Below are positions 1-64,000 of a stretch of 64,000 nt of DNA, one piece after another. Below the pieces are notes generated by a model. That model was not told the DNA's origin, did not search any database, and saw only the letters and a program-made list of their open reading frames with translations. Position numbers and translations under genes: made by a program. Location of the stretch: positions 1 to 64,000 of the forward strand of contig OZ244720.1 in assembly GCA_965219085.1 (NCBI GenBank), in the 5' to 3' direction. Each line of letters begins with the position of its first letter. Position 1 is the stretch's first letter. Source of the stretch: Dehalococcoidia bacterium. GTDB taxonomy: Bacteria > Chloroflexota > Dehalococcoidia > UBA2979.

Positions 1-555
1 GCGCAGCGGCTCGACGATCTCGCCGCGCCCGCGGCAGCGAGCCGAGCCGCCGTGGATGAAGAACGGCACGTCCGAGCCGATCTCCGCGGCCACCGCCGAC
101 AGCCGCTCAGCGGGCCAATCGAGGCCCCACAGCCGGTCCAGCCCGCGCAGCACGGCGGCCGCGTCGGTCGAGCCGCCGCCGAGGCCAGCCGCCACGGGAA
201 TCGCCTTCTCGACCTCGATCGCGACGGCGGGCTCGTGGCCGGCGGCGGCGGCCAGCGCCTTGGCGGCCTCGGCTGCCAGCTCGCGCTCGCCCTCGACGGC
301 CGGGGCGTAGCGGCCCGTGAGCCGCACATCGAGGGCGTCGGCGGGGCGCAGCCGCACGGTGTCGGCGAGGTCGATCGTGGTCATCACGGTGTCGACGTCG
401 TGGTAACCGTCGTCGCGGCGGCCGAGGATCTCGAGCGTGAGGTTGATCTTCGCCGGGGCGAGCACGCGCAGCCCGGCGGGGTATCCCCGCGTACCGGAAG
501 ATGCGGGGTATCCCCGCGTACCGGGAGAACGGCGCGGCGAAGTGCGGTCAGCCAA
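1..555 (-). CDS. ispE: 4-diphosphocytidyl-2-C-methyl-D-erythritol kinase (5' part, runs off window start)
   Basis: Manual minus-strand translation gives LRVLAPAKINLTLEILGRRDDGYHDVDTVMTTIDLAD, the IspE N-terminal signature. Probable TTG start at 555 overlapping the rsmA stop; start uncertain. Confidence 0.9.
   Translation of the reverse strand, partial: MADRTSPRRSPGTRGYPASSGTRGYPAGLRVLAPAKINLTLEILGRRDDGYHDVDTVMTTIDLADTVRLRPADALDVRLTGRYAPAVEGERELAAEAAKALAAAAGHEPAVAIEVEKAIPVAAGLGGGSTDAAAVLRGLDRLWGLDWPAERLSAVAAEIGSDVPFFIHGGSARCRGRGEIVEPLR
476..524. repeat. Two tandem 27-bp-period copies of a palindromic unit GCGGGG-TAT-CCCCGC-GTACCGG
   Basis: gcggggtatccccgcgtaccgg at 476-497 and 503-524. Confidence 0.85.
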
Positions 556-1441
556 GGTCGAGCGCCTCCGGATGGGTCGCCTCGACGTGCGCGTAGAGCC
601 GCTGCCAGTCGTCGAGGTCGAGGTGCTGCGCGCGCCGCGCCGGGTCGATGCCCGCGGCGTCGAGGACCGCGTGCGTCTGCTCGCGGGTGAGGCCGAGCGC
701 GGAGCGCAGGCCGTTGTGGAGCTGCTTGCGCGGCTCGGCGAAGCCCGCGCGCACGAGCAGGAAGAAGCGCGCGATCTGCTCCGGCGGCAGGCTCACCGCC
801 GGCGCGGGACGCCGGTCGATGCGCACGACCGCCGACTGCACGTCGGGCTCCGGCCAGAAGGCCGTCGAGGGCACGTCGAACAGCAACTCGGGCACGCCGT
901 AGGCGCCGATGGAGAGCGAGAGCACGGACTCCCTGCCCGCCCCGCCGACCATGCGTCGCGCGACCTCGCGCTGCACCATCACCACGAGCCGCCGCGGCGC
1001 GGGGTCGGATTCGAGGAAGCGCCGGATCACCGGCTGCGTGATGTAGTACGGCAGGTTGCCGGTCATCACGTACGGCGGCTCCGCGTTGCACTCCTCCAGC
1101 AACTCGGCTGCGGACACGTCGAGCACGTCGGCGGCGACGATGCAGGCCCCGCTCCCCGCGAGTTGCAGGCGCGCGATCGCCGCCAGCTCCTCGTCGATCT
1201 CGACGCCGACGACGCTGCTGGTGCGCTCGGCGAGCTCGCGCGTGAGCCCGCCGGGCCCCACGCCGACCTCGATCACGGTCTCGCCGGGCGTGAGCTCGCA
1301 GGCGTCGGCGATACGCGCCAGGAGGAGTTCGTCGGTCAGGAAGTGCTGCCCGAGCGCCTTGCGCGGCGAGACGCCGAGGCGGCGCAGGAAGTCGGGCGGG
1401 TCCTCGGGGCGGGCGCGGTGGCGCGAGCGTGCGGGGCTCAC
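548..1441 (-). CDS. rsmA: 16S rRNA adenine dimethyltransferase RsmA/KsgA
   Basis: KALGQHFL, VIEVGVGPGGLT, GNLPYYIT, MVQREVA motifs. Confidence 0.96.
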   Translation of the reverse strand: MSPARSRHRARPEDPPDFLRRLGVSPRKALGQHFLTDELLLARIADACELTPGETVIEVGVGPGGLTRELAERTSSVVGVEIDEELAAIARLQLAGSGACIVAADVLDVSAAELLEECNAEPPYVMTGNLPYYITQPVIRRFLESDPAPRRLVVMVQREVARRMVGGAGRESVLSLSIGAYGVPELLFDVPSTAFWPEPDVQSAVVRIDRRPAPAVSLPPEQIARFFLLVRAGFAEPRKQLHNGLRSALGLTREQTHAVLDAAGIDPARRAQHLDLDDWQRLYAHVEATHPEALDLG

Positions 1442-1511
1442 GGTGCGGCTCCGCCGACAGGCGGCGAGGGCCGTCGCGGTGACACGTCGCGCGTGCGGTG
1501 AGTGTGCATAT

Positions 1512-1776
1512 GGTCGTGCCCCGCCGTCGAGCTGTTCCCCGAGCTTGCGTTCATGAGCCAGCTCAAGCCCGGCGCCCCTGCGGCGCGCGATGTGACCGAC
1601 GTACCGCTGCTGCCTTCCGACCCTGACGGGATTGGCCGGGCATCGCCGCGCAGGACCAGGCTCTCAACGCCGCTTTATGTCGGCAGTCCTCGTGTAACAA
1701 CCCTCGGGCGGGCATTCAGCCCCGCTGAGCGGATTGCGGGATACAGGGCACCGCTAGCTCCCCGCCTAGCACGACC
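1512..1776 (-). ncRNA. ffs: Large (Bacillus-type) signal recognition particle RNA
   Basis: Minus strand starts GGTCGTGCTAGGCGGGGAGCTAGCGGTGCCCTGT (Alu domain), contains TCAGGGTCGGAAGGCAGCAGC (domain IV), and its 5' and 3' ends pair (GGTCGTGC/GCACGACC). Confidence 0.92.
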
Positions 1777-1857
1777 GTCTCCGATCGTAGGGAGCACGCG
1801 CGCTCAGCGTCAAAGCGGCATCGCCCTTCACCGCCCCGCGCATTACGATCGAGGGCA

Positions 1858-4760
1858 ATGCCGCTTACTACTGAGACCGCCTTCAACGTCGACCTCGCCA
1901 CCGCGCTGAGGGGCAAGCACCCGCGATGGCGCGAGGGTAACCGCATCGGCACCGAGCGCACGGACGTCTTCCAGGACCGTCCCGGCCTGCAGCCAGACAT
2001 CGTCATCCGCCACCCCGGGGCGCTCCCGTCATCGTCGAGACCGAGTTCGAGCCTGCACCCACCGTCGAGGCAGACGCCCGCGGCCGCCTCGGGATGGTCA
2101 TGGCGGACACCGGCGACATCGTCGAGCAGGCCATCGCAGTCCGCATCCCCGATAACCTGAAGTCCGTTGATCAGGCAAGGCTCGGGGATCACATCGCGAC
2201 GGCGGAGCTGCGCTATTGCGTGCTCACGCACCGCGAGGCCGAGCCGGACAGCCCGGAGCGCTGGCCCAAGAAGGGGTAGCTCACCGGCGGCATCGACGAA
2301 CTCGCGGGGTTGATCGAGCAGACCGCGCTTTCAGAGCGGCGCATCGCCGAGGCATGCGCATCCTCGAGGAGGGCGTGAGCCAGGCCGCGACCCACCTTCG
2401 AACCGCGATGGAGACCGACCGCCCCGAGGTACTGGCGAAGGTCGCGGAAGAGTTGCACCAGGAGGACGGGGAGCAGACCTCGCGGATGGCGATGGCGATC
2501 GTCGCCAACGCGCTCACGGTCCACACGGCGATCGCAGGCACCTTCGGGATCGCCACCCCTCGATGAGCTGCGAGACTCACGAGGACGGTTGTCCAAGAGC
2601 AGGGTACTGGAGACCTGGCGCCACATTCTCAACGAGATCAACTACTGGCCCATATTCAAGATTGCCTCCGACGTGCTCCTGCCAATCCCGAACGGCACGG
2701 CGCATGCGGTGCTGAATCGCCTGCACGAAGTCGCGGCCGAACTCGATGGCATTGGCGCGACCAGCACGCAGGACCTCGCGGGACAAATGTTCGGGCGGCT
2801 GATCACCGACCGGAAGTTCCTCGCGACGTTCTACACACTGCCGTCGTCAGCGGCCCTGCTCGCCGAACTCGCCGTGTCGAAGCTCGACGTGGACTGGGCC
2901 GACCCAGAGGCCGTGAAGGCGCTGCGCATCGCCGATCTCGCCTGTGGGACAGGTGTGCTGCTCTCGGCCGCGTACCGCGCGGTGGCGTCGCGCCACCGCC
3001 GCACCGGCGGCGATGACGCGGAGTTGCATCGCGAGATGATGGAGCACGCCCTGCTCGGCGCCGACATCATGCCGGCGGCGACACACCTGACCGCCTCGAT
3101 GCTGTCGAGTGCCCACCCGACCGTGACGTTCGGCAACACGCAGATCCACACTATGCCCTACGGCCGGCAGGGCGAGGAGGCGGGAGACGCCATCGCGATC
3201 GGATCGCTCGACCTCATCGAGAGTGATCGCATGCCCGGCCTGTTCAGCACAGGCCCGCAGATTGTGAGCGGCACTGGGGCAGACCAGGAAGCCGAGGGTT
3301 TCAGGGAGCTCGTCCTGCCAATGGCGACCGTCGACCTCGTGATCATGAATCCACCATTCACGCGACCTCTCGGTCACGAGGGTGTGATCGAGGGCGTCCC
3401 GGTATCCTCATTCGCTGGATTCAACACGAGCGCCGATGAGCAGCGTGCCATGTCTACAGTTCTGAGGAGAATCCGCACTGATCTCATCGACCCTGCCGGG
3501 CACGGGTACGCGGGTCTGGCATCTAACTTCATGGACCTCGCACACCAGAAGCTCAAGCCGGGTGGTGTGCTCGCGCTAGTGCTCCCGCTGACCGTTGTCG
3601 CCGGCGAGTCGTGGTCCGCTGCCCGAGATGTGCTCCGGCGCCATTACCGCGACGTGACCGTGATGACCATTGCCGGCGTGGGCCAATCGCAGCGATCGTT
3701 TTCGGCAGACACGGGCATGGGCGAAGCGTTGGTCGTCGGCGTTAGGCGGGAACGACCCGTCGGCGCAGAGGAGGACGAAGTCCTCTATGTCAACTTCCGA
3801 TCCCGCCCTAGAACCAGCGTAGAGGCTACCGGGATCGCACACACGCTGAACGAGATTCCGGAGCCTCGGAGCGGGTTGATCTTTGTCGGTGACAGAGAGG
3901 CCGGGTGCTTCATCCGGTCCACACTCCGTAGCGGCGGCTGTGCATCGCTCAGGGAGCCGTCGATCGCGGACTCAATGCTCTCTCTAGAACAAGGCTCGGT
4001 GCGCCTGCCACGCACTAACGATCACCACCGAATCCCGATCACGACCATTGGTGAGATCGGGACGAGGGGATTCCATGACATGCAGATTACTGGGAAGGCG
4101 AACGGGCCTTTCGACGTGATCGTGCGACGAGATGCACCGACCTACCCGATGCTGTGGGGGCACGATGCCGAACGGGAACGACGGCTCGTGGTGGCGCCAG
4201 ACAGCGAGGGACGAGTGCGCCAGGGCCGACAGGACCGCGCTCTCGATGTGTGGGCCACTGCGAGCCGGTTGCACTTCAACCGCGACTTCCAGCTCAACTC
4301 GCAGAGTCTCGCCGCGTGTCTCACTCAGGAGCAGTCAATCGGGGGGAGGGCGTGGCCTAACTTCACGATCGAGGGCGACTCCCGACGTGAGGAAACGCTG
4401 GCCCTCTGGTCGAACACCACGCTTGGCCTGATCAGCTTCTGGTGGGTGGCCAGCCGACAACAGCAGGGCCGCGCGATCCTGACTATCTCGGGCATCCCGT
4501 CGCTCCCGGTTCTCGATGTGCGTGAGCTCGATGCGCGGCAACTCGGGATCGCGAAGCAGATCTTCGAGAACTTCCGAGACTGGACGTTCAGGCCCGCCAA
4601 CGAGGCGTACCGTGACGACACGCGGAAGGCCCTCGACCGCGCGGTGCTGTGCGAACTCCTCGGCCTGCCCGAGTCGATCCTCGAACCGCTCGACGTGCTT
4701 CGGCTGCAATGGTGCTCGGAGCCCACCGTGCACGGCGGCAAGTCCACGCGCCCGACGTAA
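1858..4760 (+). pseudogene. Type IIG/Eco57I-like restriction-modification fusion with disrupted N-terminus
   Basis: One continuous ~965-codon reading is restored by correcting frameshifts near 2020, 2350 and 2557 and a TAG at 2277-2279. PDIVI...VETEF PD-(D/E)xK-like motif near the start. Confidence 0.75.
2589..4760 (+). CDS. N6-adenine DNA methyltransferase (intact C-terminal part of the RM gene)
   Basis: IADLACGTGVLL (SAM-binding motif I) and DLVIMNPPF (motif IV). Confidence 0.8.
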   Translation: MSKSRVLETWRHILNEINYWPIFKIASDVLLPIPNGTAHAVLNRLHEVAAELDGIGATSTQDLAGQMFGRLITDRKFLATFYTLPSSAALLAELAVSKLDVDWADPEAVKALRIADLACGTGVLLSAAYRAVASRHRRTGGDDAELHREMMEHALLGADIMPAATHLTASMLSSAHPTVTFGNTQIHTMPYGRQGEEAGDAIAIGSLDLIESDRMPGLFSTGPQIVSGTGADQEAEGFRELVLPMATVDLVIMNPPFTRPLGHEGVIEGVPVSSFAGFNTSADEQRAMSTVLRRIRTDLIDPAGHGYAGLASNFMDLAHQKLKPGGVLALVLPLTVVAGESWSAARDVLRRHYRDVTVMTIAGVGQSQRSFSADTGMGEALVVGVRRERPVGAEEDEVLYVNFRSRPRTSVEATGIAHTLNEIPEPRSGLIFVGDREAGCFIRSTLRSGGCASLREPSIADSMLSLEQGSVRLPRTNDHHRIPITTIGEIGTRGFHDMQITGKANGPFDVIVRRDAPTYPMLWGHDAERERRLVVAPDSEGRVRQGRQDRALDVWATASRLHFNRDFQLNSQSLAACLTQEQSIGGRAWPNFTIEGDSRREETLALWSNTTLGLISFWWVASRQQQGRAILTISGIPSLPVLDVRELDARQLGIAKQIFENFRDWTFRPANEAYRDDTRKALDRAVLCELLGLPESILEPLDVLRLQWCSEPTVHGGKSTRPT

Positions 4761-4762
4761 CT

Positions 4763-4811
4763 CAACGCGCCGCCCTGCTACCATGTCCGAGCTAAGGATC
4801 CGCCCGTGCGC
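4763..4811 (+). repeat. Diverged duplicate of the promoter/RBS/start of the gene at 5636
   Basis: caacgcgccgccctgctaccat..tccga..aagga.ccgcccgtgcgc matches 5593-5641. Confidence 0.9.
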
Positions 4812-4844
4812 GCAACGCCGCCGGGGCGCTGTCGAGGCCCGCGG

Positions 4845-5273
4845 TCATGCCGGAGCGCCAGCTTCCTCGCGGAACGGGTTGAGTACGGGGACACCCGTCG
4901 GCTCGAAGTGCCTCGTGTTGCGGGTGACGACGGTGAGGCCGTGTTCCAGCGCGGTCGCCGCAATCAGCAAATCCACGCTGTCGTGCCCGATGTCCCCGGA
5001 GAGCTGTGCCCACCGGCGAGCCGTGGCGATGTCGACCGGGAGCACCCGTTCCCCATACCAGGACATGACCCTGTCCAGCCAGCGAGCGAGCTCCTCGGCG
5101 AACGACGGGTCGCGCGTCCGCTGCCTGCGGATGCCGCGCTCGACTTCGCCGACGGAGACCACGCTCAGGTACAGGTCGGTCGTCCGCTGTGCCTCGAGCC
5201 AGCGCGTGACCCCAGGATTCCGCTCCCGTCTCCGCAGCGCCGACAGGACATCGGTGTCCAGCAGGAACATCAC
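4845..5273 (-). CDS. vapC: PIN-domain toxin, VapC family
   Basis: FLLDTDVLS, SVGEVERG, DLLIAATALEHGLTVVTRNTRHF. Confidence 0.93.
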   Translation of the reverse strand: MMFLLDTDVLSALRRRERNPGVTRWLEAQRTTDLYLSVVSVGEVERGIRRQRTRDPSFAEELARWLDRVMSWYGERVLPVDIATARRWAQLSGDIGHDSVDLLIAATALEHGLTVVTRNTRHFEPTGVPVLNPFREEAGAPA

Positions 5274-5524
5274 AGGTCCGCCTGGCGCTCCGGCAGAGGC
5301 AGGCGCTCGAATTCCTGGTCGTCCTGGGGCATGTCGAGCAGCAGCCGCGCGAGTGTCGGCGCTGTCGCGTCATCCAGGCGGCACAGCCGCTCGTACTCAT
5401 CCTCGGACAGCACGACCACAGCCGGACGTCCGCGACGCGTGACGTGCTGCGGCACGCCCGATAGTGCTGCGTCCACGACGGCGCTGAACCGGTTCTTCGC
5501 GTCTTGCAGTTGCCACTCGGTCAC
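5270..5524 (-). CDS. Phd/YefM-family antitoxin
   Basis: WQLQDAKNRFSAVVDAA...VTRRGRPAVVVLS; overlaps the toxin start. Confidence 0.93.
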   Translation of the reverse strand: MTEWQLQDAKNRFSAVVDAALSGVPQHVTRRGRPAVVVLSEDEYERLCRLDDATAPTLARLLLDMPQDDQEFERLPLPERQADL

Positions 5525-5533
5525 AGTCAGCTC

Positions 5534-5560
5534 CTAGCTAGACAGTCTGGCTAGAGTGTA
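5534..5560 (-). promoter_or_regulatory. TA operator palindrome and -10 box
   Basis: CTAGCTAGAC-A-GTCTGGCTAG inverted repeat at 5534-5554, adjacent to TACACT (minus strand) at 5555-5560. Confidence 0.7.
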
Positions 5561-5635
5561 CCGCTCCGGCGCACACGTTTGCATCGATGCCGCAACGCGC
5601 CGCCCTGCTACCATCCTCCGAGGAAGGAGCCGCCC

Positions 5636-6961
5636 GTGCGCCTGCTCTCCATCGGACGCGCCCTGCCCGACCGGCGGGTCGACAACCACTCGATCTTCAA
5701 CGCGCCCGCCCTCTTCGACTACGACGCCATCGCGATCGACCCGGAGGGCGTCTTCACCGCCATCCGTGAGCTCCTGGACGCCTCCGCCGACCACACCACC
5801 CACGCCGACACGCACGTCGTGAACGGCGGGGCGGGCGGCGGCGCCGCCGCGTCCGAGGTGCTGCGCCGCCGCCACGACGAGGTCGTGCGGGCGCTGGAGC
5901 GCGGCGCGCTCGTGATCGTCTTCGCGCATCCGCAGGCGATGATCACCGGCGTCGCCGGCTTCCCCGGGATCGACCGCTACTTCTTCCTGCCCGCCCCTCC
6001 CGGGCTCGCCTGGGACGCCGAGCTGATCCGCTGGGGCGAGGGCTCCGGCGTCGCCGTCTCCGACCACGCGCACCCCTTCGCTCGCTACGTCGACGCCGTG
6101 CGCGCCGACGTGCTGTACCGCGCGTGGTTCGAGGAGCGCGTGCGCGGCTTCGCCGACGCGGCGCACGTCTTCACGCGCAGCGCCGGCGGTGCGCCGGTGG
6201 GCGTCGAGTTCCGCGTGCTCGGGGGGTCGATCGTGTTCCTCCCCGCGCCGCGCAGCCGTGGCGGTGACGCCGGCCGCGCGCAGGCGACGGCCATCGTCGC
6301 GGCCGTCACGGAGCACCTCGGCCGTTCGCCCGGCGACCGCCCGCTCTGGGCGACTCGCGAGCCCGTGCCCGGCCTCGACGAGCGCGAGGCGGAGGTGGAG
6401 CGCGCCGGCGCGCTGGTCCAGCGCGCCGAGGAGCAGCGCGACGCAGCCGAGGCTGAGGCCGAGCCGCTGCGTCGCGTACGCGACGTGCTGTGGACCGAGG
6501 GCTCGCACGCGCTGCTGCCGGCCGCGCAGCGTTGCCTGGAACTGCTCGGGTTCGCCGTGCGTGAGGTCAACGACCTGCCGATGCTGCAGGCCGACGGCGC
6601 CCGCATCGAGCTTGAGGTCGAGGGCTCCGAGGCGACGGTCGGAATGGCCGCTCACTACCGCCTGCGGGCTCGCCTCGACGCACGCATCGAGAGCGAGGGG
6701 AGCGCGCCGCGCGGGCTGATCGTCGTCAACGGGGAGCGCATGCAGGCGCCCGACCGCCGCGAGGAGCCCCACACGGAGGCGCTGCGCGTCGCCGCCGAGG
6801 CGACCTCGTACGCGCTGCTGCCCGCGCCGGAACTGTTCAGCGCAGCCCGAGCCGCCCTCGCCGGCGCCGACGACGACACGCTCGCGTCGATCCGCGCGCG
6901 CCTCGCGGAGACCAACGGCCTCGTCGACCTGTCGAACCTGCTGGGCGAGGGCGCGTCGTAA
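5636..6961 (+). CDS. Hypothetical protein with central coiled coil
   Basis: Long ORF with host-like codon usage; GTG start after AAGGAG. Confidence 0.75.
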   Translation: MRLLSIGRALPDRRVDNHSIFNAPALFDYDAIAIDPEGVFTAIRELLDASADHTTHADTHVVNGGAGGGAAASEVLRRRHDEVVRALERGALVIVFAHPQAMITGVAGFPGIDRYFFLPAPPGLAWDAELIRWGEGSGVAVSDHAHPFARYVDAVRADVLYRAWFEERVRGFADAAHVFTRSAGGAPVGVEFRVLGGSIVFLPAPRSRGGDAGRAQATAIVAAVTEHLGRSPGDRPLWATREPVPGLDEREAEVERAGALVQRAEEQRDAAEAEAEPLRRVRDVLWTEGSHALLPAAQRCLELLGFAVREVNDLPMLQADGARIELEVEGSEATVGMAAHYRLRARLDARIESEGSAPRGLIVVNGERMQAPDRREEPHTEALRVAAEATSYALLPAPELFSAARAALAGADDDTLASIRARLAETNGLVDLSNLLGEGAS

Positions 6962-6985
6962 GCCGTCGACTCCCGCACTCGTCGA

Positions 6986-7026
6986 GCTACGCGAGCGTGC
7001 GGTGGATCTCCGTCGGCGCGTCGTAG
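6986..7026 (-). repeat. Duplicate of the fabV 3' end (YDAPTEIHRTLA*)
   Basis: 39/41 nt identical to 9062-9102; both differences are synonymous third positions. Confidence 0.92.
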
Positions 7027-7048
7027 CTGCTAAGCGTCTACAGCTTGG

Positions 7049-7813
7049 TTATTCTGGCCCGCTGTTCTCGGAGCGGCGCATCACGGTCGGTTCGACGTAT
7101 GCCGTCCAAACCAGCACTTCATCGATGAGTGCCTCAGTCTCCGTGCTGTCGTCCTCGTGGCCGAGCAAACGCCTGAAGTTAGCTGCAACAAGCAGAATCG
7201 CGCCTACAAGCCACATGAGGTGCTGCATGGCTTCTATGAGAAGGTCTCGTCGCTGGGTCGGACCCGTGGCCGGAGTGACTTCATCTGCATCCAAAGCCTC
7301 GATCGCGAATTCGAGGGCGTAGTCGGAGACGGCGTGACTGGACAGTGTGTTCTGGAGCCTCCTGATCTGCCGCAGGATGTCTTGATGAGCCTGGTCGTCG
7401 TCTAGGTCTTCGGCCATGTCCCCGTGATGCGGTCATGTGCCAGCCCCAAGGCCCCCAGGGACGCGCGCGCGTTCGCGAGTCTTGCGGAAGTCCCGAAAAT
7501 GATTGTGGGCCTCGTCTGGGCGGCCGATGCCCCACGTGACCGCCACGTAGCTCTCAAGAAGGAGCCGACCCAGATAAAGCGATAGCCACGGGTAGCCGGT
7601 AGCGAGAAGTCGGGATGATTGACGACCGGCAGTCAGCGATCGCTCAAGTGTCAGCAACATGAACGTCCAGCCATCGCTGGGCAGCTCGATCCCCCTAGCC
7701 GGCACGATCTCGGCTTCAATGCGATCTAGCAAGGCCTGAAGCAAATCGAAGGCGTAAGGATCGATCTCGCGGAGTCGGAACGCGGCGGCGAGTTCTTCGT
7801 CAGTCCAGTTCAT
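7049..7813 (-). pseudogene. Lower-GC hypothetical gene (possibly DUF5677-like) split by an in-frame TGA
   Basis: ORFs 7433-7813 and 7049-7417 are in the same frame, separated only by TGA at 7433-7435. Confidence 0.6.
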
Positions 7814-7834
7814 GCTCGACTCTCATAACCCTAA

Positions 7835-9010
7835 GGATGGTCTGAACAACTCGCCTGAGCGGGTGAGCAGATGCGATCATGGGGCGACCCGGAGAGGGGC
7901 GCCCCATGCAGCAGCGTTCGTTCGGCAGCGTCGAGTACGAGCACAAGAAGGTCAAGACGAGGCGGCAGGCGTTCCTCGAGCGCATGGACGGGCTCGTCCC
8001 CTGGGCTGAGCTGGAGCAGCGCATCGCGCCCGTCTACCCGAAGCGCGGCCGCGGACGCCGCCCCTACGCGCTGCGCGTGATGCTGCGCATCCACTGCCTG
8101 CAGCTCTGGTTCAACCTCAGCGACCCCGGCATGGAGCAGGAACTCTACGACTCCCGCTCGATGCTCGAGTTCGCCGGTCTCAGCCTCTCCGAGCCGATTC
8201 CCGATGAGACGACGATCCTGCATTTCCGCCACCTGCTGGAGCATCATCAGCTGGGAACGGAGCTGTTCGCGACGATCAACGCGCACCTGGCACGGCAGGG
8301 TCTGCAGGTGCGCGAGGGCACGATCGTGGACTCCACGATCATCAGCGCGCCGTCATCGACGAAGAACCGCGAGCGTGCGCGCGACCCCGAGATGCACCAG
8401 ACCAGAAAGGGCCGGCAGTGGTACTTCGGGATGAAGCTGCACACCGGCACGGATGCGCGGACGGGACTGGTCCACAGCGTGAGCACGACGGCGGCGAACG
8501 TCTCCGACGTGACCGAGGCGCATCGCCTCTTGCACGGCGGTGAGACGGAGGCGTGGGGCGACGCCGGCTACCAGGGAGTGGAGAAGCGCCCGGAGCACGC
8601 GGGGCCGGAGGTGAGCTGGCAGGTGGCGCTGCGCCCGGGTCTCAGGCGGCAGCTGGCGCCGGGGGGCGAGGAGGCGCAGGCGGAGCGGCGCAAGGCCTCG
8701 GTGCGCGCCAAGGCTGAGCATCCGTTTCTCTACGTGAAGCGGCACTTCGGGTACGCGAAGGTGCGCTACCGGGGTCTTGAGAAGAACCGCCAGCGTCTCA
8801 CGCTGCTGCTCGGCTTCACGAACCTGTTGCGAGCCGAGCCTCAACTCGCCTGATCACGGGAGCCGTGCGTCCGGAATCGCTCGTGCGGGCGATCCCGCAG
8901 CGGAATGGGAGCGGGATCGCCCCCTGAACCGCGGCATCGGCCCCCGCAGCGCGGCTCGGCACGCCGATCGGCCCGCACCGCGCCCGATACGCCACCTGTT
9001 CAGACCTTCC
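7835..9010 (+). mobile_element. IS5-family insertion sequence (~1.18 kb)
   Basis: Terminal IRs GGATGGTCTGAACA / TGTTCAGACCTTCC; flanks CTAA and CTAG (YTAR-type target). Confidence 0.92.
7907..8853 (+). CDS. IS5-family DDE transposase
   Basis: IVDSTII, WGDAGYQG, KAEHPF; RDPEMHQTRKGRQWYFGMKLH motif. Confidence 0.95.
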
Positions 9011-9062
9011 CTAGGGCAGCGCACGTCGGTACGGAGGTCGGGACAGGAGGCCTTCACGCCGG

Positions 9063-10265
9063 CTACGCGAGCGTGCGGTGGATTTCCGTGGGCGCGTCGT
9101 AGTCGATGCCGTCGACGGAAAAGCCGAAGAGCTGCTCGAAGTAGCGCTGGTAGCTCGCGAAGTCCGTGAGTGCGCCGAGCGATTCGGTCGTCACCTCGGC
9201 CCAGCGGCGGGCCACCTCGGCCTGCACGTCGTCGCGCATCTCGAGGTCGTCGAGGCGGATACGGCCCTCCTCGTCGGTGGACGGCGTCACGCCGGGACCG
9301 ACGTGATCGCGGAACATGCGCCCGATCTGCTCGATGGGGCCCTCGTGGGTGCCCTGCGCCTTCATCACGTCGAACAGCATGCTCATGTAGAGCGGGACGC
9401 CGGGGATGGCGGCCGATGCCTGCGTGACCACGGCCTTGTTGATGCTCACCCACGCCCCGCCGCTGCCCGCCGACAGCTCGGCGCGCAGGCCCGCGGCCGA
9501 CGCCTCGATATCCTCCTTGGCGCGGCCGATCGTGCCGTGGCGGTAGATGGCGTATGAGCCCTCGGGGCCGATGTAACTGAAGGCCACGGTGCGGGCGCCG
9601 TCGGCGAGCACGCCGCCGTCGCGCAGCGCCTCGACCCACAGCCGCCAGTCCTCGCCGCCCATCACCCGCACGGTCGAGGCGATCTCGTCCTCGTCGGCGG
9701 GTTCGATGTGCGCGTCGATGACCTCGCCGCGGCGTAGGTCGATGCTCTTCCCGGTGAACGTCTCGCCGATCGGCTTGAGGACGCTGCGCCACATCGTGTC
9801 GCTGTCGGGGTCCTGCCGCACGGGCGAGGCGAGGCTGTAGACGACGAGGTCGAGTTGCGCGCCGCGCGCCCGCAGGTAGTCGACGACCTGCTGCTTCACC
9901 TCGTGCGAGAAGGCGTCGCCGTTGATGGTGTGCAGCGCGCGGCCCTCGGCGGCGGCGAGGCGGTGCGCCTCGGCGAGGTTGTACCAGCCGGCCGAAGCCG
10001 TCTTGTCCTCCTCGGAGGGCCGTTCGAGGCAGACGCCGACGGTATCGGCGCCGTAGCCGAAGCACGCGCAGAGCGTGCTGGCGAGCCCGTAGCCGGTGCT
10101 CGACCCGACGACGAGGACGTGGCGGAGACCGTCGCCGCCCGCGGCGTCGCCGACCATGGAGCGTGCGACAGCGATCTGCTCGCGCACGTTGGCGGCGCAG
10201 CCGTCGGGGTGCGCGGTCAGCGAGATGAAGCCGCGGATGCGCGGCCGAACGACTTGCTCGGACAT
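9063..10265 (-). CDS. fabV: Trans-2-enoyl-CoA/ACP reductase FabV
   Basis: RGFISLTAHPDGC, GSSTGYGLAS, YSLASP, VMGGEDW, YxxxxxxxxK (YRHGTIGRAK). Confidence 0.93.
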   Translation of the reverse strand: MSEQVVRPRIRGFISLTAHPDGCAANVREQIAVARSMVGDAAGGDGLRHVLVVGSSTGYGLASTLCACFGYGADTVGVCLERPSEEDKTASAGWYNLAEAHRLAAAEGRALHTINGDAFSHEVKQQVVDYLRARGAQLDLVVYSLASPVRQDPDSDTMWRSVLKPIGETFTGKSIDLRRGEVIDAHIEPADEDEIASTVRVMGGEDWRLWVEALRDGGVLADGARTVAFSYIGPEGSYAIYRHGTIGRAKEDIEASAAGLRAELSAGSGGAWVSINKAVVTQASAAIPGVPLYMSMLFDVMKAQGTHEGPIEQIGRMFRDHVGPGVTPSTDEEGRIRLDDLEMRDDVQAEVARRWAEVTTESLGALTDFASYQRYFEQLFGFSVDGIDYDAPTEIHRTLA

Positions 10266-10329
10266 GGCGGGCCTCCTGCGCGTCGGGGTATCGTACGAGG
10301 GTGCGCCGGGGTGGGCGAGAGCGGGCGGG

Positions 10330-10731
10330 TCAGGAGTCGGGCGGCGTGAGGATCTCGCACGTTGGTCCGCTCGCGCGACTGAGCCGGCGGTCGAGGGTCA
10401 CGACCGGGCACCCGAGCCACTCGGCCAAGGCTATGTACCACGCGTCGTAACTCGTCACGTTGTGCCGGAGTTGCCACACGCGCTCGGCGAACGGCGCGAA
10501 CGAATGGAGCTCGACGTTGGCGTCGAGCACGTCGCCGTGTGCAATTGCAGCTTCCGCCGGCGTGATCTCGCCCGCGATCTCCATCCGCCGGAGGATGTTG
10601 CTGCATTCAGCCGGGAGCATCTGCGGCGCCACGAGCCGCTCGCCGGCGATCACGGATTCCGCCCAGAGCCCGTCAGCGTCCGCATGCATGATGGACGCAA
10701 GGAGTGCCGAGGCATCGACAACGACCGTCAC
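10330..10731 (-). CDS. vapC: PIN-domain toxin, VapC family
   Basis: VVVDASALL, YDAWYIALAEWLGCPVVTLDRRL. Confidence 0.92.
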   Translation of the reverse strand: MTVVVDASALLASIMHADADGLWAESVIAGERLVAPQMLPAECSNILRRMEIAGEITPAEAAIAHGDVLDANVELHSFAPFAERVWQLRHNVTSYDAWYIALAEWLGCPVVTLDRRLSRASGPTCEILTPPDS

Positions 10732-10964
10732 CTCTTATCGGCGTCTCGGTAGCGCAGGATGCTCTCGGTCGTCACCCGCGACGTCATGGCCGCCTTGTGA
10801 GCGCGAACCCCCTCGAGCCATTCGTCGATAGATGGCTTCGAGGCGAGATACTTCAATTCGGCGCGCAGGTATTCCTCCATCGACTGATGTTGGCGCGCTG
10901 CACGCGCTTTGAGGATGTCGCGCACCTCTTCGTCGACGTTGCGGATGGTGATCTGAACTCCCAT
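10728..10964 (-). CDS. FitA-like ribbon-helix-helix antitoxin
   Basis: MGVQITIRNVDEEVRDILKARAARQHQSMEEYLR; overlaps the toxin start. Confidence 0.88.
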   Translation of the reverse strand: MGVQITIRNVDEEVRDILKARAARQHQSMEEYLRAELKYLASKPSIDEWLEGVRAHKAAMTSRVTTESILRYRDADKR

Positions 10965-10998
10965 GACAGCAATATGCATGCGCAGACAGCATTCTGCA
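10965..10998 (-). promoter_or_regulatory. Probable antitoxin operator (two 14-bp direct repeats)
   Basis: GACAGCAATATGCA and GACAGCATTCTGCA at 20-bp spacing, directly upstream of the antitoxin ATG. Confidence 0.6.
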
Positions 10999-11038
10999 AG
11001 CAACGCCCTCGACGTGGCGACCGCCCCGGAGCTGGCCG

Positions 11039-12850
11039 CTACTCGCGCAGCTTCAGCACCGCCATGAACGCCTCCTGCGGCACCTCCACCGAGCCCAGCA
11101 TCTTCATCCGCTTCTTGCCCGCCTTCTGCCGCTCGAGGAGCTTGCGCTTGCGCGTCACATCGCCCCCGTAGCACTTCGCCAGCACGTTCTTGCGCAGCGC
11201 CCGCACCGTCTCGCGCGCCACGATGCGGCCGCCGACGGCGGCCTGGATCGGCACGTCGAAGAGCTGGCGCGGGATCAGCTCCTTGAGCGCGCTGCTGAGC
11301 TGCCGGCCCTTCGCCGCCGCGCCCTCGGACTGCACGATCGTCGAGAGCGCATCGACGGGGTCGCCGTTGACGAGGATCTCGAGGCGCAGCACCTTCGTCG
11401 GCTCGTAGCCCTCGAACTGGTAGTCGAGCGAGGCGTAGCCCTGCGTGCGCGCCTTCAGCTGGTCGTAGAAGTCGACGACGATCTCCGACAGCGGCGCGAG
11501 GAACTCGGCCAGCACGCGTGCCTCGCCCTCTTGCGCAGCCTGGTCGAGGTACTGGAGCTGCTGGTAGCGCCCGCGCCGCGAGGTGACAAGCTCCATGATC
11601 TGGCCGAGGTAGCGTGAGGGCACGGTGATCGCCAGCCGCATCCACGGCTCGCGCACCTCGCTGATCTCGTTCGGCACGGGCAGCTCGGCCGGACTGTCAA
11701 CGACGATCTCGCTGCCGTCGGTGCGCGTGACCTCGTACTCCACCGACGGCGCCGTCGCGACGAGTTCGAGCCCGAACTCGCGCTCGAGGCGCTCCTGCAC
11801 GATGTCCATGTGCAGCAGGCCGAGGAAGCCCACGCGGAACCCAAAGCCGAGCGCCACGGAGCTCTCCGGCTGCCACACGAGCGACGCGTCGTTCAGCGTC
11901 AGCCGTTCGAGGGCGTCGCGCAGCAGCTCGTAGTCGTTGGGGTCCGTCGGGTAGATACCGGCGAAGACCATCGGCTTGGCCGGGCGGTAGCCCGGCAGCG
12001 GCTCGGTCGCGCCGTTGCGCTCAGAGGTGACGGTGTCACCGACGCGGCTCTCGCCGACGCTCTTGAGCCCTGTCGCCAGGTAGCCGACCTGTCCGGCGGA
12101 GAGGCGCGGCGCGACCTCGAGGCCCGGGCGGAAGACGCCGACTTCGAGCGGTTCGAAGCGCGTGCTTTGCTGGACGAGCCGCAGCCGCTCCCCGCCGCGG
12201 ACCGTGCCGTCGACGACGCGGACGTATGCCATCACGCCCTTGTACGAGTCGTACTTGGAGTCGAAGACGAGTGCGCGCAGTGGCGCTTCGGGGTCGCCGG
12301 ACGGGGGCGGGATGCGCTCGACGATGGCATCGAGGATGCCATCGATGCCTTCGCCGCTCTTGGCCGACGTGTACAGGATCTGGTCCCGCCCGAAACCGAC
12401 GACGTCGACGAGCGCGCGCGCGACGCGCTCGGGCTCGGCCGCGGGCAGATCGATCTTGTTGACGACCGGGATCAGTTCGAGGTCGAGGTCGAGCGCGGCG
12501 TAGACGTTGGCGAGCGTCTGCGCCTGGATGCCCTGCGCGGCGTCCACCACCAGCACGGCCCCCTCGCACGCGGCGAGCGCGCGTGAGACCTCGTACGCGA
12601 AGTCGACGTGACCCGGGGTGTCGATGAGGTTGAGTTCGTAGTCGAGGCCGTCGGCGGCGCGGTACTCCATGCGCACGGCCTGGGCCTTGATGGTGATGCC
12701 CTTCTCGCGCTCGAGATCCATCGAGTCGAGGAGTTGCTCGCGCATGTCGCGACTGGTGACCGCGCCGGTGCGCTCCAGCATGCGGTCGGCAAGCGTCGAC
12801 TTGCCGTGGTCGATGTGGGCGATGATGGAGAAGTTGCGTATGTGCTGCAC
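11039..12850 (-). CDS. lepA: Elongation factor 4 (LepA)
   Basis: [42 protein letters not shown]. Confidence 0.98.
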
Positions 12851-12966
12851 GCGATCATCGTAGCCGTGCGTGAGGTCGAGTTGTACCGTGGGTTGGGAGA
12901 GACGGGACCGTGGGCGACGAGCTGGCCTTGGGGGTTCGCGCGAAGACGGCGATGTGAGGAGATCTG

Positions 12967-13851
12967 GTGCGCCGATTTGATCCCGGCACCGTGTTTATCT
13001 CGCACGCCTCGATCGATAGGGAGTTCGCGGGCCGCCTCGACGCTGATTTGCGTGGAGCTGGCTTCGAGACTTGGCTTGACCAACGTGACTTGCATGCTGG
13101 AGATCGGCTCACAGCCAGCCTCTCTGGAGCAATTGGTAGTGCCCGCGCAATGATCGCCGTGATTTCGCCGTCGACGCGTTCGGCTAGGTGGATGAGGCGA
13201 GAGCTTGAACAAGCCTCTCACCGGATGGTCGAAGATCACGAGTTCAAGGTAATTCCGGTGCTCATTGCGGACGCTGAAGTACCTGAGACCCTCCGAGATC
13301 TGGTCTATGCGGACTTCCGCACTGATTATGCGCTGGGCATGGACGCGGTACTGTCTTCACTACGCGAGCTCTTTAGGGACAATCGGTACTACAAGGACCG
13401 GGCCCGGCAAGATCGCATGACTGGCTATCTCCGCGAGGTCTTCGGAGGCTTCAGTTCCGCCATCGCTCTCGGAGGGTATGGCATTCCGGACCTAGACATA
13501 GTGCACGTAGCCCGTCCGGCCGGCGCACGCGTGCCAGAGTTCGACCCACCCGACGACCCGTGCGACGTGGCAGTCGAGATCGATCCGGGTGAAATCGACG
13601 CTCTTTGGATCGAGGGGTTCACATCGGCATGGGACCACTACGGGGCCCGAGCCGGGCTGCTGATCATAGACGAACCTCCCGCAACCACGTCTCTCGAACC
13701 AATTGCCGCCGGGGTCTTCGCCAACACGCGCTCGCGGTACGGGTTCATCTGCGCCGTCCTAGTCGAGCCTGAATCCCGCGACGGCGCGGCACGGGACAGG
13801 CTCGAGATTGCTCGTACCACCCTTCAGGAGCACATCTGGCCAGACCGCTAG
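12967..13851 (+). CDS. TIR-domain protein with uncharacterised C-terminal domain
   Basis: [33 protein letters not shown]; lower GC than flanks. Confidence 0.85.
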
Positions 13852-13901
13852 CGACGACTCAAGGCACGCGGGCTACCGAGACCTGCAACCTCGCGATGCA
13901 G

Positions 13902-13925
13902 CGAGGGCGGGTTGCCCCGCCCTCG
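13902..13925. terminator. Hairpin between convergent TIR and oppF genes
   Basis: CGAGGGCGGG-TTGC-CCCGCCCTCG. Confidence 0.6.
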
Positions 13926-13950
13926 TGGTTCGTGTTCGCGGACCCCGCCG

Positions 13951-14946
<996 letters not shown>

Positions 14947-15000
14947 GGCAGTCCCCTCGTCCCGTGCAACTTCGGCTCAGGCTTGTTCTCCGTGTCTTCG

Positions 15001-16029
15001 CTACCCGCCCAGCAGGCCGACGACGCCCTCGTTCACGCCGCGCGTGCGCGCGTCCACGGTCGGGTTGCGCCAGCACCTGGCCCAGTGACGCTCTTCCTTG
15101 AGTTCGAGCTCCGGCTGCTCGGTGCGGCACTGGTCGATTGCCCAGTCGCAGCGCGCCTCGAACGAGCAGCCCGGGATCGGGTTGATGAGCAGCGGCGGCT
15201 GACCCTCGATCGCGTCGAGCCGGATGTGCTCGGTCGCGTCGAGGCGCGGCACCGAGGCCATGAGGCCATAGGTGTACGGGTGCCGCGGGTTCTTGAAGAT
15301 GTCGATCGTCGAGCCGGACTCGACGATCTGGCCCGCGTACATCACGTTCACGCGGTCGGCGTAGCGCGAAACCACGCCGAGGTTGTGGGTGATGATCACG
15401 ACCGCGGTGCCGAGGTCGCGCGACAGCTGGGCCATCAGCTCCAGGATCTGGGCCTGAATGGTCACGTCGAGCGCCGTGGTCGGCTCGTCCGCCAGCAGCA
15501 GCTTCGGGTTACAGGACAGCGCCATCGCGATCATCACGCGCTGGCGCATCCCGCCCGAGAACTGGTGCGGGTAGTCGTCGAGGCGGGCGCCCGCCTCGGG
15601 GATGCCGACGAGCTCGAGCAGCTCGACGGCGCGTGCCCGCGCCTCGGGCCGTTCGAGGCCGAGGTGCAGTGTGATCGCCTCGGTCAGCTGGTTGCCGATG
15701 GTCAGCACCGGGTTGAGCGAGGTCATCGGCTCCTGGAAGACCATCGCGATGCGGTTGCCGCGGATGTCGCGCATCTCGGCGTCGCTGACCTCGAGCAGGT
15801 CCTCGCCCTCGAACAGGATCTCGCCTTCGACGATCCGTCCCGGCGGGCGCGGGATCAGGCGCAGGATCGAGAGCGCCGACACGGACTTGCCGCACCCCGA
15901 CTCACCGACGAGGCCGAGCGTCTCGCCCTCGTCGAGGTCCCACGAGACCCCATCTACGGCGCGGACGACGCCTTCTTCGGTGTAGAAGTACGTGCGGAGG
16001 TTCTTGATCTCAAGCAGTTTCTCGCTCAC
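15001..16029 (-). CDS. oppD: Oligopeptide/dipeptide ABC transporter ATPase (OppD-like)
   Basis: [30 protein letters not shown]. Confidence 0.9.
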
Positions 16030-16078
16030 TTGCGGCGGCCCTCCTGCGGCCGAGGAGATCGGGGCTGTCAGGCCCTCG

Positions 16079-16163
16079 TGGTGGGGAAGAGGAGACTCGA
16101 ACTCCTACGCCTTGCGGCACATGATCCTAAATCATGCTCGTCTACCAGTTCCGACACTTCCCC
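16079..16163 (-). tRNA. tRNA-Leu (anticodon UAG)
   Basis: Cloverleaf with long variable arm, anticodon loop TT-TAG-GA, GTTCGA T-loop, encoded CCA. Confidence 0.95.
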
Positions 16164-16238
16164 TCGGCGGCGTACGGCGCGGGATTATAGACCATCCCGC
16201 CACGGGTACGAAATCGCCCCGCCCTCTCTTCGCTAAAC

Positions 16239-16313
16239 TGGTGAGCCCCCAGGGATTCGAACCCTGAACCGGCTGATTAAGAGTCAGCTGCTCTGCCATT
16301 GAGCTAGAGGCCC
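16239..16313 (-). tRNA. tRNA-Lys (anticodon CUU)
   Basis: GGGCCTCTAGCTCAATGG...CT-CTT-AA...GTTCGAATCC...CCA. Confidence 0.95.
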
Positions 16314-16459
16314 GCCACAACATACCAGACCCCAGCCCGACGCGAGCGTCTATTGCAGGCGTTGTACGCGCAGGTCCAGGCTGAAGTCGTCGCGCTCACC
16401 GTGGCCCGGGCATACGCGACGCCCGGCCCCGACGAGGCCGCTCGGGGTCGCTGGGCGCG

Positions 16460-16489
16460 TTGACGCGCGGATCAGCGCGGCGCTACGCT
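16460..16489 (+). promoter_or_regulatory. Sigma70-type promoter for tRNA-Val
   Basis: TTGACG-18 bp-TACGCT. Confidence 0.55.
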
Positions 16490-16538
16490 CGATTTCCGGA
16501 TCGCACGCCCCACGCGGCGGGCCGTTCGCACCGGCTCC

Positions 16539-16615
16539 GGGCGGTTAGCTCAGATGGCTAGAGCGCTGCGTTGACATCGCAGAGGTCACTGGTTCGAATC
16601 CAGTATCGCCCACCA
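16539..16615 (+). tRNA. tRNA-Val (anticodon GAC)
   Basis: GGGCGGTTAGCTCAG...TT-GAC-AT...GTTCGAATCC...CCA. Confidence 0.96.
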
Positions 16616-16722
16616 GCCCCCACACTCGACGGCCCTCGCTCATCTGTCCCCATACCCGCACGTGGGCCATGCTATGCGTGGCGCGCCGCCCCGCAGCGAG
16701 GGCGCCGCCACGGGGAGGCGAG

Positions 16723-18546
16723 ATGACCACGGCGAGCCAGGAGGCGGGGCAGGACGAGGGTCGGCGCGACGAAGCACCCCTCGAGACGCTGACCGCGGAA
16801 GAGCGCCTCTTCCGCATGCGCCACTCCGCCGCGCACGTGCTCGCCGAGGCCGTGATCGAGATGTTCCCCGAGGCCAAGTACGCCATCGGCCCGCCGATCG
16901 AGCATGGCTTCTACTACGACTTCGAGTTGCCTCGCCCGCTCACGCCCGAAGACCTCACGCGCCTTGAGCGGCGCATGCGCGGCACGGTGCATCGCGACGT
17001 GCCGATCGAGGGCCGCTGGATCCCCAAGGACGAGGCGCGCGCGATCTTCGCCGACCAGCCCTACAAGCTCGAAATGATCGACGAGATCGAGGACGAGACC
17101 GTCGGCCACTTCCGCCACGCCGAGTTCGACGACCTCTGCCGCGGCGGACACACCGACCGCACCGGGCAGATCGGCGCATTCTCGCTCACGCACTCGGCGG
17201 GCGCGTACTGGCGCGGCGACGAGCGCCGCCCGATGCTGCAACGCATCTACGGCGCGCTCTTCCCCACGCAGGAGGAGCTCGACGCGTGGCTGAAGGCACG
17301 CGAGGAGGCCGAGCGGCGCGACCACCGCCGCCTCGGCCGCGAGCTCGAGCTGTTCACGTCGAGCGAGCTCGTCGGGCAGGGCCTGCCGACGCTGCTGCCG
17401 AAGGGCGCGACGATCCGGCGGCTGCTGGAGGACTGGGTGCTCGGCCTCGAACGCCGCGCCGGCTACCAGCACGTCTACTCGCCGGTGCTCGGCAAGGTCG
17501 ACCTCTACAAGCGCTCGGGGCACTGGGAGCACTACCAGGACGACATGTTCCCGCCAATGCAGCTGGAGCACGACGAGCTGGTGCTGCGGCCGATGAACTG
17601 CCCGCACCACATCCTCGCCTACGAGACGCAGCTCCACTCCTACCGCGACCTGCCGCTGCGCATCGCCGAGTTCGGCACGATGTACCGCTTCGAGCGCTCA
17701 GGCGTCGTCGGCGGGCTGAGCCGCGTGCGTGCGATGTCGCTCAACGACGCACACATCTTCTGCACGCCGGACCAGATCAAGTCCGAGTTCGCCGGCGTCA
17801 TGCGGCTGGTCGAGGAGGTCTACGCGGTCCTCGGCATCACCGAGTACTCGTACCGCCTCTCCGTGCACGATCCCGGAGACACCGAGAAGTTCGTCGACAA
17901 CGACGCGATGTGGGAGCTCGGCGAGCGCGTGCTCAGCGAGGCGATGGACGAACTCGCCCTCGACTACACGACCGCCGAGGGCGAGGCGGCGTTCTACGGC
18001 CCGAAGCTCGACATCCAGATCCGCGACATGCTCGGGCGCGAGGAGACGATGTCGACGATCCAGGTCGACTTCCACCTCCCGGAGCAGTTCGAGCTGCGCT
18101 ACATCGGCGAGGACGGCGCGGAGCACCGCCCGGTGATCGTGCATCGCGGCGTGCTCGGCACGGTCGAGCGGATGATGGCGTACCTGATCGAGCTCTACGC
18201 GGGCGCCTTCCCCGTCTGGCTCGCGCCGGTACAGGCGACCGTCATCCCGATCGCCGACCGCCACCTGGACCATGCACGCGAGGTGCGCGACGCGCTGCTC
18301 GCGCTCGACCTGCGCGTCGAGGTGGACGACGGCGGCGACCGCATGGGCGCGAAGATCCGCAAGGCGCAGCTCCAGAAGGTGCCGTACATGCTCGTCGTCG
18401 GGGACCGCGAGGCGGAGGCGAATACGGTCTCGCTGCGCCACCGCGCGCTCGGCGACCTCGGCGCCACGCCGCTCGATGCGGCGGTCGCGCGCATCGCGGG
18501 CGAGCGCGACGCGAAGTCGCTGGATCCGGAACCTGAGACGGAGTAG
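16723..18546 (+). CDS. thrS: Threonyl-tRNA synthetase
   Basis: MRHSAAHVLAEA, DLCRGGH, LRPMNCPHH, AAFYGPKLD. Confidence 0.97.
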   Translation: MTTASQEAGQDEGRRDEAPLETLTAEERLFRMRHSAAHVLAEAVIEMFPEAKYAIGPPIEHGFYYDFELPRPLTPEDLTRLERRMRGTVHRDVPIEGRWIPKDEARAIFADQPYKLEMIDEIEDETVGHFRHAEFDDLCRGGHTDRTGQIGAFSLTHSAGAYWRGDERRPMLQRIYGALFPTQEELDAWLKAREEAERRDHRRLGRELELFTSSELVGQGLPTLLPKGATIRRLLEDWVLGLERRAGYQHVYSPVLGKVDLYKRSGHWEHYQDDMFPPMQLEHDELVLRPMNCPHHILAYETQLHSYRDLPLRIAEFGTMYRFERSGVVGGLSRVRAMSLNDAHIFCTPDQIKSEFAGVMRLVEEVYAVLGITEYSYRLSVHDPGDTEKFVDNDAMWELGERVLSEAMDELALDYTTAEGEAAFYGPKLDIQIRDMLGREETMSTIQVDFHLPEQFELRYIGEDGAEHRPVIVHRGVLGTVERMMAYLIELYAGAFPVWLAPVQATVIPIADRHLDHAREVRDALLALDLRVEVDDGGDRMGAKIRKAQLQKVPYMLVVGDREAEANTVSLRHRALGDLGATPLDAAVARIAGERDAKSLDPEPETE

Positions 18547-18628
18547 CGGCTTCCGTCTTGCCGCCTCGCCGCTGTCATGACAGGCTAGCGCGCGCCAAGC
18601 CGACGAGTTGAGTGGTCGAGGCCTGACG

Positions 18629-20182
18629 ATGCCCAAGCGCGTGCTGTTGGCGAACCGTGGCGAGATCGCGCTGCGCGTGCAGCGCACGTGCCGCGAACTC
18701 GGCATCGAGACCGTCGCTGTCTACTCCGAGCCGGACCGCAACGCCCTGCACGTTCGCCAAGCCGACGCCGCAGTCGCCATCGGACCGGGCCCGGCCACCG
18801 AGTCCTACCTCCTCATCGACCGCATCATCGAGGCGGCGAAGCACACGGGCGCAGACGCCGTGCACCCCGGCTACGGCTTCCTCTCCGAGAACGCCGCGTT
18901 CGCCGAGGCCTGCGAGGCCAACGGCATCACCTTCATCGGCCCGCCCGCATCGGCGATGCGGGCCATGGGCGACAAGGTGGCGGCGCGGCGGCTCATGGCC
19001 GACGCCGGTGTCCCCATCGTCCCCGGCGCCAACGACATCGACCCCGCCAACGGCGCGGCCGCGCGCGCCGAGGCCGAGCGCGTCGGCTTCCCGCTCATGG
19101 TGAAGGCCGCGGGAGGCGGCGGCGGGCGTGGCATCCGCGTGGTCGAGCAGCTCGACGACCTCGACGACGCGATGCGGCTCTCCAGCTCCGAGGCCGCGGC
19201 CGCATTCGGCAACGCGGCGGTCTTCCTCGAGCGCTACGTCTCGCCCGCACGTCACATCGAGGTGCAGGTGATGGCCGACGCGCACGGCAACGCGCGCGCC
19301 TTCGGCGAGCGCGAGTGCTCCGTGCAGCGCCGCCACCAGAAGCTGCTCGAGGAGGCCCCCTCGGTCGCCGTCGACCCGGACCTGCGCGCGCAGCTGAGTG
19401 AGGCGGCGACGGCAGCCGCGCTCAGCTGCGGCTACCGCAACGCCGGCACCGTCGAGTTCCTGCTCGAGGCAAGCGGCGAGTTCTACTTCCTCGAGATGAA
19501 CGCCCGCCTCCAGGTGGAGCATCCGGTCACCGAGCTCGTCTACGGTGTGGACCTCGTCGCGCTGCAGCTCGCCATCGCGGACGGCCAGCCGCTGCCGCCG
19601 GGCCCCGCGGGCCCGCCCGAGCCCAACGGCTGGGCCATCGAGTGCCGCATCAACGCCGAGGACCCCCACGCCAACTTCGCCCCCTCGTTCGGGCTCGTCG
19701 AGCACGTCGACATGCCGCAGGGCCCGGGCGTCCGCTTCGACTCGATGCTGTACCCGGGCCTGGACGTCCCGGTGTTCTACGACTCGCTGCTCGGCAAGCT
19801 GATCGTCTGGGCCGAGGACCGGCCGGCGGCGATCGCGCGCATGCGGCGCGCGCTGCAGGACCTGCTGGTCGCGGGCATCGACACGAACACGTCCTTCCAC
19901 CTCGCACTCCTCGATGACCCCGACTTCGTTGCCGGCAACGTGGACACGGGCTGGCTCGAGCGCGACTTCACCATGCCCCCGCCGGCCGACGACGGCCGCG
20001 AGGTGACGGCGCTGATCGCCGCCGCGCTGGCCGCTGAGATGGGTGGCCGTGGCGACGGAGCAGCCCCGGCGGGAGGACCCTCCGCCGCCGACATGTGGGC
20101 GCGCGTCGCGCGCGCCGACGCCATGAACACGCGGGTGCAGCACACGGCAGAGCGCGGATGGCGAAGCGGCATCGGTTCCTGA
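18629..20182 (+). CDS. accC: Biotin carboxylase subunit of an acyl-CoA carboxylase
   Basis: ANRGEIA, HPGYGFLSEN, GGGGRGIR, ECSVQRRHQK, EMNARLQVEH. Confidence 0.92.
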   Translation: MPKRVLLANRGEIALRVQRTCRELGIETVAVYSEPDRNALHVRQADAAVAIGPGPATESYLLIDRIIEAAKHTGADAVHPGYGFLSENAAFAEACEANGITFIGPPASAMRAMGDKVAARRLMADAGVPIVPGANDIDPANGAAARAEAERVGFPLMVKAAGGGGGRGIRVVEQLDDLDDAMRLSSSEAAAAFGNAAVFLERYVSPARHIEVQVMADAHGNARAFGERECSVQRRHQKLLEEAPSVAVDPDLRAQLSEAATAAALSCGYRNAGTVEFLLEASGEFYFLEMNARLQVEHPVTELVYGVDLVALQLAIADGQPLPPGPAGPPEPNGWAIECRINAEDPHANFAPSFGLVEHVDMPQGPGVRFDSMLYPGLDVPVFYDSLLGKLIVWAEDRPAAIARMRRALQDLLVAGIDTNTSFHLALLDDPDFVAGNVDTGWLERDFTMPPPADDGREVTALIAAALAAEMGGRGDGAAPAGGPSAADMWARVARADAMNTRVQHTAERGWRSGIGS

Positions 20183-20676
20183 TCGGCGAGGAGGAGCGCT
20201 CCGTCGAGGTCGACCAGACCCCCGACGGCGTGACCGTCACCCTCGACGAGGGTGACGCGCTGAGCATCGACGTCCTCGAAGTGCAGATTCCGGGCATCGT
20301 GTCGTTCTTCGTCGGCGGCCGGCAGCAGCGCGCGTACGTCGCGCGCCGCGGCGGCGGGTACGAGGTGACGATCGGCGAGCGCCGCTTCACCATCGAGACG
20401 GCGAGCGCGCGTCGCGGCAGGCACGTGGTCGGCGGCGCCGACGATGTGCCGGGCCAGATCACAGCGCCTCTCGCCGGTGTCGTCGTCGAGGTGCGGGTCG
20501 CAGTGGGCGACAGCCTCGAAGCCGGGACGACCGTGCTGGTGCTCGAGGCGATGAAGATGCAGAACGAGGTCCAGATCCCGCGCGACGGCACGATCACGGC
20601 TATCCACGCCGAGCAGGGCGCGAACGTGGACAAGGGCGCGCTGCTCGTCGAGTACGAGGCCGCCGAGGAGGAGTAA
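20158..20676 (+). CDS. Biotin carboxyl carrier protein
   Basis: EAMKMQNEV biotinylation motif. Confidence 0.88.
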   Translation: MAKRHRFLIGEEERSVEVDQTPDGVTVTLDEGDALSIDVLEVQIPGIVSFFVGGRQQRAYVARRGGGYEVTIGERRFTIETASARRGRHVVGGADDVPGQITAPLAGVVVEVRVAVGDSLEAGTTVLVLEAMKMQNEVQIPRDGTITAIHAEQGANVDKGALLVEYEAAEEE

Positions 20677-20796
20677 CGGACCGCGTCGCCCGCGACGTAA
20701 TCGGGGACTCCTCGTTGTGAGGGCAGATCGGGCGGTGCTACAATCGCTGCCCGCGGCGCGGACGCGCTGAACGGGAGACGACGAGGAGCGAAACCG

Positions 20797-21351
20797 ATCG
20801 CGAAAGAACTGCGCACCAACGAGCAGATACTCGTACCGCGGGTTCGCGTCGTCCAGGACACTGTACAACTGGGGATCATGGAAACGCGCGAGGCGCAGCG
20901 CCTCGCCGATGAGGCCGCGCTCGACCTCGTCGAGGTGGCGCCGGGCGCCGATCCGCCGGTGGTCCGGATCATGGACTACGGGAAGTACCGCTACGAGCAG
21001 TCGAAGCGGGAGCGCGAGTCGCGCAAGAGTTCACGGCGCTCGTCGTTGCGCGAGGTGCGGATGCGCGTCAAGATCGATGAGCACGACATCGCGTTCAAGG
21101 CGCGGACGGCGCGCAAGCTGCTGGGCGAGGGCGACAAGGTCAAGATCTCGGTGATGTTCCGCGCACGCGAGATCACCCACCCCGAGGTCGGCCGCGAGCT
21201 GCTGGACCGCTTCTACGAGCGCATCAGCGATGTCGCGAACGTCGAGCGGCAGCCGCACATGGAAGGGCGCACCCTGTCGATGGTGGTGATGCCCGACCCG
21301 AAGGCGGCGCAGCGCGAGGAAGAAGCCGCAGCCGCAGGGGGAGACGCCTAA
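20797..21351 (+). CDS. infC: Translation initiation factor IF-3 (non-canonical ATC start)
   Basis: In-frame extension IAKELRTNEQI after AGGAG; DLVEVAP, MDYGKYRYE. Confidence 0.93.
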   Translation: MAKELRTNEQILVPRVRVVQDTVQLGIMETREAQRLADEAALDLVEVAPGADPPVVRIMDYGKYRYEQSKRERESRKSSRRSSLREVRMRVKIDEHDIAFKARTARKLLGEGDKVKISVMFRAREITHPEVGRELLDRFYERISDVANVERQPHMEGRTLSMVVMPDPKAAQREEEAAAAGGDA

Positions 21352-21353
21352 CC

Positions 21354-21548
21354 GTGCCGAAGATGAAGACCCACAAGGGGACGGCGAAGCGCGTCAAGAT
21401 CTCCGGCAGTGGCAAGCTGCAGATACGCGCGCATCACCTCAACAACAAGCGCATGAAGAAGCGCCGCACCAAGCTCGCCGCCCTGCGCGACATGCACGAG
21501 GTGCACCCGACGCACCGCAAGCGCATCCGCCGCCTGCTGGCCGTCTAG
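21354..21548 (+). CDS. rpmI: 50S ribosomal protein L35
   Basis: MPKMKTHKGTAKRVK; located between infC and rplT. Confidence 0.95.
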   Translation: MPKMKTHKGTAKRVKISGSGKLQIRAHHLNNKRMKKRRTKLAALRDMHEVHPTHRKRIRRLLAV

Positions 21549-21578
21549 GCCTCGACCGGCGCACCGAAGGATCCACCG

Positions 21579-21938
21579 ATGCCCCGCACCCGTAACCGCG
21601 TACAGACACGCAACCGGCACAAGAAGATCCTGGCGCGCGCCAGCGGGCACCGCGGCAAGCGCCACAAGAACTTCAAGGTCGCCAACGAGTCCGTGCTGCA
21701 CGCGATGCGCTACGCCACCGAGCACCGGCGCGACCGCAAGGGCGACTTCCGGCGGCTCTGGATCGTGCGTATCAACGCCGCCGCGCGGATCCACGGCACC
21801 ACGTACTCGCGCATGGTGAACGGCCTCAAGCGCGCCGGTGTGGAGGTCGACCGCAAGATGCTCGCCGACCTCGCGGTGCGCGAGCCGGACGCCTTCGGCG
21901 CCCTCGCCGAGCAGGCCAAGGCGGCGCTCGCCGCCTGA
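21579..21938 (+). CDS. rplT: 50S ribosomal protein L20
   Basis: RKGDFRRLWIVRINAA, DRKMLADLA. Confidence 0.97.
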   Translation: MPRTRNRVQTRNRHKKILARASGHRGKRHKNFKVANESVLHAMRYATEHRRDRKGDFRRLWIVRINAAARIHGTTYSRMVNGLKRAGVEVDRKMLADLAVREPDAFGALAEQAKAALAA

Positions 21939-21982
21939 GCCGTCCCGCGGCGAGGGCCGCGATCAGTCCTCAACCGGACCGC

Positions 21983-22009
21983 ACGAGCCCGCCATCACGG
22001 CGGGCTCGT
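21983..22009. terminator. Hairpin terminator after rplT
   Basis: ACGAGCCCGCC-ATCAC-GGCGGGCTCGT. Confidence 0.7.
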
Positions 22010-22044
22010 TACGTCTACAAGAAGTCCCTGCCGAGAAGCGGCGT

Positions 22045-22770
22045 CTACGCGAAGCGCCGCGCGTCGTCGGCCGCGTAGCCCGCGACCGCGAGGTCGGCCT
22101 GCCCGGCCGCCTCGATGCGCTCGACCACGTCGGCGAGCTGGCCGGCGGGGATGGCGCACGTCATCTCCGAGTTGGGCATGCCGGTGCGCACGCGGCTGAG
22201 CTGGCAGCCGACGCTCGCGGCAGCGACGCCCTGCTCTTTCGCCATGGCGATGATGTGGCACTGCGGCTTGCCCTGCATGCTCAGTTCGGGCAGGCCGTCG
22301 GACAGCACCATCAGTTGCCGCCCGGTGACGCGCAGCAGCACCACGTCGGGGTCGATCGGCGTCTCGGCGAGCGGCCCGTAGGTCACGGCGCCCGGCTGCT
22401 CGGTGACGACGGGGATGTGCGGCACCACCTCGAGCGTCACCCAGCCCGACTCCAGCAGCGCCGCCACGTCCGAGTTGCCCGCGACGTCGTCGAGCGTCTG
22501 GAAGCCGTGCGTCATGCTGCCGACGCTGCAGTTCGCATGGTCCTCGGCGACCGTCGAGAAGGTGCGATCCGTGGACTTCATCCAGAACACGCAACCCGCC
22601 GGCACGCGGCCGGTGCGGCCGTCCGGCATCGCGTCCGGCATCGGGTCGTCGAACGCGTCGACGCCCTCGGGGCGCTCGGCGGTGAACGTGATCGCGATCG
22701 GCGCGATGTCGGTCCCGACGCCCGCCATCAGCCGCTGCGACAACGCCTGCCAGTCTTGAGTCGTGGCCAT
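22045..22770 (-). CDS. DUF169-like cysteine-containing protein
   Basis: GCVFW, CSVG, YGPL..TPIDPDVV, PQC, SVGC..SR pattern. Confidence 0.7.
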   Translation of the reverse strand: MATTQDWQALSQRLMAGVGTDIAPIAITFTAERPEGVDAFDDPMPDAMPDGRTGRVPAGCVFWMKSTDRTFSTVAEDHANCSVGSMTHGFQTLDDVAGNSDVAALLESGWVTLEVVPHIPVVTEQPGAVTYGPLAETPIDPDVVLLRVTGRQLMVLSDGLPELSMQGKPQCHIIAMAKEQGVAAASVGCQLSRVRTGMPNSEMTCAIPAGQLADVVERIEAAGQADLAVAGYAADDARRFA

Positions 22771-22880
22771 TCGGAGTCTCCTTCAATGCGCCGCCGCGCG
22801 CCGGCAGCTCGATGAGCATTGGTCTCGCGAAGACTACAGGGGCGAGGCGATAGGCGGGCGGGGAACTCGGCCCGGCAGCC

Positions 22881-25196
22881 CTACTCGTTGGGCGCCGCGT
22901 CTGCGCCAACATCGGGGGCGACATCGGAGGCGACCGCGGGGGCCACGGCGGGAGACGGCGTCGGGGGCCGCGCGACCACGGACGTGCCGGCCGGGATGCC
23001 GTTCGGGAACAGCGCCACGAACCGCTCGTTCACGAGAGCTGGGGCGCCCAGGATGTAGGACACGTAGGCGTCGCCGTCCCAGGCGTAGACGGCCGTCACG
23101 GAGAGGCGGCGCGCGCACGCCTCCAGCGCGCCGATGCCGCCACCCTCGTATGTCACGAGGCGGAAGTCGTCGGCGAGGCCGTCCAGGCACTCGCGCACCT
23201 CGATCAGCACGCGGTACTCCCGTTTCCGGGCGCCGTCCTCCGAGGTCACCGTGACGGTGACCTCGGTACCGGCGTCTACCGCCGCCTGGTGGCCGTTCTC
23301 CAGGTCGCCGTCCACGTCGGTGGGCACGATGGCGACCGTTGCGCCGTCCTGGACTGGCAAGGCCTCGATGACGGTCTTGCCCGCACCCCCGGAAAGGATG
23401 CCCGTGTACTCCGGCCGGTCGGGTGAGAACTCGCCGATATCGATATGGGTGAGCGTCAGCGAGGCGAGCCGGGCGTCGATGCCGTCGGGCATGTTGTAGC
23501 TGTAGACCTTGTCATCGTTGGCGTCCGCGACGTACATCACACTGCCGCCAGACCAGATGCCGCGCGGGCTGTTGTTGCCCGCGCCCCGGAGCGTCGTGAA
23601 GTCCTCGTCGCCAACCCGCACCAGCTCCGCGCCCTCGAGGCGGTACGCGAGGAGCTTCCGCTCCTGACCGTCCGAGACCCACACGCCGACACGATCGGAC
23701 CAGATGCCGTGCGGATCGCGATTGGAGGCGCCGAGGTCGTACGCGGCAGCGACCTCTCCGGTGTCGAGGTCGTACACGTAGACGCTGTCATCGACCCCGT
23801 CGAGCACCCACATCGCCTCGTCGTCGGACCAGATGCCTCTCGCGCCGACGTTGCCGCGAGCCAGTTCGATCTCGCGCTCTGGAAGGCGTGTACCGCTTGT
23901 GAGGTCGTAGGCGAAGAGTCGGTTCTTGCCGCTGTCGGCGACCCACATCACGCTGCCGTCCGACCACAGGCCTCGAGGGGCGCGGTTGGCATCGTCGAGC
24001 GCGATGTCACGGTCCTCGGCGCGTTCGCCGGTGGCAAGGTCGTACGCGTAGACGCTGTCGCCGACGCCGTCGCTGTTCTGCGCGACCCACAACGTCTCGC
24101 CATCGGACCACAGCCCGGTAGCCGCGTCGTTCGCCTCGGCGAGCGGATCGATGTCGCGCTCGACGTTCCAGCCGAAGCCGGCCTCGGTACCCGCCGGTGC
24201 ACGCGGTGTAGGCGCGATGGAGAACACGGGAGCGCTCGGGACGTTGGTGTTCACGGGATTGATGCCGGGCGGGCTGTCGGCGTTCCGCGCTGGGAGCACG
24301 TCGAACTCATATTGGTAGAGGGGCGCTACCCCCTGCGTCTCGTGCCGAAGGAGGAAGACAGCCGGGCCCGGCTCGCAGGCGACGACCCAGAGGGTTTGAT
24401 GGATCGCGCGCCGCCAGTTCTGCAGGTGACGCTCCCCACTACAGGCTTCAAGGGCGTCGCCCGGCGGAGTGTCGAGTCCCCCGACGCCATGAAAGGAGCC
24501 GGTCTGCGAGCTGTTCAGGTAGACGTTCAGGTGGTCCTCGGGATACCTCGGGATGGAACTGCGGAAGCGGAACCTGCGCCACTCTCCCACGTGCATCGGG
24601 GAAGCTCGAGGATCCGGATCCATCCATGCAAGCGCGTCCGGTTCCGGAGGCGGGCCGTACTGGTCGTCGGCGGCCAGATACCTCGTGAGGAGGAAGGTCA
24701 GCCGAGTGGATGCCAGTGCGATCTTGTCCCCGGGGTTCAGCGTATCGGCCCTGGAGATGCTGACGTTCAACGTGTAGTCGTACGTCCCGAATCCCCCGGG
24801 GACGTACACGCACGTCTTGAACAGCCTGACCGTCAACACCTCCTCGCTCTCGTCCACGGGTACCGCGATGTCCGTGCCGGTGTCCTCGCCGTAGCAGTGG
24901 CTCGTCCGCGACTCATGCCCCGTCAGGTCGGCACGGAACGTGAGCTCCGAATAGCTGGCAGGGTCGAGGTTACTCAGGGTCACCTCGGCTGTGAGGGGGA
25001 CCGTGTTCGGCAGGTGGTCACCGGGCGACAGCTCGATGGAGATGGAGGGCGCCGCCTGCGCATGAGCGTCCAGCGACCCCTCGGCCACCACGATGACCAA
25101 TGCCGCGAACAGCGCCAAAGCACCAAAGCCGACGGCGGGCGGCGTTCGCTTCACCGATGCTCCCCGGAACCCTCGCGCGCCCGAGCGAGGCATCAC
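22881..25196 (-). CDS. Secreted protein A: variable N-terminus + GxWSDG beta-propeller + cadherin-like beta-sandwich
   Basis: Signal peptide; repeated GLWSDG/GIWSD..WV.D units; [18 protein letters not shown]...VTVTSEDG..Y. Confidence 0.75.
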   Translation of the reverse strand: MMPRSGARGFRGASVKRTPPAVGFGALALFAALVIVVAEGSLDAHAQAAPSISIELSPGDHLPNTVPLTAEVTLSNLDPASYSELTFRADLTGHESRTSHCYGEDTGTDIAVPVDESEEVLTVRLFKTCVYVPGGFGTYDYTLNVSISRADTLNPGDKIALASTRLTFLLTRYLAADDQYGPPPEPDALAWMDPDPRASPMHVGEWRRFRFRSSIPRYPEDHLNVYLNSSQTGSFHGVGGLDTPPGDALEACSGERHLQNWRRAIHQTLWVVACEPGPAVFLLRHETQGVAPLYQYEFDVLPARNADSPPGINPVNTNVPSAPVFSIAPTPRAPAGTEAGFGWNVERDIDPLAEANDAATGLWSDGETLWVAQNSDGVGDSVYAYDLATGERAEDRDIALDDANRAPRGLWSDGSVMWVADSGKNRLFAYDLTSGTRLPEREIELARGNVGARGIWSDDEAMWVLDGVDDSVYVYDLDTGEVAAAYDLGASNRDPHGIWSDRVGVWVSDGQERKLLAYRLEGAELVRVGDEDFTTLRGAGNNSPRGIWSGGSVMYVADANDDKVYSYNMPDGIDARLASLTLTHIDIGEFSPDRPEYTGILSGGAGKTVIEALPVQDGATVAIVPTDVDGDLENGHQAAVDAGTEVTVTVTSEDGARKREYRVLIEVRECLDGLADDFRLVTYEGGGIGALEACARRLSVTAVYAWDGDAYVSYILGAPALVNERFVALFPNGIPAGTSVVARPPTPSPAVAPAVASDVAPDVGADAAPNE

Positions 25197-25384
25197 GCGA
25201 CTTGATGCTGGGTCTGATCACCTTCGGAATATATGTCCATGACATACGGGATGTGGCGTGCGATCAAGGACGGAGGGCAACATGGGCGAGCCGGGCGAAC
25301 GCCCAGCTCCCGCTTACGATCACTCGATAGGAGTTCGCTCCGCTCGCCGGCCGGCCCGATCACGACTTGAGTGGGGCTCGTCAT

Positions 25385-25972
25385 GTCAGGCCCGAATCTC
25401 CGCGCCGAGCTCGCGCGCGAGGCGATTCACGAGGCGGCCCTGCTCGCGGTTCGCGTCCTCGGTGGTGAGGGTGCGGTCGAGCGCCTGGTAGCGGATCGCG
25501 AAGGCGATCGACTTCTTGCCCGCGGGTAGCTGCTCGCCGCGGTAGACGTCGAACACGCGCGCCTCGGCGACGAGCCGCGACTGCTCGATGCGCGACTACA
25601 ACTCGCCGGCCGCGACGTCCTCGTCGACGACGAGCGCGAGGTCCTGCTCGACCGCCGGGAAGCGCGGCACCGGCGCCGCGCCGCGACGCTCGGGCATCGC
25701 GTCCAGCAGGGCCGCGAGGTCCAGCTCGAAGAGCGCGACCGGCCGGTCGACGCCGAACGCCTCGAGGGTGTCGGGATGCACCTCGCCCAGCACGCCGACG
25801 GGCGTCCCGCCCACGCTGAGGCGCGCGCTGCGCCCGGCCTGCAGGCCGTGCTCCTCGTGCGGGGCGTACTCGAGGTAGTCCGCGAGCGGCCGGCCGACGG
25901 GCGCGTCGGCGGGCAGTTCGAGGATGCCTTCGTGTGCTTCGGAGAGCCCGAGCTCGCGCTCGGACAGTACCA
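25385..25972 (-). pseudogene. pheT: Displaced, internally deleted pheT duplicate
   Basis: 25385-25869 matches 28671-29154 and 25871-25972 matches 30638-30739; CAG>TAG at 25596-25598; different final codons (EIRA* vs EQRV*). Confidence 0.9.
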
Positions 25973-28571
25973 GGCGGGCGGGCAACTCGGCGCGGCGGCC
26001 CTCCTCGTTAGGCCCTGCGTCGGCGGCGACATCGGGGGCGACAGCGGGGGCCACGCCGGGAGGCGGCGTCGGGCGCCGCGCCACCACGGACGTGCCGGCC
26101 GGGATCCCGTCGGGGAACAGTGCGACGAAGCGCTCGTTGACGAACGCCGGGGCGTCGAGGATGTACGACACGTAGACGTTGCCGTCCCAGGCGTAGACGG
26201 CCGTCACCGAGAGGCTGCGCGCGCACGCCTCCAGCGCGCCGATGCCGCCACCCTCGTATGTCACGAGGCGGAAATCGTGAGCGAGGCCGTCCAGGCACTC
26301 GCGCACCTCGATCAGCACGCGGTACTCCCGTTTCCGGGCGCCGTCCTCCGAGGTCACCGTGACGGTGACCTCGGTACCGGCGTCTACCGCCGCCTGGTGG
26401 CCGTTCTCCAGGTCGCCGTCCACGTCGGTGGGCACGATTGCAACCATCGCGCCGGGCTGGGCTGCCGAGGCTTCGATGACGGTCTTGCCCGCACCCCCGG
26501 AAAGGATGCCCGTGTACTCCGGCCGGTCGGGTGAGAACTCGCCGATATCGATATGGGTGAGCGTCAACGACGCGAGTCGCGCGTCGATGCCGTCGGGCAT
26601 GTTGTAGCTGTAGACCTTGTCATCGTTGGCGTCCGCGACGTACATCACACTGCCGCCAGACCAGATGCCGCGCGGGCTGTTGTTGCCCGCGCCCAGGAGC
26701 GTCGTGAAGTCCTCGTCGCCGACCCGCACCAGCTCCGCGCCCTCGAGGCGATACGCGAGGAGCTTCCGCTCCTGACCGTCCGAGACCCACACGCCGACGC
26801 CGTCCGACCAGATGCCGTGCGGGTCGCCGTTGTCGGAGTCGAGCTCGTAGACGGCCGTCTGCTCGCCACTCCCGAGGTCGTAGAGATAGACGCTCTCGTC
26901 ACTGCCGTCGAGCACCCACATCGTCGTCCGATCGGACCAGATGCCGCGCGGGTCGTCGTTCGCATCGCTGAGGTTGATGTCACGCGCCTGGAGGCGCTCG
27001 CCGCTCTCCAGGCTGTAGGCGAAGAGGCGTTCGCGGCCGCTGTCAGAGACCCAGATCGTCTCGCCGTTGGACCAGAGGCCGCGCGGGGCGAGGTTCGTCT
27101 TGTCCAACTCGAAGTCGCGCTCCTCGGCGCGCTCCCCACTCGCGAGATCGTAGGCGAAGACGCCGTCGTTGTTCAGCGCGACCCACAACGTCTCACCGTC
27201 CGACCACAGCCCCGTGGCGCCGTCGCTGCGGGGGTCCAGCTCGGCGATGTCCTGACTGACAGTCCACGCGAAGTCGGCGTCACTCGGGGTGGGGCCGGCC
27301 CCGCTGGCGGGGCAGACGCTCGGCGGCGGGTGGATCGGTGGCTCTGTCGTGGCGCTGGCTACGATCCGCAGTATCCGGTCCGTGCCGCCGCCGTTCGAGG
27401 TGGACACGTAGAGGGCGCAGTCGGGGCCGAGCATCGGGGTCCGGAGCCGACCGTACGTGCGATCGAGCTCGGATACGACAACCTCACTCAGCAAGGCGCC
27501 GTCCGCTGCGAACTCGAAGAGCCGCAGCTTGCGATTCTTGAGGGTCGCGACCGCCAGTCGCCCCTCCCAGGCGCCCCACTGCTCGCCCTCGAGGAAGATG
27601 CCGCCGCTGGTTGCGCGCGTCGGATTGCCGGACGACCACTTGGCCTCGACGGCGTCGGGGAACTCCGCGAGGTCGGTCATGGGGACGCCCTCGTTGTAGC
27701 GCGGTACGGGGTTCCAGCCGTAGTTGCCGCCGGAGGTCAGCAGATTGATCTCGTCGTCTACCGAAGTGCCGTGCTCCACCGACCACATTTGACTCGTGCC
27801 GGGGCGCAGCGCGAGGCCCTGCACGTTGCGGTGGCCGTAGGTGTAGATCAGGGAGCCGAACGGGTTGCCCGGCGCCGCGGCGCCCGTCGATGCGTCGACG
27901 CGGAGCACCTTCCCGCCGAGCGAGGTCAGGTCCTGCGGCGTTGAGCCGCGCGCCGCGTCGCCGGTGGAGATCCACAGATAGCCCCGCGGTCCGAAGCGCA
28001 GCCGGCAGCCGCCGTGCCGGCCATTGCTAGCGGTGGGCAGCCCTCCGACGAGGGGATCGGCGACCCGGGTGGCCGAGGTGTACGCCGCGTCGATGGTCCA
28101 TGCGATGACCTGCACCTCGGGCCCGGCGTGGCCCTGGCACGTGTAGAAGCGCCGGTTCGAGGCAAAATCGGGATCGACGACGATGGCCATCAACCCCGTC
28201 TCGCCGTGGGCGAACAGGTCGGCGAGGTCGGCGCTGACGGTCTGCACCGTGCCGTCCGTGAGGCGCGCGCTCAGCACGCCGCGCCGCTGGGTGAAGAGCA
28301 TCGCGCCGTCCGGCGCGAAGGCGATGTCCCAGGGGATGTTCAACCCGGAGACGAACACCTCGACCGAGAGCGTCGGTGGGGAAGCCTCGCTCCCAACCGT
28401 GTTGCGGGCGGCCTCAACCGGCCCCGACTGCGAGGACTCGACGCGCGGAGTAGCGAGTGCGCCCCCCAACACGAGCCAGAGGAGCAGGCACAACAGCGCG
28501 CAGGCCGCCACAAGCGACAGCCTGGCCGCGAGCCGCGCCGCGATCGTGTCGTCTGCCATGGGCTCATCCAC
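25596..28571 (-). CDS. Secreted protein B: PQQ-dependent sugar (GSDH/Asd-like) dehydrogenase + same propeller/cadherin module, read through into pheT remnant
   Basis: [40 protein letters not shown]; stop of paralog A (TAG) is GAG here. Confidence 0.8.
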
Positions 28572-28670
28572 TCCCCGCGCACTGACTTGCGTGGAGGCCG
28601 GAGCGCGGACGCTCGCAACAGCACGCCGCCTTCGGCCGCCTCGCGTACGGTCGGGGCTCCCAACGGAAGC

Positions 28671-31115
28671 CTACACGCGCTGCTCCGCGCCGAGTTCGCG
28701 CGAGAGGCGGTTCACGAGGCGGCCCTGTTCGCGGTTCGCATCCTCGGTGGTGAGGGTGCGGTCGAGCGCCTGGTAGCGGATCGCGAAGGCGATCGACTTC
28801 TTGCCCGCGGGTAGCTGCTCGCCGCGGTAGACGTCGAACACGCGCGCCTCGGCGACGAGCCGCGACTGCTCAATGCGCGACTGCAACTCGCCGGCCGCGA
28901 CGTCCTCGTCGACGACAAGCGCGAGGTCCTGCTCGACGGCCGGGAAGCGCGGCACCGGCGCGGCGCCGCGACGCTCGGGCATCGCGGCCAGCAGCGCCGC
29001 GAGGTCCAGCTCGAACAGTGCGACCGGCCGCTCGACGCCGAATGCCTCGAGGGTGTCCGGCTGCACCTCGCCGAGCACGCCGACGGGCGTCCCGCCCACG
29101 CTGAGGCGCGCGCTGCGCCCGGCCTGCATGCCGTGCTCGTCGTGGGGGGCGTACGCGAAGTCGATCGCCAGCCGCTCCCCCAGCTCCTCGATCACGCCCT
29201 TCGCGTCGAAGAAGTCGAGGGGGCGGTCGAGCGGGCTGCCCCAGCGGTCGCGGTCGCCGCCGCAGAGCGCGCCGGTGACCACCTCGCGCTCATCGGGGAG
29301 CGGTCCGTCCTCGCCGCGTCGCGGCGCGTAGGCGCGCCCGATCTCGAAGATCGCGATCTCCTCGGCCCCGGCGCGTACGTTGCGGTCGACGACCTCGATC
29401 AGCGAGTGGCGCAGCGAAGTGCGCAACACCTCGTGGTCCGAGGACAGCGTGTTGCGCAGCCGCAGCGGCGGGTCCGCGTCCAGGTCCGCCGAGGGCTGCA
29501 CGCGGCGCAGCACCTCCTCGGTCGTCAGCGAGTAGCTGATCGTCTCCTGCAGCCCCGCCGCGGCGAGGGCGCGGCGCACGCCTTCGCGCAGCTCGTGCTC
29601 CGGCGCGGGCTCGTGCGGCGGGACGCGCCCGCGCACCGTGGTGGCCGGCAGCCGGTCGTAGCCGGCGATGCGCACGACCTCCTCGGCGAGGTCGTCGGCG
29701 ATGGCGATGTCGGTGCGCCACCACGGCGCGGTCACCTCGAAGCGCTCCGTGTCGTCCTCGCCCGCGGGCTCGACCTCGAAGCCGAGCGTGCCGAGGGCCG
29801 CCTCGACCTCGTCGTCTGGCACGTGGAAGCCGAGCACGGTGTCGAGGCGGTCACGGGTGAGCGTCACGCGCGCGTCGGGCTGCGGGCGCGGGTAGACGTC
29901 GACCATGCCGCGACGCGCGGTGCCCCCGCAGACCTCGACCAGCAACTGCGTCGCGCGGCGCGAGGCGCGGGCGGCGAGCTCGGGCGCCAGCCCGCGCTCG
30001 AAGCGTGACGACGCCTCGCTGCGCAGCCGCAGACGCGTCGAGGTGCGGCGGATGCTCGCCGGGTCGAACTGCGCGGCCTCGAGCAGCACCCGCGTGGTGC
30101 CCTCGTGCACCTCGCTGTCGAGGCCGCCCATGACGCCGGCGAGGGCGATCGGGCCGGTGTCGTCGGTGATCAGCAGCGTGTCGGCGGCCAGCTCCCGGTC
30201 CTCGCCGTCGAGGGTCGTCAGGCGCTCACCCTCGCGCGCGAGGCGCACGACGATCGTGCCGTGGATCTCGTCGGCGTCGAAGGCGTGGAGCGGGTTGCCG
30301 AGTTCGAGCATCACGTAGTTCGTGACGTCGACGACGTTGTTGATGGGGCGCTGCCCGGCGGCCCGCAGCCGCTCCTGCATCCACTGCGGCGAGGGCCCCA
30401 CGCGCACGCCCTCGACGACCGTGGCGGTGTAGCGCGCGCACAGGTCGGGGTCGTCGATGGCGACCGCCGCGGCGTCGTTCACGTCGGCGTCGCCCTCGGT
30501 GTACTCGCTGCCGTGCGGGCGCACGGTGTCGCCGGTGACAGGGGCGCCCGTGATGGCGGCGGTTTCGCGGGCGATGCCGACCATGTTCATCATGTCGGCG
30601 CGGTTCGGCCACGTGTGCACGTCGAGCACCACGTCGCCGAGGTAGTCGGCGAGCGGCCGCCCGACGGGCGCGTCGGCGGGCAGCTCGAGGATGCCCTCGT
30701 GCGCTTCGGAGAGCCCGAGCTCGCGCTCGGACAGCACCATCCCCGCCGACTCGACGCCGCGAATCGTCGCGGGCTTGAGCGTCGAGCGCTCGCCGTTACG
30801 GGGGTCGATGAGCTCGGCGCCTTCGCGCGCGAACGCGACACGCTGCCCGGCAGCGACGTTCGGCGCGCCGCAGACGACGGTGCGAGGCTCGCCCGCGCCG
30901 TACTCGACGGTCGCGAGCTTGAGGCGGTCGGCGTTGGGGTGCGGGCCGATCGAGATCACCTCGGCGACCGTGACGAGCTCGCGGTCCCAGTCGCCGATGC
31001 GCTCGATGCCCTCGACCTCGGCCGACGCCATCGTGAGCCGCTCGGCGAACGCGTCGACGTCGAGGTCGTCGGGGAGGTCGACGTAGTCGCGCAGCCACTT
31101 GAGGGAGACGAGCAT
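28671..31115 (-). CDS. pheT: Phenylalanyl-tRNA synthetase beta subunit
   Basis: MLVSLKWLRDYV, HPNADRL, VVCGAPN, PINNVVDVTNYVM, FDX-ACB C-terminus. Confidence 0.97.
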   Translation of the reverse strand: MLVSLKWLRDYVDLPDDLDVDAFAERLTMASAEVEGIERIGDWDRELVTVAEVISIGPHPNADRLKLATVEYGAGEPRTVVCGAPNVAAGQRVAFAREGAELIDPRNGERSTLKPATIRGVESAGMVLSERELGLSEAHEGILELPADAPVGRPLADYLGDVVLDVHTWPNRADMMNMVGIARETAAITGAPVTGDTVRPHGSEYTEGDADVNDAAAVAIDDPDLCARYTATVVEGVRVGPSPQWMQERLRAAGQRPINNVVDVTNYVMLELGNPLHAFDADEIHGTIVVRLAREGERLTTLDGEDRELAADTLLITDDTGPIALAGVMGGLDSEVHEGTTRVLLEAAQFDPASIRRTSTRLRLRSEASSRFERGLAPELAARASRRATQLLVEVCGGTARRGMVDVYPRPQPDARVTLTRDRLDTVLGFHVPDDEVEAALGTLGFEVEPAGEDDTERFEVTAPWWRTDIAIADDLAEEVVRIAGYDRLPATTVRGRVPPHEPAPEHELREGVRRALAAAGLQETISYSLTTEEVLRRVQPSADLDADPPLRLRNTLSSDHEVLRTSLRHSLIEVVDRNVRAGAEEIAIFEIGRAYAPRRGEDGPLPDEREVVTGALCGGDRDRWGSPLDRPLDFFDAKGVIEELGERLAIDFAYAPHDEHGMQAGRSARLSVGGTPVGVLGEVQPDTLEAFGVERPVALFELDLAALLAAMPERRGAAPVPRFPAVEQDLALVVDEDVAAGELQSRIEQSRLVAEARVFDVYRGEQLPAGKKSIAFAIRYQALDRTLTTEDANREQGRLVNRLSRELGAEQRV

Positions 31116-31141
31116 GTGCTTAAGCTCCGGTCAGACTCCGG

Positions 31142-31570
31142 CTAGAACTGGTCGATGAGGATGGAGTTGCCGTCGGGGTCCTCGAGGACGATGTGCGCGG
31201 GGCCCTCGTCCGCGTCGGCGGGCAGCGCCACCGCCGGGTCGTGCCCCTCGGGCATCTCGTGCAGCAGCTCGGTCTCGACGCCGCGCTCGGCGATACGGGC
31301 CTGCACGGCGCGCACGTCGGGGGGATTGAAGGTCAGGATGTTGCCCTCGAACATCCCTTCGAAGAGCCCGATGATCGCGCCGCCCTGGCCCATCATCATC
31401 CACCCCTCGCCGCCCCCGAGCGGCTCGAAGCCGAGCTGCTCATAGAACGCCTGCGAGACCGCGAGGTCGCTCACGGACAGGCTCACCGAGAAGTAGCCGA
31501 GGTTGGGGTCACCGGCCGGCGGCGGCTGGGGTGGTGTGACGTCGCCGCTTCCGGGCTCTGGGTCTGCCAT
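31142..31570 (-). CDS. VOC/glyoxalase-family protein
   Basis: FSVSLSVSDLAVSQAFYEQLGF, IGLFEGMFEGNILTFNP, DPDGNSILIDQ. Confidence 0.85.
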   Translation of the reverse strand: MADPEPGSGDVTPPQPPPAGDPNLGYFSVSLSVSDLAVSQAFYEQLGFEPLGGGEGWMMMGQGGAIIGLFEGMFEGNILTFNPPDVRAVQARIAERGVETELLHEMPEGHDPAVALPADADEGPAHIVLEDPDGNSILIDQF

Positions 31571-31572
31571 CG

Positions 31573-32631
31573 TCACACCCCCTGGAACTGGCGCAGGAAG
31601 CGCAAGTCGTTGGCGTAGAAGTTGCGGATGTCGTCGATGCCGTAGCGCAGCATCGCGATGCGCTCGACGCCCATGCCGGCGGCGAAGCCGGTGTAGCGCT
31701 CGGGGTCGACGCCGGCCTGTTCCAGCACCTCGGGATGCACCATCCCCGCGCCGAGGATCTCGAGCCACCCGCTGCCGCGGCAGACCGCGCACGACGGGTC
31801 GTCGCCGGGGCAGGCGAAGCAGTCCACGGCGACCTCGACGCCCGGCTCGACGAACGGGAAGTAGGAGTGGCGCAGCATCACGCGGCGCTCCGAGCCGAAG
31901 AGCTGGCGCGCGAACTCCCAGAGCGTGCCCTTGAGGTCGGCGAGCGAGACGCCCTCGTCGACGGCGAGCAGCTCGACCTGCGTCATCATCCACTCGTGGG
32001 TGGCGTCGGTCGCCTCGTAGCGGTAGCAGCGGCCCGGCACGGCGATGCGCACCGGCGGCTCGTGCTCGTCGAGGTAGCGAATCTGCATCGGCGAGGTGTG
32101 CGTGCGCAGCAGCAGCGGCTGGCGGCCGTCGACGTCCTCGTCGAGCCAGAACGTGTCCCACATGTCGCGCGCCGGGTGGTCCTCGGGGATGCGCAGGCGC
32201 GTGAAGTTGTAGTCGTCGAGCTCGACCTCGGGGCCCTCGATGGTGGCGAAGCCCATGCGCGTGAAGGCGTCGAGGATGTCGTGCAGGGTCTGCGTGACGG
32301 GATGGAGCCCGCCGCTGCGGCGACGCCGTCCCGGCAGGGTCACGTCGACGGCCCCGCTCGCGAGCGCGGCGGCGCGCGCCGCGGCCGTCAGCTCCTCGCG
32401 CCGCGCCTCGAGCGCCGCCTCGAGGTCGCGCTTGAGCTCGTTGGCCGCGCGCCCGGCCGCCCGACGCTCCTCGGCGGGCAGCCCGGAGAGCCCTCGGAGC
32501 ACGGCAGTCAGCGACCCCGACCGCCCCAGCGTGGCGACGCGCCACGCCTCGACGGCGTCCTCGTCGCCGGCCGCGGCGAGGGCGGCGCGTGCGTCACTGG
32601 CGAGGGCGTCGAGGTTGGGGGTGGGGGGCAT
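31573..32631 (-). CDS. pheS: Phenylalanyl-tRNA synthetase alpha subunit
   Basis: HPARDMWDTF, LRTHTSPMQ, YFPFVEP, GMGVERIAM. Confidence 0.97.
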   Translation of the reverse strand: MPPTPNLDALASDARAALAAAGDEDAVEAWRVATLGRSGSLTAVLRGLSGLPAEERRAAGRAANELKRDLEAALEARREELTAAARAAALASGAVDVTLPGRRRRSGGLHPVTQTLHDILDAFTRMGFATIEGPEVELDDYNFTRLRIPEDHPARDMWDTFWLDEDVDGRQPLLLRTHTSPMQIRYLDEHEPPVRIAVPGRCYRYEATDATHEWMMTQVELLAVDEGVSLADLKGTLWEFARQLFGSERRVMLRHSYFPFVEPGVEVAVDCFACPGDDPSCAVCRGSGWLEILGAGMVHPEVLEQAGVDPERYTGFAAGMGVERIAMLRYGIDDIRNFYANDLRFLRQFQGV

Positions 32632-32685
32632 GGGGGGAGTGTGGCGCGGGGGGCGGATGTGGGCAACGCGGCGCGCGCGGCCCGA

Positions 32686-32964
32686 TCAGTCCTCGTAGCG
32701 AAGTGAACTCGCGAGGCCCTCTGCGCCGGTCGGAGGCGGAATGGGCCGCCCCTGCTCGAGCTCCGACTCGATCCACAACGCCATGGCGTCTTCGATGTTC
32801 GAGGCGGCCTCGGCGGCCGTAGCACCGCCCGAGAAGCAGCCGGGGAACTCGAGGACCTGCGAGGAGTACGTGCCCTCGGGATCGCGGGTGACGATCAGCG
32901 TGTACGCGCTGCGCATGATCTCGCTCACACGCGGGTCCTGGACATCCGTCGGCGAACTAGTCAT
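32686..32964 (-). CDS. hicB: HicB-family antitoxin
   Basis: LEFPGCFSGGATAAEAASNIEDAMALWIE..GRPIP. Confidence 0.88.
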   Translation of the reverse strand: MTSSPTDVQDPRVSEIMRSAYTLIVTRDPEGTYSSQVLEFPGCFSGGATAAEAASNIEDAMALWIESELEQGRPIPPPTGAEGLASSLRYED

Positions 32965-33184
32965 CGCTACTCTCCTGCAACGCCTTGATGATATTCCGTG
33001 CGACGCCGGTTGTGAGCGTAACGGGGATGGTGAGCGTGCGGTACCCGGGCTTGACGAAGTGCATGTGCCCGCCTCGCGTCCGCCGATACACCCACCCGCA
33101 AGCCTCGGCGGCACGGGTGAGATCGCGGCTCCGGAGGTTGCCGACCCTCGCCCGCAGCGCCGCGAAGTCAACGGCCTCCGGCAC
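32957..33184 (-). CDS. hicA: HicA-family toxin
   Basis: GWVYRRTRGGHMHF..LTIP; upstream of and overlapping hicB. Confidence 0.82.
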   Translation of the reverse strand: MPEAVDFAALRARVGNLRSRDLTRAAEACGWVYRRTRGGHMHFVKPGYRTLTIPVTLTTGVARNIIKALQESSDD

Positions 33185-33216
33185 GCCGACACAATGTTAG
33201 TGCATCGAGCACCGGG

Positions 33217-33332
33217 CACGCCTCGTCGGCGACAGCGGCGAAGGCGGCGCGGGCATCACTGGCGAGGGCATCGAGGTTCGGGTTGGGGATCATGGGGGGA
33301 GTCTGGCGCGGGTGGCGGGTGTGGGCAATGCG
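33217..33332 (-). pseudogene. pheS: Diverged duplicate of pheS upstream region and first ~25 codons
   Basis: MIPNPNLDALASDARAAFAAVADEA vs MPPTPNLDALASDARAALAAAGDEDA; matches 32543-32670 including ~40 bp upstream. Confidence 0.88.
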
Positions 33333-33442
33333 CTCGGACAATCCGCACACTTATCCACAGCCGGGTCGCTGGTGTGCGCAGATGGACAGGAAATCGTGGA
33401 CAATCTCCTTGCGGGCAGGTATCCGCATACATACGCTAGCTC

Positions 33443-34274
33443 ATGAGCAATTTGACAAGTGAGGGCTCGCCACTCACGACCGGCCTGGAGGATCCCCATG
33501 ACTCGTCTCACATGTACCCGCGATCAGGCTCGGTCGAAGATCGAGATGCAGGTCGCGGCAGCTCAGACGCTGCAGGGCGGCAGGGAGCCAGGTTGGGATC
33601 TCCGCTACGAGAACTGGGACGCTCACAATCGAGCACTCCTCGAATCACTGTTCGAGGACTCGGGCCTAGCCGAGGAGTACGCGACTATCTCCACGGGGAT
33701 GCCCATCATGTTCTCGATGGACGAAGGCCCTCGTCTGGCAGCTGAAGCAAGGCGAGACACCTTCAAGCGACGATTGAACCGGCTGAGCTCCTTCGTTGAT
33801 CGCTTAGAGTTCTACGACGAGCCCAAACCCGAGGGCACGCTCAGACCCCCCGAATCGTTCAAGTGGGTCGAGTCGCTCCACCCAGAGGTGCGACGTCAAG
33901 CCGGGCCGCTCGTGGCAAGCGGACACTATGCAGAAGCAATCAGGAAGTCGGCTCAGCATCTCCACAATTGCGTGCGGGAACTCGCGGAGCAGATCGATTC
34001 AGCAGTAGGACAGCGTGACGGCGTTGCTTTGGTTAGCACCGTCTTTGGCGAGAATCCGCTCATACTTCTCACGCCCCGTCTCACCAAGTCCGAACGCGAC
34101 GAACACGACGGCCTCCGGTACCTATTCATGGGCGCGATGGCAGCCTTGAGGAACCCGCGCAGTCACGAGACGGACGAATGGGCTGCCCGTGACATTGACC
34201 TGCGCGAGGTCGTCGAGTGGCTCGGATTGCTCAGCGCTCTTCATCGAGCTCTCGACCGAGCACCAAACGCATAG
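33443..34274 (+). CDS. TIGR02391 (Ymh-like) domain protein; start uncertain
   Basis: LHPEV, GHYAEAI, DGVALVSTVF, LFMGAMAALRNPRSHE; the ATG at 33443 is out of frame with the long ORF 33459-34274. Confidence 0.7.
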
Positions 34275-34455
34275 CGAGGAACCAGTCGTCGATTCCGCCC
34301 ACCCCGGGGACCGTGCTCTCCCTCCTGCCTGGGTGACCTCGCCCGAGGGTTGCAGCCTCTTAGCGTGGAGAGCGCGGAGGCAGGTTCGGGCTGCTATTTG
34401 CTAATCGTCCCCTACAATCCCCCACACCACACTGCACACCCGAAAGGACACACCG

Positions 34456-34707
34456 ATGAGCGTTCGCGGCTACATCCTCGTCGAGACCGAGGTCGGCAGG
34501 ACCCAGGCGGTCGGGCGCGCCATGCGCGACCTCGAGTCCACACAGGCCACCGTCACCGCCGTCGACACCGTCACCGGCCCCTACGACGTCATCGTCCAAC
34601 TCGACGCCGAGGACCTCGACCAGCTCGGCAAGTGCATCACCGAGGAGCTCCAGGCCGTCTCCGGCGTCCAGCGCACGACCACCTGCCTCGCCGTCTCGCT
34701 GGGCTAG
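34456..34707 (+). CDS. Lrp/AsnC ligand-binding domain protein
   Basis: YILVETEVG, VTGPYDVIV, GVQRTTTC. Confidence 0.85.
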   Translation: MSVRGYILVETEVGRTQAVGRAMRDLESTQATVTAVDTVTGPYDVIVQLDAEDLDQLGKCITEELQAVSGVQRTTTCLAVSLG

Positions 34708-34749
34708 CAGCCCCGCGCCCACCCGGATGCTCGTGTATCCTGACTCCCG

Positions 34750-35037
34750 ATGGTCGCATTCGACACAGCCAAGGTAGAGCGCGCACTGCGCGAGCCGCTC
34801 GGCGACGAAGCCGCGCGCGAGGTGACCGAAGCCCTCGCCGAAGGCATGGGCGAGCACCTTGCGACGCGCGAGGACCTCGGACGGCTCGGCAACGACCTGC
34901 GGGCCGAAATCGCGGCAGTCCGATCCGAGTTGGGCGCCGAGATACGCCAGGCCGAACAGCGCATCCTCATCCGCCTTGGTGCATGGACGCTCGCCGTGAT
35001 GTCCGTGGGCGTCGCGCTGCTGCGACTAACGGCATAG
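34750..35037 (+). CDS. DUF1640/CCDC90-like coiled-coil protein with C-terminal TM helix
   Basis: FDT.K, LATREDL, heptad repeats, hydrophobic tail. Confidence 0.65.
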   Translation: MVAFDTAKVERALREPLGDEAAREVTEALAEGMGEHLATREDLGRLGNDLRAEIAAVRSELGAEIRQAEQRILIRLGAWTLAVMSVGVALLRLTA

Positions 35038-35077
35038 CCACCCGCCCCCACTCCCCACGATCGCGTACGATCGACGC

Positions 35078-36418
35078 ATGACGACCACCGAGACACGCTC
35101 CTCCCTGCCCGCCGCCATGATCTCCGTCGAGGAGGCGCGGGCGCGCATCCTCGAACACTTCGCGCCCCTCGACGTCGTCGAGACGCCGCTGCTCGAGGCG
35201 GCCGGGCAGGTGCTCGCCGCCGACGTGCGCGGCGGCTTCGACATCCCGCCGCTGCCCAACACCTCGATGGACGGCTACGCGGTGCGCGCGGCGGACACGG
35301 CGGGCGCCACGCCCGGCGGCCCGCTGCGGCTGCGCGTGACCGGCTACCTGCCCGCCGGCTCCGTCTACGACGGCGCGGTCGGCCCCGGCGAGGCGGTGCG
35401 CATCATGACCGGCGCACCCATCCCCGACGGCGCCGACGCCATCGTCCCCTTCGAGGAGACCGACGAGGAGGAGCAGACCGCGCGCTGGGAGGACGGCCCT
35501 CGGCCCGAGGTCCGCATCGACGTCGAGGCGCGACCCGGCGCGAACGTGCGCCCGGCCGGCGAGGACGTGCGCGCGGGCGAGCTCGTGCTGCCCGCCGGGA
35601 CGATCCTCGGGCCGGCGCAGATCGGCGTGCTCGCCTCGCTCGGGCTCGGCACGGCGCGCGTCGTGCGCCGCCCGCGCGTCGCGATCCTGTCCACGGGCGA
35701 CGAGCTGCTGCGACCCGGCGAGCCGCTGCGGCCGGGCGCGATCTACGACGCGAACGGCTTCTCGCTGGCCTCGATGGCGCGCGAGATGGGGGCCGAGCCG
35801 CGCGTGCTCGACATCGCCGGCGACACCGTCGAGGCGCTCACCGCGCGCGTCCACGAGGGCCTCGCCGACGCCGACCTGCTGGTGACCTCGGCCGGCGTCT
35901 CGCGCGGCGACTTCGACGTGGTCAAGGAGGTGCTCGCGCGCGAGGGCTCGGTCGGCTTCTGGACCGTGCGGATGCGCCCCGGCAAGCCGCTCGCCTTCGG
36001 GACCTTCCAGACGGGTGGCGAGGCGGGCGACGGAGAGGCACGACGCGTCGTGCCGCACCTCGGGCTGCCCGGCAACCCGGTCTCGGCGATGATGACGTTC
36101 GAGCTGTTCGGCCGCCCCGCCGTCTACACGATGCTCGGCAAGCCGCAGGCGTGGGAGCGCGAGCGCGTGCGCGCGGTGGCCGAGGAGCGCATCGCCCGCC
36201 CCGACGACCGCCGCTTCTACGCCCGCGCCATCGTCGAGCGTCGCGAGGGCAGCTACCACGCGCGGCTGACGGGCCCGCAGGGCTCCGGGGTGCTGACCTC
36301 GATGGCGCTCGCGAACGGCATCGTCGTGGTGCCGGAGGACGGCGCGCCGATCGAGCCCGGCGACGAGTGCGACGTGATGCTGATCGGCCGCGTCCTCGAC
36401 GCCACCGACGAGGCGTGA
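35078..36418 (+). CDS. moeA: Molybdopterin molybdenumtransferase
   Basis: SMDGYAV, RIMTGAPIP, STGDEL, RPGKP, LPGNPVS. Confidence 0.95.
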   Translation: MTTTETRSSLPAAMISVEEARARILEHFAPLDVVETPLLEAAGQVLAADVRGGFDIPPLPNTSMDGYAVRAADTAGATPGGPLRLRVTGYLPAGSVYDGAVGPGEAVRIMTGAPIPDGADAIVPFEETDEEEQTARWEDGPRPEVRIDVEARPGANVRPAGEDVRAGELVLPAGTILGPAQIGVLASLGLGTARVVRRPRVAILSTGDELLRPGEPLRPGAIYDANGFSLASMAREMGAEPRVLDIAGDTVEALTARVHEGLADADLLVTSAGVSRGDFDVVKEVLAREGSVGFWTVRMRPGKPLAFGTFQTGGEAGDGEARRVVPHLGLPGNPVSAMMTFELFGRPAVYTMLGKPQAWERERVRAVAEERIARPDDRRFYARAIVERREGSYHARLTGPQGSGVLTSMALANGIVVVPEDGAPIEPGDECDVMLIGRVLDATDEA

Positions 36419-36951
36419 CCGCACCCCCTGGGGAGGCCCCTGCGGAGCCCCCTGTGGAGCCCTCGATCCCGCCGGTCGTGCGCCTCGACGCGCCCACCGA
36501 CTCCACCGTCTCGCTGCTGACCGCGACGCTCGTCGAGGCGCTGCGCGCGCGTGGCTACCGCACGGCGAGCGCCGAGCGCCGCCCCGGTGGCGACGGGCTC
36601 GCCGTGACGCTGCCGAGCGGCGGCCGCATCGGCGTCGAGCGCGATGTCGCCGAGGCCGACCTCGGCGCCTTCGTCGCCACCCTCGACCCCCGCGCCGACC
36701 TCGTGCTGGCCTTCGGCTTCGAGGACCCCTCGACGCCCCCGCCCGCGGCGATCGTGCTCACGATCGCGGGTGCCCACCTCGCAACCGTCGACGCCGCCGA
36801 GCTAACGCCGAGCCTCCAAACGGGCGGCCCCTCCCCCGTCGTCGAAGACCTCGCGTCGCTCCTCGACGCGCGCGTGCTCGGCGGCGTCGAGGAGTCCTCG
36901 GGGCGTGGTTTGGGGGCGAGGGTGCGGGGGTTGTTCAGGCGGCGGAGTTAG
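36415..36951 (+). CDS. MobB-like protein (degenerate)
   Basis: Overlaps moeA stop; LVEALRARGYRTA, ADLVLAFGF; no clear P-loop. Confidence 0.5.
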   Translation: MTAPPGEAPAEPPVEPSIPPVVRLDAPTDSTVSLLTATLVEALRARGYRTASAERRPGGDGLAVTLPSGGRIGVERDVAEADLGAFVATLDPRADLVLAFGFEDPSTPPPAAIVLTIAGAHLATVDAAELTPSLQTGGPSPVVEDLASLLDARVLGGVEESSGRGLGARVRGLFRRRS

Positions 36952-36983
36952 GCCATCGCGGCCCGGGGTATGCGGCCCCGGCA

Positions 36984-37021
36984 CCCTCGCCCAGTCCTCT
37001 GGGAGAGGGCGGGGGTGAGGG
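36984..37021 (-). repeat. REP-like palindromic element
   Basis: Minus strand CCCTCACCCCCGCCCTCTCCCAGAGGACTGGGCGAGGG, of the CCCTCACCC..CCCTCTCCC..GGGAGAGGG class. Confidence 0.6.
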
Positions 37022-37081
37022 CTCCGGCACGCGTCAAGGCGACACAACGCAGGGAGAATACACAACTGCCCGTGTGCCCGC

Positions 37082-37444
37082 CTACCACCGCTCGCAGTAG
37101 CGGAACGCCGCTCGGCCACGCAGGTCTTCTGGCACGCGCTTGCCGACGTAGTAGTCGGCGACCTCAGGCTCGGCATCCCGTCCGACGAACCCCCACCTGT
37201 CGGGCTCGTCGCCCTTGCCCGGAAAGTTCTCATTGGTCGCCCGCATCCACCGCTCGGGCCGGAACGCGCCGCGGACGATCCCGTCGCTGTGAGCGAGCAC
37301 GAGGGCGTAGCGCTCAGCCCGCCCTACGTCGACCTTCCATGCATACCTCGCGAGCTCGTACACATCGACGCCCTCGCGGTACGTCTGCGCGATGGAGACC
37401 AGCAGTAGCGGCTCACGCACCTCGAACGGCTGTGCATCCATCAT
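37082..37444 (-). CDS. Hypothetical protein resembling the C-terminal domain of LEM-3-like GIY-YIG proteins
   Basis: YELARYAWKV..RA..Y.LVLA..GIVRGAF..W pattern. Confidence 0.55.
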   Translation of the reverse strand: MMDAQPFEVREPLLLVSIAQTYREGVDVYELARYAWKVDVGRAERYALVLAHSDGIVRGAFRPERWMRATNENFPGKGDEPDRWGFVGRDAEPEVADYYVGKRVPEDLRGRAAFRYCERW

Positions 37445-37644
37445 TCGTCCTCCAGAAGTGCTCGCGCCTGCAACACCGCACTGAGCGTCCCGCGCTCCCT
37501 GCACGACTCAATGAAGAGGTACACCGCTTCCGCGAGATTGCTTGCGGCATCTTCCTTCGTGTCGCCCTGGCTATAGACATCAAGTGGCGGCCAGCGCGAG
37601 ATGTGGACATCGTCCTCGCGCCACACCTCAGCATTTGGGAGCAT
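37441..37644 (-). CDS. Short HicB-like protein (orphan)
   Basis: LDVYSQGDTKEDAASNLAEAVYLFIE; TGATG overlap with acyP stop. Confidence 0.65.
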   Translation of the reverse strand: MLPNAEVWREDDVHISRWPPLDVYSQGDTKEDAASNLAEAVYLFIESCRERGTLSAVLQARALLEDE

Positions 37645-37982
37645 CAGATAACCGCCTCGAAGCCGCGGAACTCGCCCGTCGGCTCCTCCCAACGGTAGTC
37701 GAGGTCATGCACCATCGCCAGCGTGGGGCCCTCGCGCAGCCGCTCGATGAAGCGACGCAGCGTCGGCTCGTCCGCCTCGGCCTGCACCTCGACGGTGCGG
37801 CCGTCGGGCAGGTTGCGCGCGTAGCCGTCGACTTGCAGGCGCTGCGCCTCGTAGACGCAGAACGCGAGGTAGCTCACGCCCTGCACCCGCCCCACGGCCT
37901 TCGCCACGAGGCGCCTCGGACGGCGCGGGTCGACGATGCCTCGCGGCGCCTCGGTGGCGCCGTCATCGGCGTAACCGATCAT
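37644..37982 (-). CDS. acyP: Acylphosphatase
   Basis: GRVQGVSY, GYARNLPDGRTVEV. Confidence 0.85.
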   Translation of the reverse strand: MIGYADDGATEAPRGIVDPRRPRRLVAKAVGRVQGVSYLAFCVYEAQRLQVDGYARNLPDGRTVEVQAEADEPTLRRFIERLREGPTLAMVHDLDYRWEEPTGEFRGFEAVI

Positions 37983-38010
37983 TGCGCGCGGCTCCGCCGG
38001 CGGCCGGGGG

Positions 38011-39711
38011 TCACGGCGTGGCGAGCCCGCGCACGATCTCGCGCACGAGGTCTTCAGGCACGTCGTTGCGGACGACCGGACGGCCGATCTCCTCGAGCAG
38101 CACGAAGCGCAGCCGTCCGCGCTCGACCTTCTTGTCGAGGCGCATCGCGCCGAGCACGGCCTCCGGGTCGACGCCGGGCGCCGACAGCGGCAGCCCGAGC
38201 GCGCGCAGCACGTCGGCCTGGCGCGCGACGATCTCGCGATCGTGAAGTCCGAGGCGTTCGCCGATGCGGGCGGCGCCCATCATGCCGGCTGAGACCGCCT
38301 CGCCGTGCAGGAAGTCGGTGTAGCCCGTCGCCGCCTCGATACCGTGGCCGATGGTGTGGCCGTAGTTGAGGATGGCGCGCAGCCCCTGCTCGCGCGGGTC
38401 GGCCGAGACGACGAGCGACTTGAGGCGCGCCGACCGCGCCGTGACGCGCGTCAGCAGCTCGGTGTCCAGCGGCAGCGCGACGAGCGCCCCTGCGTGGCGC
38501 TCGATTTCGTTCATCAGCCCCGGGTCGAGGATGAGCGCGTGCTTGACCACCTCGGCGAGGCCCTCGGCGAGCCCGCGCCGAGGGAGCGTGCGTAGCAGTT
38601 CGATGTCCGAGATCACGGCGCGCGGCTGGTGGAACGCGCCGACGAGGTTCTTGCCCTCGGGCAGGTCGACGGCGACCTTGCCGCCAATGGCGGCGTCGTT
38701 CATCGCGAGCATCGTCGTCGGCACCTGCACGAACGGCATACCCCGCAGGTACGTCGCCGCGACGTGGCCGGCGAGGTCGCCCACGACCCCGCCGCCGAAC
38801 GCCATGATCGTGTCGCGGCGCTCGGCGCGCGACTCGGCGAGCCAGGCGTACAGCTCCTGGACGACACCCAGCCGCTTCGACTGCTCGCCCGAGGGGACGA
38901 CGTACGAGGCGCCCTGGAACCCGCCCGCGTCGAGCGCCTCGACGAGGCCCTCGCCGTGCGCGTTCATGACGTTCTCGTCGGCGATGAGGTAGACGGTCCC
39001 GTCGAGGCCGAGCTGGTGCAGGCGATCGGGCACGCGCGCGAGCTCGCCCGCGCCGACCCAGATCGGGTAGCGGTCCTCGCCCGTATCGACGATGGCGGTC
39101 GGCCCGACCGCGGGCGGGTGCATCCCGAGGCGTTCGAGGCGGCGATCGCCTCCGGCGAGGACCGATGCGCCACCGGCCCACGCGCGCAGGATGCGCTCGG
39201 CCACGTCGGCAGGCGTCAGGCCCTGTGTCGGCACCCACAGGTCGGCGTGCGAGTAGGCGACGCGGCGCTCGTCGTCGAGTTCCTGCAGGCGTGTCTCGAG
39301 GTCGCCGGCGAGCAGCGGGCGCTCGCTGCCGTCGACCGTCTCGCGGACGCGGCGAGCGATCTCGGTGGGGGTAGCGTCGAGCCAGCACAGCAGCCCGCGC
39401 TCGCCGAGCGCGCGGCGCGCACGAGCGCTGAGGAAGGCGCCGCCGCCCGTCGCGATCACAGCCGGCGCGCGCTTCGCCGCCTCGGCGACCACGCGCTCCT
39501 CGATCCTGCGGAAGGCCGGTTCGCCGTCCTCGGTGATGAGTTCGGCGGGCGTGCGACCCTCGGACTGCGTGACGAGGTCATCCGTGTCGATCAGCGGCCA
39601 GCCGAGGCGGTCGGCAAGGATCGCGCCCGTCGCGGACTTGCCGACGCCGCTCAGCCCGACGAGCACGATCTGGCGCACCGCGCCGCGGGCCGCTTCGTTG
39701 GCTGGGCTCAC
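38011..39711 (-). CDS. aroKB: Bifunctional shikimate kinase / 3-dehydroquinate synthase
   Basis: GLSGVGKS, IATGGG; GGGVVGDLAG, GGKVAVD, LNYGHTIGH. Confidence 0.93.
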   Translation of the reverse strand: MSPANEAARGAVRQIVLVGLSGVGKSATGAILADRLGWPLIDTDDLVTQSEGRTPAELITEDGEPAFRRIEERVVAEAAKRAPAVIATGGGAFLSARARRALGERGLLCWLDATPTEIARRVRETVDGSERPLLAGDLETRLQELDDERRVAYSHADLWVPTQGLTPADVAERILRAWAGGASVLAGGDRRLERLGMHPPAVGPTAIVDTGEDRYPIWVGAGELARVPDRLHQLGLDGTVYLIADENVMNAHGEGLVEALDAGGFQGASYVVPSGEQSKRLGVVQELYAWLAESRAERRDTIMAFGGGVVGDLAGHVAATYLRGMPFVQVPTTMLAMNDAAIGGKVAVDLPEGKNLVGAFHQPRAVISDIELLRTLPRRGLAEGLAEVVKHALILDPGLMNEIERHAGALVALPLDTELLTRVTARSARLKSLVVSADPREQGLRAILNYGHTIGHGIEAATGYTDFLHGEAVSAGMMGAARIGERLGLHDREIVARQADVLRALGLPLSAPGVDPEAVLGAMRLDKKVERGRLRFVLLEEIGRPVVRNDVPEDLVREIVRGLATP

Positions 39712-40895
39712 GGGCGAGGCTCCCGCGGGCCGACGGTCTCGACGTAGGCAGCGGCGTTCCGCTTGAACTCGTCGATGTGGTCGCCCCCGAACTTCTCAAG
39801 CGCCGCGTCGGCGAGCACGATACAGAGCACGGCCTCGCCGATCACACCCGCCGCCGGCACGACGCAGGCGTCGGCGCGCTCGTAGAACGCCTCGACCTGC
39901 TCACCGGTGAGCAGGTCGGCGGTCGGCAGGCGGCGCGGCAAGGTGGAGATGGGCTTGAGCGCCGCGCGCACCACGATGTCCTCGCCGTTGCTCATGCCGG
40001 CCTCGATGCCGCCTGCGCGGTTGGTCGCGCGCTCCCACTTGCGCCCCTCCCACTCGCCAGCCGGGAGCAGCGTGTCGTGGACCTCGGAGCCTGGCTTGTG
40101 CGCGTTCTCGAACGCGGGGCCGATCTCGACGCCCTTCACGGCGTTGATACCGAGGAATGCCGACGCGATGCGCGCGTCAAGCCGCCGGTCCCACTGCACG
40201 TGCGCGCCGAGCCCGATCGGCGCGCCGCTCGCGCGCACCTCGAAGATGCCGCCGAGGCTGTCGAGGGACTCCCTGGCGGCGTCGATGGCGGCGATCATGT
40301 GCGGCTCGGCGCCAGGGTCGTGGACGCGCACCGGCGAGCGTTCGATCGCCGCCCAGTCGACGTCCACGCCGTCGAGCGGCTGCGCGATCACGTCGCCGAT
40401 GGCGACGGTGTGCGAGTGCACCTCGACGCCGATCTCGGTGAGCAGCGCGCGCGCCACCGCGCCGGCGGCCACGCGCGCCGCCGTCTCGCGCGCGCTCGAG
40501 CGTTCGAGGATCTGGCGCACGTCGTCGAGGCCGTACTTCTGCGTGCCGGCGAGGTCGGCGTGGCCGGGGCGCAGCAGCGTGACGCGCTCGACCTCCTGGT
40601 CGACCGGCTCGACGGCCATGCGCACGCGCCAGTTGGCGTTGTTGTGGTCCTTGTTCTCCAGCCACAGCGCGATCGGCGACCCGATGGTCAGCCCATGGCG
40701 CACGCCCGAGGTGATCTCGGCGCGGTCCTTCTCGATCTGCTGTCGCTTGCCGCGGCCGTAGCCGCCCTGGCGACGCACGAGGTCCGAGGCGATCCAGTCC
40801 TCGCTGAGCGCGAGACCGGCCGGCACGCCCTCGATGACCGTGGTGAGGCCCTTGCCGTGCGACTCGCCCGCGGTCAGGAACCGGAAGTTGCTCAC
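39708..40895 (-). CDS. aroC: Chorismate synthase
   Basis: TAGESHG, RPGHAD, ERSSARETAARVA. Confidence 0.96.
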   Translation of the reverse strand: MSNFRFLTAGESHGKGLTTVIEGVPAGLALSEDWIASDLVRRQGGYGRGKRQQIEKDRAEITSGVRHGLTIGSPIALWLENKDHNNANWRVRMAVEPVDQEVERVTLLRPGHADLAGTQKYGLDDVRQILERSSARETAARVAAGAVARALLTEIGVEVHSHTVAIGDVIAQPLDGVDVDWAAIERSPVRVHDPGAEPHMIAAIDAARESLDSLGGIFEVRASGAPIGLGAHVQWDRRLDARIASAFLGINAVKGVEIGPAFENAHKPGSEVHDTLLPAGEWEGRKWERATNRAGGIEAGMSNGEDIVVRAALKPISTLPRRLPTADLLTGEQVEAFYERADACVVPAAGVIGEAVLCIVLADAALEKFGGDHIDEFKRNAAAYVETVGPREPRP

Positions 40896-41554
40896 TATCC
40901 TGCCTCTCCAGCCGGAGTTGCCCCGTTGCGCGTCGCGGCCTCCGCGTCGCCCGGTGTGATCAGCGCACCCGCACCGGGGTCGAGGTCACGGCTCGCCGCC
41001 GTCTCGCGCGTCGACCACGACTTCAGGATCGCAGGTGCGGCGTCATCGTCCCAGTCGGTGATGACCGCCTGACCACGGTTCACCTGCGTGGTCAGCAGGC
41101 ACTCCGACTCGACATCGCCCTCGGCGCTGCGGTACTCGGCGTAGACATCGACCTGCACCGCCTCGAAACGCGCGAGGGGGATGTCATAGAGCAGCCGCTC
41201 GGCCATGCGCACCGCCGCGCGTCGCGCCACGTTCGCAGGGGGCCCTACCTGCTCGCGCACACCGTCGACGACGCGGATGTCGGGCTCGGCGAGGAGCGAG
41301 ACGCGGCAGCGCTCCGTGTCCGCCGCGATCAACTCGGCCGACATGAGTGCGCGCCAGTCGGCCGGTGGAACGTCGGCGGGCGGCCGCATCCGCCGCCACG
41401 TCTCGAACGCCTCGAGCACGGAAGCGCGCAGCGCGGGGATGTCGCCCTCGGCGATGATGCGACGCCAGTGGCGCTGCGAGAAGAACGACTGCGTGATGAC
41501 GAAGCCGAGGAAGCCACCGACGACCAGCAAGAGCAGCACCCCGAGCTCGATCAC
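40895..41554 (-). CDS. Hypothetical membrane-anchored protein
   Basis: N-terminal TM helix; overlaps aroE stop and aroC start. Confidence 0.65.
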   Translation of the reverse strand: MIELGVLLLLVVGGFLGFVITQSFFSQRHWRRIIAEGDIPALRASVLEAFETWRRMRPPADVPPADWRALMSAELIAADTERCRVSLLAEPDIRVVDGVREQVGPPANVARRAAVRMAERLLYDIPLARFEAVQVDVYAEYRSAEGDVESECLLTTQVNRGQAVITDWDDDAAPAILKSWSTRETAASRDLDPGAGALITPGDAEAATRNGATPAGEAG

Positions 41555-42423
41555 TGCGCTGTCTCCTCCGCGCTCCTGCTGGCGAGCGCGGCTCGCGCGG
41601 CCGCGAACATCACCTCGGTGGGCGGTTCGAGGCCCGTCCACATGCGGAACGACTCGGCGCCCTGGTACACCAGCATCCCGAGCCCGCCGATGGGTTGCGC
41701 GCCCGCGGCCTCGGCCACCCTCAGGAAGGGGGTGCGCTCCGGGATGTAGACCAGGTCCAGAGCGGCCTGCCCCGCGACGAACAGTTCGGCTGGAATGGGC
41801 GTCGCCGACTCGTCCGGCCCGTGCCGCATCCCCAGCGTCGTCGAGTGTATCACCAGCCGCGCCCGCGCCATCGCGTCGCGCAACTGCGGAGCGCCGGCGT
41901 CGAGCGGCGCGATCCGCACCTCCATCGCGTCACCGCCGAGGCCCGTGAGCGGCTCGGCGTTCACAGGCGTGCGGTTCGCGATCGTCAGGCGCGCAGCGCC
42001 CTCGGCGCGCATCGCCACGACGACGGCGCGCGCCGCGCCGCCCGCGCCGATGAGCACGACCTCGCCGCCCGCCACGTTGACGCCGGCGTCGGCGAGCGTG
42101 CGCAGCACGCCCGCGACGTCGGTGTTCGCGCCGTGGAGCCGCCCCTCGCGCGGGACGATCGTGTTGACCGCGCCCACCTGTTCGGCGAGCGCGTCGACCT
42201 CGTCGGCGCGCTCGAGCAGCTCGACCTTGTGCGGCACCGTGACGTTCGCCCCGAGCACGCCGCCGGCGCGCAGTCGCTCGACGGCGCCCGCGACCTCGCC
42301 CGGCAGCACGTCCCACGCCACGTAGCGGGCGTCGACGCCGAGCGCGTCGAGCGCGGCCTGCTGCATCGGCGGCGAGATCGAGTGCGCGACGGGGTGGCCG
42401 AGGAGCGCGATCGTGGCGGTCAC
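41551..42423 (-). CDS. aroE: Shikimate dehydrogenase
   Basis: GHPVAHSISP, NVTVPHK, GAVNT, NTD, GAGGAA. Confidence 0.95.
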   Translation of the reverse strand: MTATIALLGHPVAHSISPPMQQAALDALGVDARYVAWDVLPGEVAGAVERLRAGGVLGANVTVPHKVELLERADEVDALAEQVGAVNTIVPREGRLHGANTDVAGVLRTLADAGVNVAGGEVVLIGAGGAARAVVVAMRAEGAARLTIANRTPVNAEPLTGLGGDAMEVRIAPLDAGAPQLRDAMARARLVIHSTTLGMRHGPDESATPIPAELFVAGQAALDLVYIPERTPFLRVAEAAGAQPIGGLGMLVYQGAESFRMWTGLEPPTEVMFAAARAALASRSAEETAQ

Positions 42424-42439
42424 GGTGTATCCCGCTCGC

Positions 42440-43537
42440 TCACGGCAGGGTGTAGCGCTCGACGTTGTGCTCGTGCTCGGCGAGCGTCTCGGCGAACGCA
42501 TGCGAGCCGTCGCCCTTCGCCACGAAGTAGAAGTAGTCGGTGCTCGCCGGGCGCAGCACCGCGAGGATGGCCCCGAGGCCGGGGTTCGCGATCGGCCCCG
42601 GCGGCAGCCCGGCGACGATGTAGGTGTTGTACGGCGAATCGAACGCGAGGTCCTCGACGGTGAGCGCGATCTTCCACCATCCGTCCGCGGGCTCCTCCTC
42701 GAGCCCCTCGGCGATCGCGAACTGCACCGTGGGGTCCGCGTAGAGCGCGATGCCCGACTCGATCCGGTTCAGGAACACCGAGGCGATCAGCGCGCGCTCG
42801 TCGGGCAGCAGCGCCTCCCGCTCGATGATCGAGGCCAGCGTGAGCACCTCGTGCAACGTCATGCCGATCGCCTCGATCTGGGAGCGGATCGCCGGGTTCA
42901 CCGCGTTGCTGAATGCGTCCACCATCGCCTCGACGAGGCTCTCGGCGGTCGTCTCCTCGGTCAACGGGTACGTCGCCGGGTACAGGTAGCCGGTCAGATC
43001 CGCGCCGACCGGGCGGCCGCGGAGCAGCGGCTCGAACCGTGGGAGCGCGAGCGCCTCCTCCCACTCCTCGGCGGTCGCAACGCCGAGCGCGACGACAAGC
43101 TCGCCCACCTCCTCGACGCGGAGTCCCTCGGGCACCACGAGGAATACCTCGCGAGTCAGTCCGAGTCGCATCTTGCGGATCACCTCGGGCGCGGGTGTGC
43201 CGGGAGCGAACTCGTACCGCCCGGAGCGCAACTGCGAGCCCACGCCGGTGTAGCCGAGCAGCGTCCGGAAGCGGCCCGTCTCGGTGAGTACCCCGCGCGC
43301 GAGCAACTGCGTGGCGATCACCTCGGCGCCCGACCCCGGTACGACCTCGACCACGAGCGTGCCGCTGCCGACGGCCGGCGCCGGGCTGATCGCGACGGCC
43401 GCGCCGCCGCCTTCGCTTGCGTCCGACGCGATCACGCTCTGCGTGCCCGCGAGCCTCGAGGAGGCCACCGAGCCGATGAAGAGCACCCACGCGGCGAGCA
43501 GCAAGTAGACCACGAGGATCGGATCAAGAAACCGCAT
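42440..43537 (-). CDS. mltG: Endolytic transglycosylase MltG
   Basis: VPEGL, GYLYPATY, LASIIERE, DPTVQF, SPYNTY..GLPPGPIANPG. Confidence 0.93.
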   Translation of the reverse strand: MRFLDPILVVYLLLAAWVLFIGSVASSRLAGTQSVIASDASEGGGAAVAISPAPAVGSGTLVVEVVPGSGAEVIATQLLARGVLTETGRFRTLLGYTGVGSQLRSGRYEFAPGTPAPEVIRKMRLGLTREVFLVVPEGLRVEEVGELVVALGVATAEEWEEALALPRFEPLLRGRPVGADLTGYLYPATYPLTEETTAESLVEAMVDAFSNAVNPAIRSQIEAIGMTLHEVLTLASIIEREALLPDERALIASVFLNRIESGIALYADPTVQFAIAEGLEEEPADGWWKIALTVEDLAFDSPYNTYIVAGLPPGPIANPGLGAILAVLRPASTDYFYFVAKGDGSHAFAETLAEHEHNVERYTLP

Positions 43538-43970
43538 CGTGCGTCTCCTCGGTGGCGGCGCGTGTGCGAACGGTGCGCCGGCGGTCGATGAACTGCTGGA
43601 GCAGCAGTGCGGCGGCCAGGTCGTCGGCGGACTCGCCGCGCGGCATCCCGCGCTCGGCGGCCACGGACGTCAGGCGCTCATCTTCGTACTCGATCGGCAG
43701 CCCCAGGCGGGCGAGGCGCTCGCCGAGCTTGCGTGCGGCGCGGGCCGCGCCACCTTCGGCGCCATCGAGGGTGCGCGGCAGGCCAAGCACGATCCCGCCG
43801 ATCTGCTCGCGCCGGGCGATCGCGCGGATCGCCGGAAACGCCGCGCTGGCCGGCACGATCTCGATCGGCACCGCGACGCGCTCCTCGGGGTCGCAGGCGG
43901 CGATGCCCACGCGAACACTGCCCGGGTCCACGCCGAGCCAGCGCATCGTCTCCACACTGCGCTCACTCAT
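43524..43970 (-). CDS. ruvX: RuvX/YqgF RNase H-like protein
   Basis: LGVDPGSVRVGIA, VLGLP, DERLTS. Confidence 0.92.
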   Translation of the reverse strand: MSERSVETMRWLGVDPGSVRVGIAACDPEERVAVPIEIVPASAAFPAIRAIARREQIGGIVLGLPRTLDGAEGGAARAARKLGERLARLGLPIEYEDERLTSVAAERGMPRGESADDLAAALLLQQFIDRRRTVRTRAATEETHDAVS

Positions 43971-45765
43971 CGCCGGCGCCGTCAACAGACGCATCGTCTC
44001 CCTCACCCTCCTCACCCTCCTCGCCCTCCTCGTCACCCTCGACGACGCCGGCGATTTCGGCCGCGAGGTCCTCCTTGCTGAGGAAGACGATCGAGATGCG
44101 ATCCTCGCGCTGCGGCATCCGTACGGCCGGAAGCCAGCCGGGGTGGACGCGAATCAACGGCTCGACACTGAGGGAGAGTTCCTCGCGTAGCCTCGTCGCT
44201 GCCGCGGACGGGGCGACGCCGGTCAGGATGCCGCGCAGCGAGGCGGGATCGAACAGCGGTGTCGCGAGCCCGGTGGCGTTGAGGGTCGCGACCAGGCGGC
44301 TGCCATCGAAGACGGGGGCCTCAGCGACGACGTCCGTGGTGCCCGGAATCAGCGCGGTCCCCTCGGGCAACACGCTGACCAGGATCCGCTCGCCCGCGCG
44401 GCGCGCGGCGTCGTCGGGGAGGACGATGGCGGACACGATCGCGGTGTACTCCATAAGGAACGCCTCGGCCGGATCGCCCGGCTCCACGAGCGGCTCCTGG
44501 CTCAGGATCGCGACGGTGACGGTCTCGGGAAACACCGTCCCATCCTCGACGATACGCTGCAGGGCACGCGTGCCGGCCCGGCGCAGCACGTCTTCGGCGA
44601 TCTCGCCAACCCGCACCGCATCTTCAGCCGCAGCGGCGGGCACCTCGATGTCCTCGCCGCCGGCGGCGGCGACCGGGTTGGTGACCGTCAACGTCGTCGC
44701 GAAGCCGATCAGGAACCGCAGCGTCCCCGCTTCCACGTTGCCGGCTGTACCCGGGCGGATGGCGGTGGCTCCGACGGACGCCGCCTCCCCGGCGAGGACA
44801 GTAACCGCCTCGTCGGTGGTGAAGGTGAATTCGTCCGCGTCTTCTACGGGGATACCGACGGGCAGCCTGATATCGGTCGTGCCGGTGTTGGTGAACTCCA
44901 ACTCCACCGTCGCCGCGACATCCCCGACGCTCGTCGTGCCGGTGGTCACCGTGGAAGCCACCGCCACGATCGTCTCGCTCACGGAGGTCGCCGCCACCAC
45001 ACCCTCGGCGATGTCGGTCTCCCCCACGGGGTTGAGATGCACGCGCGCGGAGCTCCGCAGCGTTTCGCCCGGCGGCGCGATGAAGATGTCCGCCGAGGGC
45101 ACGTAGTAGGCTGCGGCGCCAAAGACGAGGATCGGGATCGCGGCGAACGCGGCCAGCCGCAGCAACGGCGTCACCGGGGGCACGCGCAGCGTGAGCTCGC
45201 GCGGCCCGAGCGGCAGGCGCAGCGTGGGTGCGGGCCGCAGTCCGCGCGGCGTCCGGGCGGTGCTGAGCCCCGCGTTCAGCGCGTGCTCGCGCACGTCGCG
45301 CCGGCTCGCGAGGACATGCACGGTGAGCCCGCGCTGGCGGGCGTGGGCGGCGATGCGCGGCCACGCCATCGCGGCGCGCAGGCCGCGCGCACGGCGCGGC
45401 ACCACCAGCAGCACCTCGACCTCGCTCGCGGTCTCGATGCGGCCGATGACGGAGTTAGCGTCGTCCTCGCGCCGCGCGACAACCGTGGCGGCGCCGGACA
45501 TATAGGGCACGCTGCGCGGCACGTTGCGCGGCCGTCTCCGCCGCCGGCGGGGCGGAAGATCGCCCGCCTCCCGGCGGCGCTGCTCCTCGCCGCGTGACGC
45601 GCGCCAGTCGGCGACGAACTGCCGCCACTCGTCGCGCACCCGGCCGGGGAAGCCGCGCACCGACGCCGCCCAGCGGTCGAGGCGCGAGCCATCGCTTGCT
45701 GTGTCGGAGCGCGGCGTCGCGGGTTCCGCTTCTTGCGTGCCGTCGTCGGGTTCGCGTGGCGTCAC
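43963..45765 (-). CDS. Membrane protein with baseplate J-like domain
   Basis: TM helix followed by ATVELEFTN, V.ATA..PGTAGNV..G, VTNP.A..GGED. Confidence 0.65.
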   Translation of the reverse strand: MTPREPDDGTQEAEPATPRSDTASDGSRLDRWAASVRGFPGRVRDEWRQFVADWRASRGEEQRRREAGDLPPRRRRRRPRNVPRSVPYMSGAATVVARREDDANSVIGRIETASEVEVLLVVPRRARGLRAAMAWPRIAAHARQRGLTVHVLASRRDVREHALNAGLSTARTPRGLRPAPTLRLPLGPRELTLRVPPVTPLLRLAAFAAIPILVFGAAAYYVPSADIFIAPPGETLRSSARVHLNPVGETDIAEGVVAATSVSETIVAVASTVTTGTTSVGDVAATVELEFTNTGTTDIRLPVGIPVEDADEFTFTTDEAVTVLAGEAASVGATAIRPGTAGNVEAGTLRFLIGFATTLTVTNPVAAAGGEDIEVPAAAAEDAVRVGEIAEDVLRRAGTRALQRIVEDGTVFPETVTVAILSQEPLVEPGDPAEAFLMEYTAIVSAIVLPDDAARRAGERILVSVLPEGTALIPGTTDVVAEAPVFDGSRLVATLNATGLATPLFDPASLRGILTGVAPSAAATRLREELSLSVEPLIRVHPGWLPAVRMPQREDRISIVFLSKEDLAAEIAGVVEGDEEGEEGEEGEGDDASVDGAGDE

Positions 45766-45771
45766 TGGTTG

Positions 45772-48441
45772 CTACGCCCCGCCGAGGCGATCCCGTGCCG
45801 CCCGGCGCGCCACGTCAAGCGCTTCGTCCAGCCTCGATGCGTCGCGCCCGCCGGCCTGGGCCATGACGGGACGGCCGCCCCCGCCGCCCCCGACGACCGC
45901 GCCTGCTTCCCGCACCACCTCGTCGGCGCGCAGGCCGCGCTCCACCACGTCGTCGGTGGCCAGTGCGAGCAGCATCGGACGGTCGTTAAGCACGGCGCCG
46001 AGCATGACGAAGGCGCTGTCCAGGCGCTCGCGCAGACGGTCGCCCATCCCGCGTAGCGCGTCCTGCGACTCCGCCTCCACGCGCGCCACGACGACGCTGA
46101 CGCCGGCGATCTCCACTGCCCGCCCCACGAGGTCGTCGGCCGCGCCGAGCGAGCGGTTCGCGGACTGCTGGCGTGCGCGACGGCGCTCTTCAGCCAGCTG
46201 CTCCTCGAGCGCGTCGATGCGTGCCTGGAGCTCCTCGGGCGGCGCCTTGAAGCGCTGCGACAGCTCCGTGACGAGGTCCAGCCGCTCCTCGATATAGCGC
46301 TCGGCCTCCGGGCCGCTGAGCGCCTCGATGCGGCGCAGCCCGGCGCCGATGCTCGAGTCGGCGACGACCACGAAGTTGCCGAGCCCGCCTGTCGAATGGA
46401 GGTGCGTACCGCCGCACAGCTCGCGACTGAAGCACTCGGGCGTGTGTTCGTGGCCGTGTCCGCGCGCCTCGCAGTACTCGACCATGCGCACGTCGGCGGA
46501 GTAGCGGTCCTCGAAGAACGCGATCGCGCCGCGCCCGATCGCCTCCTCGTAGGGGAGGACAAACGTCTCCTGCGCGATGTCCTCGCGCACCTTCGCGTTG
46601 ACGATGCGCTGCGCCTCGCGCAGTTCGTCCGCCGAGGGCGCCTGCGGGTGCGAGTAGTCGAAGCGCAGCCGGTCCGGCGCCACGAGCGACCCGGCCTGCC
46701 GTACGTGCTGCCCGAGCACCTGGCGCAGCGCGGCGTGCAGCAGGTGCGTCGCCGTGTGGTTGCGGCGGCAGCCCGCGCGCCACGCAGCGTCGACGCGCGC
46801 CTCGGCGGCCTCGCCCACGGCGATGGCGCCTTCGGCGACCTCGCCGCGATGCACGATCGCACCGCCCAGCTCCTGCGTGTCCTCGACCAGGAAGCGCCCC
46901 GAGGGCGTCACGATGTCGCCGCGGTCCCCGAGCTGCCCGCCGCTCTCCGCGTAGAACGACGTGCGCGGCAGCACCACCTCGCCGCCCTGCCCTGCCTCGA
47001 GCTGCTGGACCGCGCCCCCGTCGGTGACGATCGCTGCAACCACGGAGTCAGCCGTGAGCGCGTCGTAGCCGACGAACTCGCTGGAGACGCCGAGTTCGGC
47101 GTAGCGGCCGGCCTCCTCGTCGCCGTAGACGGCGAAGGCGCCCTCGCCCCTGGAGCGCTCGCGCTGGGCCGCCATCTCGGCGTCGAAGCCGTCCTGGTCG
47201 ACCTCGTAGCCGCGCGCCGCGGCAACCTCGATGGTCAGCTCGGGCGGGAGGCCGTGGGTGTCGTAGAGCGCGAACATGTCGCGGCCGGGGACGCGGCGGC
47301 TCGAGGCCTCGCGATCGAGCACCTGTTCCAGCAACTCGAGGCCGCGGGCGAGCGTGCCCTGGAAGCGGCGCTCTTCCTCCTCGATGACCTCGACGATGAA
47401 GTCGTGGTGCTCCGCGAGCGCGGGATAGGCGTGCTGCGCGGACTCGATCGCGGCGTTGACCACGCTCGCGAGGAAGGCCTGGCGCACGCCCAGCATGTGG
47501 CCAAAGTAGACGGCACGCCGCAGCACGCGACGCAACACGTACCCGCGGCCCTCGTTGCCGGGCAGCACGCCGTCCTCGATCAGGAATGCGGCGGCGCGCG
47601 TGTGTTCGGTGATCACGCGCAGCGCACGCGCCTCGTCGGGCGCGCCGTCGGGGTCGTACGAGCGCCCGGTGGCCTCCTCGGCGGCCGCGAGGATGCCGCG
47701 TAGCTGGTCCGTCTCGTAGGCCGAGCGGGCGCCCTGCAGCACCCACGCCACGCGCTCGAGGCCGGCGCCGGTGTCGATGTTCTGCGTGGGCAGCGGTTCC
47801 ATCGTGCCGTCGGCGTGCAGGTCGAACGCCATGAACACGAGGTTCCAGATCTCGAGGAAGTTCGGCGCATCGAGGTCGATCTGCCCGTCGGGCAGCCGCG
47901 GTTCGCTGGAGATGTTGTCGCCGAAGTAGTAGTGCAACTCGGAGCAGGGACCGCAGGGCCCGGTCTCACCGGAGTACCAGAAGTTCCCCTGCTCCGAGGT
48001 GTAGCGCAGGATGCGCTCGGCGGGGACGCCGCGCTTGAGCCAGAGGTCGTGCGCCTCGTCGTCATCGGTGTAGACCGTGACCCACAAGCGGTCGGGGTCG
48101 ATGCCGAGCTCGCCGGTGAGGAACTCCCACGCCCATTCGATGGCGTCGGCCTTGAAGTAGTCGCCGAGCGAGAAGTTGCCAAGCATCTCGAAGAACGTGA
48201 GGTGCGACTCGTCCCCGACTTCCTCGATGTCGGTGGCGCGGAAGCACTTCTGGACTGAGGTGAGGCGGTTCGCGGGAGGCTGCTCGAGGCCGAGGAAGTA
48301 CGGCTTGAACTGCACCATCCCCGCCGAAGTGAACAGCAACGACGGATCGCCGTACGGGATCAGCGACGACGACGGGATGCGGCGATGCTGACGCTCCTCG
48401 AAGTACTGAAGGAACGCCGCGCGGAGTTCTTCGACGGTCAA
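45772..48441 (-). CDS. alaS: Alanyl-tRNA synthetase
   Basis: LLFTSAGMVQFK, EMLGNFS, HTATHLLH, ELCGGTH, GGGGGRP; TTG start inferred. Confidence 0.97.
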   Translation of the reverse strand: MTVEELRAAFLQYFEERQHRRIPSSSLIPYGDPSLLFTSAGMVQFKPYFLGLEQPPANRLTSVQKCFRATDIEEVGDESHLTFFEMLGNFSLGDYFKADAIEWAWEFLTGELGIDPDRLWVTVYTDDDEAHDLWLKRGVPAERILRYTSEQGNFWYSGETGPCGPCSELHYYFGDNISSEPRLPDGQIDLDAPNFLEIWNLVFMAFDLHADGTMEPLPTQNIDTGAGLERVAWVLQGARSAYETDQLRGILAAAEEATGRSYDPDGAPDEARALRVITEHTRAAAFLIEDGVLPGNEGRGYVLRRVLRRAVYFGHMLGVRQAFLASVVNAAIESAQHAYPALAEHHDFIVEVIEEEERRFQGTLARGLELLEQVLDREASSRRVPGRDMFALYDTHGLPPELTIEVAAARGYEVDQDGFDAEMAAQRERSRGEGAFAVYGDEEAGRYAELGVSSEFVGYDALTADSVVAAIVTDGGAVQQLEAGQGGEVVLPRTSFYAESGGQLGDRGDIVTPSGRFLVEDTQELGGAIVHRGEVAEGAIAVGEAAEARVDAAWRAGCRRNHTATHLLHAALRQVLGQHVRQAGSLVAPDRLRFDYSHPQAPSADELREAQRIVNAKVREDIAQETFVLPYEEAIGRGAIAFFEDRYSADVRMVEYCEARGHGHEHTPECFSRELCGGTHLHSTGGLGNFVVVADSSIGAGLRRIEALSGPEAERYIEERLDLVTELSQRFKAPPEELQARIDALEEQLAEERRRARQQSANRSLGAADDLVGRAVEIAGVSVVVARVEAESQDALRGMGDRLRERLDSAFVMLGAVLNDRPMLLALATDDVVERGLRADEVVREAGAVVGGGGGGRPVMAQAGGRDASRLDEALDVARRAARDRLGGA

Positions 48442-48512
48442 GCTGACGCCCTTGCTGCGGAGTCTGGCCGCTGTGGATCGAGGGCCTTCCAGTAGAGACA
48501 GGGCCGACCGCG

Positions 48513-48542
48513 AGTGTAGAATGAGGCTTGGCAGGGGGTCAA
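48513..48542 (-). promoter_or_regulatory. Sigma70-type promoter for alaS operon
   Basis: Minus strand TTGACC-18 bp-TACACT. Confidence 0.65.
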
Positions 48543-48692
48543 TTTTCGAGCCTCTGAACACGCGCCGCGCGGGCCAATGCCCGCCGGACGCCGCCGTGGA
48601 GCGCCACGATCGAGACAGCCGACTCTCAACGGTCCGCGGAAAGCGACCAACCTCCGTCGCCCAGCCGGCACAGGTCGGCGCGCACGACAGAC

Positions 48693-50120
48693 GTGCGCGC
48701 CCCGCTCACGACCCCGCAACGCTCCGCCGACGGCTGGACCGCCGTCATCCTCGCCGCCGGGCGCGGGACGCGCATGCGCTCACGCACCCCGAAGGTGCTG
48801 CACGCCGTCGCGGGCCGCCCGATGCTGCACCTGGTGTGCGACGCCCTCGCGGCTGCCGGCTTCGATCGCCGCGTCGTCGTCACCGCAGCAGCGGGTGACG
48901 AGGTCGCGGAGGCCGCTGCCGCCCGTGCCACCGTCGCCGTCCAGGACACCCCGCTCGGCACCGGCCATGCCGCCCTCGCTGCGCGCGAGGCCGGCGGCGA
49001 CGCCGCTCGGCTGCTGATCGTGAACGGCGACCTCCCACTGCTGACGCCGGACACCCTCGCCGCGCTCGCCGACGCGCACTGCGCCGAGCAGGCCGCGCTG
49101 TCGTTCCTCACCGTCGAGGTCGACGACCCAACCGGCTACGGCCGCGTCGTGCGGACCTCGGGCCCGGACGGCGCTGTCGTCGGCGTCGTCGAGGAGCCCG
49201 ACGCCGACGCTCAGACGCGCGCCATCCGCGAGGTCAACGCAGGGGTCTACACCGCCGAGGCCTCCTGGCTCTGGGGCGTGCTCGAAGCGCTGCCGCCCTC
49301 GCCGGGTGGCGAGATCTATCTCACCGACGCAGTCCGCGCCGCGGTTCCCTCGGGGTGTCGCGTACACGCCCAGCGCCTGGCCGACCCGACCGAGGCGCAG
49401 CAGGTCAACACCCGCGCCGAGCTCGCCCTGGCCGACGGCGCGATGCGCAACCGGATCCGCAGCGCACTCATGGCGGACGGCGTCACACTCGTGGGCCCTG
49501 AGTCGATTTATGTCGACGCCGGTGTCGAGGTCGGTGAGGACACGACGCTGCTGCCCGGCACCCACCTCATGGGCGACACGGTGATCGGAGGTGAATGCGA
49601 GATCGGTCCGAACGCTGTGCTGCGCGACATGCACGTCGGCAACCGCTGCACCATCGGCGGCTCGACCCTCGAGGCTTCGACGGTCGCCGATGGCGTGGAC
49701 ATCGGCGCGTACTGCCGCGTGCGTCCCGGCTCGACGATCGAGGCGGACGTACACCTCGGGACGTACGCCGAGGTGAAGGCGTCACGGATCGGCGCGCGCA
49801 CGCAGATCGGCCACTTCTCGTACACCGGCGACGCCGACGTGGGCGCGGACGTGAACATCGGCGCGGGCGCGATCACCGCGAACTACGACGGCACGTCGAA
49901 GCACCGCACCGAGATCGGCGACGGCGCGTTCATCGGCAGCGACACGATGCTGATCGCGCCGGTCCGCGTCGGCGCGGGCGCGCGCACCGCCGCCGGCGCC
50001 GTCGTCACGCACGACGTGCCGGACGGCGCGCAGGTCATCGGCGCGCCCGCCCGCATCCGCGAGCGCGGCGCGCCCGGGCAAGAGCACATCGAAGAGCCAT
50101 CGCAGCGAGGGGAGCAGTAG
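48693..50120 (+). CDS. glmU: Bifunctional GlmU
   Basis: ILAAGRGTRMRS..PKVLH, hexapeptide repeats, NYDG. Confidence 0.95.
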   Translation: MRAPLTTPQRSADGWTAVILAAGRGTRMRSRTPKVLHAVAGRPMLHLVCDALAAAGFDRRVVVTAAAGDEVAEAAAARATVAVQDTPLGTGHAALAAREAGGDAARLLIVNGDLPLLTPDTLAALADAHCAEQAALSFLTVEVDDPTGYGRVVRTSGPDGAVVGVVEEPDADAQTRAIREVNAGVYTAEASWLWGVLEALPPSPGGEIYLTDAVRAAVPSGCRVHAQRLADPTEAQQVNTRAELALADGAMRNRIRSALMADGVTLVGPESIYVDAGVEVGEDTTLLPGTHLMGDTVIGGECEIGPNAVLRDMHVGNRCTIGGSTLEASTVADGVDIGAYCRVRPGSTIEADVHLGTYAEVKASRIGARTQIGHFSYTGDADVGADVNIGAGAITANYDGTSKHRTEIGDGAFIGSDTMLIAPVRVGAGARTAAGAVVTHDVPDGAQVIGAPARIRERGAPGQEHIEEPSQRGEQ

Positions 50121-50142
50121 GGCCACCTCGGCCCTTGCAGGT

Positions 50143-51426
50143 TTGAGTACCGAAGCAATCATCGGCCTGGTCGTCGCCGTCGCCGCCGGCGCCATGCTGC
50201 TGCTGGTTTCGGCAGCGGAGGCGGGTGTGACCGCCATCAGCCGCCGGCGGACCCGTGCCCGCGCCCGCAACGGGGTCGCCGGGCTGCTCGACAGCTACAT
50301 CCGCCAGCGCCAGCGCCTGCTGCGCGCGCTCAGCGCCGCCGCCACGTTCGCCACCGTCTCGCTCACGCTCGGTCTCACGGTGCTGTTCCTCAACGGCCGC
50401 GAGATGGGCATCGGCGCGGCTGCGCTCGCCGGGTTTGTCGTGCTGATCGTGGCCGGCGTGCTGCGCGAGAATGCGCGCGCGATCGCGCTCGTGAGCCCTG
50501 AAACCACCGGGCTGCGGCTCGCCAGCATCATCGCCCTGTTGCACCTGGCTCTCGAACCCCTCGCGTGGCTGCTGAGCGCGCCCTCGCGCGGCCTGCTGCG
50601 CCTCGTCGGCCGCAGCCCCGATCTGGCCGACGAGGATCCCGCGAGCGAGTTGCTCGGCGTCCTCGAAGCCCCGGCCGACCCGGAAGCGCAGGAGTCGTTG
50701 TCCGAGGAGCGCCGCATGATGCGCGGCATCCTCGACATGTCGGACCAGACCGTGCGCGAGGTGATGTCGCCGCGTATCGACATCGTCGCCGTCTCGGTGG
50801 AGGCCTCGATCGGCGACGTGTTGAAGCTGATCATCAGCTCCGGCTTCAGCCGCATCCCGCTCTACGAGGACTCCATCGACAAGATCGTCGGCGTCCTCTA
50901 CGCCAAGGACCTGCTCGCGTACCTGCAGACGGGCGCCTCGACGCCCAGCCTGCAGAACATCGCGCGCCCGCCCTACTTCGTCCCGGAGACGAAACGCGCC
51001 GACCAGCTGCTCGCCGACCTGCGCCGTGACCAGACGCACGTCGCCATCGTCGTCGACGAGTACGGCGGCACCGCCGGCCTCGTCACCGTCGAGGACGTGC
51101 TCGAGGAGATCGTGGGCGAGATCGTCGACGAATACGACACCGAGGAGGTGGAGGTCGAGCAGGTCTCCGAGCACGAAGCAGTCGTCGACGCACGGCTCGC
51201 CATCGACGACCTGAACGAGCTGTTCGGCACCGACATCGAGAACGAGGACTTCGACACCGTCGGCGGCCTCGTGTTCTCGCTGCTGGGCCGCCTCGCCACG
51301 CCGGGAGACCGCGTGGAGAGCGAGGAGCACGGGCTGGCGCTGCAGGTGCTGTCCGTGCAGGGCCGCCGCATCCGCCGCGTGCGCATCTCGAGCCCGCATG
51401 CCACGAGCGAGGCCGCCGCTGTCTGA
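50143..51426 (+). CDS. CNNM/CBS/CorC (hemolysin-family) transporter-associated protein
   Basis: TM helices, VREVMSPR, FSRIPLY, VVDEYGGTAGLVTVED. Confidence 0.9.
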   Translation: MSTEAIIGLVVAVAAGAMLLLVSAAEAGVTAISRRRTRARARNGVAGLLDSYIRQRQRLLRALSAAATFATVSLTLGLTVLFLNGREMGIGAAALAGFVVLIVAGVLRENARAIALVSPETTGLRLASIIALLHLALEPLAWLLSAPSRGLLRLVGRSPDLADEDPASELLGVLEAPADPEAQESLSEERRMMRGILDMSDQTVREVMSPRIDIVAVSVEASIGDVLKLIISSGFSRIPLYEDSIDKIVGVLYAKDLLAYLQTGASTPSLQNIARPPYFVPETKRADQLLADLRRDQTHVAIVVDEYGGTAGLVTVEDVLEEIVGEIVDEYDTEEVEVEQVSEHEAVVDARLAIDDLNELFGTDIENEDFDTVGGLVFSLLGRLATPGDRVESEEHGLALQVLSVQGRRIRRVRISSPHATSEAAAV

Positions 51427-51500
51427 CGGCCGCATTGTGGCGGGGCGGACTGGTTGCGCCCTATCCTGAACTTTACGGCGGATGACAAGGAGCGCAGGCC

Positions 51501-51908
51501 ATGGATATCGCTGCCCGCTTACGCTCAGACGGTCGAGTCACGATCCCTCGCGAGGTACGCGAGGCCCTCGCGATCGAGGAGGGTGATGAGGTCCTCTTCC
51601 GCGTCGAGGGTGGCGGCCGCGTGATGATGTCACGCACCCCGGACCTCCTCGAACTCGCCGGCGAGCTCGATGTGCCGCCGTCGAAGCGCGGTACGCCGTG
51701 GGACGAGGTCCTCCGCGAGACACGCACGGTACGAGCAGCACACCGCATCGCCGAGGACGAGGGCTTCTGGCACCCTCTCACCCCGGACGAGTTTATTCGT
51801 GCCTCCGGCATCCCTCCATACGTGTTCCATACGACCCCCGACGACGCCGACCACTTGGATACCGAGCCGTTCCTGGACTCGATCTTCGGTGACGGGGGGG
51901 CCACGTAA
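51501..51908 (+). CDS. AbrB/MazE-family antitoxin with C-terminal extension
   Basis: GRVTIPREVREALAIEEGDEV. Confidence 0.8.
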   Translation: MDIAARLRSDGRVTIPREVREALAIEEGDEVLFRVEGGGRVMMSRTPDLLELAGELDVPPSKRGTPWDEVLRETRTVRAAHRIAEDEGFWHPLTPDEFIRASGIPPYVFHTTPDDADHLDTEPFLDSIFGDGGAT

Positions 51909-51932
51909 CCCAGCCAGTCCCGGGATCGGGTC

Positions 51933-52318
51933 GTGGTCGACACAGACGCGTTCTCGTACTTCCTCGAAGGGCGCACCCTCGCCGAGCGGTATCTGCCGTA
52001 CGGCGGGGGCGCATTGGCGTGCTCAGCTTTCGGACGGTTGCGGAACTGCTTCAGGGCGCCTACCAGGGCAACTGGGGGGACGCGCGGCTCAACCGGTTGC
52101 GGGCTGAGATCCAGCGTTACGCGGTGGCTCCCTTCCGCATCGAGATGGTGGAGCAGTTCGCACGGCTGCGATCTCACCGACGGCGCATTGGCCACGAGAT
52201 CGCAACCGCCGACGCGTGGATAGCCGCCACCGCACTCTGGCTCGCGTGCCCCGTTGTCACGCATAACCGCCGCGACTTCTCGGACATCCCCGGCCTCGAC
52301 GTGATCAGCGAGGCTTGA
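51933..52318 (+). pseudogene. vapC: PIN/VapC toxin, frameshifted near 52001-52010
   Basis: VVDTDAFSY in one frame; SFRTVAEL...DAWIAATAL..VVTHNRRDF in another. Confidence 0.8.
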
Positions 52319-52366
52319 GCACCGTCACGACTTGCCCCCTTGCATCCGCCTGATACCCTTGTGCCC

Positions 52367-53542
52367 GTGAGCGACGTACGAACAAATGAGCTTCCATACT
52401 GGGTCGGCCTGCACCGCATCAGCCGCCTCGGCGCCGCGCGCTTCGCGCTCCTCGAAGCCGCGTTCGACTCCATGGAGGAGGCGTGGCTCGCCGGCAGCGA
52501 GGAACTCGTCGCCGCGGGGATCGACCCCCGCACCGCCGAGGAGGTGGTGCGTCGCCGGCCGGAGATCGACGTCCGCGTCGAGTGCGAGCGACTGGCCGAG
52601 ATGGGCGTGCGCCCGTTGCACCGCCCGCATCCCGCCTACCCGGCCCGCCTCCGCGAGATCGACGACGCCCCGCCGGTCCTCTACGTCCGAGGCTCGTGGG
52701 AGCCGCAGGACGACTGGTCCGTCTCCGTCGTCGGCACGCGGCGCGCGACGGCGTACGGGCGGCAGGCGGCCGACGAGCTGGCTCGCGACCTCGCCGCCCA
52801 CGGCGTGACCGTGGTGTCCGGGCTCGCCCGCGGCGTCGACACGATCGCGCACCGGGCCGCCCTCGACGCCGGCGGTCGGACCGTCGCGGTGCTCGCCAAC
52901 GGTCTCGACACCGTCTACCCGCCGGAGAACCGTGGGCTGGCCGCCGACGTCGCCGAACAGGGCGCGCTCATCACCGACTATCCGCTCGGCACGAAGCCGC
53001 GCGCCGAGTTCTTCCCTCGGCGCAACCGGATTATGTCTGGGCTCTCGCTCGGCACGCTGATCGTCGAGGGCGACGTGAAGAGCGGGGCGATGATCACGGC
53101 GCGCCTCGCCGGGGAACAGAATCGCGAGGTGTTCGCCGTACCCGGCTCGATCTTCTCGCCGCAGTCGCGCGGGCCGCTCGCGCTGCTGCGGGACGGCGCG
53201 ACGCCGGTGACGGGCGTCGGGGATGTGCTCGAGGCGCTCAACCTGACGATGATCGGCGCGCAGATGGACTTCGGCCGCGCGGCGCCGGCTGCGACGCCCG
53301 CGGAGCAGTCGCTGATGGACGCGCTGAGCCGCGAACCACAGCACATCGACGCGGTCGTGCGCGGGGCGGGTTTGGCGGCAGCCGAAGTGTCGGCTACGCT
53401 CGCCTTGCTGGAATTGAAGGGTCTGGTCCGGGATGTGGGCGGCATGCACTACGTGCGCGTCCGCGAACAGCCCGGACGATACGACGCAGATACCGGGGCG
53501 GGATCGCCCGCCCAACCGACCGAAGAAAGCGAGTTGCGTTGA
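52367..53542 (+). CDS. dprA: DNA-processing protein DprA
   Basis: VVGTR, VSGLARGVD, FFPRRNRIMSGL, SGAMITA, VFAVPG. Confidence 0.95.
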   Translation: MSDVRTNELPYWVGLHRISRLGAARFALLEAAFDSMEEAWLAGSEELVAAGIDPRTAEEVVRRRPEIDVRVECERLAEMGVRPLHRPHPAYPARLREIDDAPPVLYVRGSWEPQDDWSVSVVGTRRATAYGRQAADELARDLAAHGVTVVSGLARGVDTIAHRAALDAGGRTVAVLANGLDTVYPPENRGLAADVAEQGALITDYPLGTKPRAEFFPRRNRIMSGLSLGTLIVEGDVKSGAMITARLAGEQNREVFAVPGSIFSPQSRGPLALLRDGATPVTGVGDVLEALNLTMIGAQMDFGRAAPAATPAEQSLMDALSREPQHIDAVVRGAGLAAAEVSATLALLELKGLVRDVGGMHYVRVREQPGRYDADTGAGSPAQPTEESELR

Positions 53543-56313
53543 CCACTGACGCCGCCACCAGGCGCCGCCGCGCAGGCGAGGGCCCGCGTCTCGTCATCGT
53601 CGAGTCACCGGCCAAGGCGCGCACAATCGAGCGCTTCCTGAACCGCAACGGCACCGGCCCAGAGTACGTCGTCGAGTCCTCGATCGGTCATATCCGCGAC
53701 CTGCCGGAACGGGCGGCCCAGGCGCCGGACGACGTGAAGGCGCTGGCCAAGGAGCGCAACCAGCCCTGGTTCCGCATCGCCGCCGGCGTCGAGCGAGACT
53801 TCGAGCCGCTCTACATCATCCCCGCCGACAAAAAGCAGCAGGTCAGCAAGCTCCGCAAGCTCTCCCGCGAAGCCAGCGAGATCTACCTCGCCACGGACGA
53901 GGACCGCGAGGGCGAGGCGATCGCCTGGCACCTCAAGGAGGTGCTCAAGCCGCGCGTCCCCGTGCGCCGCATGGTCTTCCACGAGATCACCGAGCAGGCC
54001 ATCAACGAGGCCCTCGCCAACCCGCGCGAGATCGACAACGACCTCGTCTCCGCGCAGGAGGCGCGCCGCGTGCTCGACTACCTCTACGGCTACGAAGTCT
54101 CCCCGGTGCTGTGGAAGAAGGTGCGACCGCGGCTGTCCGCCGGACGCGTCCAGTCCGTCGCCATCCGCCTCATCGTCGAGCGCGAGCGCGAGCGCATGCG
54201 CTTCGTCAGCGCCTCGTTCTGGGATGTCCGCTCCCTCGTCCGCAGCGACGAGGACGGCGCGCCGCCGGAGCCGTTCGCGACGCGCCTCGTCGAACTCGAC
54301 GGCGCGCGGGTGGCCACCGGACGCGACTTCGATCCCGAGACGGGGCAGCTCACCGGTCGCGGCAACGTCGTGCCGCTCGGCGAGGAGCGCGCGGCGGCCG
54401 TCGCGCATGCGGTGGCCGAGGCCGACTACACCGTCGCCGAGGTCAGCGAGCGGCCGTACACGCAGCGCCCGCCCGCGCCGTTCATCACCTCCAGCCTCCA
54501 GCAGGAGGCCGCGCGCAAGCTGCGCTTCACCGCGCAGCGCACGATGGGCGTGGCGCAGAACCTCTACCAGAACGGCTACATCACCTACATGCGGACGGAT
54601 TCGACGAACCTGTCCGGGCAGGCGCTCAACGCGGCCCGCCGCCAGGCGCGTGACCTCTACGGGGCCGAGTACGTGCCCGACAAGCCGCGCTTCTACCGCG
54701 CCCGCGCCAAGGGCGCGCAGGAGGCGCACGAGGCGATCCGGCCGGCCGGCGACATCTTCCGCACGCCGGACAGCCTGCGCGGCCAACTCACCGCGGACGA
54801 GCGGCGCCTGTACGATCTCGTCTGGAAGCGCACCGTCGCTTCGCAGATGCAGGACGCGCGCGGCCTCCGCACCAACGCGCGCATCGAGGCCCTCGCCGGC
54901 GTCGAGGGCACTGCCGCCTTCGCCGTCTCCGGCAAGGTGATCACCTTCCCCGGCTTCCTGCGCGCCTATGTCGAGGGCTCCGACGACCCCGACGCCGAAC
55001 TCGAGGACCAGGAGCGCATCCTGCCGCCGTTGCGCGAGGACCAGGTCCTGCGCGGCGTCTCGGCCGAGGCCCAGGGCCACGAGACGAAGCCCCCCGCGCG
55101 CTACACCGAGGCGAGCCTCGTGCGCGAGCTGGAGCAGCGCGGCATCGGCCGCCCCTCCACGTACGCGACGATCCTCCAGAAGGTGCAAGAGCGTGACTAC
55201 GTCTGGAAGAACGGCACCGCGCTGACACCGACGCTGACCGCGTTCGCCGTCGTCAACCTGCTCGAACAGCACTTCCCAGACCACGTGGACTTCGACTTCA
55301 CCGCCCGCATGGAGGGCGACCTGGACCGCGTCGCCGAGGGCGACATGGAGGCTCACCCATGGCTACGGCGCTTCTACTTCGGCAGCAGCGAAGACGGCCC
55401 GGTCGACCTCAACAGCGGCGGGCTGGTGCAGCTCATCGAGTCCGCGCTGCAGGACACTGACGCGCGGGCGATCTCCTCGATCCCGCTCGGCGAGGACGCC
55501 GATGGCAACGCCGTGATGGCGCGTGTGGGCCGCTACGGGGCCTACGTGCAGGTCGGTGACGACGGTTCACGCGCCTCCCTGCCCGACGACCTCCCGCCCG
55601 ACGAGCTGACGCTCGAGCACGCCCTCGCCGTGCTGGCGGAGGCCGCCCTCGGCGACCGCGAGGTGATGCGCGACGAGGAGAGCGATCGCCCGGTCTACGT
55701 GAAGACCGGCCCCAACGGCCCGTACGTGCAGGTCGGCGAGAACGACGACGACGGCGGACGGCCGAAGCGCGCCAGCCTCTGGCCGGGCATGACCATCGAG
55801 GCACTCACCGCGGAGCAGGCATCCGAGCTGCTCTCGTACCCTCGCGTGCTCGGCGCGCATCCGGAGAACGGCGACGAGATCGTCGTGCAGGACGGGCGCT
55901 ACGGCCCCTACGTGCGCGCCGGCAAGGAGACGCGCAGCCTCCGTGACCACGAGCACCTGCGCGGCATCGACCTCGACGAGGCGGTCGGACTACTCAACGA
56001 GCCGAAGCGCCGCGGGCGGGCGGCCCAGGCCGCGCTCGCGACGCTCGGGAAGCACCCGGACAGCGAGGCGCCGATCGAGGTGCGCAACGGCCGCTACGGC
56101 CCGTACGTGACCGACGGCGTGGTCAACGCCTCGCTGCCGCGGGGCCGCGACCCCTCGACCGTGACGCTCGACGAGGCGGTCGATCTCATTGCCGCACGTG
56201 AGGCGCGCCTGCGCGATCAGGGCAAGGATCCGCGCGCGCCGAAGCCGGCCCGCGCCCGGGCGCGGGGCGGATCGGGTGGGCGGGCGCGCTCGACGCGCCG
56301 CCGCTCCGCCTGA
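53539..56313 (+). CDS. topA: DNA topoisomerase I
   Basis: IVESPAKA, ATDEDREGE, SAGRVQS, ITYMRTDS; C-terminal GRYGPYV repeats. Confidence 0.96.
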   Translation: MTTDAATRRRRAGEGPRLVIVESPAKARTIERFLNRNGTGPEYVVESSIGHIRDLPERAAQAPDDVKALAKERNQPWFRIAAGVERDFEPLYIIPADKKQQVSKLRKLSREASEIYLATDEDREGEAIAWHLKEVLKPRVPVRRMVFHEITEQAINEALANPREIDNDLVSAQEARRVLDYLYGYEVSPVLWKKVRPRLSAGRVQSVAIRLIVERERERMRFVSASFWDVRSLVRSDEDGAPPEPFATRLVELDGARVATGRDFDPETGQLTGRGNVVPLGEERAAAVAHAVAEADYTVAEVSERPYTQRPPAPFITSSLQQEAARKLRFTAQRTMGVAQNLYQNGYITYMRTDSTNLSGQALNAARRQARDLYGAEYVPDKPRFYRARAKGAQEAHEAIRPAGDIFRTPDSLRGQLTADERRLYDLVWKRTVASQMQDARGLRTNARIEALAGVEGTAAFAVSGKVITFPGFLRAYVEGSDDPDAELEDQERILPPLREDQVLRGVSAEAQGHETKPPARYTEASLVRELEQRGIGRPSTYATILQKVQERDYVWKNGTALTPTLTAFAVVNLLEQHFPDHVDFDFTARMEGDLDRVAEGDMEAHPWLRRFYFGSSEDGPVDLNSGGLVQLIESALQDTDARAISSIPLGEDADGNAVMARVGRYGAYVQVGDDGSRASLPDDLPPDELTLEHALAVLAEAALGDREVMRDEESDRPVYVKTGPNGPYVQVGENDDDGGRPKRASLWPGMTIEALTAEQASELLSYPRVLGAHPENGDEIVVQDGRYGPYVRAGKETRSLRDHEHLRGIDLDEAVGLLNEPKRRGRAAQAALATLGKHPDSEAPIEVRNGRYGPYVTDGVVNASLPRGRDPSTVTLDEAVDLIAAREARLRDQGKDPRAPKPARARARGGSGGRARSTRRRSA

Positions 56314-56374
56314 CGCACAACCACCGGCCCCACCGTGCTACGCTCGAACCCGGCGGGGAGATAGGTGGACGCGC

Positions 56375-57367
56375 GTGCCCCAGACGCGCACTGAGCCGCG
56401 CCCCGCGGTCGACGACCGTGCCGCGCAGGCGCTCGACGATTACCTCCGCTACCTCGCGACGGTCCGGCGGCGCTCGGCGCACACCGTGCGGAACTACCGC
56501 ACCGACCTCGACGGCTTCTTCCGCTTCCTGACCGCGCGTGGCGTGGCGTTCGGCGATGCGGGGCGCGAGCTGGCACGCGAGTACCTGGGCGTGTTGCGGA
56601 TCGAACAGGAGCGCGCGCCCGCCTCGGTGAAGCGCGTGGCGTCGACGATCCGCACGTTCTACGGCTGGCTGGACAACGAGGGCCGCCTGCCTCCGGCGCG
56701 GCCGGGCGACTCGATCCTGCGGCTGCGCTACCCCAAGGCCCCGAAGCGCCTCCCGCGCTTCCTGACGGAGGATGAGACGGACGCGCTGATGCGGGCTCCC
56801 GACCCGGACGGGGCCGCGTCCGACGCCGATCGTGCGCGCGCGCTGCGCGACACCGCGCTGCTCGAGTTGCTCTACGGCGCCGGGCTGCGCGTCAGCGAGG
56901 CGGCCTCGCTCGACAGCCGTGACCTGGACCTCACCAACCGGCAAGTGTCCGTGATGGGCAAGGGCGAGCGTCCGCGCGTCGCGCTGTTCGGGCTCCCCGC
57001 GCGCGATGCCCTCCGAGCGTGGCTCGGCGATGGTCGTCCCGTCATGGCGAAGGGCGCCGAGGAGGCATTGTTCCTCAATCGGTCCGGCGGCCGCCTCTCG
57101 GCGCGGTCGATGCAGCGGATCGTGCGCGACGCGGGCGTGGCGGCGGCGATCCACCAGCGCGTGCACCCGCACCGGCTGCGCCACAGCTTCGCGACACATA
57201 TGCTGGAACACGACGCCGATTTGCGGATCGTGCAGCAGTTGCTGGGGCACGCCTCCGCCGATACGACGCAGATCTATACGGCGGTGACGACCTCGCGGCA
57301 GCATGCGCTCGTCTCGACGGCGCTGGAGCGCTCACGCGAGGTGGAGCGCGACCGCGACGCCGACTGA
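56375..57367 (+). CDS. xerC: Tyrosine recombinase XerC-like
   Basis: GLRVSE, GKG, HRLRHSFATH, LGH, TQIY; follows dprA-topA. Confidence 0.88.
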   Translation: MPQTRTEPRPAVDDRAAQALDDYLRYLATVRRRSAHTVRNYRTDLDGFFRFLTARGVAFGDAGRELAREYLGVLRIEQERAPASVKRVASTIRTFYGWLDNEGRLPPARPGDSILRLRYPKAPKRLPRFLTEDETDALMRAPDPDGAASDADRARALRDTALLELLYGAGLRVSEAASLDSRDLDLTNRQVSVMGKGERPRVALFGLPARDALRAWLGDGRPVMAKGAEEALFLNRSGGRLSARSMQRIVRDAGVAAAIHQRVHPHRLRHSFATHMLEHDADLRIVQQLLGHASADTTQIYTAVTTSRQHALVSTALERSREVERDRDAD

Positions 57368-57394
57368 GGCCGTGACGATACGCCGGGGAGCCTC

Positions 57395-57841
57395 ATGCGC
57401 ATCCTGATCCTGAACGGGCCGAACCTGAACCTCCTCGGGCAGCGCGAGCCGGAGATCTACGGCCGCGAGACGCTGCGCGACATCGAGCTGCTGTGCGAGC
57501 GGCGCGCCACCGAACTTGGCGTCGAGATCGCCTGCGTGCAGTCCAACTCCGAGGGCGCCCTCGTCGACGCGCTGCACGAGCACCGCGAGTGGGACGGCGT
57601 AGTCATCAACGCGGCCGCGTACACGCACACCTCGCTCGCCATCGCCGACGCAATCGCCGCCACCCAGCTGCCGACGATCGAGGTGCACCTCAGCAACGTC
57701 CACGCGCGCGAGCAAATCCGCCACACCTCGCTCATCTCCCCCGTCGTGTGGGGCCAGGTGAGCGGCTTCGGGTACCGGGGCTACCTCGCCGCGCTCGACC
57801 TGCTGCACAGCCGGCTCAGCGAGGTGGAGCCGGATGCGTGA
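57395..57841 (+). CDS. aroQ: Type II 3-dehydroquinate dehydratase
   Basis: LNGPNLNLLG.REPEIYG, EVHLSN. Confidence 0.96.
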   Translation: MRILILNGPNLNLLGQREPEIYGRETLRDIELLCERRATELGVEIACVQSNSEGALVDALHEHREWDGVVINAAAYTHTSLAIADAIAATQLPTIEVHLSNVHAREQIRHTSLISPVVWGQVSGFGYRGYLAALDLLHSRLSEVEPDA

Positions 57842-58953
57842 CTGACCGGGCCATCGGCAACCGCCTCGCGCGGGTGCGCGAGCGACTCGACACCCTCGAA
57901 GTGGACGCGCTGCTCGTGAGCACGCCGTCGAACCGCCGCTGGCTGTCCGGCTTCACCGGCTCGGCCGGCGTGCTCGTCGTCGACGCGCAGCGCGCGCGCA
58001 TCGCCACCGACGGCAGGTATCACGAGCAGGCGCAGTTGCAGGCACCCGTGTTCGACCTCGTGCCGGCGCCCCTGCGCGGCGTCGTGAGCTTCGTGGCGCC
58101 ACTCCTCGACGGCCTCGGCGGGAAGCGGCTCGGGTTCGAGCCCGCCGGCCTGACCGTCGCCGAACACATGGAGTGGGTTGCGGCGATCGGGGGGCTGCCG
58201 ATGGCCGACCGCCCGCGGCTGATGCCGACGCCGGGCGCCGTCGAGCCGCTGCGCGCGATCAAGGACGCGGCGGAGCTGGAGGCGCTGACCGCCGCCGTCC
58301 ACCTCGGCGACGATGTATGGGCGCACGCCGCCTCATGCCTGCGCCCCGGCGTGACCGAGCGCCAGGTGGCGTGGGAGGCGCAGCGCTATGCGTTCGAGCA
58401 CGGCGCGGACGGCATGGCGTTCGAGACGATCATCGCGGCCGGTCCACACGGCGCGATGGCGCACCACCGCCCCAGCGACGCGACCATCGAGGGCGGGCAG
58501 TCCGTCGTCATGGACCTCGGCGTCATCGTCGGGGGGTACCGCTCGGACCTCACGCGCACCGTGTGCGCGGGCGAGCCGGACGACACGTTCCCGCGCGTCT
58601 ACGACGCGGTCCTGACCGCGCAGGAGATGGCCGAGGAGCGCATCGAGGCGGGAATGACCGGCGGACAGGCGCACGCGATCGCTGCTACCGTGCTGGCCGA
58701 AGCGGGCTACGGCGACCGCTTCACGCACGGGCTGGGCCACGGCGTCGGCCTCGACATTCACGAGGCGCCGAGGCTGTCGGCGGACTCGGAGGACCTGCTC
58801 GCCGATGGGCAGGTCGTCACCGTCGAGCCGGGGGTCTACATTCCGGGGTGGGGAGGCGTGCGCATCGAGGATCAATGCGTGATGGAGGACGGACGGCTGC
58901 GCGTGATCTCGCGCGCGGCCAAGCTGGACCTGGAAGTCGGGGGTGGCTCGTGA
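57838..58953 (+). CDS. pepP: Xaa-Pro aminopeptidase (M24)
   Basis: LSGFTGS, SDLTRT, HGLGHGVGLDIHE, TVEPGVY, RIED. Confidence 0.9.
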   Translation: MTDRAIGNRLARVRERLDTLEVDALLVSTPSNRRWLSGFTGSAGVLVVDAQRARIATDGRYHEQAQLQAPVFDLVPAPLRGVVSFVAPLLDGLGGKRLGFEPAGLTVAEHMEWVAAIGGLPMADRPRLMPTPGAVEPLRAIKDAAELEALTAAVHLGDDVWAHAASCLRPGVTERQVAWEAQRYAFEHGADGMAFETIIAAGPHGAMAHHRPSDATIEGGQSVVMDLGVIVGGYRSDLTRTVCAGEPDDTFPRVYDAVLTAQEMAEERIEAGMTGGQAHAIAATVLAEAGYGDRFTHGLGHGVGLDIHEAPRLSADSEDLLADGQVVTVEPGVYIPGWGGVRIEDQCVMEDGRLRVISRAAKLDLEVGGGS

Positions 58954-59513
58954 TCGGAACCGGAGACCTCAAGCGCGGCGTGTCGGTGGAAGTCGACGGC
59001 TCGCTCTACCAGGTCGTCGACGTCCACCACGTCAAGACCAAGAAGTCCGCCGTCTACCGCGTCAAGATGCGCGACCTGCGCGGCGGCCACATCATCGAGC
59101 GCACCTTCAACGCCGGCGAGAAGCTGACCGCCGCCCGCGTCGAGCGACGCGAGATGCAGTACCTCTACGCCGACGGCGACAGCTACACGTTCATGAACAC
59201 GGAGACGTACGACCAGATCATGGTGCCGCGCGAATCCATCGAGGACGCGCTGCCCTACCTCAAGGAGAGCGACCTGGTGCAGGTCCAGCTCTACGGCGAA
59301 GAGGCGCTCGGCCTCGAGCTGCCCGCGGCCGTGACGCTGCAGATCGTGCAGTCCGACCCGGGCGTGAAGGGCGACACCGCCACCGGTGCGACAAAACCCG
59401 CGACGGTCGAGACGGGGCTCGTCGTCGACGTGCCGCTGTTCATCAACTCCGGCGACACGATCAAGGTCTCGACCTCGACCGGCGCCTACATCGAGCGGTC
59501 CTCGACCGGCTAG
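58950..59513 (+). CDS. efp: Elongation factor P
   Basis: MQYLY, ETYDQ, PGVKGDTATG..KPA..ETG..V.VPLFI. Confidence 0.94.
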   Translation: MIGTGDLKRGVSVEVDGSLYQVVDVHHVKTKKSAVYRVKMRDLRGGHIIERTFNAGEKLTAARVERREMQYLYADGDSYTFMNTETYDQIMVPRESIEDALPYLKESDLVQVQLYGEEALGLELPAAVTLQIVQSDPGVKGDTATGATKPATVETGLVVDVPLFINSGDTIKVSTSTGAYIERSSTG

Positions 59514-59546
59514 GCCCGCCGGCCCGCCGGCCCGAAGCGGAGCACG

Positions 59547-60731
59547 ATGCCGCCCGAGGTCTATCCGGTCCACCAGGTCACCCGCTACCTGCGGGAGCTG
59601 ATCGAGGCCAACCGCCACCTCTCCGACATCTGGGTGTCGGGCGAGGTCGCCAACCTCACGCGGGCGTCGTCCGGCCACGTCTACTTCACGCTCGGCGGCG
59701 GCGGCAGCGCACTGCGCTGCGTGCTGTTCCGCAGCCGCAACGTCGGGCAGGGGCAGCGGCTGGCCGAGGGCATCTCGGTCGTGGTCTACGGGTCACTCTC
59801 GGTGTACGAGCAGCGCGGCGACCTCTCGTTCATCGTCGACTTCGTGCAGCCCGAGGGCGTGGGCGCGCTCGCGGCCGAGTTCGAGCGGCTGCGCGCGAAG
59901 TTCGAGGCCGAAGGGCTGCTCGCCGTCGAGCGTAAACGCCCCCTGCCCGCCTTCCCACAGCGTGTCGGCCTCGTCACCTCGCCGACAGGCGCCGTGCTGC
60001 ACGACGTGACCGATGTGCTCGGACGGCGCTGGCCGCTCGCGCGCCTGATCGTTGCCCCCGCACGCGTGCAGGGCGATGGCGCGGCCGCGCTCATCGCCGA
60101 GGCGCTGCGGCGGCTCGGCGACGAGCAACTCGATGCGATCATCCTCGCGCGCGGCGGCGGCGCGGCCGAGGACCTGTGGCCATTCAACGAGGAGCCCGTG
60201 AGCCGCGCCATCTACGCGTCGCCCGTGCCGGTCATCTCCGCCATCGGTCACGAGACCGACACCACGCTCGCCGACCTTGTCGCCGACGTGCGCGCGCCGA
60301 CGCCGTCGGCCGCGGCGGAACTCGTCGCGCCCGACCGCGCGGAGGTCTCGCAGCGCGTCGGCGCACTGGCGCGCCATGCTGACACGGCGGTGGCGCGACG
60401 GCTCCGCACCGCCGGCGACGTCACCGACGCGCGCGGCGCGGCGCTCAACATGGCCCTCCCCGACCTCGCGGCAGCATCGCGGCGCGTAGCGGAACGCGCT
60501 GCCGCGGGAGGGCGCGCGCTCGAAGTCGCGCTCGCCCGCGCGGGCGAACGCACCGGCGCGCTCAGCGGCCGACTCGCGGCGCTGTCGCCTCTCGCCACGC
60601 TCGACCGCGGCTACGCGGTCGTGACGCGCGAGGACGGCTCGGTGGTGACCTCGGCGGCGGCGCTGCGGCCCGACGACGCGGTACAGTTGCGACTGCGTGA
60701 CGGCACGCGCTCCGCGCGCGTCACGGGCTAA
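59547..60731 (+). CDS. xseA: Exodeoxyribonuclease VII large subunit
   Basis: SGHVYFTL, ARGGG, SAIGHETD, APTPSAAAE. Confidence 0.95.
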   Translation: MPPEVYPVHQVTRYLRELIEANRHLSDIWVSGEVANLTRASSGHVYFTLGGGGSALRCVLFRSRNVGQGQRLAEGISVVVYGSLSVYEQRGDLSFIVDFVQPEGVGALAAEFERLRAKFEAEGLLAVERKRPLPAFPQRVGLVTSPTGAVLHDVTDVLGRRWPLARLIVAPARVQGDGAAALIAEALRRLGDEQLDAIILARGGGAAEDLWPFNEEPVSRAIYASPVPVISAIGHETDTTLADLVADVRAPTPSAAAELVAPDRAEVSQRVGALARHADTAVARRLRTAGDVTDARGAALNMALPDLAAASRRVAERAAAGGRALEVALARAGERTGALSGRLAALSPLATLDRGYAVVTREDGSVVTSAAALRPDDAVQLRLRDGTRSARVTG

Positions 60732-60751
60732 CCGCGCCGCGAGGAGCCTCG

Positions 60752-61000
60752 ATGCCAGACGCCACACCCGAACCGCCCGCAGGCGACGCAGCCGACTCGT
60801 TCGAGGCACTCTTCGCGCGGCTCGAGGCGATCACCGCGCAACTCGAAGCCGGCGATCTCCCCCTCGAACGCTCCGTCGAGCTCTACGCCGAGGGGATGCG
60901 CATCGCGGAGCGCTGCCAGCGGATGCTCGCCGACGCCTCCCAGCGCGTCGAGCGCCTGCGCGAGGCGTACGACGAGGCAACGCAGAACTCGCTGCTGTGA
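60752..61000 (+). CDS. xseB: Exodeoxyribonuclease VII small subunit
   Basis: SFEALFARLEAI..LE.GDLPLE.S..LY.EG. Confidence 0.92.
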   Translation: MPDATPEPPAGDAADSFEALFARLEAITAQLEAGDLPLERSVELYAEGMRIAERCQRMLADASQRVERLREAYDEATQNSLL

Positions 61001-61815
61001 CACTGCGCATCGGCTGGTTCACGACGGCGCGCGGCCCCGGCTCGCGCGGCATGTTCGAGCACGTCGAGCGCGCCGTGCGCGGGGGTGACCTCGACGCGGA
61101 GTTCGCCTTCGTCTTCTCCAATCGCGAGCGCGGCGAGTCCGGGGCCACCGACTCGTTCTTCGACCTCGTCGAGGGCGCCGGCATCCTGCTCGTGACCTGC
61201 TCGTCGGTCGCGTTTCGGCGGTCGATCGGCGGCGAGCGTTCACGGCCCGGCGAGCCGCTGCCCGCGTGGCGGATGGCGTACGACCGGCGCGTCGCCGAGG
61301 CGATCGCCGAGCACCCCTTCGACCTCGGCGTGCTCGCCGGGTACATGCTCATCGTGGAGCGTGAACTGGTCGAGCAGCACGCGCTGCTCAACCTCCACCC
61401 CGCCCTGCCGGACGGTCCGGCGGGCGTATGGCAGGCCGTGAACCGCCGGCTCATCCGCGAGGGCACCGAGGAGAGCGGCGTGATGGTCCACCTCGCGATC
61501 CCCGAGGTGGACGAGGGGCCCGCCGTCGCCTACTGCCGCTACCCGCTGCGCGACCCACAGCTCGAGGCGCTGCGCGAAGCACTGGCTGCTGCGCCCAGCG
61601 AGCTGGACAACGCCACCATCGACGCGAGCCCGCTATTCGCCGCCATCCGCGCGCGCGGCGTGGAGCGCGAGGCGCCGCTGCTCGCCGCGGCGATCGCCGA
61701 GTTCGCGAGCGGCGCGCTGCGCGTCGAGGGCGCGCGCGTCGTCGACGCGGAGGGCCGCACTGCGCCGCCCGCCGACGTGACGGCGCGCGTTGAGGCGCAA
61801 CTCGCCTCGCGCTGA
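60997..61815 (+). CDS. purN: Phosphoribosylglycinamide formyltransferase-like protein
   Basis: VLAGYMLI, LNLHPALP, GVMVH..VDEGP. Confidence 0.8.
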   Translation: MTLRIGWFTTARGPGSRGMFEHVERAVRGGDLDAEFAFVFSNRERGESGATDSFFDLVEGAGILLVTCSSVAFRRSIGGERSRPGEPLPAWRMAYDRRVAEAIAEHPFDLGVLAGYMLIVERELVEQHALLNLHPALPDGPAGVWQAVNRRLIREGTEESGVMVHLAIPEVDEGPAVAYCRYPLRDPQLEALREALAAAPSELDNATIDASPLFAAIRARGVEREAPLLAAAIAEFASGALRVEGARVVDAEGRTAPPADVTARVEAQLASR

Positions 61816-61890
61816 GCGACCTCGGCGGCTGGCCGCGCGACCGCCGAACCCGGTAGGCTGTTCGCACTCCCCCTGAGACGAGGATCGCGC

Positions 61891-62226
61891 GTGCCGGAAT
61901 CGACGCCACCCGCCGGCGCCCCCGTACCCTTCGAACGCGCCCTGACGCTGGTCGGCGAGCGGCTGCCCGCGCGGTACGTCTCGCGTACGCGCGAGCTCGC
62001 CGAGATCGCGTCGCGCGCCGTCGTCGTGGCGGCCGAGGCGGCCCTGCCGGTGCTCGGCCGCTCGATCGCCGTCGCCGTGGTCGCGTACACGGTCGAGCAG
62101 GCGCTGCGGGCCAGTCTCGGCACCTTCGTCGAGCGCCTGTTGACGCCCATGGATCGGGGCGGCTCGACGATCACCAAGACCGACATCACCGAGTGGATCA
62201 TCATCGAGCGGATCCGTCGCCGCTAG
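61891..62226 (+). CDS. Hypothetical protein
   Basis: ORF filling the gap in a co-oriented operon; GAGG upstream. Confidence 0.55.
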   Translation: MPESTPPAGAPVPFERALTLVGERLPARYVSRTRELAEIASRAVVVAAEAALPVLGRSIAVAVVAYTVEQALRASLGTFVERLLTPMDRGGSTITKTDITEWIIIERIRRR

Positions 62227-62239
62227 GCGGCAGGCGCAC

Positions 62240-63022
62240 GTGCCCACCGATCCCCCCACCGGCGCCGGCGGCGAACGCCTCCAGAAGATCCTCGCGCGAC
62301 GCGGCTACGGCAGCCGCCGCAAGTCCGAGGAGCTCATCCGCGCCGGCCGCGTCCACGTCGATGGCCGCCCGGCCACCGTCGGCCAGCGCGCCGACCCCTC
62401 GGCCCGCATCACCGTCGACGGCACATCGCTCGACGACGAACAGGCCTCGCTCACCCTCATGCTGCACAAGCCGCCCGATGTGATCGTCGCCGCCTCGGAC
62501 GACCGGGACCGGCAGACGGTCTTCGACCTGCTCGGCGATGTGCCGCCCGGGCTGCGCCACGTCGGACGCCTCGACCGTGACAGCGAGGGACTGCTGCTGC
62601 TCACCACCGACGGCGAGCTCGCGCACCGCGTCGCGCACCCGCGGTTCGAGGTCGCCAAGACCTACGAGGCGCTCGTGGAGGGCCGCCCGAGCGACGAAGC
62701 GCTGACGCAGCTCCGCGCGGGCATCGACCTCGACGACGGTCCGACACACCCCGCGGAGGCAGAGCGGCTACGCCGCGCAGACGACGGGTGGTGGGTGCAG
62801 CTCGTGCTGCACGAGGGCCGGAAACGGCAGGTGCGGCGCATGCTGGCCGCCGTCGGGCACCCCGTCCGCCGCCTGGTCCGCACGCGCCTCGGCCCGCTCG
62901 AACTCGGCGACCTGCCCGCCGGAGTGTCCCGTCCCCTGACCGACGGTGAGCTGGCCGAGTTGCGCGCGCTGTGCGGTCTCGACGCGCCGTCGGTAGACGC
63001 CGCCGAGCGCACGTTCCTATGA
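62240..63022 (+). CDS. rluB: rRNA pseudouridine synthase (RluB/RsuA family)
   Basis: RLQKILA S4 domain; VGRLDRDSEGLLLLT. Confidence 0.88.
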   Translation: MPTDPPTGAGGERLQKILARRGYGSRRKSEELIRAGRVHVDGRPATVGQRADPSARITVDGTSLDDEQASLTLMLHKPPDVIVAASDDRDRQTVFDLLGDVPPGLRHVGRLDRDSEGLLLLTTDGELAHRVAHPRFEVAKTYEALVEGRPSDEALTQLRAGIDLDDGPTHPAEAERLRRADDGWWVQLVLHEGRKRQVRRMLAAVGHPVRRLVRTRLGPLELGDLPAGVSRPLTDGELAELRALCGLDAPSVDAAERTFL

Positions 63023-63783
63023 TCGCGTCGCCACGAGGGGACGGCGCGGCGGTGGAGCACACGACCCCGACCGACGCACCGGAGTCCGAGGCAACCGCAG
63101 GCTCGATCGCGCGCAGTGTCGCCATCGACGGCCCCACCGCCTCGGGCAAGAGCGCCGTCGGCCGCGCGCTGGCGCGCCGCCTCGGCTACGGCTTCCTCGA
63201 CACCGGCCTGATGTACCGTGCCTGCACCCTCGCCGTCCTCGAATCGCCCGTGGATCCCGAGGACGAGGCGCCGGTCGCCGCGCTCGTGCGCGCGCTCGAC
63301 CTCGACGTGCAGTGGCCGGATCCCGAGACGCCGCGCGTGCTGATCGCGGGCGACGACGTGAGTGACCGGCTGCGCGAACCGGAGATCGAGGCGACCGTGT
63401 CGCTCATCTCGCGCGTCCCGGCGGTCCGCGACGAGCTCGTACGTCGCCAGCGAGCGTTTGCCGAGCGCACCCCGATCGTGATGGCCGGTCGCGACATCGG
63501 CACGCGCGTGCTCACCGGGGCGCGCACCAAGCTCTTTCTTGACGCCTCGCTCGAGGTGCGCGCCGCGCGCCGCCTCGCCGAGGAGCAGGCGGCGGGCCGC
63601 GGCAGCGACCTCGGCCGCGTGAGCGCGGAGACGAACCGCCGCGACAACCTGGACTCGACGGGGAAGCGCGCGATCCGCCCCGAGCAGGCCGCGCCCGACG
63701 CGGTGGTGATCGACACAGACGATCTCGGCGTGGACGGCGTCGTGGCCCGCGCCATCGAGGCATACGAACGGGCGAACGCGTGA
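63019..63783 (+). CDS. cmk: Cytidylate kinase
   Basis: IDGPTASGKS, LDTGLMYR, GRDIGT. Confidence 0.94.
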   Translation: MIASPRGDGAAVEHTTPTDAPESEATAGSIARSVAIDGPTASGKSAVGRALARRLGYGFLDTGLMYRACTLAVLESPVDPEDEAPVAALVRALDLDVQWPDPETPRVLIAGDDVSDRLREPEIEATVSLISRVPAVRDELVRRQRAFAERTPIVMAGRDIGTRVLTGARTKLFLDASLEVRAARRLAEEQAAGRGSDLGRVSAETNRRDNLDSTGKRAIRPEQAAPDAVVIDTDDLGVDGVVARAIEAYERANA

Positions 63784-64000
63784 AGCGTATCTGGGACTTC
63801 TGGTCGGCCGCGTTCTACGGCTTCAGCGGCGTGACGGTACTGCTGCTGCTGCGGCTCATCGGCAGCGTCGAGATCGCCAACGCCGACCGCGTCCCCCGCG
63901 AGGGCGGGGTGATGATCGTCGCGAACCATGTCACCCTGATAGACCCGCTGCTGGTATGCGCCACCGCGCCACGGCGACTGCGACCGATCGCGAAGCGCGA
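63780..64000 (+). CDS. plsC: Lysophospholipid acyltransferase (partial, runs off window end)
   Basis: Manual translation ...VPREGGVMIVANHVTLIDP (NHxxxxD); GTGA overlap with cmk. Confidence 0.8.
   Translation, partial: MKRIWDFWSAAFYGFSGVTVLLLLRLIGSVEIANADRVPREGGVMIVANHVTLIDPLLVCATAPRRLRPIAKR

Follow-up and report, generated by a model that had tools for sequence, protein, structure and literature searches.

By what route do accessory genes come to lie between an intact gene end and a displaced copy of that same end, several times over in a single genome? The question is posed by a 64-kb window (the whole stretch of DNA analysed) of a Dehalococcoidia genome assembled as one contig of 3.3 Mb (OZ244720.1), in which the initial annotation had described four such cassettes. 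Self-BLASTN of the window recovered all four repeat pairs, with E-values of 2e-9 to 0 for the 64-kb window. The repeats are 41-587 nt long, i.e. all exceed 30 bp, and the inserts span 0.55-2.7 kb, all below 20 kb. Loci 1, 3 and 4 are devoid of a mobility gene and locus 2 carries an IS5 transposase; homologues of restriction (R) and modification (M) genes are not among the cargo of the four loci according to Pfam searches.

The repeats of locus 1 (4763-4811 and 5593-5641) are 90% identical over 50 nt. The intact copy (5593-5641, forward strand) comprises the leader, the ribosome-binding site and the GTG start (5636) of a hypothetical gene (5636-6961), while the displaced copy (4763-4811, forward strand), recognized by self-BLASTN and by comparison with relatives, corresponds to the leader and start of the same gene, lies 2 nt past the stop codon of the upstream gene (2589-4760) and has a degraded ribosome-binding site. 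Cargo 1 (4845-5524, reverse strand) is a predicted toxin-antitoxin (TA) module of two adjoining small genes, a VapC toxin (PIN domain, 60.5 bits; 4845-5273) and a Phd/YefM antitoxin (55.3 bits; 5270-5524), both of which pass the Pfam cut-offs. In the genomes G014 and G007 the locus 1 sequence, which aligns to both repeats, is found once, immediately 3' of the upstream gene. The pair had been described as the 5' end of a gene; the duplication is real, however, it consists mostly of the 43-nt intergenic leader and just the first 6 nt are coding.

Locus 2 (pair 6986-7026 and 9062-9102, 95% identity over 41 nt) concerns the 3' end of fabV. The intact gene (9062-10265, reverse strand; FabV Pfam match at 9063-10265) has the second repeat copy as its 3' terminus (9062-9102), and the displaced copy (6986-7026, reverse strand) consists of the last 40 nt of fabV, including the stop codon, and 1 nt beyond. 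The enclosed cargo 2 (7027-9061) comprises an ORF with no family match (7049-7417, reverse strand) and an IS5-family element (approximately 7822-9017) with a DDE transposase (7879-8853, Pfam), of which 11 more copies are present in the genome with 95-98% identity. The fabV site is uninterrupted in all five of the relatives' loci examined.

Locus 4 is situated at the 5' end of pheS. The repeats (32559-32670 and 33221-33332) are 87% identical over 112 nt; the first belongs to intact pheS (31573-32631) with its 39-nt leader (31573-32670 together, reverse strand; Pfam and self-BLASTN) and the second is a displaced duplicate of this leader together with 73 nt from the start of the gene (33221-33332, reverse strand; self-BLASTN). 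Between them, cargo 4 (32686-33219, reverse strand) encodes in adjoining small genes a HicA toxin (32957-33184, 35.7 bits) and a HicB-like antitoxin (32686-32928, 40.6 bits), which pass the Pfam cut-offs and are predicted to form a TA module. G014 has a matching HicAB arrangement in which the displaced pheS copy retains 98 nt of coding sequence, L129 shows an independent pheS duplication with a repeat of 198 nt, and G007 and G016 have one copy of the repeated sequence, no HicAB and an upstream flank unlike that of G000. The HicAB locus is spanned from end to end, with 0 differences, by contigs of public runs that may include the source sample (32408-34486 in X4 and X5, 32408-34319 in X7).

Locus 3 has the most informative repeat. 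The two pairs detected there (25398-25890 and 28683-29175, 94% identity over 493 nt; 25871-25972 and 30638-30739, 94% over 102 nt) together represent one remnant of pheT with an internal deletion. In this remnant, pheT' (25386-25972, reverse strand), delimited by self-BLASTN and polarised by its coordinates, nt 377-478 of the gene are joined to nt ~1962-2445 at a microhomology of 6-7 nt; it contains one premature stop and a group-1-type tail. Intact pheT (28671-31115, reverse strand; Pfam) ends with ~21 nt of the group-2 allele type. Cargo 3 (25596-28571, reverse strand) encodes protein B, with GSDH and cadherin-like domains (Pfam), the stop codon of which has been replaced by GAG so that the ORF runs in frame into pheT'; where pheT' meets B-side sequence, at 25972, microhomology does not exceed 1 nt. 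The neighbouring protein A (22881-25196, reverse strand), also cadherin-like (Pfam), is paralogous, at 85% identity, to the C-terminal portion of protein B over 1.28 kb and is missing from the corresponding site of the closest relatives. Public-run contigs with 0 differences, again from runs that may include the source sample, bridge the borders of protein A and pheT' (24759-25485) and of protein B and pheT (28236-28770), and for the junction at 25972 no bridging contig was found among the matches listed.

Ten changes are derived on pheT', nine at third codon positions and one creating the stop, and those derived on intact pheT are distributed 2/2/8 over the codon positions. pheT' ends as in the five closest relatives (GAEIRA, TGA), intact pheT as in a second clade (GAEQR-, TAG), several members of which have a B-like gene adjoining pheT. 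Because the changes on pheT' are mainly at third positions and the two tails belong to two clades, sequence comparison shows that the pheT copies are alleles of different strain origin, and the earlier proposal of strain alleles differing largely at synonymous sites holds for this gene. The N-terminal part of protein B is 89% identical to that of G017, compared to 85.7% for pheT. Among 11 pheT loci of congeners, six have a DUF169 gene adjoining pheT and five a single B-like or A-like gene; the double-cargo state was found in none of the 11.

The footprint extends well beyond the window. Genome-wide self-alignment, a check proposed along with the initial description, led to about 29 curated loci in the 3.3-Mb genome, in which direct repeats of a gene terminus, 38-587 nt in length, enclose 0.4-2.7 kb of cargo. 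The cargo consists mostly of TA or defence-type genes (type II TA, Fic, NYN, DndB and similar), along with surface-type proteins and IS elements, and in 25 of the 29 loci its G+C content is lower than the genome average. With an identical filter, 56 direct-repeat and 9 inverted-repeat loci were obtained genome-wide, and 34 of 60 direct loci have a copy at the outward-facing end of a gene that measures 300 nt or more. Repeat copies are often 5-15% diverged, while some are 100% or 98.7-98.8% identical. For 12 of the 17 loci of 3' type, the end of the repeat falls between -1 and +5 nt relative to the stop codon. Empty states, a search for which in relatives had been proposed, were found as uninterrupted single-copy sites in congeners also for the Fic, HigBA, AAA_16, DndB and PIN/MazE loci; for the DUF433/DUF5615 and MNT/HepT loci, relatives have no matching flanks and offer no empty site for comparison.

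We propose that these loci are insertions with long target duplication, generated by one-sided homologous and illegitimate joining, a reading to which we assign a probability of about one half. An accessory cassette would arrive on DNA of a related strain, in which the core gene in question is already its neighbour. Homologous recombination within the core gene would anchor the incoming molecule on one side, and an illegitimate join would attach its far end to a point in or next to the resident copy of the gene's terminus. The outcome would be a whole core gene, a gain of cargo, and a short terminus of resident or donor origin left behind as a direct repeat that subsequently decays. Two filters probably shape what is seen afterwards: only short, diverged repeats may be stable against recombination that loops out the cargo, and addictive TA cargo may kill the cells that lose it. 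What the sequences show directly is the footprint, the empty sites, the lack of att or integrase signals and, at pheT, the allelic origin of the copies; the succession of events, the enzymes at work and any contribution of addiction are what we infer. Circularisation of a fragment followed by a single crossover would yield an identical footprint. Such Campbell-type insertion-duplication, i.e. the single crossover of a circular molecule, keeps the gene intact and adds the cargo together with a truncated direct-repeat copy; this layout matches the loci described here, however, it would require a circular intermediate. For RecA, 38-50 nt of homology comes close to the minimum.

The genome encodes ComEC, DprA (52361-53542) and Ku. 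DprA had been taken as a pointer to transformation, but it is not specific evidence of competence; ComEC and DprA together show a capacity for natural transformation and no more. Sliding-window identity of four intact genes (fabV and the genes of the Fic, PIN/MazE and AAA_16 loci) against five relatives revealed no clear imported tract beside the cargo, the background divergence of 10-15% being too high for this purpose, and a donor genome was not found. The clustering of repeat ends at stop codons is not predicted by one-sided joining unless assumptions are made on compact genomes and selection. The near-absence of microhomology at the 25972 junction, and the occurrence of homologues of the cassette types at other sites in relatives, there without the repeat, both count against it.

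The last two observations equally favour the alternative that survives best, target duplication in the course of break repair, which we consider possible, though unlikely. According to this, fill-in at a staggered or resected break close to the end of a gene would go along with the capture of free DNA, e.g. via Ku/LigD end joining, so that the repeat copies would be identical at birth and diverge later. Ku is encoded in this genome, and the repeats of (nearly) 100% identity are in line with such an origin, as is the pattern of changes at the short repeats. In ten short-repeat loci pooled, leftover-derived changes are distributed 6/8/9 over the codon positions; this even spread is what neutral decay predicts, and for this reason allelic origin is not demonstrated at those ten loci, the spread fitting copies identical at birth as well as long decay, which counts against the allelic model. 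The changes derived on the intact copies are biased to codon position 3, which also speaks for break repair. In favour of one-sided joining, the intact copies account for 19 of the 42 resolved coding changes, a share that by our estimate exceeds the rough 0.25-0.3 expected from in-situ duplication.

Break repair is, however, unable to explain pheT, with its third-position changes and two-clade tails. It also fits poorly with the PIN/MazE locus, whose leftover copy shares 58/61 positions with G018 but 52/61 with the intact copy, which itself matches G018 at 50/61. The two Fic-locus copies correspond to separate allele classes, both of which are represented among relatives. Many species reported to have the footprint are not known to encode Ku, a further point against this alternative. 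The general claim that the copies are alleles from different strains is consequently upheld to differing degrees: it is well supported at pheT and, by comparison of their sequences, to a lesser extent at two or three of the short repeats (PIN/MazE and Fic among them), while the remaining short repeats look like neutrally decayed copies.

The initial annotation had further suggested a dedicated or biased pathway that, by adding alleles, builds up a stock of defence and surface genes. The density of the loci, four within 29 kb and ~29 in the genome, and the enrichment at PIN genes, 5 of 42 of which are bracketed compared to 59 of 2928 among all called genes, would be in line with such a pathway. 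Duplication is, however, not the consistent outcome it had been held to be, since 37 of the 42 PIN loci have no repeats and the same is true of two TA modules in the window (10330-10964 and 51501-52318), the flanks of which gave alignment scores within the shuffled range in a sensitive alignment, 39/200 and 38/200 shuffles, respectively, reaching the observed score. The cargo is heterogeneous and includes IS elements, no associated gene was detected, and selection together with addiction can account for the enrichment. A common sequence signal is likewise missing: no motif is shared at the cargo ends of the 29 loci, terminal inverted repeats do not rise above shuffled controls, cross-locus similarity at the cargo ends amounts to one 35-nt match between two loci and a trivial overlap where two loci adjoin, and the best k-mers common within 27 repeats are inside the control range. 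A dedicated pathway is not supported by these data, and we regard it as quite improbable.

Still less probable is site-specific integration by integrases that act in trans or have since been lost, in which case the repeats would be attL and attR. Integrating elements often bear a copy of the end of their target gene, and a XerC/D-like gene, the nearest recombinase, is located at 56375-57367. The repeat, however, differs from locus to locus and has no common core, the cargo ends are not conserved, and Pfam searches found no integrase or recombinase gene within 4763-33332, in agreement with the initial observation that neither an att-like motif is shared nor an integrase adjoins. Repeat length, 38-587 nt across the loci, varies even at a single site, as illustrated by pheS (112 nt here, more coding sequence in G014 and 198 nt in L129). 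The stitching of metagenomic strain variants in tandem during assembly is conceivable for a lineage known solely as MAGs, with other strains visible in the public runs, but is extremely improbable considering the single 3.3-Mb contig, the 0-difference short-read contigs that span locus 4 and the A/pheT' and B/pheT borders, the HicAB arrangement of G014 with the independent pheS duplication of L129, and the marks of decay (stop, deletion, lost ribosome-binding site) carried by the leftover copies.

One-sided joining, the reading we prefer, resembles homology-facilitated illegitimate recombination (HFIR) in that foreign DNA has a homologous anchor on one side and is joined illegitimately on the other, with no site-specific enzyme involved. 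In HFIR studies, those of Meier and Wackernagel in 2003 among them, the outcomes reportedly replace or delete recipient DNA and leave no duplicate behind. HFIR junctions are described with a microhomology of 3-10 bp (PMC6382021), in contrast to no more than 1 nt at 25972, the single junction that could be read, as judged from the sequence of this genome.

The closest precedent is the "insertion with long target duplication" described for restriction-modification (R-M) gene units in the accessible portion of Furuta, Abe and Kobayashi 2010 (PMC2853133), a footprint in print since 2000 (Nobusato et al. 2000, Gene 259:99, as cited there). As far as the accessible text of this paper and of a 2013 review goes (PMC2853133; PMC3874152), these are likewise small units with "addictive" cargo, and they have no mobility genes, as is the case at loci 1, 3 and 4 of the window; as here, their direct repeats (more than 30 bp to ~420 bp) are single at the empty site of a related genome and may overlap the 3' end of a gene, and the mechanism is given as unknown. 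PMC2853133 does not contain the word "toxin", and the accessible portion of PMC3874152 ascribes this mode of insertion to R-M systems only; our literature search for TA cassettes with this footprint found no TA insertion of this kind among the papers listed. The present loci differ in that the cargo consists of TA, Fic, NYN, DndB, surface-type and IS genes instead of R-M genes, that ~29 loci occur in one genome, that the repeats are often 5-15% diverged and that the pheT copies show allelic divergence. What we describe is a known footprint, unusually frequent here and extended from R-M to TA and other defence-type cargo.

For the 25 years that it has been known, this footprint has lacked a mechanism; here ~29 instances of differing age are available in one background, among them one large instance, pheT, that records the copies as once-separate functional alleles. 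Two mechanisms become testable against each other on population data, the one-sided joining by homology of a donor allele together with its cargo and target duplication by fill-in. The extension to TA cargo fits the idea that addictive genes survive between direct repeats. A more far-reaching reading, which we find doubtful, is that the cassettes lead a recombinase-free mobile lifestyle, with the core-gene terminus as a portable homology arm and addiction as the means of persistence: addictive or defence genes would integrate by host recombination beside the core gene in any related strain and restore that gene, the direct repeats would later permit excision as a circle, and loss would kill the cell. 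If true, this would supply the missing mechanism behind insertion with long target duplication, and would constitute a general route for building defence islets at the borders of core genes.

Self-BLASTN of the window recovered all four gene-terminus repeat pairs described in the initial annotation, an observation that is here confirmed and extended, and Pfam confirmed the core genes FabV, PheT and PheS together with the cargo. The first pair (4763-4811 and 5593-5641; 90% identity, 50 nt), enclosing PIN and Phd genes, is made up mostly of the downstream gene's 43-nt leader, ribosome-binding site and GTG start codon (5636). The fabV pair (6986-7026 and 9062-9102; 95%, 41 nt) encloses an IS5-type transposase; this IS5-family element (about 7822-9017) has 11 further copies in the genome (95-98% identity) and many copies in some congeners. 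The pheT pair, with the GSDH/cadherin-like protein B as cargo, comprises a main part (25398-25890 and 28683-29175; 94%, 493 nt) and a second part (25871-25972 and 30638-30739; 94%, 102 nt), while the pheS pair (32559-32670 and 33221-33332; 87%, 112 nt) encloses HicA and a HicB-like antitoxin. An extra pair (22852-24129 and 25972-27225; 85%, 1284 nt) is the C-terminal part common to proteins A and B.

The genome, a single contig of 3,305,961 bases (69.8% G+C) that begins with the 64-kb window, falls among uncultured Dehalococcoidia (Chloroflexota) MAGs by its PheS relatives. Contigs from public runs, which may include the source sample, bridge the entire HicAB locus (32408-34486) as well as 24759-25485 and 28236-28770 with 0 differences; in the run of a second study 23661-25440 is present with 32 differences. 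No contig across the 25972 junction was seen among the public-run pieces listed. No flanking repeats were detected at two other toxin-antitoxin modules in the window: a PIN gene paired with a FitA-like antitoxin, located between fabV and lepA (10330-10964) and conserved in the congener G007 and partly in G014, and a MazE-like gene with PIN directly upstream of dprA (51501-52318). A weak Baseplate_J-like match was obtained for a 600-residue protein (43963-45765, minus strand) that is flanked by ruvX and alaS in otherwise housekeeping surroundings.

Chunked self-BLAST of the whole genome, filtered for pairs of 35-250 nt with ≥84% identity and a spacing of 250-6000 nt, those inside one gene being excluded, gave 56 direct and 9 inverted repeat loci. 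When repeats of up to 700 nt were admitted, 34 of 60 direct loci had a copy at the outward-facing end of a gene no shorter than 300 nt. One pair of a longer candidate list proved to be ordinary SSB paralogues and was dropped. The 29 curated loci have repeats of 38-587 nt and inserts of 399-2698 nt, with G+C below the genome mean in 25. Pfam analysis of 58 cargo ORFs identified five further toxin-antitoxin pairs with named domains (PIN/Phd, HigB-like/HTH, FitA-like/PIN, PIN/MazE and MNT/HepT), three putative ones (DUF433/DUF5615, PIN/DUF6364 and DUF4258 with a small ORF), two Fic proteins, NYN, GIY-YIG, DndB, DUF3800, an AAA_16 ATPase, and IS21, IS5-like and IS256 elements. Repeats bracket 5 of 42 PIN genes against 59 of 2928 called genes overall, thus the footprint is enriched at PIN modules, yet it is a minority outcome. 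At one locus (817620-820891 of the genome) an IS21-type element with rve and IstB genes is enclosed by two direct copies of a gene's 5' end. At 409 nt (98.8% identity), this duplication is far longer than usual IS target duplications.

No site-specific signal emerged. The cargo ends of the 29 loci have neither a common motif nor terminal inverted repeats above shuffled controls, and the commonest 7-mer and 8-mer, present in 8 and 6 of 27 repeats, respectively, are within the range of random gene termini, which bears out the claimed absence of a common att-like motif. Apart from the IS5 transposase, no recombinase was found between 4763 and 33332; DprA (52361-53542) and a XerC/D-like gene (56375-57367) lie outside this stretch. 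Two unrelated loci (about 2159200 and 2199900 of the genome) have a 35-nt stretch in common (94% identity) at the cargo ends beside the displaced copies. In 12 of 17 3'-type loci (e.g., window 9062, genome 1073894 and 2316732) the repeat ends within -1 to +5 nt of the intact gene's stop codon, a proximity not directly predicted by any mechanism considered.

Target sites were searched for in 18 congeners. Locus 1 is empty in G014 and G007, where the upstream gene is followed directly by one repeat copy and the downstream gene, and at locus 2 a neighbour gene adjoins fabV, with a single repeat copy, in all five loci examined (G014, G007, G008, G003 and G006). Empty sites also occur at the Fic, HigBA, AAA_16, DndB and PIN/MazE loci. 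Divergent genes at 1757912-1763267 of the genome are separated by two adjoining cassettes, first a DndB set and then a set of two genes, and a separate terminus duplication accompanies each; G018 has neither cassette, and G014, G007 and G008 have the second alone. The sequence upstream of pheS is variable. G014 has HicAB together with a further pheS 5' copy, the displaced coding part being 98 nt against 73 nt here, G007 and G016 are without HicAB, and in another congener, L129 (1700-2690), a duplicated pheS 5' end (198 nt, 94%) encloses a different 595-nt insert, the ORFs of which match no Pfam family. The L129 duplication is an event independent of the HicAB one at the same site. None of the relatives examined has, beside pheS, an equivalent of the Hypoth_Ymh-family gene (33459-34274, plus strand) that adjoins the displaced pheS copy.

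At pheT, DUF169 is directly beside the gene in 6 of 11 loci and one B-like or A-like gene in the other 5; the double state with a pheT remnant was found in none. The remnant is a fusion of gene nt 377-478 to about 1962-2445, with an internal deletion at a 6-7-nt microhomology and one premature stop. When the copy differences were polarised against 11 congeners, 10 were derived on the leftover copy (nine at codon position 3 and the stop) and 12 on the intact copy, of which 2, 2 and 8 are at codon positions 1, 2 and 3; 15 were polymorphic among relatives. Changes almost only at third positions are not what a pseudogene decaying in place should show. The leftover copy ends in GAEIRA-TGA, as in G018, G014, G007, G016 and G008, and the intact copy in GAEQRV-TAG, resembling the GAEQRA-TAG of G017, G013, G012, G004, G015 and G009. 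The N-terminal part of protein B is 89% identical to the pheT neighbour in G017, and pheT itself 85.7%. The codon-position bias, the two tail types and these identities point to the arrival of protein B with a foreign-type pheT terminus, the remnant representing the other allele. Protein B (25596-28571, minus strand) has GAG in place of the TAG stop of its paralogue A, so its ORF continues in frame for ~135 residues into the remnant and terminates at the premature stop there; Pfam assigns residues 900-952 to a piece of the PheT CLM domain. This end may be a chimeric tail built from the insertion scar.

The proposal that the two copies are alleles of different strains thus stands at pheT, while the short repeats give a mixed picture. 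The PIN/MazE leftover matches G018 at 58/61 positions and its own partner at 52/61, and the two Fic copies correspond to two allele classes occurring in relatives. Both fabV differences are synonymous and derived in the intact copy. Pooled over 10 short loci, changes by codon position are 6/8/9 on leftovers and 3/3/13 on intact copies; the former fits neutral decay, so an allelic origin is not required by the pooled counts alone. When all repeat differences in the genome are counted without polarisation, 36, 27 and 89 lie at codon positions 1, 2 and 3 and a further 41 are non-coding.

The simplest single account, demonstrated only in part, is one-sided homology with an illegitimate join, as initially proposed: donor DNA with cargo adjoining the same core gene would pair homologously on the gene side, and the other side would be joined illegitimately within the resident terminus. 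Single-crossover integration of a circularised fragment would give an equal result. Ku, ComEC and DprA are encoded in the genome, hence DNA-entry and end-joining routes exist. For homology-facilitated illegitimate recombination (HFIR), dependence on RecA and junctions of 3-10 bp are described (PMC6382021). The main rival, a real target duplication through fill-in repair, is in line with the near-identical repeats and with the junction at 25972, which has at most 1 nt of microhomology, but does not fit pheT. The cargo bias may arise because short diverged repeats withstand loop-out and loss of addictive cargo is penalised.

The footprint is the 'insertion with long target duplication' known from restriction-modification units, for which PMC2853133 gives repeats from >30 bp up to ~420 bp, in some cases overlapping a gene 3' end, a lack of mobility genes, an occurrence mostly in naturally competent species and an unknown mechanism. 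In a 2013 review (PMC3874152) this mode is still attributed only to R-M systems, and we found no toxin-antitoxin cassettes with such a footprint in the literature outside subscription journals. The loci are a new, unusually dense set within a known, mechanistically open kind of insertion, and one locus among them informs on the mechanism.
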